NCBI GenBank assembly: GCA_973895155.1
Contig: OZ316899.1
Span: 16,271,974-16,335,973 of the forward strand
Direction of reading: 5' to 3'
Length of the DNA: 64,000 nucleotides
Source of the DNA: Marsupella aquatica
Taxonomy: Eukaryota > Plantae > Marchantiophyta
The position numbers were made by a program, and so were the translations under genes. Positions 1 to 64,000 of the stretch are shown here, one piece after another. Positions within the stretch are counted from its first letter, which is position 1, and each line of letters begins with the position of its first letter. The notes under the pieces are model-generated. The model made no database searches. It saw only the letters and a list, made by a program, of their open reading frames with translations, and was not told the DNA's origin.

Positions 1-23
1 TGGCGAAGAACAAAGCCCACTTC

Positions 24-995
24 CTAGGCTGGTAGTTCTCGACCTGGATTACCTAGGTGGCGGATATCTTGCCCCGCAGCTCCATCATGTGGAGGGTGTA
101 CCGCTGAAACTCCAACCGCTCTCCAATCTTCGGGATAAGGCATGTCCTCGTTAGCAAGCCGTTGTCCACTAAACCCTTGGCCGGGAAGCTGGATGATTAG
201 TACTTCACTCCTTTGCCCCCTGGGGCTCGTGATTCCAGGCACCCGATTTGGTCCCTTGGGTACTAGGCCAAAGATGAGCTTAAGTCGCTCCTCATTTAGG
301 GACATTACTTGCCCATGCGCGCGGGTTTGTTGGCGGGCCTTGTCAAAGTTCTGGATGAACTCCGTCATGTCTTGCCTGTAGTACCTGGAAGTGTTCCAAG
401 GGAGAGCGGCGAGGTGTTCGAACCCTTGGGTCTTTAGGTAAGCTGCATGCTTTGGGTGGAGGATGTTCTTGTGGACATTCTCCCCCATGCAATGCATGGT
501 CAACTTGGCCACTGGTAAGCCGGATACTGTAGCCGGCTCCTTCCTCTTCCTTCCCCGCGATTGGTTCCCGGGATGGCTTGTAGAAGGGGACATCTCCCCA
601 TCTCCCCTATCCGGCAGGGGTAGTGCTACTACCGTTAGAACTGGTGCCGGCACCGCAACCATCACCGTATTGTCCCCCAAGGCCGCCCCTTGGGTTTGGG
701 CTTGTGCGGGCGGTGATGTATTACCCATCCCATTTTGGTGCGTCCCTAGTGGCCTCCGGACAAGGGGTGGATGAGCCTCCTCATCTTCTGCGCTTAGATT
801 TACCGCGTTCACCACGGATTGTACCCGAGCGAGCGGTGCAACCGGTGGTGGGGAACGGCTTGATGGAGGCCGAGGCGGTGTTTGTGTCGGTGTTGGCGAG
901 TTGGCTACAAGTGTAGCCGGAGGGGGCGCCATAGAACCCAAAAGTTTGGATGGGAAGCCGAGCGATGCTAGAATTGAAAACCCGCCCGGAATCAA
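24..995 (-). pseudogene. Retrotransposon accessory protein (plant-transposon-protein-like), frameshifted near 210
   Basis: GQVMSLNEERLKLIFGL and, after a frameshift, SFPAKG..NG..CLIPKIGERLEFQRYTLH..VEN align by eye with GKVFELTPALIEAVFAL..SFPGP..NG..CTNPHIGQLIDFLRVTLH..VEN of ORF 51615-51998. Confidence 0.55.
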
Positions 996-1022
996 ACTGC
1001 CAAACCAATAGTCAAGGAAGGA

Positions 1023-1373
1023 CTACACCTTGGCGGGTATGTTGTCAAAGTGATGATGCTGCAAGTCCACCGTGCCCGGGATCTTGAAGACCTTGTCCAG
1101 AAGTTGAAGGAGCGCTTCTCCAAAGCTGAGGTACTTTGTACCATCGAAGAAGAATTTGGCGATCTCCTCGTTCCGAAAGTATTTGCTCTCAAAGGGAAGG
1201 TTCAGGTTGTTGTAGTGAGAGCGCCCGTTCAAACGGATAAGTTGTTCGTACTGTCTTTTGGCTTTGTACTTGCACGGCTTGTGCTTGACAAGTGTTTTTG
1301 CAAGATGGTTACCAATACCCAGAAATTGGAACCAAAAGCGGATGGCAGAACTGGACATAACCGTGATAGACAT
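1023..1373 (-). CDS. Small hypothetical ORF, possibly the 5' part of the accessory gene
   Basis: 116-aa ATG-started ORF on the same strand, just upstream of 24..995. A TATAAAA motif lies on the minus strand at ~1474-1480. Confidence 0.3.
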   Translation of the reverse strand: MSITVMSSSAIRFWFQFLGIGNHLAKTLVKHKPCKYKAKRQYEQLIRLNGRSHYNNLNLPFESKYFRNEEIAKFFFDGTKYLSFGEALLQLLDKVFKIPGTVDLQHHHFDNIPAKV

Positions 1374-2809
1374 ATGGCGAGGTATGTTGGATTCCTAAAG
1401 GAAAAACAGAAGAGTTGGGATCAAAGCTAGAGCGTGGAGTGCACTAGTGACACAAGACGGGGAAGAGCCCGCCTTTTATACCCTTGTGGGGCGTCAACCA
1501 ATCGGCCCCTCCGCTTTTGATAGGCCAAGTCCCTCACGCTTACAGTATATCGGCCACTCCGCAGGTCCGGGTCAAGGCGTGTCAGAGGGCCGCCTCCCGG
1601 ATCAGTTATGCGGATCCAAGGTAGACGGCCATAACGAGATCATAATCAGGTGGTACGGTAAGTGTTGTGCCACCAGCCCAAGTGTGAATGTTATTTATTG
1701 ACTAACCTTGTCCTATTCATCATTACTAACTAATTTTGTGTTGCTAGGCTAACAACTACGGACTACTAAGTCCCCTTTGTGCGTGCTCAACACGGATTAG
1801 GCCGGATTACTCATTACCAGCCGTGCTGGCAGTGTCACACCAACCAATTGGTAAGTAACCCATCTTGATCTCGAAACTCCCAAAACCATTGTCTTGCATC
1901 AAGCTCAATAGTCATTACTATAGTAAGTAGGTCAGCGGATAGAGCCTCCCAGACCCGCATGGCCTTGCCATAAGCTGAAGCTAAGGTCGGCATCACCGTT
2001 CGTCCAAAATAATCTATCTACTGGATGCCGCCCAAGCTTCCCCACTTTCTACCCGTCAACGGCTGACCACCCTGCCCCCAAGACATGCCCATGGCCCAAA
2101 CTCAGTTTGTCACAAGCTAGTAGTAACACGCCTGGACCATTCAATTTCTAGTTCTAAGCCACCTCCCGACAGAATCGGGTTTCGCTCAAACTCTCACCAT
2201 GCATCGGGAACAGATCTCAATGGCAGCCCCCAAAGTCTACTTGGTTCTACCTCCCCAACATCAGGCCCACGTGGGAACCAAATGTGGTTTGGTCACTATT
2301 CGACTTCGGATCGGTAAGAGGAATTCCCCCTATGGCAAGCCTCAAAACCAAAACCATCCAATGCACTATTAGTGAGCACCATGAGGTATCTTTCTTCCTT
2401 AGCTTTCTAACAAACCCAAGCACTCCCCCAACAGAGATCCGGTCGTTAAGTTATGCTTGTTTCTGCTCCAAAACTCGAAACAACGTATCTTCGTCGATCG
2501 CAATCAGCTTGAGCTCAAACTTGAGAGGACCACTCCCCTCATATATGCTTCTGGGGACCTGCCACCCCCAGACCAGCTTGGATCCCCTATCTTTGGCCCC
2601 TACTTTAGGCTCTGTGGGCCCTGCCACTTAGCTTGAAACAAAGATAATCGAAAACTCTCTACAACTTGGTCTCCAGCATGAATTGTGGAATATGGGGCTA
2701 AAAGCTACGGTCAAAAACCCGCTTTGGTCTAGTCAACCCCCCCGGTCCAGGCAACCTCCCTTGGTTCAGGCGTGTCCTTCAATGCGCGGCGACTCTAGTC
2801 GAGTCTAAA

Positions 2810-3110
2810 TCGGCCATACCTTTTGGCCCTTGGGTCCGTTGGCCAAAATATATGTAGCCCCATGATTGGGTTCATGTGGGGCTTCTTGGGCCCCTATGGT
2901 GGTCCATTGAAAAAATAGTTCATTTTTCCATGATCCGCAACGGGCCCAAACTACAAGCATGCAACTTGAATCGGCCATAACTTTTGGCCCCTGGGTCCGT
3001 TGGCCGAGAAATATGTGGCCCCATGATTGGGCTCATTTGGGGCTTCTCGAGCCCCTATGGTGATCTATTAGAAAGATAGTTCATTTTTTCACGATCGGCA
3101 TGGGGTCCAA
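2810..3110. repeat. Two-copy ~160-bp tandem direct repeat
   Basis: tcggccata..ttttggccc.tgggtccgttggcc..ccccatgattggg..cccctatggtg..tagttcattttt occurs at ~2810 and ~2970. Confidence 0.85.
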
Positions 3111-3274
3111 TAGAGCTTAATTGGAGCACACTTTTCTCAAGTCTTGTCCTTGCTCTTACTCCTCCTCTTTGTTAGTCGCATCCCTAATGGCCATGATGGT
3201 AGCAAATCTAAGAGGGGCTCAACGCTAGAGTTGGCAACGTTGGAGCAATTACGAGTAGGTGAAAGTTGTATTCA

Positions 3275-6200
3275 CGACTGGTGGGATCCAAGTAGAAGTG
3301 ACAATGGTGGAATCCAGGTTAGGCAGATGACAAGGGGCGCAATTCTTGGCATTGTCAGCAATTGTGTGTCCATTTGCCCCTTGTAACTCTAGCACTCCAA
3401 ACGGTCAAATAGCCTTAACCCTAAGAATAGTATGACTAATAGAGGTGTCTAGGGTGTCGTTAGCTTGCTGTTGCAAGTACACAAAATCTCTCACTTCAAA
3501 CTTCTTGACCTTGGGCTGAAAAGTACCCCCTCATGTGTGTGCATAACGTAGTGTGTCCTTGTGTTGTGCAATGGTCAAATTCTCCATGGCTATGGGCATA
3601 ACCCTCGTGAATAGGGCAACCCTCTCAGAGATCACATCAGACCAAGTCACGGTTGAATCCAAGTCCACCACCGGAAGCATGTGAGCAACAATAGTAGAAG
3701 GTGGAACTGGGTGACGACCAAACAACAAAAAGTAGGGAGAAAATTTAGACAGTGATGCATGTCTAGACATCCTATACCCCATGGCAATGTAGGGTAAGGC
3801 CAGGTCCCAATCTTCCTTGTTTTTGGTGAGGCAAATCTTTTGGAGACCCTTCTTGCATGTCTAAACCATGTGCTCTGCCAAGCCATCTGCTTGTGGGTGA
3901 TCTCGTGACATTTGGCGATGATCAATGAGGGCCTGATCAAGCAGCTCCTGGAACTCTCCTCTGAACTCTGATCCTTGGTCAGTGAGACATTCTGCACAAG
4001 CTCCAAACCGGTTGAGAACTTGTTGAAGGAATGCATGGCTAGTGCTATGGGAAGTCTTATGCGGTAATGCCACAAGTTCTATCCACTTGGAGAAATGCTC
4101 TATCATGATCATGATGTAAAGATTACCCCAAGATGTGAGGGGTAATTCTCCAGCCAAATCACACTCGGGGGGGGGTCACTATATCGAGGGCCATACATCA
4201 CGTGCGACATTTTAGGGTTTGACCCCCTAACTTATAAGTGAAAATATTTTTTGCAAAGCCCTTTCTTTCTTTAAATTTTGTCATTTTTTATTTAAAAACC
4301 CTACAAACTTTAAAGAAAGTATTTTTTGCAATTAAATAGGCCTATGTGTTCTTTAAAGTTGACCAGTCAATAAAACATGCCCTATGTGTTCTTCCACCAA
4401 ACTTTGGAAGTCTTCCACCACACCCATTTAAATGGGCCTATACTTCGTTGCACGTGATGTGCCACTTCCGTGGAAGTGACCCCCCCGAGAAATCACATGA
4501 CCAACGATAAAACATGCCCTGAATAGGGAGTGGATGAAGTGTGGGTTGTCAAGATGTGAAAGAAGTCCTCACCCTATCACACTGTTCACACCGGGCAATA
4601 ACATCCCAGACCTGGCCATGCATGCCTCTCCAATGATAATGGGGAACCAAGAGGCCGTAAGTCCTCTTAACACCAAAATGACCAAGCTCAAAATGTACCT
4701 TACGGATAAGGCCAACCCTCTCATGAATGGGTGGAACCACCACTTCCCTGTCTGGCAAGCAGCGCACGAGATGATCTCCCTTCCACAAGTAACGCTTGGA
4801 CCTTTGCAAAATTCGGTCTCTTTGGGCTGCAGTGACATATGTGGGGTATTCCCCATGCTGCAAAAATCTTAGAGTGTTGCTATTCTCCCATATGTCCACC
4901 ACAGGTTGGTCAACAATGTAGCATGGCAGCAAAGCAAGATAGGTAGATGCATGAAATGTAAGCAGGATGGAACCCTGGTCAAAATCCTGTCGTGCATCTG
5001 AGGAATCATTAGAGATAATCAAAGGGATGTGAGACAAAGTATCAGCATTCTGATGTGTCACACCAGGCCTATGAATTACCTCAAAGTCATACTCCTGGAG
5101 TATGAGCGCCCAACGAGCAAGCTTGCCAGTAAGCTTGTTGTTAGTCATCAACCACTTTAAGGGCTGGTGGTCTATGTAGAGAGTAAACCTGGTCCCATAG
5201 AGTAGGGCCTGTAATGTATGACAGCCCACACAACAACAAGGCATTCACCCTCATAAGAAGAATAATGACTCTCTACCTGATTGTTGCTCCTGGGTGCATA
5301 GGCAATGACGTACTCCTTAACTTCCTCATCATGCTGGCCCATAATGGCATCAATCCCAAGGGCACTCCAATCTGTGTATAGCACAAAGACCTTGCTGAAA
5401 TCAGGTCTTCTTAGCACCGGGTATTCTGAGAGCTTCTCCTTCAAAGTGACAAATGTTGCCTCAACATCTGTACTCCATGTCCAAGTCACATTTTAACAAA
5501 GAGTACAATGGGTGTGCAATGGTAATGAAATCTTTGATGTAGATTCCATAGTAATTGCACAACCCAATAAAGCTCCTAAGAGTGTGAACATCAACTGGTA
5601 GGAGTGGGCATTTCCATGATGGACACCATGTTGGCCTAGTGAGCCATGGTTCCATTTGGAAGAATGCGGTGCCCAAGATATACTACTCATTTGACAGCAA
5701 ATTCACACTTTTTGGGGTGTATCTTTAAGTTCACCTTCTTAAGCCTCATGAATGGCTCCTCAAGGTCAAGTAGATGCTGGTCAAATCCTTTGATGTGGAC
5801 CAACACATCAGAAATGTAGCATTTCAGAAACTTAACACCTTGAAGAACCTGCTCCATGACTCTTTGAAAGAATATGGGCGCATTCTTCAAGCCAAATGGC
5901 ATCACCAACCACTCCCATAGTTGGTTACTACCATGGAAAACTATTTTCTTGCGGTCCTTTGCAAGCAGCAAAATCTGGTTAATGCCTTGCCTTAGATCCA
6001 CAAGAGTGAAAATGTCTGAGTCTCCAATGTTGTCAAATAGCTCTTTTGGCCATGGCATGGGGTACCTCACCTGGAGTGTGACCAGGTTCAATAGCCTGTA
6101 GTCCCCACACATGCGCTTCTCTATCCTCAATCCACTAGAATCCTTCTTTGTTGGCATCACTGTAGCTGTTGCAAAGTCTGATGTAGATGGGTGAATACGA

Positions 6201-6515
6201 TCAGCTTCATAGAGCTCTTGGCACCTCTCATCCACCAGCTTCCACTCATGCTTACTCAAACGGTGTCTCCGCTTGAAGATAGATGTTTCATCAGCCAACT
6301 CAATGGAGAACTGCATAGTCTTGCACTTACCCAAGTCCTTCATTGAGAAAGCAAACACGTTCTCATGCTTGAGAAGCAAATTCAGCAGCTGGTCCTTTTG
6401 TCATTTACTCAAGTGGTTGCCCATGATGAATGTGTAGCTGGCAACACTAGGAATAGGACTTGATGTACTCATGCTTGAAGAACTAGAAGTGCTAGCCTCT
6501 TCGGGTATAGCCACC
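3275..6515 (-). pseudogene. Degenerate Ty3/gypsy pol (RT-RNaseH-integrase)
   Basis: RT: RMCGDYRLLN, MPFGLKNAP, YISD for YIDD (5687-6379). RNase H: YTDWS, YSSYEGECL, DHQPLKWL, ARWALILQEYDF. Integrase: HFGVKRT..CEQC, LTDQGSEF, HPQADGLAE. Domain order is gypsy. Many frameshifts and stops; truncated at both ends. Confidence 0.95.
4164..4489. mobile_element. 326-bp non-autonomous TIR element (MITE) related to element B
   Basis: Ends are CTCGGGGGGGGGTCACT ... AGTGACCCCCCCGAG, with 8-bp TSD AAATCACA (4156-4163 and 4490-4497). Removing it restores the integrase reading RWSCDLAGELP. Confidence 0.93.
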
Positions 6516-7689
6516 GAGACAGGAAACAGGAAAACAGGAATTCTGGTACCAGAAAAACTGATGCTGTTATCAGGAATATGTTGTTGTTACCAGGAAAAGT
6601 TTGTCATTGGAACAGGATAATACTTCATTACTTCAAACCATATACATCTGAAAATAAGCAATATTCATTGCGCTTCATTTATATTCTAGAGCTTAGAACC
6701 AACTAACATGGCAACAATTGTTGTCTGATGATAAGTGAGTACGGAATCACCAACATACTTCTGGAATATAGTGTCCCAAAAATTATAGACACACAAACAT
6801 TTACCAGTGAATGCCATAGGAAAAAACATTGACATGGTAGGTCCCACCATAATTAACATAATATTATATGCAGACAATAAGGCAGAAAACCACGATTAAA
6901 AACTTTGGACAATTTCAAAGACCACAAACAATGGGCTAGCGCCTGGCGCTAGCTAAAATGGAAACAAGCAACACACTTAAAAAATGACAATGCATGAATG
7001 CACAATGTGCGAAACAAAAAATTAAAAAATCATTTCCAGTGATAAAATTACAATGAAGTAAATTAATCTGTGGACCCCCATGTTCATCCAAGGAATGTGT
7101 GTGATAAAGTGAAATCAATTTTCTACAAGGCAATAACCGATGGTTTTGAGTCTCCCAGTGATCTTGGTGTATGCTTGTACCAAAGAGAACGCTTGAAAAG
7201 ATAGAGGAGATCAATCTGGTTGAGATGATCTCTTTGGTTCATCAAACCAAAAGTCAAATGTGTAAGAATTTGTTGGACGGTTTTTGCTCAAACATTGGAG
7301 AAATTGTGTTTCTATCATTCCTGATTTATTGTTTGTGAGTTACGTTGAGAATTATCGCCACAAGACAGTCCGAAGAACATCACTCAATTGTTGGCGAAAG
7401 GGTGCTTGTCATTTTGGTGGGAAGAACGCACAAAACGGACAAGCCATCACTTCACAGGTTTTGTAATTTTTTAAAATTAAGAAAGCTATTGTGTGAGGGA
7501 GAGACCAACGATTGTTTCTTTGACACAGAGGCTACATTTGGCGTCAGCTTGTGTTCAGAGTGAGCTTTGTTGAAGCCTAGAGGGACGCGAACAATTCAAG
7601 TCAGGAAGAAAACGTTGCGGACAAGCAATGACAACGTAATCAAAGAAATCAATTTGGAGTGGCTAAGTTTGTGACGGTGATGGGATTGT

Positions 7690-8100
7690 GATGTCTCTTA
7701 ATAGAGAAAAGGTTTCCAATGAGCCTCGGATTGACAATTTTTGTCAAGTTCCAAATGAGTTTTTGAATATCTTTGTCTTTCCCATGAGTGTGACAATAAG
7801 AAATTTTGATCATGAGTTTATGAATTCTTTTAACTTTTCAACATTGAGTCAGACATTAACAAATTTCATGTCAGATTTTGTCACTGTACTAAAGAGATCA
7901 TGAGGTTTTCAATCTCTCTAGTTTTCTAATGTGTGACATTGGACGTATTTGTCAAGAATTAAAGAGATCATGAGTATGTGAATTTCTCTAGCTTTCCAAT
8001 GAACTTAACATTGATAAATTTTGTCAAGTACTAAGGAGATGATGAGTTTTTAATTTAGCTCTAGCTTAGTTTCCAATGAATGTGATTTTGAGAGATTTAA
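7690..8100. repeat. Degenerate short AT-rich repeats in element A
   Basis: Recurrent tttccaatga / ttttgtcaag / gagatcatgag words. Confidence 0.55.
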
Positions 8101-8492
8101 AAATAATTTAAAAATACAAGCATTTTGATGTAAAACACTGATATATCATTGACAAACATTAGAATGGTAACTTTATTTTACTAAATGACATCTCTTTCTT
8201 TCTATTCTATTTTTTTTATGTTCAATGTTTACTGCATGGCGCCCCCAAAATTACATTTCTTTTGCCACAAACAGGAATGTGCCCTTTTGTTACTGTCATA
8301 GTTAAGATCTTTCTTGTTTGTGGCTGGTTGTGCTGATGTGGCGCAACCTTGTGGCAGGAATTTGCAAGGGACTTCTCATGGGGGTCCGTAATGATAATAA
8401 GGAAGACTTCCATCCCAGCGCCATGCACTAACATAAAACTATACCGTTGTAATACGACAAAAACCAATATAACCGTTTCGAGTATAGGACAA

Positions 8493-11400
8493 CTATATCA
8501 TTCTCTGTAAACCATAAGCATTTTCCCTCTCCAAGATCAGTCGAACTTCTCCAACTGTGAGAATTGGTTGGCTGGTCAAAGTAGATTCCTCAACGTCTAG
8601 TTTGAAAACGGTCTGGAAAACCCAGTACAAATGTTTGCAAGGCATATATGGCTGTCTGCAAGAATGTCGATGATAGAAATCATCACACGAACAAGTTGGG
8701 AAAATACAAATTTGCACAAAGTAACTATTTGGCGTCCTTAGATTCTCATGCGTTTGTACTTTGAATTGCTTCCCCCATGAGTTCCCAATAGAAACATCCC
8801 ACTGTCCCTGGCCGGACATGGTCTCTTTTTGTGCAAATTCAATCCTCTTCATGTGACCATGGGTCAAGGTCGATCGAGGAACTGTGTTCTTTCCATTCCA
8901 ACTCCGAAGACAAACAATGGGTTCCAGAAGATTGACTCTCTCTGGAAATAAGTTGACGTTGATTCAATGCTCAAAAAGTGATTGTGGAGTTAGAGGATTG
9001 TCTCTTCCTCGGACTATAGGTACTCCATGGTCAACAAGATACTTCATCTCAGCTTCCAAAACATTTGTTCCTTTTATAATAGGAAGAACATCAGGGAAGG
9101 AGGGCAGGTTCACTACACCACGGCGGGGACAGCTCCGATAACATGTGTTGTTTGGGCAAACCATATCATTTTGGCTATGGGTTCCCCCATGAACATGCAT
9201 TGTCCTTTGACAACAATGCCGATAACACCGTTTGATGAGGGGAACCCAACTTTCTTCACTCTATTTCAACACTCATCTCTCTTGAAACACCGCCAAATGA
9301 TGCGTTGCACTACGGACCCGCCCCAAATTTTGATGTCCGACGCAGATGCCATGCACCTTGCATGACTTTTGTTACAAGAACTGGAGATTTGAGCAATGTC
9401 TGTTGAAGTATAGTGGGAGCATTGTGTGGGTATTGCATTGAACGTGATTGATGTTGATCCTGCGGTGTCCTGAAATCATCACGTTCTGCATCCCTCGAAT
9501 CATCACTTCCTGAAAGATTGACAACGGAAATGTCATCTGGTTTGTCTTCCGATATGGAAGCAAACATTGTGTGGTGCAGATTTTTACGCTTGAGTGATCT
9601 GGTATTTGGCGATGTGATAAGGACTTTATCATGCCGGTGGGAGTCTTGTGGTGAGATAATCCCAATTGCACGTCCTTTCCTCTTGATAGACTTTGTTACA
9701 ACATCTCCATTGAGAGGAATGCTTCTCTCCAAGTTAAACTCAGCAGCATTGGAGAGGAGCATGTTCATCGCATCCTCGAACAACTTTGGGGAACCTGTCT
9801 GATCAACTGAACGGAAAGCCAGTTCCCATATTGTTGGACCTCTCCCTCTATTCAATCCTTTCAAATATGTGGTATATGCTGCAACTTGAGATATAGCTCG
9901 ATTCTGATCCATTTCACATGCCTCGAAGAGCCCAACCTTTTTTTCATTACCCATGCTTTCATTCCCGCGTGAACTGACTCTGATTCTGTACAGTTTGGAA
10001 TCCTAGCGCCTTCTTCAGCACTTTTGTCCTGGAACAACAAAGTATAAACACTAGTAAGCATACGCAAAAGATACTAGCACCAGGCGCTACGCAGAAAATT
10101 TGGAGAAAACCATCAATATCATTGTGTAATCACATGTTTATCAAATAAATTGAAAACAGGTCAATCTTTGAGAATCAATTACATTCTTTGGATATGGTGT
10201 TGAGAAATCAAATGTTCATGAATGGAATGTTGAGAGGAATGTCATCTGACAATTGTACTTCTACAAAGGAAACTGACTTGCATATTACTAGCGCCAGGCG
10301 CTATTACTCACCAAGCGAATAAAATTTCCCCATTGCCTCCAACGCACGACCCACCATGATATCCAACTCTGAAGCATTCAAAGCTTTCTAGGGAAGCAAT
10401 TACTAGACTGCCACCATAGGTCAATCTCTCTTGAAAGTCGGTAAGCCTCCACAAATGTTGGTGCGTTATGTAATTTATCCTATAGCATTCGATGTTCTGC
10501 CTGCTTCTCTTCCAACACTCCTTGAACATAATGGCGCTGAAAAGTGAAAAGCGTTTGTCCTCTCCCGTTCAGGGTTTGGGTGCCATCCAAAAAAACATTC
10601 CAAACTGATAACCATCCGGCTTGGGCATTGTCTGCCATAAAGCCATGAATGGTTGGATTATCTAACCCATTTTCTTTGGAAACCTCAATCATTAATCTCC
10701 AAGCCTTCTCGAAGGACGTTGTGTCTTCAGCGTTTAGCTTGCAAGTAAATATTGTACACAATGCGCGATAATTGTGATCGTAAACATGTGCGCTGAAGTC
10801 ACCCAATCCTTGGTCATTCATTTCATGACATCAAAGCTTACCCAGGCACCTTCAAGACTCCCTCCAGGTTGCATTTGCGCCAAAAGATCCACCCCCGACC
10901 CATGGCCTTTGGAAGTCATCTTAAATATGTGGGGTCTGTCTTCTTGAGATCCTTGACCTGGAAGGATGTACCTCTATAGAAAAGGCATGTTGATATTCTT
11001 TTGATATCGAACAAGAAAATTCAACTCTCCACGGCCTTTCTGGTCCTGCCTAACACTCTTGAAAAGAGATGCAAACTTTTGTGGAGTAGAAACTACCATT
11101 AGAGACTGGAAAATTTATGTTTCTTTGATATCTTGAATATCACCCAGGCTCTCACACAAAGACTGTACGAAAGATCATGTCGCTACATTTTTAATCCCGG
11201 TAGGCGAGGAAGTTGGATTACCTTCCAATTTCTTTTTTATGACATCTTCAACAACCTTTTCTGCACTCCGAGAAAATACCTTGCGACAAGGATGGTTTTG
11301 CGTACCCATATGAATCTCAGGGCGAGACATGTGACTACAGGTATCTAAGTCAAGTAGAACTTGAGGATACATATAAAATAGTCTTGCAGAGCGTGCCTCT

Positions 11401-12285
11401 ACACAAAAAGGGATCTGATGGCAATAATGACAAACAACTCCACCTTGCTCAATGAATGATCCAACACGGTGAGACCCTCCAAGTTTTGGGGTACCAGCCC
11501 AGGCCTTTGCATTACTCCTCTTCTTTCGGCAGGAATAGTTACAAGTTTTATTCCTGCACTCAATAAATCCAGTACAAGTAACTTTACCAAATTCCCAGTA
11601 TTTCTTGGGATGCACGTTTGCAGTGGTAGGAAATATTCTTGTCCAGATGTAGCAATCCCTGGTTCGGTCCATGTCCCATAGACGGGATCCTTTTGAAAGA
11701 ATTCCCAACGATGGAGGCAACTCAAAGACTATGTTACCATTGTACTTTGGCAGCAAACAAGGTACTTGTTCATGCCAAAAGTTTCCAGCTGCAATGAACC
11801 TCGAAAGTTTACTGGACCCAATTGACTTGAGCAGTGCCTTCATTGCACTTCTCCAATATACAATGTGGGATTGCGACGATGGCATCTCCTCTTTGACAGA
11901 CCACGTCAGGCGCCAAAGGCTCCACAAGGGGGATCCTTGGTGGCTCCTCATCATCACTATCGGTAAGAGTAACTACATCCATTGGATCCCTTTGTGGGGA
12001 TTGCCGATCTCCTTGATTTGGTTTCCAAACGACAATGGAGTAGCGCAACCCAGTATTAAGGTGCCAGAATCTCACTCCATCATCGATATCAAAAAGTGCG
12101 ACAGATGCAAAGTCATTGGCTTTCGTTCCCTCTTGAACGATTGCCTCTACGTCATTCATGCACAAATCAAACCTTCCACAAAGATAAACCTCACTTACTT
12201 GCCTGTACCTTTCAACCACGGACACTAGAATGGAAACAATGTCACTGATGGACATATGGGTAACAACGATTGCCTGAGACATCAC
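8493..12285 (-). pseudogene. MULE/Mutator-like DDE transposase with C-terminal SWIM zinc finger, multi-exon, decayed
   Basis: Cys/His-rich N-terminal region (CTGFIECRNKTC, CHYCH, IHMG..HP). Candidate DDE motifs WVSFD, GFMAD..(ERT.AFHF) and SESVHA. SWIM motif CSCDDF..PCKHLYWV at 8493-8867. Confidence 0.75.
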
Positions 12286-13218
12286 AGAAGCCTTGGAAAC
12301 GAATGTGCACAGGAAAATTATGAATCAAAATTCTGTGGGCGAGGACTGTTATCGATCCTCACTAACAGTTTCCAAAAGCCGTTATAATAAGACAATCCTC
12401 TGACACCATAAATGTATTTTGTCATTATATCAACGTCATTTACGATTACCAACGCATTCAAAATTCTTTTTCAAAGAACCTTTTTGTTTTGGAAATCTCA
12501 AATCTTAAATAGCGCCAGGCGCTATTAAACAAAAGTAGAGGTCCATGTGAAGTCAATTTATGTTTAGTGCCTGGCTCTAATAAAAACAAATGAGAAAATA
12601 AGAGGTCCAAAAGGAGTCAATCGATGTTTAGCGTCAGGCGCTAATATTGAGTCTATTCATATTATGAACGTCTACAAAGGTAAACTATAAAATATGAGCC
12701 TAAAAAGGTTGAAATAGCTTTGTTTTTTAATAGTGCCCGACGCTAGTTTTCTTTTGTATCAAAAATATGCGGAAAACGTTGTTCTAAGGAAAATAATGTC
12801 GTATTACCGTCTCTTAGGGTTATATTGAATTCCCAACTGATGTAGAAATTTAAGACTTTAGCCCTTGGAAATTACTAGCGCCCAGCGCTACTATTTGGTG
12901 AGTAACAATAACAGGATATAGATGCCCGATATATTCTTGAGTTTTCCTTTCAACGGTCACATTCAACGGTAACTATAGGTTGCGTGTTCCTCAATACATC
13001 AATCCTCGTTGGTCTTGTTGAATAAAGTAAGGACAGGTGTCACATATCCAGGGCAGGAGTTCAGTTCTGTTATCATATATCTCATGCTCTATGCTCTGGA
13101 TCCTTTTTATTTTCCATGTGAGGTATGGTACGATTGAAGTTGTATGACAGGTTTGTGTTGTTTGCAGTACGGTAAGAACGAGATGGTCGTTAGTAGTTTC
13201 TTTCCCCCTTGTGCAAGC

Positions 13219-13954
13219 GATGGACCCTGCCTTCTCCTCCTCTCAATGCTTTAGTGGAAACGGACAGAGAGAGGTCGTTCCTTTGCAAACATCTGAGTGT
13301 TCACTTTCAAGATCTGTGTATAGTCGTTGAGTGACTAGGTCCATTGCTTCGCAAGCTCCTGAAACACAACCGGCTGTATCATTCCCAAAGAGCAGGAGAG
13401 GGAAGATGGATGATTTTGATTTGTATGCTGTGGAGACTTCGGAGAGACATCGCTTACCATTTACGATGTGATCTCCAAACACATTATGTCATTTGGAAAA
13501 GCTTTCCGAGGACATGATAAGGATCCGCCAAGGATTCCAATGTGTTGGTTCCTTCATATGGAAGTAGTGCAACCATTATAGAAGGAAAGTCCTTTGATAG
13601 AGAAGCTAAAAGACTCTTTTCAGAGCACGGGTTACAATTCTAAGATTGGCATGTTGCTTTACATCCAACAAATTTGAATGGAGATGTCTAGATCTGCACA
13701 CCAGAGATTTGTGCTTCCTAGGATCCAATTTGGGTCGTAGAGAATGAAAAGTTTGAGGCAGAATGTGTTGCCAACCCTGATTTCTCCGTCCTGCAGGGTA
13801 AGATGTTTTCATTATTTGATGGTAACCATTGACTATACGCATGGTCCATCGTAACAAAGGAGAATCCGGATGATGTGAAATATCATCCTCGTGTACTTTG
13901 CACAATATTCAAGGGAGAAAAGGGGTCCTTGATCAAGATTGAGGTGGTCAACCA
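13219..13954 (+). pseudogene. ParB/Sulfiredoxin-like nuclease-domain gene, exon 1 (decayed)
   Basis: My translation reads ..ENEKFEAEC..GKMFSLFDGNH*LYAW..HPRV.., a DGNHR-type motif with CGA>TGA. It ends at a GTAAGT donor at 13955. Confidence 0.6.
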
Positions 13955-14651
13955 GTAAGTGTCTCTTTCAACATATTTCTATTCCAATCTCTCGGGGGTC
14001 TCACTATATGGAGGACCCCCCTTCACCTGCGACGTTTTCATGCCTAGACCCCCATACTTATTAAGTTGAATTTTTTTCCTCCCTCTTTCTTTCTTCTAAG
14101 AGTCTAAAATCCAATTTGTATTGCCCCTATAATTTGTGAAGTAAAGTGTCACATATCAATAAAAATGCCTTGAAAGAAAAGATAAGTCTATGTCAGTACC
14201 TTGTGAAGTCGTATGTCAGACATGGCACGCCCTGCAACAGTTCTTGCACCTTTTTTGACCTTAAACTTTGATAATTTCAATGCATCATTTATATTGTGTA
14301 CCTAAAGGTCATCCCAATATAAACCTTACGTACATAAGTGGGATGGCCTTTAAGGTCACAACATGAATAATCCATTCCACCCATTGATCACCAATCCCAT
14401 GCTCCATCCATACTCCATTGAAAACTTCTATTGAGAGATGTAACATGTGATGGAGGGGAATTGAACCCCTAATTGAGAAAGGATCTCAAGTTGCCAATCC
14501 GTCACCCCCTATCCTATCCCACTACACCCACTAACATTAACAAAACAAAACATATATACAGACTCTCAAAAACTAAACAGTAGCATGACATTCATACCAT
14601 TGTTTGAATTAAGTCCTTCATCTCAACATATTTTTGGTCGGGAGTCTATGT

Positions 14652-14904
14652 TTAGAGTGGGCTAGCGACTAGAAACGGATCCAACACATAGATACGATCC
14701 ATAACCCCTTCTTTCATGGTTAAGCTAACACTAGCAATGACCATTTCAATATCCATCCATTTCAAATTAGTGGTATCATATCTGAATTCACTTTTGCTCT
14801 TACCAATAGGACTATACCAATTTAACAACAGTTCACAAATGCTACTTGATTGCCCTGCGAGTGGAGTTGGCCTATCCATCAAATCAATTGGTGACCGACA
14901 ATTG
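14652..14904 (-). pseudogene. C-terminus of the element B transposase, separated by CACTA C
   Basis: Removing 14905-30238 and one TTG gives the in-frame reading KYGSRWGN-CRSPIDLMDRP..LLNWY.. Confidence 0.88.
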
Positions 14905-16207
14905 CACTAGAAGAAAACGTCCCCTTTTGAGACCCTATGCTTTGTGACTTTAGGGAGACTTTCAAAAATACATGACTCCAAGTTTAGGGGAGTCATTGTT
15001 GTTACATTTTATCAACTGATTTTTGGGGGATATTTGTGAAAGTCATTCCTACAACTTCTGATAAAGTAGCAATTGTAACACTAGTAGGGCAGTCATATGT
15101 AAGTTGAATAAGCTACTCTCCATTACGGCATTCTGAAATAGAGTGCAAGAAGGATTACATGCACTCTAGACATCACGGAATGTTCCATTTACAACCCTTG
15201 ACTTGCAATTTGCAGAGTCGGGAGCACTAGGTGCACATAGAAGGAATGGGGGTTTAGGGTTGCAGAACTAGTTAAATGTCTTCATGTCAAGAGCATTGTA
15301 GCTAGTTATCCTAGCTAGCCTAATTAAACGTGCATGGGAGTACTTGCCTCTATAATAGTAAGTCTTATGCTGCTCAATGGATTCCTTAGAGTTCATGGGC
15401 AACTTTGACAAGAATATTGGGGTGATATCATTTTCAATTCAGGGCTAAAGTAGTGTCTGGCCCCCATTCTTTGTCCACCCTCCCTAAGTGGCATGTGTAA
15501 GGGTTAATTTACAGTTGCGTTCTAAGAGGTTACAGTTGCGTTCATTTAATCTTTGCTCACAAAGTGTCGTGTCCAATTTGCTTTAGGGTACTAACATGTG
15601 TATCAACGGCTCATGTCAACGCAAAGTGGTCAAGGCTCATTGGGTTTGGTTCACTAAGTGTCACTAAGTGTTAAGGTATGCTTTGTGCGTGAGTGTGCCT
15701 TTGGACACGAGTTTAGGGTGCGCGGGTTTTGTTTAGGGTTTAAACACGCTAGCAGAGTGCAAAGTTCAGTTCAATGTGCGTGGGAACTCGGAGGGTTTTG
15801 TTTCAGAAAAACTCACTTGTCCATTACGGGGACATTCGTCGTGCCTGAAGGTCGTCACATTGTGCGCGGTCTCACAAAGTGGGGAGTGTGCTTCGCGATC
15901 GGGGCAGTTCCTTCGCGTAGGGGAGTTTTGCGCTTGGAGCTTGAAGGTTTACCTTCAAAGCTCTAGAGCATTCAAGCTGAGAGGGCGACCGGCTTGCGGA
16001 GTGGAGAGGTGAGCTGCAGTGGACGATGAGCTCTAGGACTGGGAGGAGCTGTGGGCGGGCAGGAGCTGCAATTTGGGAGCTGCTCTGGCCGCCGGTCTGG
16101 CCGAGGAGCTACGAGCGGAGAGCAGCTGGAGTGGAGCTCGAGTGGAGTGGAGCTGGAGTGGAGTGCTTCTGTCACACACTGCTGAGGATTGCTACGTAGC
16201 TTCAGTT

Positions 16208-16500
16208 TGGGAGGCGGTGCGAGCAGAGGTGCTGAGAGCGGCTCAGGTGCCAAAGGAGGTGGTGCAAGCGGAGGTGCGAGCGGAGGTGCTGAGAGCGGCT
16301 CAGGTGCCAAAGGAGGTGGTGCAAGCGGAGGTGCGAGCGGAGGTGCTGAGAGCGGCTCAGGTGCCAAAGGAGGTGCTGAGAGCGGAGGTGCGAGCGGAGG
16401 TGCTGAGAGCGGCTCAGGTGCCAAAGGAGGTGCTGAGAGCGGAGGTGCGAGCGGAGGTGCGAGCGGATGTGCTAAGAGCGGAGGTGGTAAGAGAGGTGCT
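16208..16500. repeat. GC-rich tandem repeat (~57-bp unit built from 12-15-bp subunits)
   Basis: ggtgctgagagcggctcaggtgccaaaggaggtggtgcaagcggaggtgcgagcgga, about 5 copies. Confidence 0.9.
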
Positions 16501-18204
16501 ATTGGATCACTGAGAAGGCTACAACCTCTCTATCTTATTCCTACTATCTGGCGGTTGCAGTTGGAAGGAGGGTCGAGTGGCGAACATTTTGTCAGTTGAG
16601 GACTCAACTGCGGGTTTGTCATTTCTTGGAGCTCAATCGCTTGCTACTAAGACTACTATTGCTGCAATTGCAAGTTGCTTGATCATGAGCTACCTAGCTC
16701 CATTGTGAGTTGCCTCCCTATTCTCCTTGTTCTCCCTGTCTCCCCCTTGCTTGCAGTTACTATCGCCAGGAAGAATGTGTTTGGCCAAGATGCTAGATTG
16801 CGACTTGTCTTCTTGCTTCTAGCTCGTGTATATGCTGGCATCCGTGGGGGTTCCTCGAGTTTGAGTCTGCAGAGGAAGAGTCTATCATAGTCTAATTAAA
16901 TGTGGGCCATATTACTCTGGTCAATGAATGAGTTCCCTGGAAATAGAACCTCTCTGATTATAGAGGTGCGATTTGGTCAGAATTTTTTCCCCTCTCATTG
17001 TATCCACTGATGCCAACTCACTTTCATCACCTCAATTCTGAACAATGAGCGTAGTCTCAGGCTCCATACTGCCTATACTGAATGGTCTAGCTGCGATGTC
17101 CACCTCGGCTGAAGTGAGCTCTGACTTGGAGCCTTAACATTTGTGTTCTGTGGGGCTGATTAGAGTTGGTTCCGTCCAGAAGCTGCTCTACTGAAGTGAT
17201 AGAGCTCCGGCTTGGAGGTGGATCTTCACTTTTTTGTGGGTCTGAGTGACTTCTGTCTAGCTGGGCTTAGCTGAGTCAGTAATACATTCAAAAGAGGTGA
17301 GTATCCCTGACCAACATTTATTTACTCTTGACCACGCCAAACTAATGGCGCTTCAATTTGAACTTTCTAAGTCTGACTGCTGACTCCGCTCCTTAAAACC
17401 TACCTTAATTATATTCATGTCTTTCTTTTGTGCATGCGCATAATGTCTTTCATTCAGTTTAACATTAAATGTGAGACGGGGCTGCATCCAGCTCTTCTAG
17501 ATGACAAGAAGGCATTGATTAGTTGCTTTTTGATCTTTCCTCACCAAACAAGAAATCTTTCTTACAAGAAACCTGTCTTACAAGAAATCCAGCCTGGCCG
17601 AGAAGCTGCAAGTGGGGAGGATGTCTGTAGAAATTTGTAAGGAGTGGTTTGTCTCACAATGCCATTGTTGATGAAACCTTGCTTCTGCTGATGAAACCTT
17701 GCTTCTTCTTAATCCCATGCTTGCTGCCTTGTTACAATGTTTGTCTAGTTGACCGCTTCAGTGCCTATTCTTCATTTCCTGTTGTTCCATTTTTGGAAAT
17801 TTATGCTTAAGGAACCTGCATTTCCTTCCCTGTCCCCATGCTATCTCCACTGCACCTTCCACTGCTAGCTATGTTGATTCCTTCCACTGCTAGCTCTAGA
17901 CAATGATGCAGTCCAAATGCTGATCAGTCTCACTGGGGGTGCCGGTGCAGACACAACTCGCACTGTGTGATTGTAGTTTTGCTTTGTCGGGACGAATGTG
18001 TTTGGCTAAGATGCTAGATTGTGGCTTATCTTCTTGCTTCCATCTCGTGTATATTCAATTAGTAGAAGCTGGGAACGAAGTGAAAATTGAATTTCCTTAT
18101 ATTAAGCATCCTCACCTAGAAACTCAATACATAAACTCCTGGAGTCCCTTGGGACATAAAATGAGCCAAATTGTTTCAAAATTGGGAACCTGCACCCGCA
18201 CTAC

Positions 18205-18546
18205 TCAAACAAATGTGTTGGGCTTGGTGGCCTTGTAAGTCGTCTTTAGCTTTCGCGATGGAGGTTGAATCTTGCGGTACGTCAAGGGGAACTTGATCTT
18301 TGAATCATGGAACTGCTTGGTACTTTCTCGCTTGCACAGAGAGACAGGGACTGTCGTAGTCTTGATGATCTGGATGCAAGGGAACCAAACTCTATGACAA
18401 GAAGCCATCTCATCATACATCTGCTCTACAGTGATGTTCAATGTGGTATCACGATATTTCTTGTACATGTTGGGATAACCTGTACGACTCTGATACCTCA
18501 CCCAGATACCGAAGTTCTTAATTGTGGTGGGCTTCTTTTCGAAGAT
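18205..18546 (-). pseudogene. RPL18a: Captured last exon of 60S ribosomal protein L18a (eL20)
   Basis: [68 protein letters not shown]. It starts at a cAG acceptor. The N-terminal exons are absent and conserved residues are substituted. Confidence 0.93.
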
Positions 18547-19555
18547 CTGGTAGACACATTATTCAGCATTTGCTAACTTCGAAACTAGAAGGGTAACACA
18601 TTAAACAACAGAGAAACTCACAACATCCTCCTTTGGTCCTTCAGAGTCTGTACTTTGATTATGAAGTTTGACTGAGTTTCTGTTTACTGAAAGAATGTGA
18701 CTGTGTAAGAGTTCCGTTTGGCAGTGGATTGGTTGAAGCACTTCATGCTAGTGTGTTGTCTACAGCTCTTCAACCAGCTTTCGTCTTCCTTGTCTTTCAC
18801 CACTTACGATGACATCAATTCAGCTAAGACCATAGAAGGTTCCAAAGCATCTAACTTGTAAAATTGCATTCTGTTACATCAAGGACTAAGGTGTTGGGTG
18901 CCAAAGGAGACAGCACAACAAACACGCTGAAAAGACTTCAGGACTGGGTTCAACAAGGTAGTGAAGGTGCTTAGAGCCTAGTAAGTATGCATTCTGTATC
19001 TTTCTCTGTTGATGTGAGCTTGTGCATAATGGGAGTTGTAGTTGGCAAGAGTTCCAAATATGAATAGATCCAGAAGTATGTGATCATGTACTTGCTCTAT
19101 AAAGTTCTGAAGATATAAGCATTTTCTGTTAGACCAGGCAACTTGGGAGTTGGTAAGTGTCACCTGCATCTGAGGGGCTACACCGGGGGCATCAGTGGAG
19201 GTTCACTTGCACAACACGACAACCAGTGAATTTTCTCTTTGCTGCAACCTGCAAGGTGAGACTTTCGGTCTTTCTGGATGAAAAAACAGGATTTTAATAC
19301 GATTGATATACATGTCCGTCGAGAATATGGGTTTATCACCAAGCTCTTTGTCTTTAGGAAACTCATAAACTCAGAATCAAATATGTACTATGCACGTTTC
19401 ATGCTATGTGTATACTATGACCTGTAGTTGGAACCAAGACAATGAGTGGGAACTGATTAGTTTAGGTGGTTGCTGTTGGCGAGGCAAGTCGACCTCCTGC
19501 TCACCTTGCTCATCAAAGGACGTGAACAGAGGACATCACAACGAAAGCAACACTT

Positions 19556-19927
19556 ATGGTGAGGACCCGCAACGCTGAACATGTGCGACTTGCACGCAAG
19601 GCAGAGATGTTGCGCCTTGAGTATGTCAGACTTGGGATCCTTCCAGCCCAGTCTGCATGGTACTTTGAGTACCCTGTTGTTTCCAGGAACAACTACAGCC
19701 GGCCTCTACCTGCTTCAGTACCCTTCCCGACATCCTTGGTATTTGTGTCTCTTGTACATGACCCGCCACAAATTAGGTGCCAAGGGTGTGTACACAGTTG
19801 CCAATATGACTGTCCTGCCTGTAGGGCTTCTGGCCCAAAATTGGATGACCGTTCTCTTGGATGCCAATTTTTGCACAGAGCACAATGTATCATCTGGAAC
19901 CACGCCATCCTGCAGTGTGCCTGGTGA
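19556..19927 (+). CDS. Small Cys/His-rich hypothetical ORF (CACTA cargo)
   Basis: 123-aa ATG-started ORF with CQGC..C..CPAC..C..H..C..H; no family recognised. Confidence 0.3.
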   Translation: MVRTRNAEHVRLARKAEMLRLEYVRLGILPAQSAWYFEYPVVSRNNYSRPLPASVPFPTSLVFVSLVHDPPQIRCQGCVHSCQYDCPACRASGPKLDDRSLGCQFLHRAQCIIWNHAILQCAW

Positions 19928-20620
19928 TGTCACTTGTCCTGCCCTCCCAGACCCCACCACCGGTGACTTTGGTGTCTACACATGTTTGGATCACATGCTC
20001 TAGAGGACCACTTGTCACACCGCATGCACAGACCAGATACCATTGACCTATAGCTTAACACTCTGACTTCAACACAGAGGATATTTACTTAAAATTTTGA
20101 TGTATGAGCAATTTTGGGTCCAGGGTTTAGGGTCAACAGTACATAACTTATATCCTATTATGCCTGCACTAAGCAAAATATCCTAATTTAAGAGGCTAGC
20201 AAACTCGCATAAAAGTCTCTATTGAAAGACTGCTTTCATGACTGCTTTAACCTGGTGAACATTGCAACGTTCAATGAATTAATGGGCCATGTGATAACCT
20301 GTAAAATGTGATTTATGCATCACTTATTTGTCTCAGCCACTATCATAGCCTATTTAGGATGTATAAATTTCAACCCTTATGACACTGCTTCATACCAATC
20401 CTCTTCGAAGAATGCGCGTTTTACATGTCACGACTATTGTATGTGATTCAAATGCATGAAATGTTGTTGCAGATCTCCTTTGGTGAATCATAGCCACAAT
20501 TAAAATTGAGGTGTTGGTGGAGCAATTGTATTAGGGGATCAGGTTTGTGTGTGGGCTCAACATACCAAAAGTATGTCTGCTCTGCATCCTTGTGTGGCCA
20601 TTCCAATTCATTGCAGTAGC

Positions 20621-20764
20621 AAATGCCTTTGTACCTTAAATGCTAAATATATTTTACTTTCTGTGCAGTCTGCTAAATTGTAGAGTCTATCTAAATGCCT
20701 TTGTACCTTAAATGCTAAATATATATTACTTTCTGTGCAGTCTGCTAAACTGTAGAGTCTATCT
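20621..20764. repeat. 72-bp tandem duplication just upstream of the PHD ORF
   Basis: aaatgcctttgtaccttaaatgctaaatata...tgtgcagtctgctaaa.tgtagagtctatct occurs twice. Confidence 0.9.
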
Positions 20765-20775
20765 CATGCGCAGGC

Positions 20776-21456
20776 ATGGCACGACCTAAAATTCAAGCCA
20801 AAAAGCGTGTGACAGAGGTGAGAAACACAGGTGTACTTGGGGCAGATGCTACTAACTTCTCTGCAAGTCAGATTTTCCAGAAGGCAGCTCATTGTTGTGC
20901 CATTTGTGACGATGGTGGGGGCCTGGTCATTTGTGAGGGCCCTTGCATGAGGCATTTCCACCTCAACCCGGAGTCTGACCTTGCTGCAGAAAACAACTGT
21001 CCAGGGGTGGGCCTCCCGTCAACACACCAGGGAGACTGGATGTGCACTAATTGTTTGGAGAAGCAGGCTAAGTGTGCACAGTGTGGGAAGTTGGGGTCCT
21101 ATGAGGGCTCTGTTGATGCTGCAGCAAATGTTAGGAAATGTCCAGACCGTTTTTGTGTGAGATTTTTCTGTTTTGAGTGTTTGCCTGCTCATGCCACAGC
21201 TTGCCCACTTCATAGGTGCAAGGCATGTGGTGAGCATGATCATGAGTACTGGACTGACATAGTCCACTGTGCTAGGTGTCCCACCATGTGGCACTATCAT
21301 TGCCTGAAAGATCGTCAAGCAGAGGGTTATGCTTGTGATAGAGAAATCTATGATCACTCTGCACATGGTGTTGATCGATGGATATTTTATTGTCATCGCC
21401 ATGCCATTGATCCTACCTCGCGCACTCCTGTGAGAGATCACATATCTTGGCTGTGA
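20776..21456 (+). CDS. Stand-alone EDM2-like atypical PHD-finger cluster protein (226 aa, intact)
   Basis: CAICDDGG..CEGPCMRHFH, C.NC..KQ..C..CGKLGS, CPLH.C..C, C.RCPT.WH..CL and YC.RH.ID....TPVRDHI follow the EDM2 PHD region as I recall it, including the TPVRDH tail. Confidence 0.88.
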   Translation: MARPKIQAKKRVTEVRNTGVLGADATNFSASQIFQKAAHCCAICDDGGGLVICEGPCMRHFHLNPESDLAAENNCPGVGLPSTHQGDWMCTNCLEKQAKCAQCGKLGSYEGSVDAAANVRKCPDRFCVRFFCFECLPAHATACPLHRCKACGEHDHEYWTDIVHCARCPTMWHYHCLKDRQAEGYACDREIYDHSAHGVDRWIFYCHRHAIDPTSRTPVRDHISWL

Positions 21457-22231
21457 AGCTGAACATTGTACATGCACAATGCACCTGATGTGGATGTACT
21501 ATTTTTTGAGATTGCAGAGATTCCAATTTTGAAAAGGAGTTGGGTAGGCAAGTTTATATAGGCAGCACTTATCTTGTGCGCTGGCGTCAGTGGCTGGGTA
21601 CATGCCTATAAAAACTTATCCTTACAAGCCTTCTTGGAAGTATTTAGGCTGAGTGGTCATTTTCATAAACACTTTCATCAGACTGCTAAATTAAAACAGG
21701 ACTTCTAAGTTGTAAGCGTATAAATTATCAGGCATGCGATTAATCAAATTGCCCTATAAGTTTGTCATTGAACGTATCCTCCTTTACAACAAAATATGTA
21801 TGTGCCATGACAAGTTGGTTGCACTTCATTTCACCTTCGATATGGATTTTGTAGTATATATTCAAACAATGTCCTGCATCCGTGCAGGTGCCTAGTACGT
21901 ATTGTTCACATATCCCTTGTACCTATCAAAATCAGACCTGAGCACCAGTGGGCCAGATCAACTCAAAAAGCAAGAATTTTGTTGTCCTTGTATTGTCAGG
22001 TGAACCCATTCTTCCAAAATTCACTGTCATCACGTAGGGTGTGTGTACATGGAGCCTGGGAAACGTAGAAAGTGTGACCACCCAGCAGTGTTTACAGGGG
22101 TCAGAGCCATTTTGGTCCATGGCCAGCATGGGTTGACCAAAGTGCATTGGCCAACTATACAGAAACGATTCTCTGAGCTCCATGGCACTGTAGTTCAGGA
22201 CATCACTCCATAGACTACACATGTTGTTGCA

Positions 22232-22921
22232 GGGACATGGCTATCAGTGATAAAGAAGTGGTCATGGTCCTACATGAATTATGCAATTACTAAGCAAGGC
22301 CTAAAAGTAGTTGAGGCCTCTTGGATCACAGATTCCATAGCACATCAGATTGTACAGGATACTGAGCAATATGAGTTGTGGGAGGATGAAGAAGCTACTG
22401 CATCAGCTTGGGCTGAACAAGAAGTCTGGGAAGCAAAGGCACGGCTTGCTGATGTCCAATATGGACCTGTACTCAACAAAGGACAGAGCTCTAGAAGGCT
22501 GAAGAGTATGTTGGCTGAGGAGACGAAGCAACCAACCCCCATTCTGAAAGGGCTGAGCATGGTATTTGTGGAGGCGGGAATTGGAGAGGTTAAGTGCAAA
22601 GTGTACAAGTCCACGGTGCTTGACCTAGGTGGGACAGTGGAGGAGAATATAACAGAGGACACCACTCATGTCATTACTAAGTCATATCCCAAAGCCTGCC
22701 GCAAGTTTGGGAAGGGAGACATTCGCTTTTATGTCATGTCCCATAATGTGTTTGTGGTTTCATATGCTTGGCTTGTGGAATCAGTAGCAGCTGGGAAGTG
22801 TCAAAACCCAATGGACTATGATCTTTTTGAGGCCTGGCCACGGAAGGGTCAGGATCCTTACAGAGAGGACTATGAGACAACAAGTGAGGAATGGGTCATT
22901 AACGATTCTGAATCAGAGTGA
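22232..22921 (+). CDS. BRCT-domain protein, last exon (one partial and one complete BRCT)
   Basis: KVVEASWITDSI..Y.L, then LKGLSMVF..LGGTV..TTHVI..VVSYAWLVESV..DYDL. An acceptor (ttgcAG) lies at ~22231. Confidence 0.8.
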   Translation, partial: GTWLSVIKKWSWSYMNYAITKQGLKVVEASWITDSIAHQIVQDTEQYELWEDEEATASAWAEQEVWEAKARLADVQYGPVLNKGQSSRRLKSMLAEETKQPTPILKGLSMVFVEAGIGEVKCKVYKSTVLDLGGTVEENITEDTTHVITKSYPKACRKFGKGDIRFYVMSHNVFVVSYAWLVESVAAGKCQNPMDYDLFEAWPRKGQDPYREDYETTSEEWVINDSESE

Positions 22922-23534
22922 GGAGTAGTAGCATCAGTTTGGACACAAGTTTTTTTGTATAAATCAGATCATTGAAATAAATGTGATCTTTGAACTAATG
23001 TACCTTGTTATGGTTGGTGGCAGTTGGGCTTATTTTACTGTTGGCGGATTGTTGTTTCCTGCTGCCTGGGGGTGTCACTGTAAACGTACTGGGTGGGCTC
23101 AAATCTCGGCGGTGAGATATCTGATACCGCTCTCACACCTATGCCTATGACTATACATGATTGGACTCTGATATAGTCATGGGTGTACATGCAAAGGCGG
23201 TACATTTGAGGACAGCTGTGGAGGTGGTGACACCCTCAAACATTGAGGAATTTTGTGTCATTCACTTGACAATAGGTACACTACTCGCAAACCTGTTTTT
23301 TTCTTTTGGGGTGGTTTAGGGTTTGTGAGAATTTATTACACGTTATGTTAACTCTTTTGGCACATACAGTCAGGGATATATGGAACACAAATACCACCAT
23401 TAGGCATCCCTGTTCACTGCTGTCCATGACTGCAGAGCTTCCAGCCTGTTACAATGCACCCTGGTCACCACCCTCCCCAAACCCAGCCCAGGGCACAGGC
23501 ACTGCCTTTGCATCATCCCACAAGGATATCACGC

Positions 23535-25520
23535 CATGATAATAAGCTTTGGCAGCGTGAAAGGTTACGAACCAGACTTTCAGGAGCCAGTAGGATGAGA
23601 TGTCCTTGTGCAATCTGCCAAGGATCCCGTACCAGGGGTCTGAATGAGGTTTGGCGGCATATCGCGGTTCATGGAAGAGATCCACGACATCGAGTTTGGA
23701 ATGATCCTGCAAAGGAAGATTCTTCCGACGAGGAGTGGAGGTTAGAATTTGATGCTGCCAATGCTGCAAGACGGGCAAGTGAGGTTCTGCCTGGTGCATT
23801 TGAAAATGTTGTAGCTGGTCTCTATGGGTTGTCAGCTCTCCAACGGGATGGTGCTCAGGCAGCACCACGTGACGAAGGAATTCATGTGGAAGAGATGGTG
23901 AGAGACATCTTCCAAGACTTGGATGCATTTCATGATGGGCTGGACAACGAAGAGGATACGGCTGCAGATGCAAGTGTGCCCCCTGTCGAAGAGCCTCTTG
24001 ATGAGTTTGAGATAGGGCAAGAAACCCCTGGGCATGATGGGATGTTTGGCTCTCCCCTGCAAATACAGGAAGGCAGGAAGTCTTTGTACCCCGGTAGCAA
24101 ATGTTCTAAACTGGGATTTGTCATCATGTTCCTAAACATTTGCGACAACCACAATGTCCCCAACGTTTTGGTTTCTGAGTTGTTGGCATTCTTGCGAACA
24201 ACTATGCTACCAGATGGTAATATTTTGCCCAAGAACATGTACGAGGCAAAAAGATGCCCTAAGTGTGGGAAGCACCTACTTGTCATGACCCACCTACTTG
24301 TCCATGTTGTGGAAGAGCTACACCAATTTGGGCCTGTGAGTGCTCGTTGGTTGTACCCTTTGGAACGGTACATGAAGCTACTCAAAGGTCACGTGAGAAC
24401 ATATTACAAACCTGAAGCAAGCATGGCTAAAGGTTACATCAAGGATGAGACTCTAGGATTTCTGACCGAATACATAGCACAATATGAGCATGTGAAGACC
24501 AGGGTGTGGAATTCTGATGAGGTGATAGGTGAAGTACTGGAAGGGGCTGCAACCACAAAGAACCTGACCATATCTATGAGAGACTTGGCACATGACTTTG
24601 TATTGCACAACACTGTGGTGATGGAACCCTGGATACAGTGAGTGCATACATGTGCTATAATCCAGTTCATGAGCTTAAATGTTGTGTTCGTGTGGTTTTC
24701 TCCTTCAGCCTGTTCATGTTTACCCAAGCTAATGCTGTGTGGTTGTTCGTTCAGGGAGTATGAGTCATTGAAGGCGGCCCATCCCACTACAGGAACAACT
24801 TTTCCAGGTTTCATGGAGTGGATCAGAGTGGCAATTAGAGAGCATCACGAGACCCACCCAGACATGGATGCAGATGTTTACCTACTGTCTAATGCCCCTA
24901 GCCTAAAAGTGAAGACTTACAAACGGATGAGAGCATATGGGAATCACTTTCGAGTGAAGGATGGTGACAGTGCCTATAGGGTGACGAATGACTGCGGGCT
25001 CATCACTGTATTTGAGCAACAGAGCCACAATCACGACAGGGCCTGGATGGAGATGGGATATGTGGGAGAATTAGTTGACATATGGGCTCTGGACTATGGG
25101 GCGGTGTCCAGTCCTGTGATTCTTATGAAAGGTTCATGGGTGCGGCAGGATTGGCTTGGTAACAGGGCTACCATGAAGAGAGACAACGACGGTTTCTTGC
25201 TAGCCAATTTCAGAGGGAAATTGCCCGAATGGTCTGAGCCATTTGTGTTTGCTAGTCAGGTGGAGCAAGCTTTCTTCCTGGATGTGGAAGACTCCCCAGG
25301 TTGGCGTGTAGTGTGTCATAAACAGGCCAGGCAACGTCGGATGGAAGGATCAAACCTTGAGTTTCATTTACACTCTCATAGTGCCTTTGATCGTCGGCGT
25401 TCAGACCAAGTGCCTGTAGTTCATGATAGCGGGGACTTCATTCCTGTGACAAGGGTAGATGCATTTGCTGAAGGAGGCGAATTCAGAGATGCAGATGCCA
25501 ACAGTGTGCCTGTGCCATGA
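23535..25520 (+). pseudogene. CACTA TnpD/Tnp2 transposase with the catalytic core deleted (exons ~23535-24637 and ~24755-25520)
   Basis: N-terminal CPC..C domain. LPKNMYEAK joins RCPKCGK and then directly MTHLLVH..GPV..RWLYPLERYMKLLK (DUF4218-like). DYG..W..EPFVFASQVEQAF is DUF4216-like. No Transposase_21-type core is present. Confidence 0.88.
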
Positions 25521-25676
25521 GTAATGTGAATTGTTTGCATGGACATTAGTGAGGGGAAGGATGTGTAATAAAGTAATTCTGAAGCAACACAGATGTATGG
25601 ATGGATGCCTGGTGATTGTGGTTGCATTGTGTTATACGGGGTGATCATAGATGACATGTTTTTGTGGTCCAGTAGG

Positions 25677-28600
25677 ATGGAACAGAGTGACACAGAGATG
25701 TGTGAGTATGAAAGGAAAGCTATGGAACAACGAGCATACGTGAAAGCCAAAATCGCAGAACTGGATCTGGAAAAGGATGTGGCTGAATTGTAAGGGAACG
25801 ATTCTCAACTACACCCCTCCGCTGAGTTTGTGTGACATGAATAGTTCAATGTGGCACTGAAATTGTGACTGTATTCTCATATTGGAATGTCGCAGAGCCA
25901 CAGCATTTTCAAAGAAACAAAAGGAGTACGCAAGAAGGGTGACCAGCACTATCTCTGGGCCTATGCGTCGGAGTGACAGGTTGAGCAAGAAGGTCGTACC
26001 TACAATGGCAGAATGTGGAGATGACATTGATGCTGCACAGGTGGGTGCAGACACTAGACAAGAAGATGCAGATGATGAGTATTTTCCAGAGGAAATGGAT
26101 GAGGATGGGGGTTATGAAGATGAATACATTGCAGAGCAGCCCCAAAAGAAACAGGTAAGTAGTTTTCCCAACAAGGTTTTGAGTTGAAAACTCTTGTTTA
26201 GAGGTTTCATATGTTCAGTACTACACATATGTACCTTGCTTAGTTCCTGACATTGTAGTTGGTGATGTGATGCAGCGTCCTGCCAGTTCTGTTTTGCCTT
26301 CGAAGCCTGTGCATGCACCATACCAGCAGGGGGGGCTGACCTCTGATCAAGGTTGGCGAGGTGGTAGTAGTGGTAGATCCCAGGCTGGTGCCCAATACTA
26401 TGGCAGGGGGCAAGCTCTAGGTTATGCCCGTGGTAGAGGCAGAGCAGGTCCAAACCCACAATCTCGTGGGTATGGACGTCCACCTCAACCATGGGGATGT
26501 GAGTATATATCTATATGCCAGTTCTTTGTGAAGGCATGGCACTCCTGAATTTCAGACTGCATATCAATTTTTGACATTGTTTGGGATGTATTGGATTCAG
26601 ACAACATGAAATTCTGTCCACCTGCCATTGCATGCAGATTCTGCCCAACCTGATTGGGCAAATGCTAGTAATGATCAGTTCCAATGTCCACAAGGACAGA
26701 CATGGGTTGAACCAGGTTGGGAGGATGGTGGTGGGTCGTGGAATGAACAAGGTTGGGAAGGTGGTGAAGGTAATTGGCAGGGATATCAAAATTCAGTACC
26801 TACAAACGCTGGAAGAGGGGCAGGTAATGTCTGATCTTGTCAGCAATGGAAGAACTCATTATATCTGGAGTCCATTCACGTGGGGGGGACTCTGCACATG
26901 TATAATGATAGAAAATGTATGTGTGCAGGTTGGACAGTCGAACCATCGACTCAAGTATTCACTAATGCCCCTATGCAGATGCAGCACGGAAGGGGGACAG
27001 GTATGTTGGTGAATGTTCAGTTGTTTTCCTACAGTTTGTACTTAGTTTTCAGTACATATGTTTGCACACACATACCTAGAAAGTGACATCATCCGGCCCC
27101 TGTACTAGGCTGGACAGGTGGTCCAGGGTCGCAACAATTTCAGAGTGCAGTCCCTGCACAGGCATCTACAGGCAGAGCTACAGGTATGTATGTTTGAAGA
27201 ATTTTTCTTGAAGTGAAGCATTGAATGTTGCCGTCATCCATTCTGCTATATGTAGTTCTCAAGCATGAATGGCATTGTATTTTCCCAGGTGGCTTCAGAA
27301 CCCCAGGTAGGGTGAATGAAGGGGTGGCCAATACAACGCCCAGTACTACCGAGAGCAGTGCACGAGGGGAGGTGACAAAGAAAGGGAACGTAAAGTTGAA
27401 TGAGAGACAATGGGTGGATGCTGAGTGTCCTCGCAAGAACCGATGGCATGCTGATTTGAAAGCTGAAGTATTGCGTTGGTTAGATGTGAGTGTTATTAAT
27501 TTTAAAAAACAGCATCCAAAAGATTGGAAGACTATATGTGAAAATGTTGCTGCCAAATGGAATTATGTGGGCAGTGATGATGGCGTGGACATAGGTTGCC
27601 TAGAGAGTACAGCAGGTAAAATCATCAAGCAAGAGAGGTGGAGAATGCATAAGGCTTGGAAGGAAGGTGGGGAGAAGCCAGATATGCCTCCACCAGCCAG
27701 TTGTGATGATAAAGTGTGGGCAAGGTTAGTAGCTTATTTTGTAACAGATGCTTCAAAAAAGAAGAGTTCACAGATGACTGAGGCCAGGTTGAGTGTTCAG
27801 AACCCTAATCTGACAGGAAGGACCGGCACTGCACCGACAGCTAAACGTTTGGTAAGAATGAATGGCCTAGCTATGTAATTTATGCTACACTATGTACTGT
27901 TTTTTAGTGTAAACCCATACATGTAAACTTTGTTTTTTAGTGTACGTTCCCTGAATATTGATTGATAACTTGTGTTTGCCATGCATGTGCAGAAAGCCCA
28001 ATTGGGGCAAAGCCCTTCAAAAGAAGAGTTGAGGGCTGAAATTGTGAACACCCGGGCTCAAGAGGGTGCATCTGAATCCTCCAAGCATGTAAGTTATATG
28101 AGTTCTGATTGGTAATTGAATGACCTGCGTTGAATTTCAGGTGTACATTGTATATAACATTGATTGTGCATATATTGCCCAACATTTCATATGGAGTGAT
28201 TGAACCTATACCCCTGTGTCATGTAGGGAGGTGGATCTTCACTTACAGAGATAAGTGGTCGTTTGAAGGCTGTTGAAACATGTCTTCCAGAGATCAATGA
28301 ACGTTTGAATTCATTGACTGACTTGTTCCATGTGAACTTCAAGACATTAATGGAAGCTGTTGTGTCGGTGAGAGATAAAATTGATTCCAATTCTGCAGGA
28401 GTTCCACCATCACCACTTGAGGTGGCAAAGTCGATGCACTCTTCTGGCATGCCAACGACATGTAGGCTTGAAGGTAAGGCCTTTACAACTGTGTGGGATA
28501 TGATTATTAAATGTATAGTTTGAATTGACATTGTTTGTTGAATGTGTTATTTTCAGTAACATATATTGTGGTTGATGTGTCCATAGAGAATAAGACAGGT

Positions 28601-29383
28601 GCTACAGAGAAGAAGTATGAGAACCTGGCAAATACTCGCTGTAATTTAGAGGCAACAAAGTTGCAGTCTGTACAAGCAACTTGTTTGACAGAGGGCAGTC
28701 AACCATGTTTGGATGAGGATGACATTGGCAAGGGAGTGGATGATATCAATGTTGGGGCAAATGAGGATATCAGCAAGCATGACAATGATACCATTGAGCC
28801 AGATTCATGCTATGTAGATCTTGACTCCATTGCAGAGATAAATGATTTGCAGAATGTATCATTCTCAATGACATGTGTGCCTCTTGTTGAGATACATCCA
28901 ACCAAAGAGTTAGTTGGTATGACACTCCCAGGTGATGAACCTGCTACTGTGACAGTCCTAACAGAGGAACCTACTGAGCCTAGCTTCACTACTGTGAAGA
29001 GAGGAAGCATGCGCACACGAAGCAAGTCTGCTGGTGGGAGCAGAGCCACGTCAAAGGTTTCATACAAACCTCCAAGAACGGTGCTGGCAGAAAGATCTAA
29101 GGCGGAAGTGGGGAAAGCACCTAATGCTGAGGGACAAAGTGGCTTGTTAGCTCTTGATGAGAGTGGAACACGAGTAGGATTTGGCAGAGTGCAGGTTGGT
29201 TCCACAACGTTCCATGGCAAGAGGATTCCCCCAGGTTATTCAGTAGTGTTAGTCACATTACTAGTGAAACCTAAAGCTGTCCTTCCCATTCCAAACACAA
29301 ATGATGATCCTCCTCAAAAGACACTTGGAGATGCTGCAGGTTCTTTGGTATTATGGCCAAGCAAGTTCATAGAGGATCCATAA
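25677..29383 (+). CDS. CACTA TnpA-like multi-exon gene
   Basis: Many short GT-AG-bounded exons. 27289-27851 has the Ptta/En/Spm-like PP..C...VW..LVAYF..KKKSSQM.EAR. The C-terminal G.V..FHGK.IP.GY..V.V..LP.P..TLGDA.GS.VLWP is typical of Tnp1/En/Spm. Confidence 0.75.
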
Positions 29384-29879
29384 CAATGTCATGTCATTAT
29401 TTGTTTGTAGTGTGAGTCATGTTATGTAGATTTTAGATGTCAAGAAGCAGTACAAGAATCATGTCCTCTTGGAGATTCATAGTATCATGCATGTGCTTTC
29501 AGTTATCTCATCCTGCAGTCATCAATTATGAGTTCCTGTTTTGTCTGAATTACATTGATCACATTGTAAACTATTCCATTGGAATTCAAATGATCTTCAT
29601 TTTTTAGCAAGATTGTGATTGTGTTTAATTCTTATGAATGTTTTATGTAGGATCTGCTTATATGATGCTTTGTTTCATGTGGATGTCATTCATGCTATGT
29701 TCATTTCTTGTATTGAATGTGTTATATTTCTAAAGTTAGAACATCAGGTTTCTATGTATTGTAATGTCGAGTGCTCTCTCTCCTTATGAACTGTCCCTCT
29801 GTGTTCATTAGTCATGGTTATAACTTGCATGTGAACCTTATTAGTTATAAACATGAGTATATAGAGTCCCAAATGGTTC

Positions 29880-30230
29880 TGTTGTGTGACGCGGGCCAGG
29901 GTCTCCATTGGTCTCTCCTGTGACACTAAATGGTCACACACTAGTCGTTGTTGAATGCGGGTAAGTCATGCATGTGACTTACGATGTGACTCGCTGAAGT
30001 CATATTGCAGTCACGTCGAAACAAGGCTAGACTCCACAATAAAGTCACAGATCAGTCACAAATGGGTATCAAGCAAGTTGCAAAGCCCAGTATCAATAGT
30101 GACTACCATTTTTTGGTCTCAACTTTTGCAACTCCAAGGGTCACAGTGTGGGTCAAGTCACGTTGAGTCACAATGAAGTCACATGAGCCAAAATGAGTCA
30201 CATATTGCGGTCTCAGTTCACCTCGGATTC
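29880..30230. repeat. CACTA subterminal GTCAC/GTGAC repeats
   Basis: Dense direct and inverted gtcac words next to the TIR, mirrored at 46330-46625. Confidence 0.75.
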
Positions 30231-30238
30231 TTCTAGTG

Positions 30239-33200
30239 TTGCCCCACCTACTACCATACTTCTGTCTCATTTGGACAATCCGACCCAACCAAAAATATTT
30301 CTTACCTGCTGAGATTGCCTCCACCACAGCCTTATTCTTTCCTCCCTTTCTTTTTCCAGATCTAGTACTTGGAGCAGGATTATCATCAGACTCAAATGCA
30401 ATTGCACAATCAGTGCCAACATCAACAAAACATGAGTTAGGACTGGCTTCTTGCACTTTTCTCTTGCCAGTACTATAGTATAGCTCTTGTTTCACCCTTG
30501 TTAGCCTATCTTTTGACAAATGTGGATTGCCTACAGCATGGACAACTGATCCGAACACATGCCGAACTTCGTGACCTAATGTCTCAAGCTCATCTGAGGG
30601 GTCTACATCAAACTGTATATCATCTCTATGTACATCATCTGAATGCATCTCAGGAACGACAATGGGATCTGGTTCTATTAACCATGCATCTATTCTATTC
30701 AAATCATCCTCAAGATCTTCCAATTCATGAAAATCTCCAGTTGGGCGAGGACCTATGTCTGGTGGTTGGTGCTCTACTTGCTCCTCAGAATCATTGCAAA
30801 CAATTGCTTCCTTCAGAACCACCTCTAGTGGCCAGGTCTCACTTTCCACAACCCAAGGACATGTCCACCATCTCTTTCTAGCTGCTGGTAAGGAACTTTG
30901 TGGAGACATCTGCAATTGATGCATAAGATCCTTAGCAGCAACAAAACCTTCTTTAAGGGCTGCAACCACTAATTCATTAGTCTCAATGAGAGAATAGTCA
31001 AGTAGATTTGGTGCTTCCTCCCCTTCCCCTATAGGATGAATCTTCCCCCATACATGATCTTGTTTCTTATGTGAACGACCTATCTTCAAGCCTTCTGGTC
31101 CATATTCTAGGGCAACAAGCCAGTTCAGTCCAACAGCACTATCCAACAGAGAGCCAAAATCATAATTTTGCTCATGGCCACTCATGCCTCCTACCTTGTT
31201 GAAGAAAATCTCACAACAATCCGAACCTAGCAAGTGGAAGGGAACACCTAGATGTGGGAACTTATCTCGAAAGACACAAATTAACAGCACAATGAAATGA
31301 CATGACATGTTAACATCATGAAAAGCCTGAATAAACATCATGTCTTTCTCAGTGTGTGTTGCAAAGTTCCCACCCACTGAATGGTCACCAAACCTCAACC
31401 ACAATCTCCACAAACGTAGAAAGAATGAAACCTTGGATGCTAACACAATACGGGACCTCAAGTCATGAACTAGAGAAAAGAAAATATCTAAGTAATCTGC
31501 ACAAATCTCCAAGTAAAACTGAGTTCCTAAACTTCGTTCATGTCGTACATCTCTCCTCTCATACATATCTTTCAGACATTGCTGCACTCTTCTTGCTGCT
31601 ATTTGTTGTGGACCTGCCCAATTTTGCCAGTCAGTCCTATTCACATCATCCCAAGCCATGCCATGTTCATGAATTGGATAATGATTGTAGACATTAGCTA
31701 CATAAGATAAAGATGCATGTTGATCTCCTAGCACCAGTAAAGAAGACACTCTATCTAAGGGGTTTATCATCTTTTTCCCATTATGAGGTTGGTCTTGGTC
31801 ACCAAAGCCATACAAATCCCCATTTGGTAGAATTGAAACAGAGTATGTCCACCCTTCCCACCCAACTCCGTACCTTGGGTATGATCCATTCTACCCTCTA
31901 TATCTTCCAACATCAACTTTCGGCGATGTGCATCACCATCACTAGCATGTCCAAGCAAAGGGCCTACCATAGCTCTACAATATTCATCCCAAAAAGCCTT
32001 TAATTGGACCCAATGCTCTCGCACCCAAGAAGCTGTGAACTTATTACAAGTTGGAAGTGCACAAACAGCCAATTTAGGTAAGGACTCATGCAGAGGATTC
32101 ACAATCACAACTCGGGCATACATGCACTTGGGGCATTGTTCAAATGTACTTACAATTTTATCATACCCCTCATCACCTTCACCAACTAGAATTTCCAAAC
32201 CATAGGAGCATACATGCTGCTCTGAAAGTCCACAGAAACCAATGAGAGTATCATACTTTGCCTCCCACCTGAAACACAGACATGCAATTTTTCAATATCA
32301 CAGCAATTCCAGCCAAGTGCTACTTGTAAAGTCATTAAAAAAACAATTGGAAAAATGTCCAGTTCCAATTACCTAGGGCGTTCTTTGATCCTTGTTTCAT
32401 CCTCAACAAAGATAACAGGCACATCCCCCTCAATGCCCAATGAGTGCTTTGCAGCAGACAACACTCTAGCAATCTCCTGAAAGGTTTCCTTCCGTAACCC
32501 GGTTTGAAAAGGTGTGAGTTTTGCTCTATCACATTTTAGGGTCACAAGGCTAGGGGCTGTCAAGTTTTGTGCAAAACAATGAGCAACTTGACATCCCCCA
32601 AATTGGAACATAGCCTGAGCAATAGCTCGAGTCCTATTATTGTAACGATTACCTTTTGGCTTCCTACCTAAATTGCAAGCTACATCCTTCAAGAAATCCC
32701 ACAAACCCTCCTTACCACCAAATGCACCATTCCTGTGTCCATTCAAAATACTCCTAAGAAACAATCTCAAATCCTTCCTGTCTGCTGCAACTCCTAACAA
32801 CTCCTCTAGTTTTCGTTTCTTGGTGCTCAAGGCACATACTTTCTGAGCCTGCAAAGCTAACAACCAATGCTCTTTTCGTCGCACAGAGTTCAGCTTGTGC
32901 ACTTGATCTCTTAACTCTGTGTTGGTCAAATAATCCAATCGTATACCACCAGCAGTGGTTTGACTCCCTCTATGGACTACTGCTTCCGCTTCCCTGTGCA
33001 CCCGTCCACAAAAATCATCTTCTAGTGTTATAGAATCACATTCACTACAAGATAGATTTCCAAATCCTCCTCCATTCTGTGATAACCTCAAGCAATCCTT
33101 GTGTCTAAAACAGCCTGCTATACTCACAACACAGTCTCTACTTGGATGGAAAACATCCAAGCAACAACTTGGCTCACAATGCCATGTAATTCCCCCATAC

Positions 33201-34456
33201 TGATCATCCAAAATGCCAGAAATATCATAAGATATACCCTTCCATAACACTCGAGGCACACCTCTCTCTACCCATAATCCCCAACAAAGCAAACTCAGAC
33301 CAAGATCAACAGATTCACACACACCTGAACCTGAACCTGAACCTGAACTACTGCCTGTCTGGGACCCATCATCTTTAAAGAACTTCAAAATCCTACTCTG
33401 ACCAGGATGTAGGTCCCTAGAATCAGTCCTCTTTGGCCTGCCCCTCTTCCCAGACCTCAAGGCAAGCATTTTTGTGTCATGCCTAGTCTCCAATGCATCC
33501 AAGTGATCTCGACTCACTAAGTGTGTCCTCAAATTGGGCTCCAAGGTAAGCTTCTTGGGGCACAAGTCAGTGTGAAGCATTCCACAGACAGTACAACAAA
33601 CCTTAAACAGGAAAGACCTGTTTGCATACTCAGGAGTACTGGGATCAGGAACAATAGAGAATAGTTTGCCATCATCCCCAAGCTCAACATTCAATTGCTG
33701 AACTATCTCAACGCCTACTTTGATGGCGTCTGCATGATCATATTCTGGCTTCTCAGAGATGTCTGCTACCTGAACCAAAGTAGAAGGAATGCCCCTTCTC
33801 CGACAATAGTTATCCTTGTGCTTATTGAAGACCAAGTGTTTGGTCTTAAAATTACTAAAGCAATTGGAGATGGATTTAGGGTTCTGAGAGTTGTGTGCAT
33901 TGCCATAAGTTTCCCTACATTCAAGACACTCCAGATGCCCTCAAACATCTGTTTCCTCATCCTAGGTACTAATTCTCCAATTGTGATCACCATAACTCTT
34001 CTTATGTACCCATTTCTCTAACCTCATCCACTCATCTTTCCATAGCTTGATGGGACATCTCCCATCAATTGACTCAAAAGAAGCCCTTACAGGGGAGGGT
34101 GCTGGTGCTGTTGGCCCTTGTTGTGGTGTCCCAGTATTTGGACCCAATGATGCAAGAGTGCAAGGATGACAGGGTACTGGTGGGATCCTCCCACCATCTC
34201 CAAGTTCTTGTTGTACAACAATAACTCTTCCATCCAGCTCAGACAGATCAATTAATTTCTCATGTACAAGTTTGACTCGACCAGGAAGTCTCTCATCCCA
34301 AAAATCAAAGTCAAAGTCTAGAGTAGAGGCAATACAAGCCCTAAAATCATGCAGGGTGTGTCCTTCTTTGAATGACAAAACACAGATTGGTAAATCAGCC
34401 TTGTCATCCCCAACTTTGCGTATTAATTTAACAGAGTTGAGTTTAGGGGCTGCCAT
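30239..34456 (-). pseudogene. P-element/THAP9-like DDE transposase with N-terminal zinc fingers (main part)
   Basis: ORFs 33962-34456, 32369-33835, 31767-32198 and 30103-31815 are consecutive pieces. Motifs in order: EDETRIK, HASDGD..RRK, QDQPHNGKK, DVNRTDWQN, GSDCCEIFF. C2H2-like CLEC..H and CTVC..H..H motifs lie upstream. Confidence 0.75.
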
Positions 34457-34653
34457 TGCAATACAAATCTAGAACATGCATAGCACCATTGCTTTTGGAG
34501 TCGATAACAAAAAGACCTGCACAAATACATTTGAAATACACACAATGCAAACACATTAGGATCTTCAAGAGATGCAATGACAACATACACATTCTCATGT
34601 AATATACATAATGTCAGCATACATTTAACAATAGAAGTGCTAATAGGCCAAAA

Positions 34654-34831
34654 TGTTATAATACATAGGTTAAGTCTAGACTTGGGTTATCTGGACACCT
34701 AGGATTAAGTTACCTTAACCTTAGGTAACTGCTGTAACTACCTAGACTTTGGCTTGAACCAACCACCATGTATATACTCCATTTGGAACTTGAAGGAAGA
34801 ACACACTTATCATTGTGTAGTTACTCAAACA
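34654..34831 (+). repeat. 5' LTR
   Basis: tgttataata...ctcaaaca; identical by eye to 40186-40363. Confidence 0.96.
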
Positions 34832-34845
34832 CGTTATCAGCACGA
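34832..34845 (+). promoter_or_regulatory. Primer-binding site, half-tRNA-Ile type
   Basis: CGTTATCAGCACGA follows the LTR directly. It is complementary to the tRNA-Ile anticodon arm (UCGUGCU-IAU-AACG, recalled) rather than to a CCA end. Confidence 0.75.
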
Positions 34846-35138
34846 TACGCTAGAGGCAATTTCTTTTCCAACATCAGATCTTGTGCAAGACAACGATGAA
34901 TCAAATGTGGGGCTGTTGAATGATTGAAACAAAGTTTATCCTTCTAAATTTTTTTTGAGAAAGGCTCACTTAAGCAAGTATCTAAGGATATAACCCGAAG
35001 AAGAAATTTGAATGAAATCCAGTGACTCCATTTACAAATTGGGAGAAATCTACAAGCGAATTCAAAATTGAAGCTTCATCAATTATCTGAGGAAGATTAC
35101 ACATAAAGTGATTTGAGGAAATTGCCAACATTGAGAGA

Positions 35139-38100
35139 ATGGCACCTTCGACAAGTACAATCAAGAAATTAAACTTTCAAGCACTAGATATAGATGGCTC
35201 AAATTACTTGTCGTGGTCACTGGACGTAAAGGCACATTTGGCCTCAAAGGAAATTCCCAATACTATTCTTACAAATGCAGGCCACACTTTACAACAAAAG
35301 GCCCAGGCATTGATTCTAATAAGACACCATTTAGCGGATTCTCTCAAGCTCCAATATATGAATGAATACAATCCTCGAATTCTATGGGAGGAACTAAAGA
35401 ACCGTTTCGATCACACCCAGACTATATTTCTCCCCTCTGCACGCCATGATTGGATTAATCTGCGCGTAGAAGACCACAAGTCAATTGCTGAATATAACAG
35501 TGAATTTTTTCGCATAGTATCTCAATTGACTATTTGCGGACACCCAGTAGGAGATGATGAACAGATAGAGAAAACTCTATCTACACTTCACTCCACAAAT
35601 TTAGTACTATCAACGTAGTACCAAAATATGAGGTTTACAAGATATTCAGAGCTAATTGCCCATATGCTTTTAGCAGAGAAGCATCAGCTTCTACTACTAC
35701 AGAATACAAAAGCTCGACCACCTGGCACCCTTCCTCCCCAAACACAGGTGGAAACTCATTACAATGCTCCACAAACAACACATCGAAATCAATCACGAGA
35801 CAGAAGAGACCAAAGAGGATCATATAGAGGCCGAGGCTCCCAGAGGGGCGGCCGTTTTCAATCATTCAGAGGAGGAAGAAATCAACTTTACAGAGGCAGA
35901 GGACGAGATAGGGGCAGATACAACAGCTCCAGAAATTCATGGAAACGGGACAATGGGTATAACCCACCGACAAGGAGAGCCGATGACTTTCGAGATAAGT
36001 CTGAAAACCCCCCTATCTGCAATAGATGTGGCACAAAAGGACATATTAAACGCTTATGTAGAGCACCTACACATCTGGTTGATCTTTATAAGCAAAGCTT
36101 AAACAGAGAAACATATGAATCTCATGGAGCATTTTTAGAAGCCCCTACCATCTTACCAAAAATTCACCTAGTCTCCCAACCAAATGAAAACCTGGATTCA
36201 CTAAATTGTTGCATAGTCGATAGTGCCACGTCGCACACCATTCTACAAGACCCAAAATATTTTAAATTCATAACTCCCTCCCACAGAAGAGTCACCACGA
36301 TAATGGGCCAATATCAACTAGAAGAAGGCCACGGCCCAGCTAAACTCATTCTACCCAATGGCACATACATACACATAAAATCTGCGATTTATGCTCCTAA
36401 AGCCACAAGAAATCTATTGAGCTTCAAAGACATCCGGGATAATAATTTGCACATACTCACCGATATAATTGACTCACCGGAGGTTCTACAAATTGTGGCA
36501 AAAACACCAATCGGTATACAGATAAAAGAGACATTAACTGCACTACCATCAGGGTTTTACACTACGAAAGCATATAGTTTTCATACAGAGCTCAAGAATA
36601 GCACAATTACAGAAATACGGCATAACCGGTTGGGCCACCCTGGCACAACCATGTTTTATAAGATCATAAAAGATTGCCAGGGCATCCCACCTACAGTACA
36701 CCCAAGATCACTCACATCTCCTTGCCTGGCCTGTTCAACAGGAAAGATGGTCACTAGACCAGCACCCTCAACCACAGACAAAGCCATACCGAGATTCCTT
36801 GAGCGACTTCATGCTCATGTCTGTGGCCCAATAGATCCCCCAAGTGGACCCTTCCAATTTTTCTTAGCTCTTATATGTGCCTCATCAAAATGGTCACAAA
36901 TTTCTCTCCTATCTACCCAAAATCTGGTATTTCCAAGGATACTTGCCCACATATTAACATTAAAAGCACAGTTTCCCGACAATCCTATCAAGAAACTTCG
37001 AGTGGATAATGCAGGCGAATTTATGTCACAAACATTTGATGACTTTTGTGTTTCAACAGGAATTGAAGCTCAATACTCAGTTCCACATGTACATTTCCAA
37101 AACAGAATAGCAGAGTCACTCATCAAAAGATTACAGATGATTGCTCGGCCCCTGCTTATGCAAACAAATCTCCCTGCCTCTGCATGGGGCCATGCAGTTC
37201 TCCATGCAGCTACATTACTGAAATACAGACCATCGGCTTTTAATTCAAGTACACCATACAATTTAGCTTTTGGTTCTTCCCCGAACATTTCCCATCTCAG
37301 AACGTTCGGCTGTCAAGTATTGGTCCCAATATTGGGGCCTAAGAGGACAAAAATGGGACCACAGCGCCAACCTGGCATTTATGTGGGTTTTGACTCCACA
37401 GCCATTATCCGCTACTTGGAGCCATCAACAGCGGACGTATTCAAAGCACGTTTCGCTGATTGCCATTTTTATGAAACTATTTTCCCCAAGTTGGAGGTGA
37501 CGAAAACCCATGGACACAAATTACCTAAAGATTTACGTTGGCAAATCCAGACTGGATTTTGGAATGACCCTCGCACACAACAAGCAGATTCAGAAATTCA
37601 ATGCACACTGCACCTTACAAGAATGATGGATCAACTCTCTGATGCTTTCGCAGACGCTGCTAAAGTGACTAGATCCCACATCCCAGCAGCGAACACTCCG
37701 TCCCGAATACAACACCTGGATCTAACGGCAAATCAAACAGAACCTCGAGTCAAACGTGGGAGACCAACTGGAGCAACAGATAAGCAGCCAAGGCAGAGGC
37801 GCTCCAAGGAGAACATACAGCCAGCATCAATCCCACCAATAGCAGAGATACTTTCTGAAACAATGCATCTCGAACATGAAGAAATTGCCATCAATTATCA
37901 ACATATAGGACAAATCTGGGATCGGCAGACCACACCTTTGGATCATACGTTTGTATTCCAAACATCACAAGATATCACTGAAGATTTACCTGATCCCAAA
38001 ACAATCCTGGAGGCTCAAAAACGACACGATTGGACAAAATGGGAATCAGCCATAAACTCCGAATTGGATTCACTAATATCACGTAAAGTATTCAGACAGA

Positions 38101-39738
38101 TTTCCCCGGTTTCACATGAAACCCACTTGACTGGATACAAATGGATTTTTGTGAAGAAGCGAAATGCAAAAGGTGAAATAGTGAGATACAAAGCACGACT
38201 TGTGGCCCGAGGATTTACACAAATCCCAGGAAGGGATTATGACTTGACTTATTCTCCAGTGATGGATATCATCACCTACAGGTACCTCATAGCATTTGCA
38301 ATACACTATAAACTTTCCATGCATCAATTGGATATAGTGATCGCATACCTGTATGGAAAACTTGATAAGAACATACAGATGGAGGCTCCACCTGAGCTGA
38401 TAAACATGCTTAAATACCATAGTGAGGGGGAGAACTTACCGAAAAGCCAAGAAGCTGGCCCTTTTGGCCACACAAATCATAATGTGCTACACAACACATC
38501 ACAAACATATGCATATAAGGCTTCTCCAAAGCCAGTGATAAGATCGAAAGCTTGTACAGCTCAAATCCGCTTTGCAATTCAAGTACTGTGCTCACTGTAT
38601 GGGCTGAAACAGAGCGGACGCACCTGGTATCAACGCTTTCAAGCAGAGATGATAGCCATGGGATTTACAAATGCAGATGTTGCACCATGCATATTCATTA
38701 AACGAGAAGGAAAAGAACTGATCATTATAGCAATATACGTCGATGATCTAAACTTGTTTGGCACTAGCAAGATAATGCTAGAAACAATCAACTTGCTCCA
38801 ACGTATTTTCAAAATGCAAGATCTGGGAAAGACAACATTCTGTCTTGGCTTACAGTTTGAGCACTTACCTCAAGGTATCCTTCTCCACCAATCTACATAC
38901 ACTCGAAAAATGCTCACAACATTCAAAATGATCACAGCAAAGAGTGTAAAATCTCCAATGGACCTGCGTTCACTGGATCGGAACAAAGATATTTTCCAAA
39001 AAAGAGAAGAGAACGAACCCCTATTGGGCTCTGAGAAGCCCTACCTATCTGCGATAGGCGCTCTCATGTTCTTGGCAAGCCAAACACGGCCGGACATCGC
39101 ATTTGCAGTGAACCTGCTAGCACGCCATAGCTCACAGCCCACCATACAACATTGGAACGGGCTTAAACGAATCTTCCGCTACTTGAGTGGAACAATTGAT
39201 CTTGGTTTACTCTACCCATCAGACATTGACATTACACTCTATGGATATGCAGACGCAGGATACTTATCCGACCCTGCAGATGCAAAATCCCATATAGGCT
39301 ACGTATTTCTTAATGGACCTACAGTAATTTCTTGGAAGAGCACCAAGAAATCTCTCACTACAATGTCATCTAATCATTCAGAAATAATTGCATTGTACGA
39401 AGCTAGTCGCGAATGCCTTTGGCTATGCACAGTAATAGACTACATTCTAGAAAACACAGGTATGTCAAAACTTACTTCACCCACTGTGATTTACGAAGAC
39501 AATAGACCATGCGTCGAACAGATAGCCGCAGGATACATCAAAGGTGATAAAACAAAACATATTGCTCCAAAATTTTTCTTTACATATGAACAATAGCATA
39601 AACAGATCGAAGTACAATGGATCCCTAGTCAACAGAACTCTGCCGACATATTCACAAAGGCTTTACCTCCTATCATGCACAATGAACTTACCAAAACTTT
39701 AGGGATGCGCAGCTTTACTTCACTCTTACAGGAATGAT
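35139..39738 (+). pseudogene. Copia gag-pol with two in-frame TAG stops (35616, 39594)
   Basis: Gag LDIDGSNYLSWSLD and CNRCGTKGH..C; protease IVDSATSH; integrase LRVDNAGEF; RT YKARLVARGF, LYGLKQSG, YVDD; RNase H GYADA, ADIFTK. Confidence 0.95.
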
Positions 39739-40185
39739 GAAGAAACCAGTTCAAGAAATCTTCTAATTCAGGGGGAGCATACACACCAAGCAACGGTCGA
39801 GAAAGATGAACAACGCAAAATACCGATCACCCTAGCTCTTACGACGAATACATTTCGACGCTGAAGTTGCATACTCCTGAACGCCGACTCTCGACCAAAG
39901 CACCCTGGCTACTTTTCTCAAGACAAGGAGCATCGAGAGAACGCGCGACCACGTGCGAATGAACAATATTTTACATAACTCTAGTTAACCTAGTAATACC
40001 AAAAGTAATCATAAAAGCTCTCATTATGTTTACACTACACTCCTATATTCAAACTCTTTTTTGGTCGGTAACACTCTTTCTCCCAGAAGAAAGCAGGGGA
40101 GTTTTAATGAGGTTACACCAATTATAGATCACCCAACATAGACTTAAAGTTATTGCAACACTTCTACCCAAATGTTGCAAGGGAG

Positions 40186-40363
40186 TGTTATAATACATAG
40201 GTTAAGTCTAGACTTGGGTTATCTGGACACCTAGGATTAAGTTACCTTAACCTTAGGTAACTGCTGTAACTACCTAGACTTTGGCTTGAACCAACCACCA
40301 TGTATATACTCCATTTGGAACTTGAAGGAAGAACACACTTATCATTGTGTAGTTACTCAAACA
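40186..40363 (+). repeat. 3' LTR
   Basis: Copy of 34654-34831, preceded by the purine tract aagggag. Confidence 0.96.
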
Positions 40364-40666
40364 CAAAACACTTTATAATGCAATCCGTCATACATGCAAA
40401 TGTATTCAGTGAAAATCATGATATACCATTAAAGTTGGATAAAATATCTTTGGACAAAATATCCTTTTCGCTTGCTTTTCTAACAATTCTCGAGGTTTAG
40501 TGCTTCTGCTCATCAAAATGCAGCACTATTAGTGACCTTAATTATGACAAAATGTCAACACTAATAAAATTGGGTACTACCACCCATGATGCAGCTTAAG
40601 TATTTGCCTTGCTCATACCCCACTGAGACGTTGAAACCTAAGTAATAGGTTTGTTCATTATTCAGA

Positions 40667-41314
40667 TCACTGGAGCCATGAAATGTGGTCCCTGATTGGA
40701 GTCTTGAGGTGTGGATCAATAGGATAACCGGGGCAATAAAACATCTGTCGTTGTTGTCCATGTGCTTCATGGTCCCAGATGATCCCTTTGCTTTTGATCA
40801 TCTGGAGACAATCTGTATGCCAGGCATTTGGACATCATAGACATTGTACCATGTTCTTGACCATCTGACCCTCAAGACTCTGATAACATGTCACACATGT
40901 ATGTAGTGGGCAGGACTTTGCATCAGCTACCAAACACCCAAAGCAATAATATCGTACACAAAAATGATCAGAGCATTTTCGCACAATTGTAGGTGACGGT
41001 CCCACAGTGCGGCACCCATAACACATGGCCTGGTCCTGGTTACAATTTGGGCAAAACCCTGGCTTCCCTCCATGATGGAGGGGAAGGACCACACTGGGGC
41101 AAGAGTCATTAGGGGCTTCATCTCCAACCACATAATGAAATTGCCCATCACAAATTACCAACTTCCCACCATGCTCACAAATTGCACAAACATGAGGGCT
41201 AGTTTGTAGAATCTCTTGCTCAAAGAACAACGGAATACGCAATACCTCTTCCAAAGAGGCTCCTCTGTCAGAGGACTGTGTTGCTTTCTTTATGTTTGAA
41301 GTCCTTGTCGGCAT
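40667..41314 (-). pseudogene. Second EDM2-like PHD-cluster gene (cargo of element B), one stop and one frameshift
   Basis: VCAICEHGG..CPNC..VRKCSDHFCVRYYCFGCL..CPLHTC..QCL*CPNAWHTDCL, then after a frameshift FYCPGYPIDPHLKTPIRDHISWLQ*. Confidence 0.88.
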
Positions 41315-41603
41315 GGTTCAACTGCAATCATCACAAAGCACATCACATATGAGGGGGACATGTATGATAGTGAGCAATCCATAGACAAAGATAAGGTTAA
41401 TCATAGCACCTGCTCCAATGATCTGCAAACCTCCCTCCCAGATGATTGAAGTCAACTACACAGTGCAACCTGAACACCCACCAACCAAGACATACATAAA
41501 TACAATGCCAACTTGCAAAACTTTGCCACATATATAATGGGAATGAAAAATATTCTCATATATCATGGATGGTACAATTGCAGCCTTGCAAACAAAGGCC
41601 TAG

Positions 41604-42038
41604 TCATATATGAACAACGCATCCATGTACTATCAGGGACTGCAATGTCAAGCATCCATGGGCTGTAACCTTAGCTTGATCTGGAATACTATCTAGGGCT
41701 ACAATATCAAGCTCAATTGAATGTGGAATACTATCAGGGACTACAATGTCAAGCGTGTTCGGGATGACAATCTTGCGTAAAAGACACTCATTTTGAGGCC
41801 AAATGGTTGGCCTTATACAAGAGCACTTCCAGCGACGTGTGACAACTTTGCCATGCTTTCCCATGTATGTCCTAGTAACAAGTCTTCCACGCATTTTCAA
41901 GCAGAAGCAATGGAACCATTCAAAATTCCCATCACCAACCCTGCACTTGACACAAGGTTCACACCAGCAGCATTCATCTGGATGCTGTAGAAGGAGCTTC
42001 TCATAATTTGCTTCTAATGTAATGCCCAATATAGCCAT
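41604..42038 (-). CDS. Hypothetical ORF with a degenerate ING-type PHD-like motif
   Basis: CCWC..C..C..EWFHCFC..RWKCSC. Confidence 0.4.
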   Translation of the reverse strand: MAILGITLEANYEKLLLQHPDECCWCEPCVKCRVGDGNFEWFHCFCLKMRGRLVTRTYMGKHGKVVTRRWKCSCIRPTIWPQNECLLRKIVIPNTLDIVVPDSIPHSIELDIVALDSIPDQAKVTAHGCLTLQSLIVHGCVVHI

Positions 42039-42869
42039 GGCACTATTTTTTTGTACTCGGTGAATGGCCAGACAATCAGACGTGCAATGACAGGCAACTT
42101 ACAATTCACTAGGTACACTATGTGTTCTAGCAAACTGCTTCACCACAAGTGTTGGTGCTCATGCAAGCGCTGATGACAACCTCTACAATTCCTTTTGCAA
42201 CCTGTGAACAAAATTGAAACCACCATTTCAATTTCTAAGTTTCAAAAACTTCCCATTACATGAAGACAACCAATTGGCCATGCATGTTACTACAGCAGTA
42301 AAAAAATAACCCAATCGCTCAACAGACCTGAATAGCTAACCTAAATAGGATCAAGTTCAGAATCCGAAATGGTAATGCCCTTGCCCAGAAGCTTGAGAAA
42401 CAAAAGAGAATTTAAAAGCAAGCACAAGCGTCATCTGTTACCGACCACGTCTTGACCAGGCCTGCCACCCAGTATGGCTGGAGGCTGTGGTCCCCCCTGA
42501 GTAAACACTTAAAGAATTCTTCTCTTCTGGATGACTTAAAGAAATCGCAGGAACCAGCCGACGGGACACCAAGGCATGTAATAGAGAACCAGATTTGTGC
42601 GGGTGTGTGGGGGACGACAGAAGTCAAGTTACAAGATTTTTTTCCTGGGGTCCAGCCCACAGATGGAGATCATGCAAGGTGGTCAATCATGGCAAGTGCA
42701 ATCGTTGGAGACCTGTACTCGCGGTTACTCTAACGATGCATCCAGAAAATGTGTGCATCAAGTCGTCGATGCGGACACAGAAGGAGAGATGAGTATGGAC
42801 AACGTCGAGACAAATGACGACAGTACTGAGCTAGTATTCGGCTGGGAAGTTGGAGATGGATCTCAGTAG

Positions 42870-42994
42870 TGGCTCCAAACCTTATCTACGAGGGCATGGT
42901 GAGCTCCGGAGGACAAAATACTCAAAGAGCTTATTGCCATTCACGGAGCTCAGAACAGGAATTTTATAGCTGAAAAGCTAAACGGGCAGATCAG
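42870..42994 (+). pseudogene. Captured fragment of R2R3-MYB exon 1
   Basis: RGH(fs)APEDKILKELIAIHGAQNRNFIAEKLNG(fs)SG followed by GT; resembles RGHWRPAED.KLKELV..YGPQNWN.IAEKL.GRSG. Confidence 0.7.
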
Positions 42995-43469
42995 GTGCCA
43001 CATCGTCTATGACCGCTACCAGATCGATTAGGTGTGCTATGCATGATAGATTTGGGCTTCAAACAGTAGCAAGCAAGCACGAGCGTCAAACAATAGCAAG
43101 CAAGCAAGTACGATCATCAAAGCAGGCACCGCCTACCTCCCGATTGAGCAACGCAACAATGCTCCACTCCTGGGACTCCGGTTTGAGATATTGCAACACT
43201 CCCTGCAGTAGCCACCTCCCATTTCAGCAAGCTAGCAGCTCCTGTTTCAGCAAGCAGCAATGCAACACTTTCGACATCCACCTCCCGTTTGAGCAACTAC
43301 AACGCAGCACTTGCATCAGTCGCACACCCGCCCGCACTCCTTGTTTGAGCAACAACACAGCAGTCACATAAAATTTCCATATTGTTTGAGCAAGCAACAA
43401 CGTAGCACACTCCCTCAACCACAGACAGTAGCGCACCCAAACAATCCAACCTTGCAGCGCAACACTGTC

Positions 43470-43990
43470 GACCGATCCTTCACTCCAAGCAGCAGCGCAG
43501 GCGAGAGCGCAACACTCTCGCTCGATCCTTTACTCCCACGTTCACTTCAAGCAGCAGTGCAGCCGCGAAGTCTCGCTCTCCCCTTCACTCTAAGCAGCGC
43601 ATGCAACTGAGAAGTCTTGCTCTCCCCTTCACTCTAAGCAGCAGCATAGTTGAGAAGTCTCGCTCTCCCCTTCACTCTAAGCAGCAGCACAGCCGGGAAC
43701 TCTTGGTTGATCCTTCACTTCAAGCAGCAGCGGCAGCAACGCAGCCAAGAGCGCAACACTCTTGCTTTCCCCTTCACTCCAAGCAGCAGCGCAGCCAAAC
43801 AACTCTCGCTTGATCCTTTGCTCGATCCTTCGCCGAGAACTCTTGCTTGATCTTTCACTCCAGCCGCAACAACAACGCAGCTCGATCCTTCTCCAAGAAC
43901 TCTTGCTTGATCCTTCACTCTAGCCGCAGCAGCACGGCAGCCGAGAGCACAACACTCTCGCTTGATCCTTCTTCACTCCAAGCAGTAGCA
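43470..43990. repeat. Degenerate ~40-60-bp tandem repeats near the end of element B
   Basis: Repeated cttcactc(t/c)aagcagcagc..ctc(tt)gct(t/c)gatc / ctcgctctcccc. Confidence 0.8.
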
Positions 43991-44602
43991 CACTGGTTTA
44001 GACCCCGTTTAGACCATTTGCTGCAAGGTACAAACAAAAGAGACTCTGTTGAGGCAAAGAGCGGGTGGGGCCAAAGGGATAGTGGAGGGAAACGACACGG
44101 GAGGAGACTGACAAGGGCCAATTGAGGTAAACGAGACACGTTAAACGGAAAAATTTCAAACTTAATCCCGGTCAAACCCTAAACGTGAGTCCCCACAAAA
44201 CCAGACCCACTTAAATCATTCTCAAATTCTTGCCATGTTAACATAAACATGAATTAGGAAAATATATTGGGAATGTTATGTGTGCCATGTGTACCAATGA
44301 CATAGTGACACGTGTACTTTACATAGTCCGACACAAAGACCCCCTAACTTCTTTGTATGCCTTCCATCTACAAAGTCAAAAATATTAATATCCCTATTGT
44401 TCTTACGAGTTGTCCAACATATAAAGTTGACCCTATTGTTCTTACACAAATCTTCTTAAGTCTTCCGAGAAACCCAATTAACGGACCCTATACTTTGTCG
44501 CACGTGATATGAGATTTTTGCGGAGTGAGACCCCCAAGTCCAATCTATGATCACAGTGTTTGACTAGCGTTGGGCGCTATTGACTCCCTCACTTGTTTTC
44601 AG

Positions 44603-46302
44603 GCTTGGACAGGCAGTGGTCGAACCCTCTTGGATACTTGATGCAGACCATGGATTGGGCTATAAAGGTGTCAAAATCACTCCTTTGTTAAGCCCCGCCT
44701 TTGAGGATTTCATGCGGACCTGCGCCAAGATGTACGGTCCCCTAACAAAGAAGAATAAGCGAGAGAAGAAACCCGATGCAATTGTCTATACAATGGATCG
44801 AGCAAGATTGTTTACCGCTGTCTCTGCCCTCGACCCCAAGCTGAGGAGTACCCTTCTGGTTGCCCATTGTACACCAAAGTTGAGGAAACAATTCTTCCAT
44901 CCACAGAGCGTTAATGGCTATCCAGTGAAGCAATGGTGCCATACCTGGAAAACTTGGAACACTGTGGAGGGAATCGCTATTGGTTTGCTGCAAACCTCCC
45001 TACGCCAGGTCAGTGATATAGTCCCCGCCAATTGGTTCCAGGAGTGGGAGTGTGACTCAATTGACTCGCTTATTGAAATAGTCTCAAATGATTTCAAGAA
45101 ATTTGGGGACGCAGTGAAAGACAAGTTTTTTAATACAATGTGGCCTTCCAAGTATCCTGACAAGACTGACTACACCAAGAATCAGAAGAGGGCCAAACAA
45201 TATCTATACCGTTTCTTCATGCATATGGAGATTGTGAAGCCAGAATACTTTTGGGCATACCCAGCTGCTTTCCAAAAGTGGATCATTGTTCCCGAAGGAG
45301 ACATTATGGCTGACGTGTATTCAATGTATCCTGCTGAAGGGTGTCTTCCACCAAGAAAACTGTCAAAATGGGAGAGAATTCATTGTCCATGGTATTTGGA
45401 CACCAATAGATGGGACTCTCCATTCGACAACACTGAGAAAGACGCATTTCATAAGCTCTCCAAGTCTCAGGTCCCTCCCAAGTTTGTGTCCGACATGAAG
45501 CAGGGAATCAAAGGCAATGTGAGCAAGTTGATGGCAGAATTGCAAACGGTGTGCAAAACTACGGTTGTTCATGTTGACCGAAGTCGCAACCCAGAGTCAA
45601 AGCAAAAACCAAAGCAGCGGCACCGAGTACCTCAACACGGTCCACCAAAAAATGTTAGTTTTCATTGAGCTTGTACCTTCACATATTGGTTAGCGCTAGG
45701 CGCTGCTATATGTCTCTATCTATTGGTTTATTTTTTATTTGAATTGGTTTGGTCAGCGCCTGGCGCTATTATTAAGCATTGATTATATTCTGTTCTTTTC
45801 CTTTAGGTTAGAGAAAGTCTGACGCTGCAACGGACGAACAAAAGTTGATGCCACTCCTGAGCCTTCCAAAGCCAATACCAATGCCCAATCAGACCCTGTC
45901 ACTCTCGTTGAGAAAGCAAAAGAGATCGTCCCTCTTGATGCAACCAATACAAAGAAGAAGAAGAAAAGGGCAATTCAAGCAGGAGAATCTTCCCGAGATA
46001 ATGCCGCTAGAACTGGTCTTCACAGAGATGTGGGAAACTTCAAGAGTAAATCTTCTAGGCATTGCATGGTGGAAACAAACATACAAGAATTTATTGAGAC
46101 TACTTTCAACAAAGAAGAGAAACCAGAGTGGGTGACTGATGCAGAGAAATGGGGAAAGGACTTAATCAAGTCAGGTTCCCGAGAAAAGGGAGTCATCAGA
46201 GGAGGAAAAGAAAGATCATTTGGAGTCAATGCATGATTCATTTATCTTCCTACTGGACTTAAACCTACACTCATGGACCGTCGGGTTTCAAAGTGGAATG
46301 TA
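44603..46302 (+). pseudogene. Downstream exons of the ParB-like gene (44603-45653; 45807-46302), cut by CACTA end E
   Basis: The ttttcAG acceptor at 44601-44602 joins in frame to exon 1 (..EVVNQ/LGQAVVEP..). Second intron at 45654-45806. The gene ends ..FIYLPTGLK..SKWN at the insertion. Confidence 0.65.
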
Positions 46303-47517
46303 CACTAGAAGAATCCTAGCTCATCTGAGACCGCAGTATGTGACTCATTTTGGCTCATGTGACTTCATTGTGACTCAACGTGACGCAACCTAGCCTGTGA
46401 CCCTTGGAGTTGCAAAAGTTGCGACAAAAAAATGGAAGTCACTATTGATACTGGACATTGCGACTTACTTGATACCCATTTGTGATTGATTTGTGACTGC
46501 ATTGTGGAGTCTAGCCTTGTTTATACATGACTGCAGTGTGACTTTAATTAGTCACAGGGCAAGTCATATACATGACTTACTGGCCCTTAACAATGCCTAC
46601 CTTGTGACCTTTTAGTGTCACATAATAGACCAATGGAGACCCTGGTCCAGGCCCTAAACCATTTGGGCCTCTATATAGTCATGTTCATAAGTAATGAGGT
46701 TGAGATAGAAGTTGTAACCATGACTACAGAACATAGAGGGACAGTTGGGACAGTTCATAAGGAGAGAGGGCCAAGTCATGAGCACTCCACATTTCAATAC
46801 ATAGAAACACTCATGTTCACACTTTAGAAGTATAACACATTGAATGCAAGAAATGAACAGAGCACGAATGACATCCACATAAAACAAAATATCATATAAG
46901 CAGATCCTACATAAAACATTCATAAGAATTCAACATAATCACAATCTTGCTAAAAGATGATGATCATTTGAATTACAATGGCATAGTTTACAATGTCATC
47001 AATGTAATTAAGAGAAAACAGGAACTTGTAAACTGATAATTGTTTGAGATAATTGACCACACATGCATGATACTATCAATTATCAAACATGATTCTTGTA
47101 CTGCTTCTTGAGATCTAAAATCTGCAGAACATGACTCACACTACAAACAAATAATGATATTCTTATGGATCCTCTATGAACTTGCTTGGCCATAATACCA
47201 AAGAACCTGCAGCATCTCCAAGTGTCTTCTGAGGAGGATCATCATTTGTGTTTGGAATGGGAAGGACAGCTTTAGGTTTCACTAGTAATGTGATTAACAC
47301 TACTGAATAACCTAGGGAATCCTCTTGCCATGGAACGTTGTAGAACCAACCTGCACTCTGCCAAATCCTACTCTTGTGCCACTTTCATCAATAGCTAACA
47401 AGCCACTTTGTCCCTCAACATTAGGTGCCTTCCCCACTTCCACCTTAAATCTTTTGCCAGCACCGTTTCTTGGAGGTTTGTATGAATTTGACGTGGCTCT
47501 GCTCCCAGCAGTAGACT
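46303..47517 (-). mobile_element. CACTA E: 3' end of a C-family copy in inverted orientation, with TnpA C-terminus (47162-47517)
   Basis: Begins CACTAGAAGAATCC; diverged reverse complement of ~29026-30238. Confidence 0.92.
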
Positions 47518-48329
47518 CACTAGAAGAAAACCTGTGTTTTACTACTACAGGCCCTACAACTACTTTGCCTAAACAACTCATACGTGGTGCCAACCACTAT
47601 TTTTTTAATGGGTTGTAATAATCTGCATTTTATGACTCTACTTAGAACACTGATTACAACTCTTTTTTTTGCCACTAAAACTTAGATCACTTGAATTAGA
47701 GTTGTATATTACACAAATTTGCAAATCACTACAATCCACCGTCCACTACACCGTCAATGTTTACAACTCTATTTTCAATTAAGATTTTACTACTGGCCGA
47801 AACCACTACAAATACAAGTACCACCAATATTTTAATGGTAAAGGTGCTTTTTCAATCAACTCCCAATCAAGTGAATCTTTTCCAAGTGATCTTAATTACT
47901 TGAAATAATGTCATTTGTGAGCCACCTTTTGTTACTATAAATATCACCAATAGTGGAGTCACAAATGAATTTTGGCAAAATCACTTAAAAAATATTTCAG
48001 TGACAAGGAAATTCTTACAAACAACTTAAGATTGAGTGAATTAATTGTCAATGTACAAAATCTCTTTAAATAAAGTCATTATTATCACAAATTGTCTGAC
48101 TACAAATGCCACTAATATTAGAGTCCAATAAATATTATTTGATGCAACTTCAAACCAAATGCCACATCCTCCTTAGTCCAAAATCACTCTAAAGAATGTC
48201 ATTCTCTTCGCATATTTTAGTGACTCCAAATGCCACTAAGAGTAGAGTGTCAATGCAGGGCCTTGCAAATGACTTGAAATGAAGTAGATCATTTTCCATT
48301 CTCAGAAATCACTATGAATAATGTCATTC

Positions 48330-51300
48330 TGTGGCGCATTTTCCAAGACCTCTAACCCCAAGAACTACCCTCAGTTGATCATAAACCACTCGTTTATGTC
48401 CGTCCTCTTGCCATATGGCAGCTATTTGGTTTGGAAATGCGCTCCTCTCCTTTGATCCACACTTACCGGACCGATTCTTTCACTGGGCTTGTGAATTGTG
48501 CACAACTGAGACACCTAATTCCTCTTTAACTTCTTCAGGTATATTTGTATTCCGCCCCCGGAATGTACCTCTACGGCTTAATTTCTTAAGCCGGCTGAAG
48601 GTCTTTTTCAGACTGACTCAACCCACACTTCACCAACTAAACACTCTCAATCCTCACTTTTCTCTTAGAGTTTGATTGGGCAGTCTCCAATCAAGACAAT
48701 GCGATTGTATTTTGCTCAACAGTTCACCCTATCTGACTTAAATCGATCAAGCAACAGATATCATAACACTCAACTTCCTAGATGGCAAGAATCTACGAAC
48801 TATGCAACGAGGCCAACTCAATTCAAACAATTGCTCAGAAATCCAAGGGAACTGGTGGTTTACTGATACCCTGCGGTCTAGATTTAGCCGAGAGCTTCCT
48901 GTGCTCACAACAATACAGATTTACACTAAAGCCTTGACTAAGAAAAAGCCCCCGAGCCACGCTGCCCAGGTTTTTATCCTTGCAGCGCATTCAGGGGAAA
49001 AGGCGGAAATCCTAACCACAACTCACGGCCTTCCACCATGATAATCCAACTAAAAAACTATCACCTAAAAAACTTGACTAGCCCGAAACCCTGTGTGAAT
49101 CGAGCATCTAATACTACCTAAGCCGACAGGGCGCTACTTGCCATGTCCCATCCTACAACGGCCGCGCCCTTCTGGCCCAAGCCCTTCTCCTGCCGCCACG
49201 TCCTCCTTCCAACCGATGACTGGCCCTCCTTAATTGTCAGGTGACCGGGGGTAAGTCCGAATCTTCCGACTCTGCACCTTCTCCTGCCATCGGCTCCGGC
49301 TTGACCCCTTCGGCTTCCTCAACTTTGGGTTCTGGTTTGTCGGCCCCGGCATCAGCTGCTGCATTGGCATCCTCCTGGGAAACGGCTTGGATAGCAATGG
49401 CCTTTATTTCCTCAATCCAAGCCCGCTCTCCAATACGTTCTGTATCGATCTTCCACGGCTTCACATTCTGGTAGTCCATGGTGGCTGTACCGGTGTCTGA
49501 ACCTGTTACCGCAGCTCCAAGTTCATCGGCATTACTTATCTCTACCATGGCTGCCTTTGTAGCAACAGTCCCACAAATGTGGGCGGCCATACTCTCGACC
49601 TCTTCTGGCGTGGCTTTAAGGGGTACCCCAGAAGTACCTGCTGGCCCCATGAATGTTTTGGCCAGATCCGCAACCAACTGCATTGCCTTACCTCCAGTTA
49701 CTCTTGACAAAATAGATGTCGGCTTCGGCATCTCCGTATTCCCGACGACCATGCCACTAGCGGGAGACCGTCCAATTGGTGATCCGTGCCCGGCTTCGAC
49801 ATACTTTCGCAACTTCTCTGTTTGGTTATCTGCACGCCTCTGCAAGCCAATCATCTTGTCTTTGGCCTCCTCCAGCTCTTGGGATAAATCCTCAACCTCC
49901 TCATTAAGCCGGAGCGCCTCCTCTTTGGCCATCTTGAGCTCCTCGTTTAAGATCTGCACAATCTCAAACTCCTGCTTATCCAAAGCGGCTCTATGGGAAT
50001 CGTTGATGCCTTCCAGTTTTGTGACCTCGTCCGTCCATGCCTGCTTTGTCCTGTTTAGCTCCTCCTGAAGCTCTTTGCATATCTGTTGGACTCGGCTTAG
50101 GTGATCATTGGCCGCTGTGCAAACGGCGTCCTCATGCTTCTCACGCATGGCCTCCAATCGGTCGAGTAACTTGTCATACTTCCTTTGGGCTTCTGCCAAG
50201 GCCTTCTCGCTCTGGGTGGCCTGATCCTTAGCCGTCTTTCTGAGCCTCTCGACTTGGCGATTTAGACACTGTACTTCTGCTTTTGAATCGGCTAACTCCA
50301 GCTCTACCTTCGTCAATTTTTCCTTGATCTGCTGTTTATCCAATTGGTAGTTTTCCAATTGGTTGTTCGCCACTTCCAATTCCTGCTGCTTAGCCAAGAG
50401 ATCCTGTTGAGTTGGTTGACCAGACTTTGTCTTAGCAACTTCGGCTTCCATGGAGCGAAGCCGAGCGATTACCTCCTCTTTCTTTAACCGCTCCAACGTC
50501 ATTGCCTCCTCCAACCTTGTTTGGTCAGCCATTTCCTTTCTAAGAAATGGTCCAGATTCTAACTCATTGCCGAAGATTTCTAAGGCGAGCAGTCCACACA
50601 TGTCTCCATACTCCCTATCCCGATCCTTGGCATATTTTGACCTGCCAGGTGATACTGGCATCTGCCAAGTGATACTGGCATTTGCCAACGAGGCCATTTC
50701 TCCCAGGCTTCTGCCCGTAATTGATCGAAGTCAGTGAGAGGCTCGGCCTGCTTCTCACTAAATCGTCTTATTTCCTCCGGCCAATCAGCGCCTGGTAGCT
50801 GCCGTTCCTGCATGTCATTTTGGGCCCTCCACTCGTCAAGTTTCTCCTTCAGACCTGCCTTGGCTTCCTTCATTCGGTCAAATTCCAATGGTGTCGCGTC
50901 CAATGGAGGAGACTCTGGGGTTTTCTGGTCCTCCGGCTTGCCATAGAAGATTGCGGGAAGTCTTCTACAAAACCTTCCCATCGTTCTAACTCCTGGTACC
51001 GGCCTCTCCCCGTGATCGACATAGTTGTCGTTGTAATCATCCACATTAACCTGACTACCTAGCATGCCGGCCTCTCCTCCAAAGCCCCCGATCTCTTCCT
51101 CCGAATATTGTTGGGCTATTGCTGGTTGACCTTCCTCCACAGGTCCCTCCACTTGGGCTCTGTTAGAAGCTCTTAATACCGGCCTCTCCTGGCTTTGGCT
51201 TACCTCCTCATCTGTTTCCGAATCCATTCACTCGTCATATTTCTTTCTCTCTTCGGCAGTCAGCTTCCTCTCGACCAATTGGATGCCTGCATATGGATTA

Positions 51301-52950
51301 TTACGAGTAGGCTGGCGCAACGGATTTCTCACTACATCATATGTTACTACCTCTGGCTCCTTGATCGGGGAATGCTCCCGTTCTCGTGTTGCCGGTGTTG
51401 CCAACCTCCTCCTGTGGCGTCATTTGCTTAGAGGCTCCTTGTCCTCCTCCACCTCCTCAAGTGGTGCAGTGATCGGCATCCGCTCCTATATAGGCAACAC
51501 CGGTGCAAAAGACTGGCTTCTTGCATATTGGCAAAGTAATTGCAGATGGTACCCTAGTCTGGATACCGCTCCCTCCCCAATGCTCTGCTTCTCTTCATTT
51601 AATGCCTGCTTCAACTACATTAAGAGATAGCCGTTGTAGTCTCGGCTTGCATCGATATTCTCCACCAAAAATACCTGGGCTTTGCCGATTTCTGCTCTCG
51701 GCAAGGTACAATGCAACGTGACTCTCAGGAAATCAATCAGCTGCCCTATATGCGGGTTGGTACATTGATTCCTGAAAAACCCATTCTTAGTGGAAGGCCC
51801 TGGAAATGACCTGAACTGGTCATCCGACAACGTCTTCCTCTGCTCCACCTTAGTCTTCCTTACTGTTGGTAAAGCGAAGACGGCTTCGATAAGCGCAGGT
51901 GTTAGTTCAAACACCTTTCCATACAGCAGCGTCGTGTTGGAAGAAGCCTCCCAGCATCCCACGAAGTCCAACAGATCCTCATCCGGTATGTCTACCATCC
52001 TCTAGGACAACCTGATAGAGCCCTCCAACCCAGTGTCATTCATATATCCTGCATATTTATTATCCTGGACGGCACTAAAGACCTCATCCTCATCTCTTGC
52101 GAACTATAATTGTAAATCAGTAGGTAACCTGTCCGCCCACCCTGTCATGGTTTTATCCTCTACGGCCCGATCTCTAACTGGCCCAGATTCCATCTTGATT
52201 GGTCTTTCTGACCTAGTTCGCTTTGCTGGAGTTGCGGATGCCGAACTTCCCTTGCACTTTATCTCTTCAGCGCCTGAATACTCCCCAAGAATAGCTTCTT
52301 TCGTCCACTTTGCAGTGTGACCCTTCAATTCCCAAAGTGGCCGCCCTGCGTTCTTGATTGTCTCTCTAATCCCCACGACCTTATTCTCCCGAATCAGCAA
52401 TTCATCAAGCTCCGCACTGGTGGGTGTCCATGAGAAATTTTCCAACACCTCCTCCGTATCTACGAATGCCATTTTGTGAATTCCCCACAATCGCGCAAGC
52501 TCTGCTCGTTCTCTGGCTGCGCGCTCTGGCTCAACGTCTTCATACGTAGGTATCAGCTGCCTTGCTTCTTCAAGCAAACAGCCCCAAAACTTCCCTGCCT
52601 GATTCACCGTGTTCATTCCACCGAATGCCAAGAACTTGCGCAATCTCCCAATCCACCACATGCACTCGACTGACAGTCACTCCTCAATGCCGAAACCGTG
52701 TACACGAGAATGCGAAATGGTAGAGTATTGGTCACCTTACTCCAAAGCCGCCACTTAGGGGTCCTTGTGATCAAGCATGGATTAGGCCATAACTCCAATT
52801 TGCTGGATCTCAACCGTTGGATCCTTTCCTTTATCATCTACACGTAGAAATCGGCATCGGTCTTTATTGTTACCTTATACTCTCTATCTATCCTTATTTA
52901 GCCATTTTTTAGGCTTAGTTATTACTTCGTGATCCTGGCAAGGCATCACA
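48330..52950 (-). mobile_element. 4621-bp solo LTR containing a long ORF
   Basis: TGTGGCGC...GCATCACA ends, 5-bp TSD CATTC (48325-48329 and 52951-52955). No terminal direct repeats and no gag/pol. Confidence 0.8.
49237..52661 (-). pseudogene. Broken long accessory ORF: plant-transposon-protein-like domain, acidic linker, long coiled coil
   Basis: Consecutive same-strand ORFs 52104-52661, 51615-51998, 50580-51227 and 49237-50697. A 20-bp tandem duplication at 50644-50683 accounts for the last frameshift. Confidence 0.7.
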
Positions 52951-53189
52951 CATTCTTTAAATACATTTTGCAACTACAAATGCCACCAACATTAGAGTGT
53001 CAAAATAGTTTTGACAAATGACTGAAAATTGAATTATTTTGTGATGTCCAAAACCTCTCCCAATGATGTCATTATCAACACACATTTTCAGTCACGATAT
53101 GCATGCCACTGGAATTACAGCGACAAATAATTATTTTTTTACAATTTGTACCCAAACCACTACAGAACAGGGGGTTTGAGGGTTTTGGG

Positions 53190-55484
53190 CACCTGTCACT
53201 TGAAATACCAACATGTTTTGAGTTGAGAAAGTTATGTGTTTGAACTTCCAATCAAGTGCATTGGTAAATACCAGCCCAAACCACTTAACATAAGGTCCTT
53301 TCGGGCCCTCATCTTCTTGCAACTACAAACTGCACCCATATTTGAGTGATGCAACACACATTGGTGCGACCACTTGCCATGAACTAGTGCTAAAAGGAGT
53401 GAATTGTGTGGACACATCACATAAGCCCCATATTTGTAATTCCGTAGAGTCTTGGAGTGATTTGTGTGGAGTTCATGCTGTTGCATCACTTGGGTGCCTT
53501 GAATCTCTCCACTTTGGCAATTTATGCATCACAACCTCATTGTCGTTGCTATAACTAGTTGGCACACGTGATGGGGGGGGTTAACACGGAGGAATTGTGG
53601 TGGCGGCGGGCCCAACCCTCCTCCTTTAATCATGGCCCTCCGAGAATTTCTGCAAGGTGGATCCACTTCTCATTATCCATTGTAAGTCCGTCACTCCGGA
53701 AACCACTCAAAACAATGTGCTTCAAAGCCCTCATTTCTAGCAACTAACATTGTCACTCAAGCTAGGGTGGTACATCACGCATCCTTCTAAACAACTTCTC
53801 ATGAAGTGGTAGTCCTAGGGTGATTGTTGTTCCCCAACCACTACAAATGAGGTGGTTTTAGGGTTTAGGGAAAATGCAACTTAAGATACCACCTTTATTT
53901 GAGTTGAGAAGTAAATTGGGTGCGAACACTTGCAATGAAGTGTATTTATATGTACACGCCCAATGACTCGAAAAAAGGTCCTTTCAGGCCCTCGCCTTTT
54001 GGCGACTACAAATTGCACCCGTATTTGAGTGATGCAACACACTTTAGTGTGATCCCAAACCATGAACTAGTGCTAAAAGGAGTGAATTGTGTGGATGCAT
54101 CACATAAGCCCCATATTTGTAATTCCGTAGAGTCTTGGAGTGATTTGTGTGGAGTTCATGATGTTGCATCACTTGGGTGCCTCAAATCTCTCCACCTTTG
54201 CATTTTATGCATCACAACCTCATTGTCATTGCTATATATAACTAGTTGGCACACATGATGGGGTGTCCCACGGCTTCACCATGGGGGGGCTAACACAGAG
54301 GAATTGAGATGGCGACGGGCCCAACCCTCCTCCTTTAATTGTGGCCCTTTGTGAATTGCCGCAAGGTGGATCCACTTCTCATTATCCATTGTAGATTTGT
54401 CACTCCCCAAATCACTAAAAACTATGTTCTTCAAAGCCCTCATTTCTAGCAACTAACACTATCACTCAAGCTGGGGTGGTACATCACGCATCCCTCTAAA
54501 CAACTTCTCATGAAGTGGTAGTCCTAGGGTGATTGTTGTTCCCCAACCACTACAAATGATGTGGTTTCAGGGTTTTGGGCAATTTATGCAACTTAAGATA
54601 CCAACTTTATTTGAGTTGAGAAGTAAATTGGGTGTGAACACTTGCAATGAAGTGGATTTATATGTACCAGCCCAAACCACTTGACATAAGTTCCTTTCGG
54701 GTCCTTGCCTTTTGGCGACTACAAATTGCACCCGTATTTGAATCATGCAACACACTTTGGTGAGACCACTTGCCATGAACTAGTGCTAAAATGAGTGAAT
54801 TGTGTGGATGCATCACATAAGCTTCATATTTGTAATTCCGTAGAGTCTTGGAATGATTTGTGTGGAGTTCATGATGTTCCATCACTTGTGTGCCTCAAAT
54901 CTCTCCACCTTGGCATTTTGTGCATCACAACCTCATTGTCGTTGCTATAACTAGTTGGCACACGTGATGGGGGTGTCCCACGGCTTCACCATGGGGGGCT
55001 AACACGGAGGAATTGAGATGGCGGCGGGCCCAACCCTCCTCCATTAATCTTGGCCCTCCGTGAATTGCCGCAAGGTGGATCCACTTCTCATTATCCATTG
55101 TAAGTTTGTCACTCCCCAAATCACTAAAAACTATGTTCTTCAAAGCCCTCATTTCTAGCAACTAACACTATCACTCAAGCTGGGGTGGTACATCACGCAT
55201 CCCTCTAAACAACTTCTCATGAAGTGGTAGTCCTAGGGTGATTGTTGTTCCCAAACCACTACAAATGAGGTGGTTTCAGGTTTTAGGGCAAATGCAACTT
55301 AAGATACCACCATTATTTGAGTTGAGAAGTAAATTGGGTGTGAACACTTGCAATGAAGTTAGTGCATTTATATGTACCGTCCTGCCCAATTGACTAGAAA
55401 GAAACTCCCTTCAAGCCCTCACCTTTTGGTGACTACAAATTGCACTCGTATTTGAGTGATGCAAGATACATTGGTGCGACCACT
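53190..55484. repeat. ~710-bp tandem repeat, ~3.3 copies
   Basis: The anchor cttaagatacca recurs at ~53880, ~54592 and ~55298, and whole units align. Confidence 0.93.
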
Positions 55485-57541
55485 TGTGAGTGAGTCTCAA
55501 GGTGTGCCTAGTCAAAGATGGCCTTATTTTACTTGTAACACCTTTACTACCCTAAGTAAACTACCCCCTATACTTACTTTTCTTAACATGATGGCCTTAC
55601 ACCTTTGAACAAAGGTAAGTACCCTTCCCTAGAGCCTAACTAAAGTGGTATGGGTGCAAGAAAGGTCAGCTTCTAAATCTGGTAGTCATTCCCCTATGCC
55701 GACTTTGGTTTGCAAGCTATGGGGACCCCCTCGTGGCCTCGGCTAAAAATATATTTGAGTGACTCTTTTTCTGGGTTTCCACCTTCACCAAGATGTGCCT
55801 TATCTTCCCCTAACTCAACACAAAAAAAATTGGGCCCCAACGGATACCCCTAGCCAAAGTTATGCTCATTCTCCCAAGGTCTGTTTTTGGTGTAAAGCGG
55901 GTGTAAGCGGCGACCGGATTACACTTACCTTACATGCCCCTTATGGAGATTCCAGGTGTCACCAGGGGAGAGTACTCTCATTATACTCACGTTTCTTATG
56001 AAGAATTTGATAAGGACATCAATTTTTGCAGCCATTTTCCTCTCTCTTGAATTCAATCTGAAACTGCATCATTCTCTATTGGATTCGAATGGCAGCACGT
56101 CAATCTACAGCTCAACCAGGTTTGCAGCACCCTTCTCAGTCCACCTCCATAGCCATCCAGCCTTGCAAGTAATTCAAAATTGCGGCAGAATTTTGCAGCA
56201 GCCATAGCCCACCAATTCGTAGCTAGTAGCACAACAGCACATTCGAAGCACAGTAGTAGCAGCCATAGCTTGATTCCTTCTCAACAACTAGCTCTATTCC
56301 AATCACTTAGCCAAGCAGGTCTCTCTTCTCAATTTTGCAACTGCCCACCTCTGCAATTTCACAGCTAGCAGCAATCCTATTTTGCAGCCATAGCTCTTCA
56401 ATTCGCAGCAACAGCCCTCTTCCTTGTTGATCCGCTAATCAATTCTTGTGCAGCAGTCCATCTGCAGCCGCCAGCCCTTCAATTTCGTAGCCCACCATAG
56501 CTCACAGCCAGCCAGTTATCAGCAACAGCCTATTTCTCCATAGCAAGCAGCTCTATTCCAATCAGCAGCATCGAGGCAGCCAACCAATTCTGATCAACAT
56601 CCCATGCCTGAAGCTATAGCAGCTCAATTCAATTTCGTAGCTGCCTCTTGATCCCAATTTGAAGCAAGCATCTCATGTATTGACCCTTATGGTGTTCCTG
56701 ACCTCGTGCTTGAGTCGCCCCGGCCTTGTGCTTAAGTCGTGGTCGCCGCCGACGCGGTTGACACTTAGAAAAAAATTCGGATTTTTTTGTTGGGAAAACA
56801 GTATTTCCAGGCTGTTTTGGACTGCCTCCAAAAATCACATATGAGTCCAAAATGACTTCTGAGTAGATCTAAAAATTCTCTAGACATAGCATTATGTCCT
56901 GGTTTACTAATATCTAAACAAAACCTTATCACCGATTTTCTAAAATTAGGTAAAGTGAGTCAATTATTATGTTTTCCAAAATTCTTCTCACCTTTGAGAT
57001 GCTCCCAAAAAGTAACCAAAGATACCCAGCTTCTACCACAAGTTTCCAGGGATAGAGTGGACCATATTTAACCCACTTCCAAACTTGGAACTCCTAAATT
57101 TACTCATCAGCTATTTTTCCCGGGACCCGCTATTTTGTTAATTTAAGTCATACCAAAACACAAGGAAACCCTAGGTTGAGACCCCACTTGACATCTAACT
57201 TTTTAGAGGTGCTCTAGGGACCTCCTAGCATCTATGGGAAAAATCTGAACCAAAACTAAGACTTCAAGTGTCGGGTTGTTTCTCTGACTCGGAATAGTCG
57301 CCTAGTCTAAATAAGGACGGAACGTTGTATGCCCCATCATAAAGACCTTTCTTATCCCTTGTCACTTGCTTAGAACTCAGTAACCTTCCATTCCACTATC
57401 TTTCGTATTCTACCTACTTAAGTTCCTAAAACCTAGTTACTCCAATAGCACTTAAAACATCTTTCTTACTATTCCTTGTTCCAAAAGCAAAAAAATGACA
57501 AGTTTCTTACATAAACCTATATCGAGCCATTCCACATTACA
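55485..57541. mobile_element. ~2.06-kb LTR-like segment without matching TSD
   Basis: Begins TGTGAGTG where the satellite unit breaks and ends CACATTACA where Ulp1 breaks. The flanks (CCACT / CTATC) differ. Confidence 0.55.
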
Positions 57542-58080
57542 CTATCTTCTTGTGATGGAAGGCCTGACACTAAAGTTCTAGGCCAGTTGTATGCATCTGG
57601 TGAGGGCATGCCTCTTTGACTTGCTTCATCCTCGATATACTTTGTTAGAGTATACATGAGATACTCATTTCGAGCCTCCCAAAAGTTTCCTGATTTCTCC
57701 CAAAGCGAATCTAGGAACAACACCTCTTTTTCAGTTAAATCAATCACTGCCAACACCCAATGCTCCCTGTTTGCCTGGTGGATAGGGACCAATATCCTGT
57801 CATAATCAAATATATTTTCGGTTTTGGTCCATCGAGCAACATTGGCAAAACAGTATACAGGCGTTGAGAGCAACGTGTAGAATGTTGTGATGAAAAATGC
57901 ACACTTTGGATAGCCTCTTGATCTCCCCCTAAACTGCAACAAGGCCAAGTATGCATCGATGATATCTGAATGTAGCCATTGAGCTGCTGTTCTTCCTTCA
58001 GACAAGCATCTCATTGACGCCCTGGTCAACTTGTAATCTACAAAGTTGAATAGTACTTCCTCGTCTGGGAGCTCTGTGGA
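57542..58080 (-). pseudogene. Ulp1/C48 SUMO-protease domain, truncated before the catalytic Cys
   Basis: WLHSDIIDAYL, FFITTFYTLL, VARWTK, ILVPIH..EHWVLAVID, LDSL, then PSQEDS followed by the junction (DCG missing). Confidence 0.92.
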
Positions 58081-58647
58081 TAGACATGTGGATACTATGT
58101 CGGAAAAGTCTTGAGAGCAGACTACTTCAGCAAATAACCCAGGTATCCGGGTATTCCCACCACGTGCTGCATAGGATTGAACAGCATGGCATTAGGCATC
58201 ATCTTCATCTGAGCTATATGTCACAAAAGAAGGGTGAGCTATCTTGTCACTATCACTACTGACACTCACTTTCATTGTAGTCTACCTCTACTACTCTATC
58301 ATCTACAAATCCAGACTTTTGCCTCTTTGTGTACTTCTCAGCTACACCCTTGAGCCGTTTGAAGGGGCGTGAATCAACAATCCCTTCTGCGTAAGTTGGA
58401 AGGCAAAATCTTTCTGGAGAGAAAGTTTTTGATGCTTCCTCCCATGCTTCACGGACTTTGTCCTTGTCCGATGTGTGCCATTGTTCCGACTCGATGTTCC
58501 TGTAGTGAACTGCCTATTGGTTAAGTAGACAGTTTAAGGTAATACCATAATAATGTGGACTTCACATTTTTATTGATCCTCACCATGGCACAATGTAATT
58601 GCAAACTACCTACAACAAATGGGTTCTTGGATTCAACGTTTACTCAC

Positions 58648-59152
58648 AATCCTGAGCATTCCCACCCTTGCCTTCTGCGGCATCCTCCTCTGAATCAGAC
58701 TCAAGGACCAGCTTCTTCCGCCCTTCAGGCTTCTTAGTCTCCTTGGCCTCCTCCTTACTCTCCTTGCTCTCCACCTTGGTCTGATTGCCTTGCTTCATTG
58801 AAAGGAGTTTTGACACCACTGAAGCTGCTGACTCACCAAAGTAGTCATGCGCTTCCATCCCAAATACTAGTCGCCCACAATTATTGGCAGCTTTGTAGAT
58901 AGCACCAAAGTGGACATTCCAAGAAAATATGATATCGCCGGGACTAGTGATGTGCTCTATGATGCATTGCAAGGTTGCAGGCGATAACGTTCCGACCAAT
59001 TCGTCTCTCACTACATCATCTTCCTTTGTAAAATTGGATAGAGCATTGCTCTTTGCTGGGCACAAGTCACCAGTAATTGGCTTCATATGTACCTTTGGGA
59101 GGGTCACCTCTGTACCCTTCATGGCGAATATATCCAAATGCAGATATTGAGC
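58648..59152 (-). pseudogene. Exon resembling the C-terminal SAM-binding half of a beta-class N4/N6 DNA methyltransferase
   Basis: SPATLQCIIEHITSPGDIIFSWNVHFGAIYKAANNCGRLVFGMEAHDYF parallels P..L...I...T.PGD.VLDPF.GSG....AA...GR...G.E.D..Y. It is bounded by an AG acceptor and a GTGAGT donor. Confidence 0.6.
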
Positions 59153-59221
59153 CTGTCACATCATGCAAAATAGATTCGCACTTGTTAGCAACACTAATTG
59201 CTAAACATATCCGATATCGGT

Positions 59222-59921
59222 CCTACCTATCTCAGAGAGGCTCTCCGAGATGGATCCTACCTATCTCAGAGAGGCTCTCCAAGATCCATGCTACCTATCT
59301 CAAAGAGGCTCTCCGAGATCCATGCTACCTATCTCAGAGAGGCTCTCCGACATGGATCCTACCTATCTCAGAGAGGCGCTCCGAGATCCATGCTACCTAT
59401 CTCAAAGAGGCTCTCCGAGATGGATGCTACCTATCTCAGAGAGGCGCTCCAAGATCCATGCTACCTATCTCAGAGAGGCGCTCCGAGATCCATGCTACCT
59501 ATCTCAGAGAGGCTCTCCGAGATCCATGCTACCTATCTCAGAGAGGCTCTCCAAGATGGATCCTACCTATCTCAGAGAGGCTCTCCAAGATCCATGCTAC
59601 CTATCTCAGAGAGGCTCTCCAAGATGGATCCTACCTATCTCAGAGAGGCTCTCCGAAATGGATCCTACCTATCTTAGAGAGGCTCTCCGAGATCCATGCT
59701 ACCTATCTCAGAGAGGCTCTCCAAGATGGATCCTACCTATCTCAGAGAGGCTCTCCGAGATCCATGCTACCTATCTCAGAGAGGCTCTCCGAGATCCATG
59801 CTACCTATCTCAGAGAGGCTCTCCGAGATGGATCCTACCTATCTCAGAGAGGCTCTCCGAGATGGATCCTACCCATCTTAGAGAGGCTCTCCGAGATCCA
59901 TGCGACCTATCTCAGAGAGCC
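59222..59921. repeat. 34-bp palindromic minisatellite, ~20 copies, intronic
   Basis: cctatctcagagaggctctccgagat(ggatcc|ccatgc)ta, lying between a minus-strand GTAAGT donor (60043) and an AG acceptor (59153). Confidence 0.95.
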
Positions 59922-60064
59922 TCTAATGTTACCCATATGGGAGAGGGTGTCCGAGATCGTAATTGCGGACACATTTTTCAACTATCTCGGAGAGCCGCTC
60001 CGAGATGACTTCTATTGAAATGCCAAAATTGAAGTGAACTTACATGTCACACCATTCTAGGTAG

Positions 60065-63000
60065 TGTTAGAGTGTATCGTACTATCTAGATCCGTATGTT
60101 TGGTATGTGTGCTATATGAGACGATAAGGTTCCGTCAAGTTTGTGTGAGAGGATACTTCTCACTTGTGAGGCATTGAAAGGTCATCTTTCAATGTTGAGC
60201 CTTGGAGAGAGAGGAGCTTGAGTGGCTATGGTGGCTGTGAGCTCCGCTTGTGTAACGTGGATTCCTTGAGTAGTGCAAGGTGCGTTGGCTTGACATACGT
60301 GTGTGATCGGATCGGTGCGGGATCGATGGGGTATTGTTGACCGGGATCGTTGTGTCGATTGTATGGAGATTACATTGAAAGATCATGAGCTTCAAACTCT
60401 GTTGTGCGGACAGAAGCTCAGTCTGAGTTTGTCGTTGACGGTGACGGTTCGTGGTAGCTCGAATCAATTGGATTTGTGTTTGACGCAGATTCATGTTTCT
60501 TGAATCGTTGGTTCTATTGTTTGGGTACTCTGTTGCTATTCGATCTGGTTCTGGCCAAGCTTGAACGTTGTTGGATCTGGATCTGGATTGAGTCGGAGTC
60601 TAGATCTGGATCTGGAAAGAGATGGCCGAAGGTTGCTGCTTGTATCGCATTGTTGTTTTGTGGACAGATCTATTGGAATTTTGAGTGCTCGCAGCATTTT
60701 ATTGTCAAGGGACGCTCGCGAAATGTCCCAAAACCGTGCGCAACAGGTTTGCAGAGGTTGAGAGCCATCGACGTTGCCGTTTTTGTGAAGGAAATCACTG
60801 CTTTCAAGTGGCAAATGTTGCCATTTTTGAGCCCAATGACTTCTGTTTTGTGTACACACACAACTGTGCGCGCATAAGGCAACGCGTGAGGTCACCCATC
60901 CCAAAAGTGCTCCCAACCGCGAGCGCGAAGTCATCCATCGCGAGCGCAAGCAGGCACGAGGTCGAGGTCATCCATCCCGGGGCTATTCCGGGTCATGAGC
61001 ACAAGGGGAGGCACGAGGTCGAGCGCGAGGAGGTCACCCATCCCGGGGCTATTCCCAACCGCAAGCGCTTAACTAGCAAGTTCTCATCGCACCTTGTGTA
61101 CACACAAGTTTTCACAACTTATTGTTTAGATTCAAGCGCCAGGGGGCTTTACACACTTTCCGGTTTGCTTAGAGCCTTGTTTTGGGCCAAATCAGAGGCT
61201 CTTTAGAGGTTTTTGATAGTTCTGAGTTCATCTAAATACACAAAATGAACCAATTGTGCATGGTTTCTCATCTATAACATTGGGACATCATGAAGCCTAT
61301 TACGAAGGCCTTTCATTGAACATTATGAATATTTGTTTGATCAATGTGTGATCACTCTTGGTGTGGAGAGTTAGTGTTTGACTATTCTTGTTGATTGGAT
61401 CCTCTCCACACTTGTTTCCTGTTTATGCGCCATGTTGGTTCGGTGTGGGCACTTGATTCCATAGGAGTGATCCGGGTTTGCAACTGGACATTCTAGTGTG
61501 CTGTATATTTCTCTCCTGGTGATGTTGGAGTGATGCCCAACACACCATGGTGAGTGCTTGTGGTGTTGACAGGGATAGATTGCCCTTAGGGTTAGCACAT
61601 AGATTAGGTTAGGGTTGGTCACCACGGATTCTTCTGGTGCTGTTGGATTACCCGATGGACGACGGACCGGTTTCACTCAGAGTGGGGCACAGTTTTGGCC
61701 AGCGGCATTGGTAGTAGTCAGCAGTGCAACTTTAGACAGTGATTCTGATGAGGACTCAGTGACCAGTTCTCCTCATCATCAGGTGGTTGCACCTTTGTTG
61801 TGGGATATGGACGAGATGTACGGGGCTACAAAGGGCCCACGATGATACTCTGGTGCAATTGGCACGATTGATCTGGATGACTTCATCCAGGAGTTTGATA
61901 CGTGGTGCAATATGCAAACATTACGTAACGCCACATTGTTGACCCCTTTCATGGCATGGAAGAGATTATTTCAGCATTTGGAGGAGCCACCCATGGATGA
62001 CTACCAGGAGTTTCGGAAGGCTCATTTGGTTGAGATTGAGGCATGGAGGCAGCATTGGTTGCCTAATTACGTGTCCATCACCTATGGCACTAGTGCGGCT
62101 GCCCAAACCATTGCCACAACTGCTTCTTCTTCTAGCAGCACTAGCCAGAGTGGCACACCATCCACCAGCAGCACTCCAGCAGCATCCACCGCTACTCCTA
62201 CCGGTGTGATTGTGACAGGAACTGGAGTTGCGCCAGCATTTAACCCTGTGGTGGAATTCTTTGAGGTACTGAAGTAGAACTATCAGGGTGTAAGAACTGA
62301 TAAGTTGAAGGGTCTTCAGGAGTTCCAGCGCAAGACTGGAGAGAGTCTACGTGAGGCATACACTCGTATGCGCAGATTGATCACTGTCACCAAGGGAGTG
62401 ACAGAGGCTTAGGCAGTCCAGTTTTGGTATGCAATTTTGGACAGAGAATTGCGACGTAGAGTGAGAGATGTCACTCTGCTTAGGGATGCAGATCCCACAT
62501 TAGCAGTTGTTTTTACACTTTCTGAGCGCATTGAGCTCAATATGGTGAATGAGAAGGTGGTGACTTCCGGATTTGCCAAGGAAGCACCAAAGGCTGCATC
62601 CACATCCACACCACAGCCTACTACACGGAAGAGCCAGAGGGAGAAGCCTACTGCACGAGAGTCTACCAGCCAGAGACCTGTGCCCTCTTATGCTAGACAG
62701 CAGTCAGGATGTTGGACCTGTGGTGGGGATCATGCACGGAGATATTTCCCAGATCATAGAGGATCAGGGGGAGCATCAGCGCCTGATCAGCGACAGTGTG
62801 ATCACTGTGGAGCTCCTGGACACACCAAGGATATGTGTTTCTCACTCCATCTTGAGTTACGGAGAGGAGGATCCCGTACACATGATCAGGGAAGAGGAGG
62901 AGGAGGTAGAGGCGGTGGACGTGGTCGTGGCATGCCACATGCAGGGAGACAGGGAGGTGACGCAGCCCCTGTTGTAACCATAGATCCAAAGGATGCGAAG

Positions 63001-64000
63001 ATTGCTCAATTGGAGCAACAGCTAGCTGCCAGGGCTAGTTCCCAGGTGAGACCTACTTCTGGTGATGGGGCATCAACATCCTATGGACCTTCCACATCCC
63101 ATGGTCCTTCCACATCTTATGGAGCTGATGGAGACCTTGCCACCATGGGATTCATGTGTGGCACTGCACATATTGATGCATCAACAGCTTTGACACGTGG
63201 GGCAGCCAAAGCTCTTGAGCCCCGAGGAGCAGTAGTGGAGTTAGATCCACAAAGGGGGGATGCACGTCCGTAGACAAAGCTTCCTTAGTCTTTTACATTG
63301 TCAGAGACAGTTCAGACTACCTCTATGAACCCGGTTTGGACAAACCCTAATGTGGGTAAGTTGGCAGAATCAGGTAGTGATGCAGCAGGGATGACAGGTA
63401 CCTTGCTGGGGGCGGCTATTGCCATGGTACATGCCCCATTATTTTCAGCGATAGACATGCTGAACTTGGGAGTTGGTCCTACAGAAGTGTTCAGATTGGC
63501 AGCTACACTCTGTGAGGACACTCCAGTGGTTGCTTCCCATGCAGAAGCAACTTGCAGTGTTGATGCAGTGAAGACCATGCCACCTACTGCTACTAGTGAG
63601 ACATGGCATGCAGCAGCAGCGAGGTTGATGGATTTACCAGCACGCCCTGCATTTGAGAGGACTAGGTTTAAACCTAGTGTTGTATCATTGGATAATTGGA
63701 GTGGTATCTTCCGATTAGTTGGGCCTTCTGGAGCAGTATACTAGCCAGAGAGGGTGTTATTGGATACTAGTGCTCAGCCCTTGATGTTGGGAAAGTTTGT
63801 CATACGTGGATTGGGATTGCGTCCAGAGGATTTGGAGGATTGTCCCTTTCCCATTCAAACTTCATTGGGGGGACCTACACCTACACAGCACATTACCAAG
63901 AGACCTCTTGATTTAAGGATTCAGGAAGGTCATATCACAGATAGCTCACAGATACAGGCGCGAGCTATTTTGACTAAGGCAGAGTCATATGATGTGTTGG
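60065..64000 (+). mobile_element. Ty3/gypsy element, 5' part (LTR ~60065-61545, gag, protease)
   Basis: TGTTAG start preceded by GGTAG; interrupts an exon of the MTase-like gene. The LTR end (..CCCAACA at 61542 or ..CACCA at 61547) is uncertain. Confidence 0.75.
61807..64000 (+). pseudogene. Gypsy gag-protease with in-frame stops
   Basis: DLDDFIQEFDTWC, GESLREAYTRM, zinc knuckles CWTCGGDH and CDHCGAPGHTKDMC, protease VLLDTSAQPLMLG..YDVL. Confidence 0.85.

Follow-up and report, generated by a model that had tools for sequence, protein, structure and literature searches.

The interval 13991-44538 of the window, by which we mean the whole 64,000-nucleotide stretch of Marsupella aquatica DNA analysed here, very probably represents a degenerate autonomous copy of a liverwort cut-and-paste family whose transposase is distantly homologous to the P-element and THAP9 transposases. 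The P-like reading of the transposase, proposed in an earlier note on this DNA, is largely supported by the fold of the protein, by its catalytic signature and by the 8-bp duplications around the complete copies of the family.

Element ends, target duplications and related copies

A scan for 12-nt inverted ends with at most two mismatches and an exact 8-bp flanking repeat, covering 2 kb x 3 kb position pairs, returned the pair 13991/44538 only (Table 1). These ends enclose 30,548 bp (30.5 kb). The two 15-bp terminal inverted repeats (TIRs) CTCGGGGGTCTCACT and CTTGGGGGTCTCACT pair at 14 of 15 positions and TCCAATCT is present on both flanks, so that the TIRs and exact target site duplication (TSD) described in the earlier note were recovered. 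Chance was rejected as the origin of this single pair, given an expectation of ~0.004 such pairs by our own arithmetic. The element harbours two nested insertions. A CACTA/En-Spm element contains ORFs with the Pfam domains Transpos_assoc, DUF4218 and DUF4216, and a copia retrotransposon with a 1322-aa RVT_2 ORF lies between the transposase start and the upstream Cys-rich ORFs. The copia LTRs (179 nt) are 100% identical, and this insertion is young. Subtraction of 15,334 bp for CACTA and 5,715 bp for copia leaves an element of 9,499 bp, in line with the ~9.5 kb estimated before. Terminal and subterminal layout agreed in all 10 aligned ends from three species. Inside the TIRs, the subterminal consensus CAYSTGCGA, a candidate site of transposase binding, was kept in each of these ends.

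Table 1 Features of the transposon and its relatives in the window
Feature	Position	Strand	Remarks
MITE, 326 bp, non-autonomous family member	4164..4489	-	TSD AAATCACA at 4156-4163 and 4490-4497
Left 8-bp TSD TCCAATCT	13983..13990		Exact match to right copy
Left 15-bp TIR CTCGGGGGTCTCACT	13991..14005	+	Element 3' end relative to transposase gene
Candidate transposase-binding motif CACCTGCGAC	14024..14033	+	Subterminal, ~18 nt inside TIR
Last transposase coding segment (C-terminal beta-barrel domain)	14652..14903	-	Severed from the rest by CACTA
Nested CACTA/En-Spm, 15,331 bp, TIR CACTAGAAGAA	14907..30237	+	TSD TTG at 14904-14906 and 30238-30240
Transposase coding, frame -2	30241..31902	-	TAG stop at 31891-31893
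Transposase exon 2, frame -3	31903..32268	-	1-nt frameshift near 31902-31904 at its end
GT-AG intron, 104 nt	32269..32372	-	Sequence read
Transposase exon 1, frame -1	32373..34456	-	Two in-frame stops at 33962-33964 and 33941-33943
Nested copia LTR retrotransposon	34654..40363	+	TSD CAAAA at 34649-34653 and 40364-40368
Two Cys-rich (PHD-like) ORFs upstream of transposase	40835..42038	-	Same strand as transposase
Subterminal repeat arrays, periods ~43-60 bp (families D3-D9)	43400..44000
Subterminal motif CACGTGCGAC	44497..44506	-	At element 5' end
Right 15-bp TIR CTTGGGGGTCTCACT (minus-strand reading)	44524..44538	-	Element 5' end
Right 8-bp TSD TCCAATCT	44539..44546		Exact match to left copy

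The non-coding MITE shares related terminal and subterminal sequence with the large element and lies in the same orientation, with a 3'-type left end and a 5'-type right end. It had been named as a matching family member, and its own duplication AAATCACA is intact on both flanks. Two complete copies were found in Riccia sorocarpa, L002 (9,178 bp, TIRs 15/15) and L004, both with 8-bp duplications. An 8-bp TSD, which the earlier note expected of other copies, is thus present in 4/4 complete copies from two species (the window element, the MITE, L002 and L004), and the four duplications are all different (TCCAATCT, AAATCACA, GATGTCTT and TGAGAAAC). TIR/TSD scans of 10 kb either side of the Riccia loci L005-L007 and of the Calypogeia fissa locus L003 revealed no complete pair. 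The ends of the L003 element are identical to the 15-bp CTCGGGGGTCTCACT of the window, and a motif search at this locus turned up a single 3' end that matches, as well as the end of another element.

The duplications bear on a possible membership in Kolobok or KDZ/Zisupton, which we regard as very improbable. Kolobok transposases have a D(2)H motif in common with the liverwort family, but Kolobok elements target TTAA and leave a 4-bp duplication; Kolobok was rejected in view of the non-identical 8-bp duplications in four copies. Zisupton elements do produce 8-bp duplications and encode large Cys-rich transposases. However, neither the KDZ transposase model nor the CxC models of Pfam matched the window ORFs or 26 homologues, and KDZ/Zisupton was rejected on these grounds. 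Since neither superfamily has a solved structure, the fold searches described below are silent on both, and they were compared by Pfam and duplication length only.

Structure of the transposase gene

The transposase is encoded on the minus strand in several segments. Exon 1 comprises, from its start onwards, the N-terminal domain, a C2H2-like finger, the AT-hook GKRGRPKR, a Cys-rich beta domain, a long coiled-coil helix, a P-like helix-turn-helix (HTH) and the first catalytic D (EDETR). Splicing at 32269-32372 restores the sequence ..RPRWEAKYD.., which matches ..PRIRWEPRRD.. in the Riccia protein P0005. In exon 2, a Cys/His insertion with the pattern GFCG..H.C is found together with beta strands and with SDGD, which supplies the second catalytic D. 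The segment 30241-31902 holds the D(2)H motif (DQPH) with KK and an alpha-helical insertion domain resembling the GBD. It also encodes SDCCEIFF, which contains the catalytic E, as well as the CTD, an acidic linker and the first part of the C-terminal barrel. Relative to the homologue P0189, ~31 aa are deleted at 30546/30547.

The earlier note had proposed a transposase of ~1500 aa that rejoins in frame once the nested insertions are removed. The continuity across CACTA was confirmed, as P0189 residues 94-687 align at 31920-30232 and residues 686-757 at 14900-14682, and the corresponding coding stretch is contiguous at Calypogeia locus L003, with no interruption. The frame itself is still broken after removal of the insertions, and the reconstructed length is ~1450 aa; the frameshift, the stops and the intron at 32269-32372 had been overlooked. 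The copy in the window cannot make transposase, owing to the frameshift, between one and three premature stops, the internal deletion and the CACTA element in the last coding part. It is a dead copy.

The joined protein of ~1,450 aa is predicted to carry the C2H2-like zinc finger, the AT-hook and the Cys-rich beta domain as an N-terminal replacement of THAP, then a long coiled-coil helix and a P-type HTH. An RNase H-like DDE core would follow, with its acidic residues supplied by the D in EDET, the D in SDGD and the E in SDCCE. Directly after D(2)H, this core would be split by an alpha-helical insertion domain equivalent to the GTP-binding domain of P, and the C-terminal part would comprise the CTD, an acidic linker and a small beta-barrel. 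All searches were run with the separate ORFs as queries, without exon joining or stop read-through.

No match to THAP (PF05485) was detected in the window ORFs or in the 26 homologues at E values up to 1-10. The finger is present in the structural model of the window ORF, with weak matches to U1-C/SF3A2-type fingers, and a C2H2-like finger instead of a THAP domain, as previously suggested, agrees with both results. Foldseek with the whole 488-aa N-terminal model yielded nothing below E 0.3, including for the beta-rich Cys domain at residues ~178-284. The C-terminal beta-barrel is of the BAH/Tudor kind (Z ~7). The Cys-rich ORFs upstream of the transposase may represent an accessory gene or 5' exons. 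The first of them is kept upstream of the transposase at Calypogeia L003 (33% identity, E 6e-7), and a Pfam search with both gave no match.

Fold and catalytic signature

The fold was examined mainly on an AlphaFold (AF2) model of P0056, an intact homologue that matches the window ORF with E 1e-29 and whose core was modelled with pLDDT > 90. Foldseek placed 6p5a_A, the Drosophila P transposase, first (E 1.2e-9, TMt 0.71), followed by RAG1 (9e-4, TMt 0.35). VIA-align superposed the model on 6pe2_A with Z 25.4 and an rmsd of 3.9 over 423/456 residues; model residues 106-672 cover chain residues 114-566, and HTH, RNase H core and insertion domain all fall within this stretch. In a search of all PDB representatives, 6p5a_A was again retrieved (Z 25.2, 416/442 residues) and the next best structure reached 8.3. 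RAG1/Transib structures scored Z 8-11, with HzTransib at 10.9 in the run on the Foldseek shortlist. The structure comparison called for in the earlier note thus settled on the P element transposase (Z 25.2-25.4) and not on hAT (Hermes at most 8.2). Two aspects of this comparison count against P: the structural alignment with P transposase shows only 14-15% identity, and the fold evidence stems mainly from a relative that is ~30% identical to the window protein. The model of the window's own 488-aa ORF had 6p5a_A as its top match among 48,161 chains, with Z 5.3 and residues 376-440 aligned to the HTH at 135-199. The fold search cannot rank Kolobok, KDZ/Zisupton or CACTA, for which no structures are solved.

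The catalytic signature of P transposases is D..D..[C/D](2)H..E, in which D(2)H immediately follows strand beta-5; D(2)H and E lie 192 residues apart in DmTNP and 199 in hTHAP9 (PMC8230255). EDETR, SDGD, DQDQPHNGKK and SDCCEIFF are all present in the window ORFs, and EDET, S-D-G, D..H..K and E are invariant or nearly so across the family. In the P0056 model, D446-x2-H449 directly follows strand 438-445. The D(2)H-E distance is 194 residues in the window, 183-195 in most homologues checked and 177 in P0125. The motif assignment made from the window alone therefore fits the published string in order, in the position of D(2)H after a beta strand and in spacing (194 vs 192). The spacing between the first and second D, at 119-140 residues against ~70, is lengthened by a Cys/His insertion of 50-65 aa and counts against P.

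No Pfam family matched the transposase when all window ORFs were searched at E up to 10, and none of the P catalytic models PF21787, PF21788, PF21789 and PF12596 was matched by the window ORFs or the 26 homologues, even with E values of 1-10 allowed. PDB sequence searches gave no match either, whether the query was a single ORF or a profile built from 26 sequences. On the long homologues, Pfam detected accessory domains (Tudor, C1_2) and one match to PF12017, the P transposase HTH, and nothing else. This match was in P0128 (23.7 bits, cut-off 23), N-terminal to the catalytic core. As only 1/26 members passed the threshold, the evidence for a P-type HTH is weak for the window sequence itself.

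A divergent hAT element was weighed against the P-like reading. hAT elements generate 8-bp duplications, possess an alpha-helical insertion domain and carry a C-terminal SE..FS motif. The liverwort family has the 8-bp duplication, short TIRs, an alpha-helical RNase H insertion domain and presence in plants in common with hAT elements such as Ac and Hermes, and its ..SDCCE..FS.. loosely resembles the SE..FS motif. Nevertheless, Hermes superposed on the P0056 model with Z 6.9-8.2 and an rmsd of ~8 Å, compared to Z 25 for P, the motif is D(2)H and not C(2)H, and neither BED nor hAT-dimerisation or other hAT domains of Pfam were detected in the window ORFs and 26 homologues. The liverwort termini presumably do not fit the usual hAT terminal consensus either. 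A hAT origin is extremely improbable, and it was rejected as the Hermes-like fold, the C(2)H motif and the hAT dimerisation domain were all absent.

Relationship to the P superfamily and occurrence in liverworts

The liverwort family has the cut-and-paste type, short TIRs, a subterminal motif of the binding type and the 8-bp duplication in common with P, THAP9 and Pdre2, and like these it includes non-autonomous deletion derivatives. P elements, too, generate duplications of 8 bp (PMC7776569). With the P and THAP9 proteins, the transposase shares the succession of coiled coil, HTH, RNase H core interrupted after beta-5 by an all-alpha insertion domain, and CTD, the D..D..D(2)H..E string with nearly equal D(2)H-E spacing and a fold match at Z 25.

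The family differs from P and THAP9 in other respects, and some of these could indicate a separate, unnamed superfamily, sister to P or placed between P and Kolobok. THAP is absent, with a C2H2-like finger, AT-hook and Cys-rich beta domain in its stead; extra modules are present as the Cys/His insertion, which separates beta-1 from the second D, and as the C-terminal BAH/Tudor-kind beta-barrel. The Drosophila P element has CATGATG termini and TIRs of 31 bp, whereas the liverwort termini are CTCGGGG..TCACT with a 15-bp TIR. The element measures ~9-9.5 kb, encodes ~1,450 aa and resides in liverwort hosts, and the Pfam models of the P catalytic domains match none of the members scanned. The low structural identity to P transposase points in the same direction. 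We nonetheless consider a position outside P proper unlikely, as the whole P core with insertion domain and HTH superposes at Z 25, the signature spacing and 8-bp duplication are P-like and one member passes PF12017. Moreover, the ESM Atlas neighbours of P0056 are divergent P-like clusters from fungi, diatoms and parabasalids (language-model feature similarity 0.90-0.97), some members of which carry PF21787, PF21788, PF21789 or PF12017. These neighbours grade into clusters with 13-45% of members matching P Pfam models, suggesting a continuum rather than a gap. Close relatives bearing names were from liverworts only, and in the cluster look-up and profile search for named relatives in the wider family all matches were unnamed metagenome or Logan records.

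An oligomer of the transposase would recognise the 15-bp ends (CTCGGGG..TCACT) and the subterminal CAYSTGCGA at both ends, excise the element and insert it into target DNA at positions staggered by 8 bp; repair of this stagger would create the 8-bp duplication. Mobilisation of the MITE would rely on transposase supplied in trans. P superfamily transposition requires GTP as cofactor and involves a 17-nt staggered donor cleavage; any GTP dependence of the liverwort protein is putative, as are its oligomeric state and DNA-binding roles. Some copies of the family may still be active, given intact ORFs such as P0189 and the MITE with its perfect duplication.

The DNA transposons of land plants are commonly assigned to hAT, CACTA, MULE, PIF/Harbinger, Tc1/Mariner or Helitron and, more rarely, to Ginger or Sola; to our knowledge P-type mobile DNA is not normally listed among them. 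In a 2025 survey that covered 1,007 plant genomes, Pfam models were used to look for P, and recently active clusters were reported from seven superfamilies only, P not included (PMC12973397). The liverwort family would escape such a screen, since its catalytic core matches no Pfam P model. Our literature searches found no P-type elements in liverworts or other plants, which is not evidence of absence; the family is probably newly described, though this is not proven.

We tentatively suggest that liverworts carry an ancient THAP-less clade of the P superfamily which standard profile screens have missed. Such a clade would have ends conserved across Jungermanniopsida and Marchantiopsida, a C-terminal barrel resembling chromatin readers, and probably a PHD-like partner ORF. 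If this holds, no P-type cut-and-paste family would have been documented in land plants before, and the clade would serve as a natural experiment on whether the P fold was GTP-dependent from its origin. Existing annotations of liverwort genomes probably leave these 9-30-kb elements, together with their MITEs, unclassified or place them in the wrong class. Provided that the family is unreported, the host range of the P fold would extend to land plants, the THAP domain would prove exchangeable, and a second, very distant lineage would become available in which to examine whether a GTP-binding insertion domain and a long staggered cut occur generally.

Element structure and transposase gene

The large element is a P-element-like DNA transposon copy on contig OZ316899.1 of Marsupella aquatica. 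Its inverted ends are identical at 14 of 15 positions, and the same octamer stands on both flanks (13983-13990 and 44539-44546). An unbiased scan for inverted 12-mers (at most two mismatches) with an exact 8-bp flanking repeat returned these two ends as the sole pair in the region. Without the nested CACTA and copia, and one copy of each of their duplications, 9,499 bp remain. The copia appears to have inserted very recently and is possibly still active. The window also contains a non-coding relative (MITE), and its subterminal sequences are clearly related to those of the large element. A tandem repeat inside the CACTA translates as a proline-rich repeat. The direct-repeat array, subterminal at the 5' end of the large element, may serve as a promoter or as a set of binding sites, or may be a minisatellite.

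Features of the window and of related loci (coordinates refer to the window unless a locus is named; TIR, terminal inverted repeat)
Feature	Location	Strand	Details
Large element	13991-44538		left end CTCGGGGGTCTCACT; right end, reverse complement, CTTGGGGGTCTCACT; duplication TCCAATCT
Nested CACTA	14907-30237		ends CACTAGAAGAA; duplication TTG; TNP2-type Pfam domains
Tandem repeat in CACTA	16213-16509	-	57 bp, 4-5 copies, 74-96% identity; minus strand translates as ..PPLAPEPLSAPPLA..
Nested copia	34654-40363		179-nt LTRs identical (100%); duplication CAAAA; uninterrupted 1322-aa gag-pol ORF
Direct-repeat array	43400-44000		dense; periods ~43-60 bp; core CTTCACTCCAAGCAGCAGC
MITE	4164-4489		326 bp; ends CTCGGGGGGGGTCACT..; 8-bp duplication AAATCACA
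Transposase exon 1	34456-32373	-	frame -1
GT-AG intron	32372-32269	-	104 nt
Coding after intron	to ~31903	-	frame -3
Next coding stretch	to 30241	-	frame -2
Last coding part, beyond CACTA	14903 to stop at 14652	-	
Cys-rich, PHD-like ORFs	40835-41314 and 41604-42038	-	upstream of transposase
C-terminal barrel	30241-30400 + 14652-14903	-	split by CACTA
Riccia sorocarpa element	L002		9,178 bp; TIR CTCGGGGATGTCACT, 15/15; duplication GATGTCTT
Two extra called genes	L002 13968-17628	+ and -	593 aa (+), 188 aa (-)
Riccia sorocarpa element	L004		12,189 bp; decayed versions of L002 TIR; duplication TGAGAAAC
Calypogeia fissa copy	L003		full-length gene; 3' end exactly the window's 15-bp TIR
ORF upstream of P0056	L001 2-1765	same as P0056	587 aa; metagenomic contig

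On the minus strand, four large ORFs span 34456-30103 and one more lies at 14882-14652; the gene structure was inferred by tblastn with relatives. The earlier note had the transposase rejoining in frame across the CACTA, which is right because the intact homologue P0189 is collinear across the site (residues 94-687 at 31920-30232, residues 686-757 at 14900-14682) and the Calypogeia fissa copy is uninterrupted at the matching position. The window copy is dead. Its reading frame shifts by 1 nt near 31902-31904, a TAG stop at 31891-31893 replaces an Arg of the relatives, and ~31 aa are deleted at 30546/30547; two in-frame stops (33962-33964 and 33941-33943) are either further lesions or lie inside an unrecognised intron.

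The two Cys-rich ORFs upstream, neither of which matched Pfam, may form an accessory gene or belong to the transposase gene as 5' exons; the first has a counterpart in the corresponding position of the Calypogeia fissa copy (L003 8397-8690, 33% identity).

Related copies and protein family

The 8-bp duplication, put forward earlier as a family trait, is present in all four complete copies (large element, MITE, L002 and L004). When ten ends from three species are aligned, the invariant positions are C1, T2, G6, G7 and TCACT (11-15), with C3 and G5 almost invariant; both ends also have an inverted CAYSTGCGA motif ~19 nt further in. Subterminal sequences fall into distinct 5' and 3' types, and the MITE has one of each. 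At L003, a second element end bearing the window element's TIR is located 3 kb beyond the first copy's 3' end. The L002 copy is missing most of the transposase N-terminal DNA-binding region; its two extra genes, between transposase and 3' end, may be cargo it has captured or may belong to a nested element. The ORF directly upstream of the intact homologue P0056, free of Pfam domains, may represent another gene of the element that encodes P0056.

All searches with the window protein used its separate ORFs as queries. The transposase ORFs matched neither Pfam nor PDB sequences. With a threshold of E 1e-3, the family numbers 761 representatives, many uninterrupted and 1,000-1,600 aa long; all are unnamed and none has a Pfam catalytic domain. 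Close relatives from named organisms are liverworts only (Calypogeia fissa, Riccia sorocarpa and R. fluitans). The family alignment conserves AEDET, GH.SDGDSRRR, DQD.IHN.KKLIN and GSDCCE..FS.

Predicted fold and domain architecture

The structure of P0056 was predicted from an 84-sequence alignment that included the window ORFs (mean pLDDT 79, core >90). Foldseek matched the model best to the Drosophila P transposase (6p5a/6pe2, E ~1e-9, TMt 0.71-0.72), followed by RAG1 (E 9e-4) and Hermes (E 0.075), which bears out the suggested P-transposase-like fold. VIA-align superposed 423/456 residues (Z 25.4, rmsd 3.9 A, model 106-672 on chain 114-566), and a Foldseek-independent search of 48,161 representative chains gave 6p5a at Z 25.2 with the runner-up at 8.3. 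The P signature, D..D..[C/D](2)H..E, places D(2)H immediately past beta-5 (PMC8230255); in the model, strand 438-445 leads straight into D446-x2-H449. From D(2)H to E the window copy has 194 residues and most of the homologues checked have 183-195 (P0125 has 177); the figure is 192 for Drosophila P transposase and 199 for human THAP9.

The homologue P0128 passed the threshold of the Pfam P-transposase HTH model with a correctly placed match. For the window's own 488-aa ORF (model pLDDT 80), the best all-PDB match was likewise the P transposase HTH, with a weak score (Z 5.3 over 64 residues). In the ESM Atlas, P0056 has as its neighbours clusters from Basidiomycota, diatoms, parabasalids and arthropods, in which part or most of the members carry P Pfam domains. 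These three observations support the link to P.

The N-terminal part differs from P. No THAP domain was found by Pfam in the window ORFs or in 26 homologues; its place in the window protein is taken by a CxxC..H-x6-H finger that weakly resembles U1-C/SF3A2/TUT4-type C2H2 fingers in structure, in agreement with the C2H2-like finger described previously. Two more features of the region are the conserved AT-hook GKRGRPKR and a beta-rich Cys/His domain, for which the structure search returned no known fold. In the window ORF model, the HTH comes after a 35-residue helix (305-338) that is similar to coiled coils and leucine zippers. The first two catalytic D residues are 119-140 residues apart, compared with ~70 in P, owing to a Cys/His module of 50-65 aa between them. 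Past an acidic linker, the modelled C-terminus forms a beta-barrel (P0056 residues 978-1095) with borderline similarity (Z ~7) to BAH, Tudor and chromo histone readers (AIPP3, EBS, ORC1b, DNMT1 BAH1, SHH1 SAWADEE); in P0098, Pfam recognises a Tudor domain at this position.

Novelty and proposed mechanism

In the literature surveyed, P-type elements are recorded in animals and in a small number of fungi (Pucciniales and Allomyces; PMC5751038, PMC7776569). When 1,007 plant genomes were screened with Pfam models, P included, the recently active elements came from seven other superfamilies only (PMC12973397). Judged against this literature, the chances that the liverwort P-like family is unreported are roughly balanced.

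The fold, together with the duplications and the conserved triad, implies that the element would move by DDE cut-and-paste, attacking its target with an 8-bp stagger. The subterminal motif would be bound by the N-terminal finger and AT-hook and the inner TIR by the HTH; the coiled coil would mediate dimerisation, and GTP may be a cofactor. The C-terminal barrel, as modelled, might anchor the transposase on chromatin and so direct insertion.

What the first reader, a model, noticed from the sequence alone, without database searches (positions are those of the whole stretch)
20776..41314. Two unrelated DNA transposons each carry a stand-alone EDM2-type PHD reader gene
Seen: CACTA C has an intact, intronless 226-aa ORF (20776-21456), and P-like B has a diverged homolog (41314-40667). 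Both share VRKC.D.FCVR..CF.CL...A..CPLH and end TP.RDHISWL. Known: EDM2 PHD fingers read H3K9me2-containing marks and, with ASI1/IBM2 and AIPP1, allow full-length transcription through introns that contain heterochromatic TEs. Inferred: this is a TE-specific mini-EDM2 family exchanged between superfamilies and kept as an anti-silencing factor, decoy or targeting factor. B itself sits in an intron.
Basis: partly seen in the sequence, partly recalled or inferred. Interest (0 to 1): 0.9.

Follow-up and report, generated by a model that had tools for sequence, protein, structure and literature searches.

The report
Transposon-borne EDM2-type PHD reader genes
Two different cut-and-paste transposons in this plant genome each hold a small gene copied from the histone-reading part of the host factor EDM2; one copy is intact and one is dead, so a chromatin reader seems to have become transposon equipment that may move between transposon types.

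Summary
Both ORFs are real homologs (about 40% identity, tblastn E 2.7e-43). The copy at 20776-21456 is an intact 226-aa gene inside a CACTA element that I delimited at 14905-30238 (CACTAGAAGAA ends, TTG duplication), upstream of its BRCT and transposase genes. The copy at 41314-40667 is a pseudogene. It has an in-frame TGA and has lost conserved positions, including a cysteine and a histidine of the zinc-finger pattern. It lies inside a second element, 13991-44538, with 14/15 matching ends and a perfect 8-bp duplication, about 0.5 kb upstream of that element's transposase ORFs.

The family matches the whole PHD module of plant EDM2 (Arabidopsis residues 225-432, E 1e-27), far better than it matches NSD. 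All stand-alone copies form one clade (100/100) apart from host EDM2 of green algae to angiosperms. Close copies give dN/dS of 0.28-0.36.

The donor lineage is unresolved. No RNA data were available and function is untested. "P-like" rests on the 8-bp duplication and language-model look-alikes only. Exchange between superfamilies rests on one dead copy plus one intact relative of unknown context.

This scan has already found the CACTA-borne gene many times in this genome. The copy in a non-CACTA element is the new part.

The parts
14905..30238 (+). CACTA element C, nested inside element B. This copy is decayed.
   Evidence: Ends CACTAGAAGAA / TTCTTCTAGTG with a TTG/TTG target duplication. Transposase ORFs hit Transpos_assoc, DUF4218, DUF4216 and Transposase_24. 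Reads show a very high-copy family.
20776..21456 (+). PHD-C: intact stand-alone 226-aa triple-PHD gene of EDM2 type
   Evidence: All zinc-ligand columns are conserved. dN/dS to L001 and L004 is 0.28-0.36. The AlphaFold model has pLDDT 86.
20621..20775 (+). 72-bp tandem duplication and a splice-acceptor-like tract ending CGCAG, 2 nt before the ATG
   Evidence: A YAG lies 2-9 nt upstream of the start codon in 6 of 7 homologs, which suggests a 5'-UTR intron (inferred).
19556..19927 (+). MVRTR... Cys-rich ORF upstream of PHD-C, a cassette neighbour that looks frame-disturbed here
   Evidence: The bins at 19600-19993 have the highest summed contig depth in two of the four runs laid, X1 and X2.
22051..22921 (+). 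Tandem-BRCT gene downstream of PHD-C, with an in-frame TAG at 22211-22213
   Evidence: BRCT_2/BRCT hits. The frame continues upstream through one stop. The same PHD-then-BRCT order is seen in L002.
23454..27878 (+). CACTA transposase region: ORFs 23454-24641 and 24642-25520 in one frame separated by a stop, plus the Transposase_24 ORF 27225-27878
   Evidence: It is 54% identical to the transposase that follows the PHD gene in L006.
13991..44538 (-). Element B (P-like), about 9.5 kb of its own sequence plus nested CACTA C and a Copia
   Evidence: Ends match 14/15 and the 8-bp duplication TCCAATCT is perfect at 13983-13990 and 44539-44546. The 3' 150 bp of MITE 4164-4489 aligns to 44393-44538 with score 83 against a null maximum of 26.
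40667..41314 (-). PHD-B: pseudogene of a diverged subfamily of the same PHD gene
   Evidence: Defects are the TGA at 40835-40837, the 4-codon deletion, W88G and H209Y.
41604..42038 (-). 144-aa Cys-rich ORF 289 bp upstream of PHD-B, possibly a decayed ING/Yng1-like PHD finger
   Evidence: The only PDB match is the Yng1 PHD at E 8.7, sharing an FEWFH..C motif. There is no Pfam hit. This is weak.
30239..34456 (-). Element B transposase ORFs (34456-33962, 33835-32369, 31815-30239), continued at 14904-14650 beyond the CACTA C insertion
   Evidence: ESM look-alike clusters carry TNP-like_GBD, RNaseH_C and THAP9_C. There is no Pfam or PDB hit.
34654..40363 (+). Young Copia retrotransposon inserted between PHD-B and B's transposase
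   Evidence: 179-bp LTRs are 100% identical. RVT_2 and gag-pre-integrase hits. TG..CA ends with a CAAAA duplication.
4164..4489 (.). MITE of the B family
   Evidence: CTCGGGGGGGGGTCAC ends and an 8-bp duplication AAATCACA. It aligns to both ends of B.

Best explanation
The window holds two members of a transposon-specific gene family. Its product of 213-245 aa consists only of the composite triple-PHD module of the plant factor EDM2, from the first finger to the TP.RDHI.W tail.

The family arose once from an EDM2-like gene. It has long travelled as an accessory gene placed just upstream of the transposase in a CACTA lineage of a bryophyte-type land plant, and purifying selection has kept it.

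PHD-C is an intact member inside an otherwise decaying CACTA copy. PHD-B is a dead member of a distant subfamily. It sits in the same position and orientation relative to the transposase, but inside a different, P-like element with an 8-bp target duplication. The gene, or a block containing it, has therefore most likely passed from a CACTA element into that element.

Inferred mechanism: the protein binds histone H3 tails as the EDM2 module does. Because it lacks every other EDM2 domain, it would serve the transposon either as a chromatin tether for transposon proteins or as a competitor of host readers on marked transposon chromatin.
For: Shown:
- Homology of the two copies.
- Both copies lie inside delimited elements with target duplications.
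- The PHD gene is the only thing the two elements share.
- The profile search returns EDM2 proteins from Marchantia, Riccia, Diphasiastrum, Arabidopsis and others at E 1e-25 to 1e-33.
- Pairwise alignment covers Arabidopsis EDM2 residues 225-432 (E 1e-27) and Marchantia 598-811 (E 2e-30), including the C-terminal tail.
- EDM2 carries the same three Pfam PHD models.
- Stand-alone copies form one clade, 100/100, against 34 host sequences and against 127 host sequences.
- dN/dS is 0.28-0.36. The ORF is 86.9% identical without gaps, against 61-78% identity with gaps in the flanks.
- The MARPK start and DHISW[LI] end are conserved, with different stop codons.
- 35 invariant columns, mostly Cys and His, persist across 10 proteins down to 39% identity.
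- The PHD gene precedes a CACTA transposase again in L006, where both genes are about 50% diverged.
- P0188 is an intact 213-aa relative of PHD-B.
- The model is confident and resembles H3-tail-binding multi-PHD modules.

From the literature: EDM2 binds H3K9me2 through its PHD module within the ASI1-AIPP1-EDM2 complex (PMC9910501).
Against: - No RNA run holds the region, so expression is unknown.
- PHD-B is a pseudogene. Its element is old, with two nested insertions, so selection inside the P-like family is not shown.
- No second copy of the B family could be retrieved.
- Every relative whose neighbours could be read lies next to CACTA-cassette genes (L006, L002).
- The BRCT and transposase genes of element C carry in-frame stops, so this C copy is probably not autonomous.
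- Histone binding is inferred from homology only.
- The AU test does not reject a liverwort EDM2 donor (p 0.26), so the age of the capture is open.
Confidence: 0.62

Rival explanations
1. PHD-B is not cargo of the P-like family. It is a relic of an old CACTA fragment, or a one-off captured piece, that landed inside this single copy of B. On this reading the two-superfamily pattern is an accident of nesting.
For: All earlier notes of this scan place the gene in CACTA elements. In the tree, PHD-B and P0188 nest among copies that include the CACTA-linked P0006. B is riddled with insertions (CACTA C and a Copia). PHD-B is dead. No other B copy was recovered.
Against: No CACTA end and no BRCT or CACTA-transposase remnant lies near PHD-B. 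PHD-B has the same strand as B's transposase and sits about 0.5 kb upstream of it once the Copia is removed. A distinct Cys-rich ORF precedes it, and the CACTA copies compared lack that ORF. On the P0188 contig a gene ends 238 bp upstream of the PHD gene, similar to the 289 bp seen here. An unchecked first-reader note (s1-762831) reports the same PHD-plus-ING-like block in another P-like element 737 kb away.
Confidence: 0.28
2. The ORFs are neutral transduplicated fragments of the host EDM2 gene, of the Pack-TE type, with no function for the transposon.
For: Plant DNA transposons often capture host gene fragments (general knowledge). One of the two copies here is broken.
Against: All stand-alone copies fall in one clade, well separated from all host EDM2. 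dN/dS is 0.28-0.36. Start, stop and zinc ligands are conserved down to 36% identity. The gene has diverged together with the neighbouring transposase.
Confidence: 0.05
3. The small PHD proteins are host genes, short EDM2 paralogs, that happen to lie inside transposons in this window.
For: Bryophytes do have shorter EDM2-like paralogs of 466-768 aa with the module at the C-terminus (Sphagnum, Riccia, Calypogeia).
Against: Those paralogs group with host EDM2, not with the stand-alone clade. The region is present in thousands of short contigs per run. Both copies lie within transposon ends, and the linkage to a CACTA transposase recurs.
Confidence: 0.04

Closest known systems
Arabidopsis EDM2 (ENHANCED DOWNY MILDEW 2) and its plant orthologs
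   Same: The composite PHD module is colinear from the first finger to the TP.RDHI.[WF] tail, at 30-33% identity (E 1e-27 to 2e-30). Both carry the same three Pfam models: PHD-1st_NSD, PHD_NSD and PHDvar_NSD.
   Different: The transposon protein is the module alone, 226 aa against about 1300 aa. It has no N-terminal RFD-like domain and no C-terminal part. It lacks the roughly 20-residue insert in the second finger. It forms a separate clade and is transposon-borne and high-copy.
NSD1/2/3 PHD1-PHD3 array (animal H3K36 methyltransferases)
   Same: It shares the triple-PHD arrangement. The family profile hits NSD2 residues 647-801 at E 1.4e-10.
   Different: The match is much weaker than to EDM2 and stops before the C-terminal extension. 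There is no PWWP or SET domain.
VANC anti-silencing proteins of VANDAL (Mutator) transposons in Arabidopsis (PMC5735166, PMC10398659)
   Same: Both are accessory genes encoded beside the transposase of a plant DNA transposon. VANC acts on the epigenetic state of its own family.
   Different: There is no sequence relation. VANC binds DNA motifs of its own element, whereas this protein is a histone-reader module of host origin. Its function is untested.
Chromodomain or PHD tails on LTR-retrotransposon integrases (chromoviruses)
   Same: Both are chromatin-reader domains of host type carried by a transposable element.
   Different: Here it is a separate gene in DNA transposons.

Membership tests
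EDM2 family | Composite PHD module: three NSD-type fingers plus the YC..H.I....TP.RDHI extension | tested here: met
EDM2 family | N-terminal DNMT1-RFD-like region and the long C-terminal part (full length about 1200-1600 aa) | tested here: not met
   The protein is 226 aa and begins about 40 residues before the first finger. Arabidopsis EDM2 shows DNMT1-RFD at residues 19-136 and the transposon protein has none.
EDM2 family | Groups with host EDM2 orthologs in a tree | tested here: not met
   It forms a separate clade at 100/100. An origin from liverwort EDM2 is not rejected (AU p 0.26).
EDM2 family | Binds H3K9me2-containing H3 tails and works with ASI1/IBM2 and AIPP1 | not testable with these tools
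   Known from the literature only (PMC9910501).
CACTA (En/Spm) superfamily, element C | CACTA... terminal inverted repeats and a 3-bp target duplication | tested here: met
   CACTAGAAGAA at both ends, with TTG/TTG.
CACTA (En/Spm) superfamily, element C | CACTA-type transposase domains | tested here: met
   Hits to the four CACTA-associated Pfam models: DUF4218 1.1e-17 (above its curated cut-off), Transpos_assoc, DUF4216 and Transposase_24 (1e-4 to 5e-6, below cut-off).
P-element superfamily, element B | 8-bp target duplication and short terminal inverted repeats | tested here: met
   TCCAATCT on both sides and 14/15 matching ends. The related MITE also has an 8-bp duplication. hAT elements also make 8-bp duplications.
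P-element superfamily, element B | P/THAP9-type transposase (THAP, GBD, RNase H parts) | tested here: inconclusive
   There is no Pfam or PDB sequence hit. ESM look-alike clusters carry TNP-like_GBD, RNaseH_C and THAP9_C at score 0.92, which is a lead only.

The most novel reading that the evidence does not exclude
A histone-reader module taken from the host's own anti-silencing factor EDM2 has become a free-standing, selected accessory gene of DNA transposons. It has also moved horizontally between transposon superfamilies, from CACTA to a P-like family. If so, it is a portable piece of equipment for dealing with chromatin (anti-silencing, decoy or targeting) and not a passive captured fragment.
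Probability: 0.25. Interest if true: 0.8.

Novelty: new variant of a known kind. Interest (0 to 1): 0.6.

Why it matters
Few transposon-encoded proteins that act on host chromatin are known in plants; VANC is the main example. A selected, stand-alone copy of the EDM2 reader module carried by very abundant transposons would be a second and mechanistically different case. The transposon would be using the host's own reader of marked transposon chromatin. If the gene is also kept in an unrelated transposon family, that argues it works independently of the transposase type.

The 226-aa protein is small, folds confidently in prediction, and can be tested directly with histone peptide arrays and by expression in a liverwort model.

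Tried and rejected
- I first placed B's right end at 42501 from a 15-nt match to the MITE end. I rejected it because there was no matching duplication and the match was at chance level. The true end at 44538 came from aligning the MITE end.
- I first read the 1.2-kb inverted repeat 29025-30239 / 47517-46302 as B's ends. It is the 3' end of CACTA C plus the end of another, inverted CACTA.
- Attempts to find more copies of the B family failed.
  - B's 164-aa N-terminal ORF gave no homolog.
  - The metagenome scan gave three short contigs without informative flanks.
- PHD-B was read through its stop only in local scripts, with X at the stop.
- The reads tools gave only contig runs of unknown kind with coded organisms. 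No spliced joint was reliable, since all sides were 21-30 nt.
- Neither a Pfam scan nor a PDB sequence search of B's ORFs gave a credible hit.
- The Foldseek top hits have low TM scores (0.2-0.28), so only the general multi-PHD reader fold can be claimed.
- Papers on the EDM2 PHD binding assays (PMC4203584, PMC3890799) are not held. Their content is cited only through PMC9910501.
- The organism was not identified.
Full report
**Observation**

The + strand ORF at 20776-21456 is intact and encodes 226 aa. A second homolog lies on the - strand at 41314-40667. BLASTP on its first 159 aa gives E 3e-28. tblastn over the full length gives 40% identity and E 2.7e-43. These are the only two copies in the window.

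Copy B, however, is a pseudogene. Its frame has a TGA at 40835-40837, where all relatives have Arg, consistent with a CGA-to-TGA change. It also has a 4-codon deletion that removes the invariant Cys57 and Arg59. Trp88 and His209, invariant elsewhere in the family, are changed to Gly and Tyr.

**The two elements**

Element C is a CACTA transposon at 14905-30238. It has CACTAGAAGAA at both ends and a TTG/TTG target duplication. Along the + strand it carries:
- an MVRTR... Cys-rich ORF
- PHD-C
- a twin-BRCT gene with one in-frame TAG
- transposase ORFs that hit Transpos_assoc, DUF4218, DUF4216 and Transposase_24, also with one in-frame stop

C is inserted into the coding region of a second element, B. 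B's - strand ORF runs up to the C insertion at 30239 and continues at 14904.

I first misplaced B's right end at 42501. Aligning the related MITE at 4164-4489 to the region put the true end at 44538 (score 83 against a null maximum of 26). B is therefore 13991-44538, with ends CTCGGGGGTCTCACT / CTTGGGGGTCTCACT and a perfect 8-bp duplication TCCAATCT.

B also holds a young Copia at 34654-40363, with 100% identical LTRs. With the Copia removed, PHD-B lies about 0.5 kb upstream of B's transposase ORFs, on the same strand.

tblastx finds nothing in common between C and B except the PHD gene. B's ORFs hit no Pfam model and no PDB sequence. Language-model look-alikes are clusters carrying P/THAP9-type transposase families. 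'P-like' is therefore a reasonable but weakly supported label. hAT elements also make 8-bp duplications.

**What the gene is**

Pfam gives sub-threshold hits to the three NSD-type PHD models, in order. A profile of six family members, searched against 1.84 billion proteins, gives 561 hits. The long ones are plant EDM2 proteins. Arabidopsis EDM2 is in the cluster of P0047, and Marchantia, Riccia, Diphasiastrum, Mangifera and others also appear, at E 1e-25 to 1e-33 over profile positions 33-215.

Pairwise, PHD-C aligns to Arabidopsis EDM2 residues 225-432 (30% identity, E 1e-27). It aligns to the Marchantia protein at residues 598-811 (33% identity, E 2e-30). Both alignments run to the shared TP.RDHI.W tail. 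EDM2 itself carries the same three Pfam models.

NSD2 matches far less well (E 1.4e-10 in the much smaller PDB set), and only up to the third finger. The module is therefore EDM2-type.

The protein is not an EDM2 ortholog. It lacks the RFD-like N-terminus and the whole C-terminal part.

**One transposon-specific clade under selection**

Relatives of 213-245 aa are known only from Logan assemblies and JGI metagenomes.

A quick tree of 138 module sequences and a careful tree of 45 both show all stand-alone proteins as one clade (SH-aLRT 100; then 100/100). They are separated from a host clade whose branching follows plant phylogeny from chlorophytes to angiosperms.

The AU test does not reject a tree joining the transposon clade to liverwort EDM2 (p 0.26). 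A single origin is well supported, but the donor and the date are open.

Several lines point to purifying selection:
- Among the three close copies, dN/dS is 0.28-0.36.
- Against L001 the ORF is 86.9% identical without gaps, while its flanks are 61-78% identical with gaps.
- The MARPK start and the DHISW[LI] end are conserved, with differing stop codons.
- Thirty-five columns, mostly Cys and His, are invariant across ten proteins.

In L006 a copy about 43% identical at the protein level (up to about 50% in tblastx segments) sits 422 bp upstream of a CACTA transposase that is 54% identical to C's. In L002 the gene is followed by the BRCT gene. The link between the PHD gene and CACTA elements is therefore old.

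Reads from four public runs show thousands of short contigs over the region, which indicates a very high-copy family. No RNA run was on record.

**The copy in B**

PHD-B groups with P0188 (100/95). P0188 is an intact 213-aa protein from another sample. That pair nests among copies that include the CACTA-linked P0006.

The most economical reading is a transfer from a CACTA element into the P-like element. Whether the P-like family keeps the gene could not be tested.

Evidence for real cargo:
- The gene has the same position and orientation relative to B's transposase as it does in CACTA elements.
- There are no CACTA remnants around it.
- A Cys-rich ORF lies 289 bp upstream, with a weak ING/Yng1-like FEWFH..C motif. 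The CACTA copies compared lack this ORF.
- On the P0188 contig a gene ends 238 bp upstream of the PHD gene.
- An unchecked first-reader note (s1-762831) reports the same block in another P-like element.

Evidence against: there is a single dead copy, in a heavily nested old element.

**Mechanism (inferred)**

The AlphaFold model is confident (pLDDT 86, pTM 0.80). It resembles H3-tail-binding multi-PHD modules (PZP domains, NSD tandem PHDs), though at low TM scores. The first finger resembles AIRE-type fingers in the profile search.

EDM2's module is reported to bind H3K9me2 within the ASI1-AIPP1-EDM2 complex (PMC9910501). A module-only protein encoded beside the transposase would most plausibly do one of two things. 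It could tether transposon proteins to marked chromatin, or it could compete with host readers there. Neither idea is tested.

**Prior knowledge**

Full-text searches found no paper describing a transposon-borne EDM2-type PHD gene. The nearest functional analogue is VANC of VANDAL elements.

Within this scan, the CACTA-borne gene has been reported and followed up many times in this same genome. The new element here is its presence in a non-CACTA transposon.

**The intron claim**

Donor-like and acceptor-like sites flank B, but the reading frames do not join in phase and the flanking ORF has no known family. The claim is not established.

**Handling of sequences**

PHD-B was searched as its N-terminal piece by reference, and was read through its stop only with X, in local scripts.

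Noticed in passing
window 41604-42038 (-): A 144-aa Cys-rich ORF lies 289 bp upstream of PHD-B and has an FEWFH..C motif like ING/Yng1 PHD fingers. The only match is Yng1 at E 8.7, and the second half of the finger looks decayed. It may form a two-reader block with PHD-B.
   Followed up: partly
window 46302-47517: This is an inverted copy, 86% identical over 1.2 kb, of the 3' terminal region of CACTA C (29025-30239). It is therefore the end of another CACTA element that extends to the right.
   Followed up: partly
window 20764-20775 and the same position in L001, L003, L004, L005 and PHD-B: A pyrimidine-rich tract ending in YAG lies 2-9 nt upstream of the start codon in 6 of 7 homologs. This suggests a 5'-UTR intron and a first exon further upstream, possibly shared with other genes of the element.
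   Followed up: partly
window 22051-22921 (+); L002 1322-1891: The twin-BRCT gene follows the PHD gene in C and in L002 but is absent between the PHD gene and the transposase in L006. The window copy has an in-frame TAG at 22211-22213.
   Followed up: partly
window 34654-40363: A Copia element with 100% identical 179-bp LTRs and an intact 1322-aa polyprotein ORF (35628-39596). It is a very recent insertion.
   Followed up: partly
window 13950-13990 and 44547-44605: A donor-like CAG|GTAAGT lies 35 bp left of B and an acceptor-like TTTTCAG|G about 60 bp to its right. The 362-aa ORF at 44580-45668 has no family hit, so whether this is a host intron is unclear.
   Followed up: partly
window 53146-55486 and 59210-59958: Two tandem arrays: units of about 690 bp at 85-87% identity, and units of about 68 bp at 88-93% identity. 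The second lies inside ORFs at 59077-60018.
   Followed up: no
window 43456-43992: Degenerate tandem repeats in the 5' subterminal part of element B, as is common near the ends of DNA transposons.
   Followed up: no
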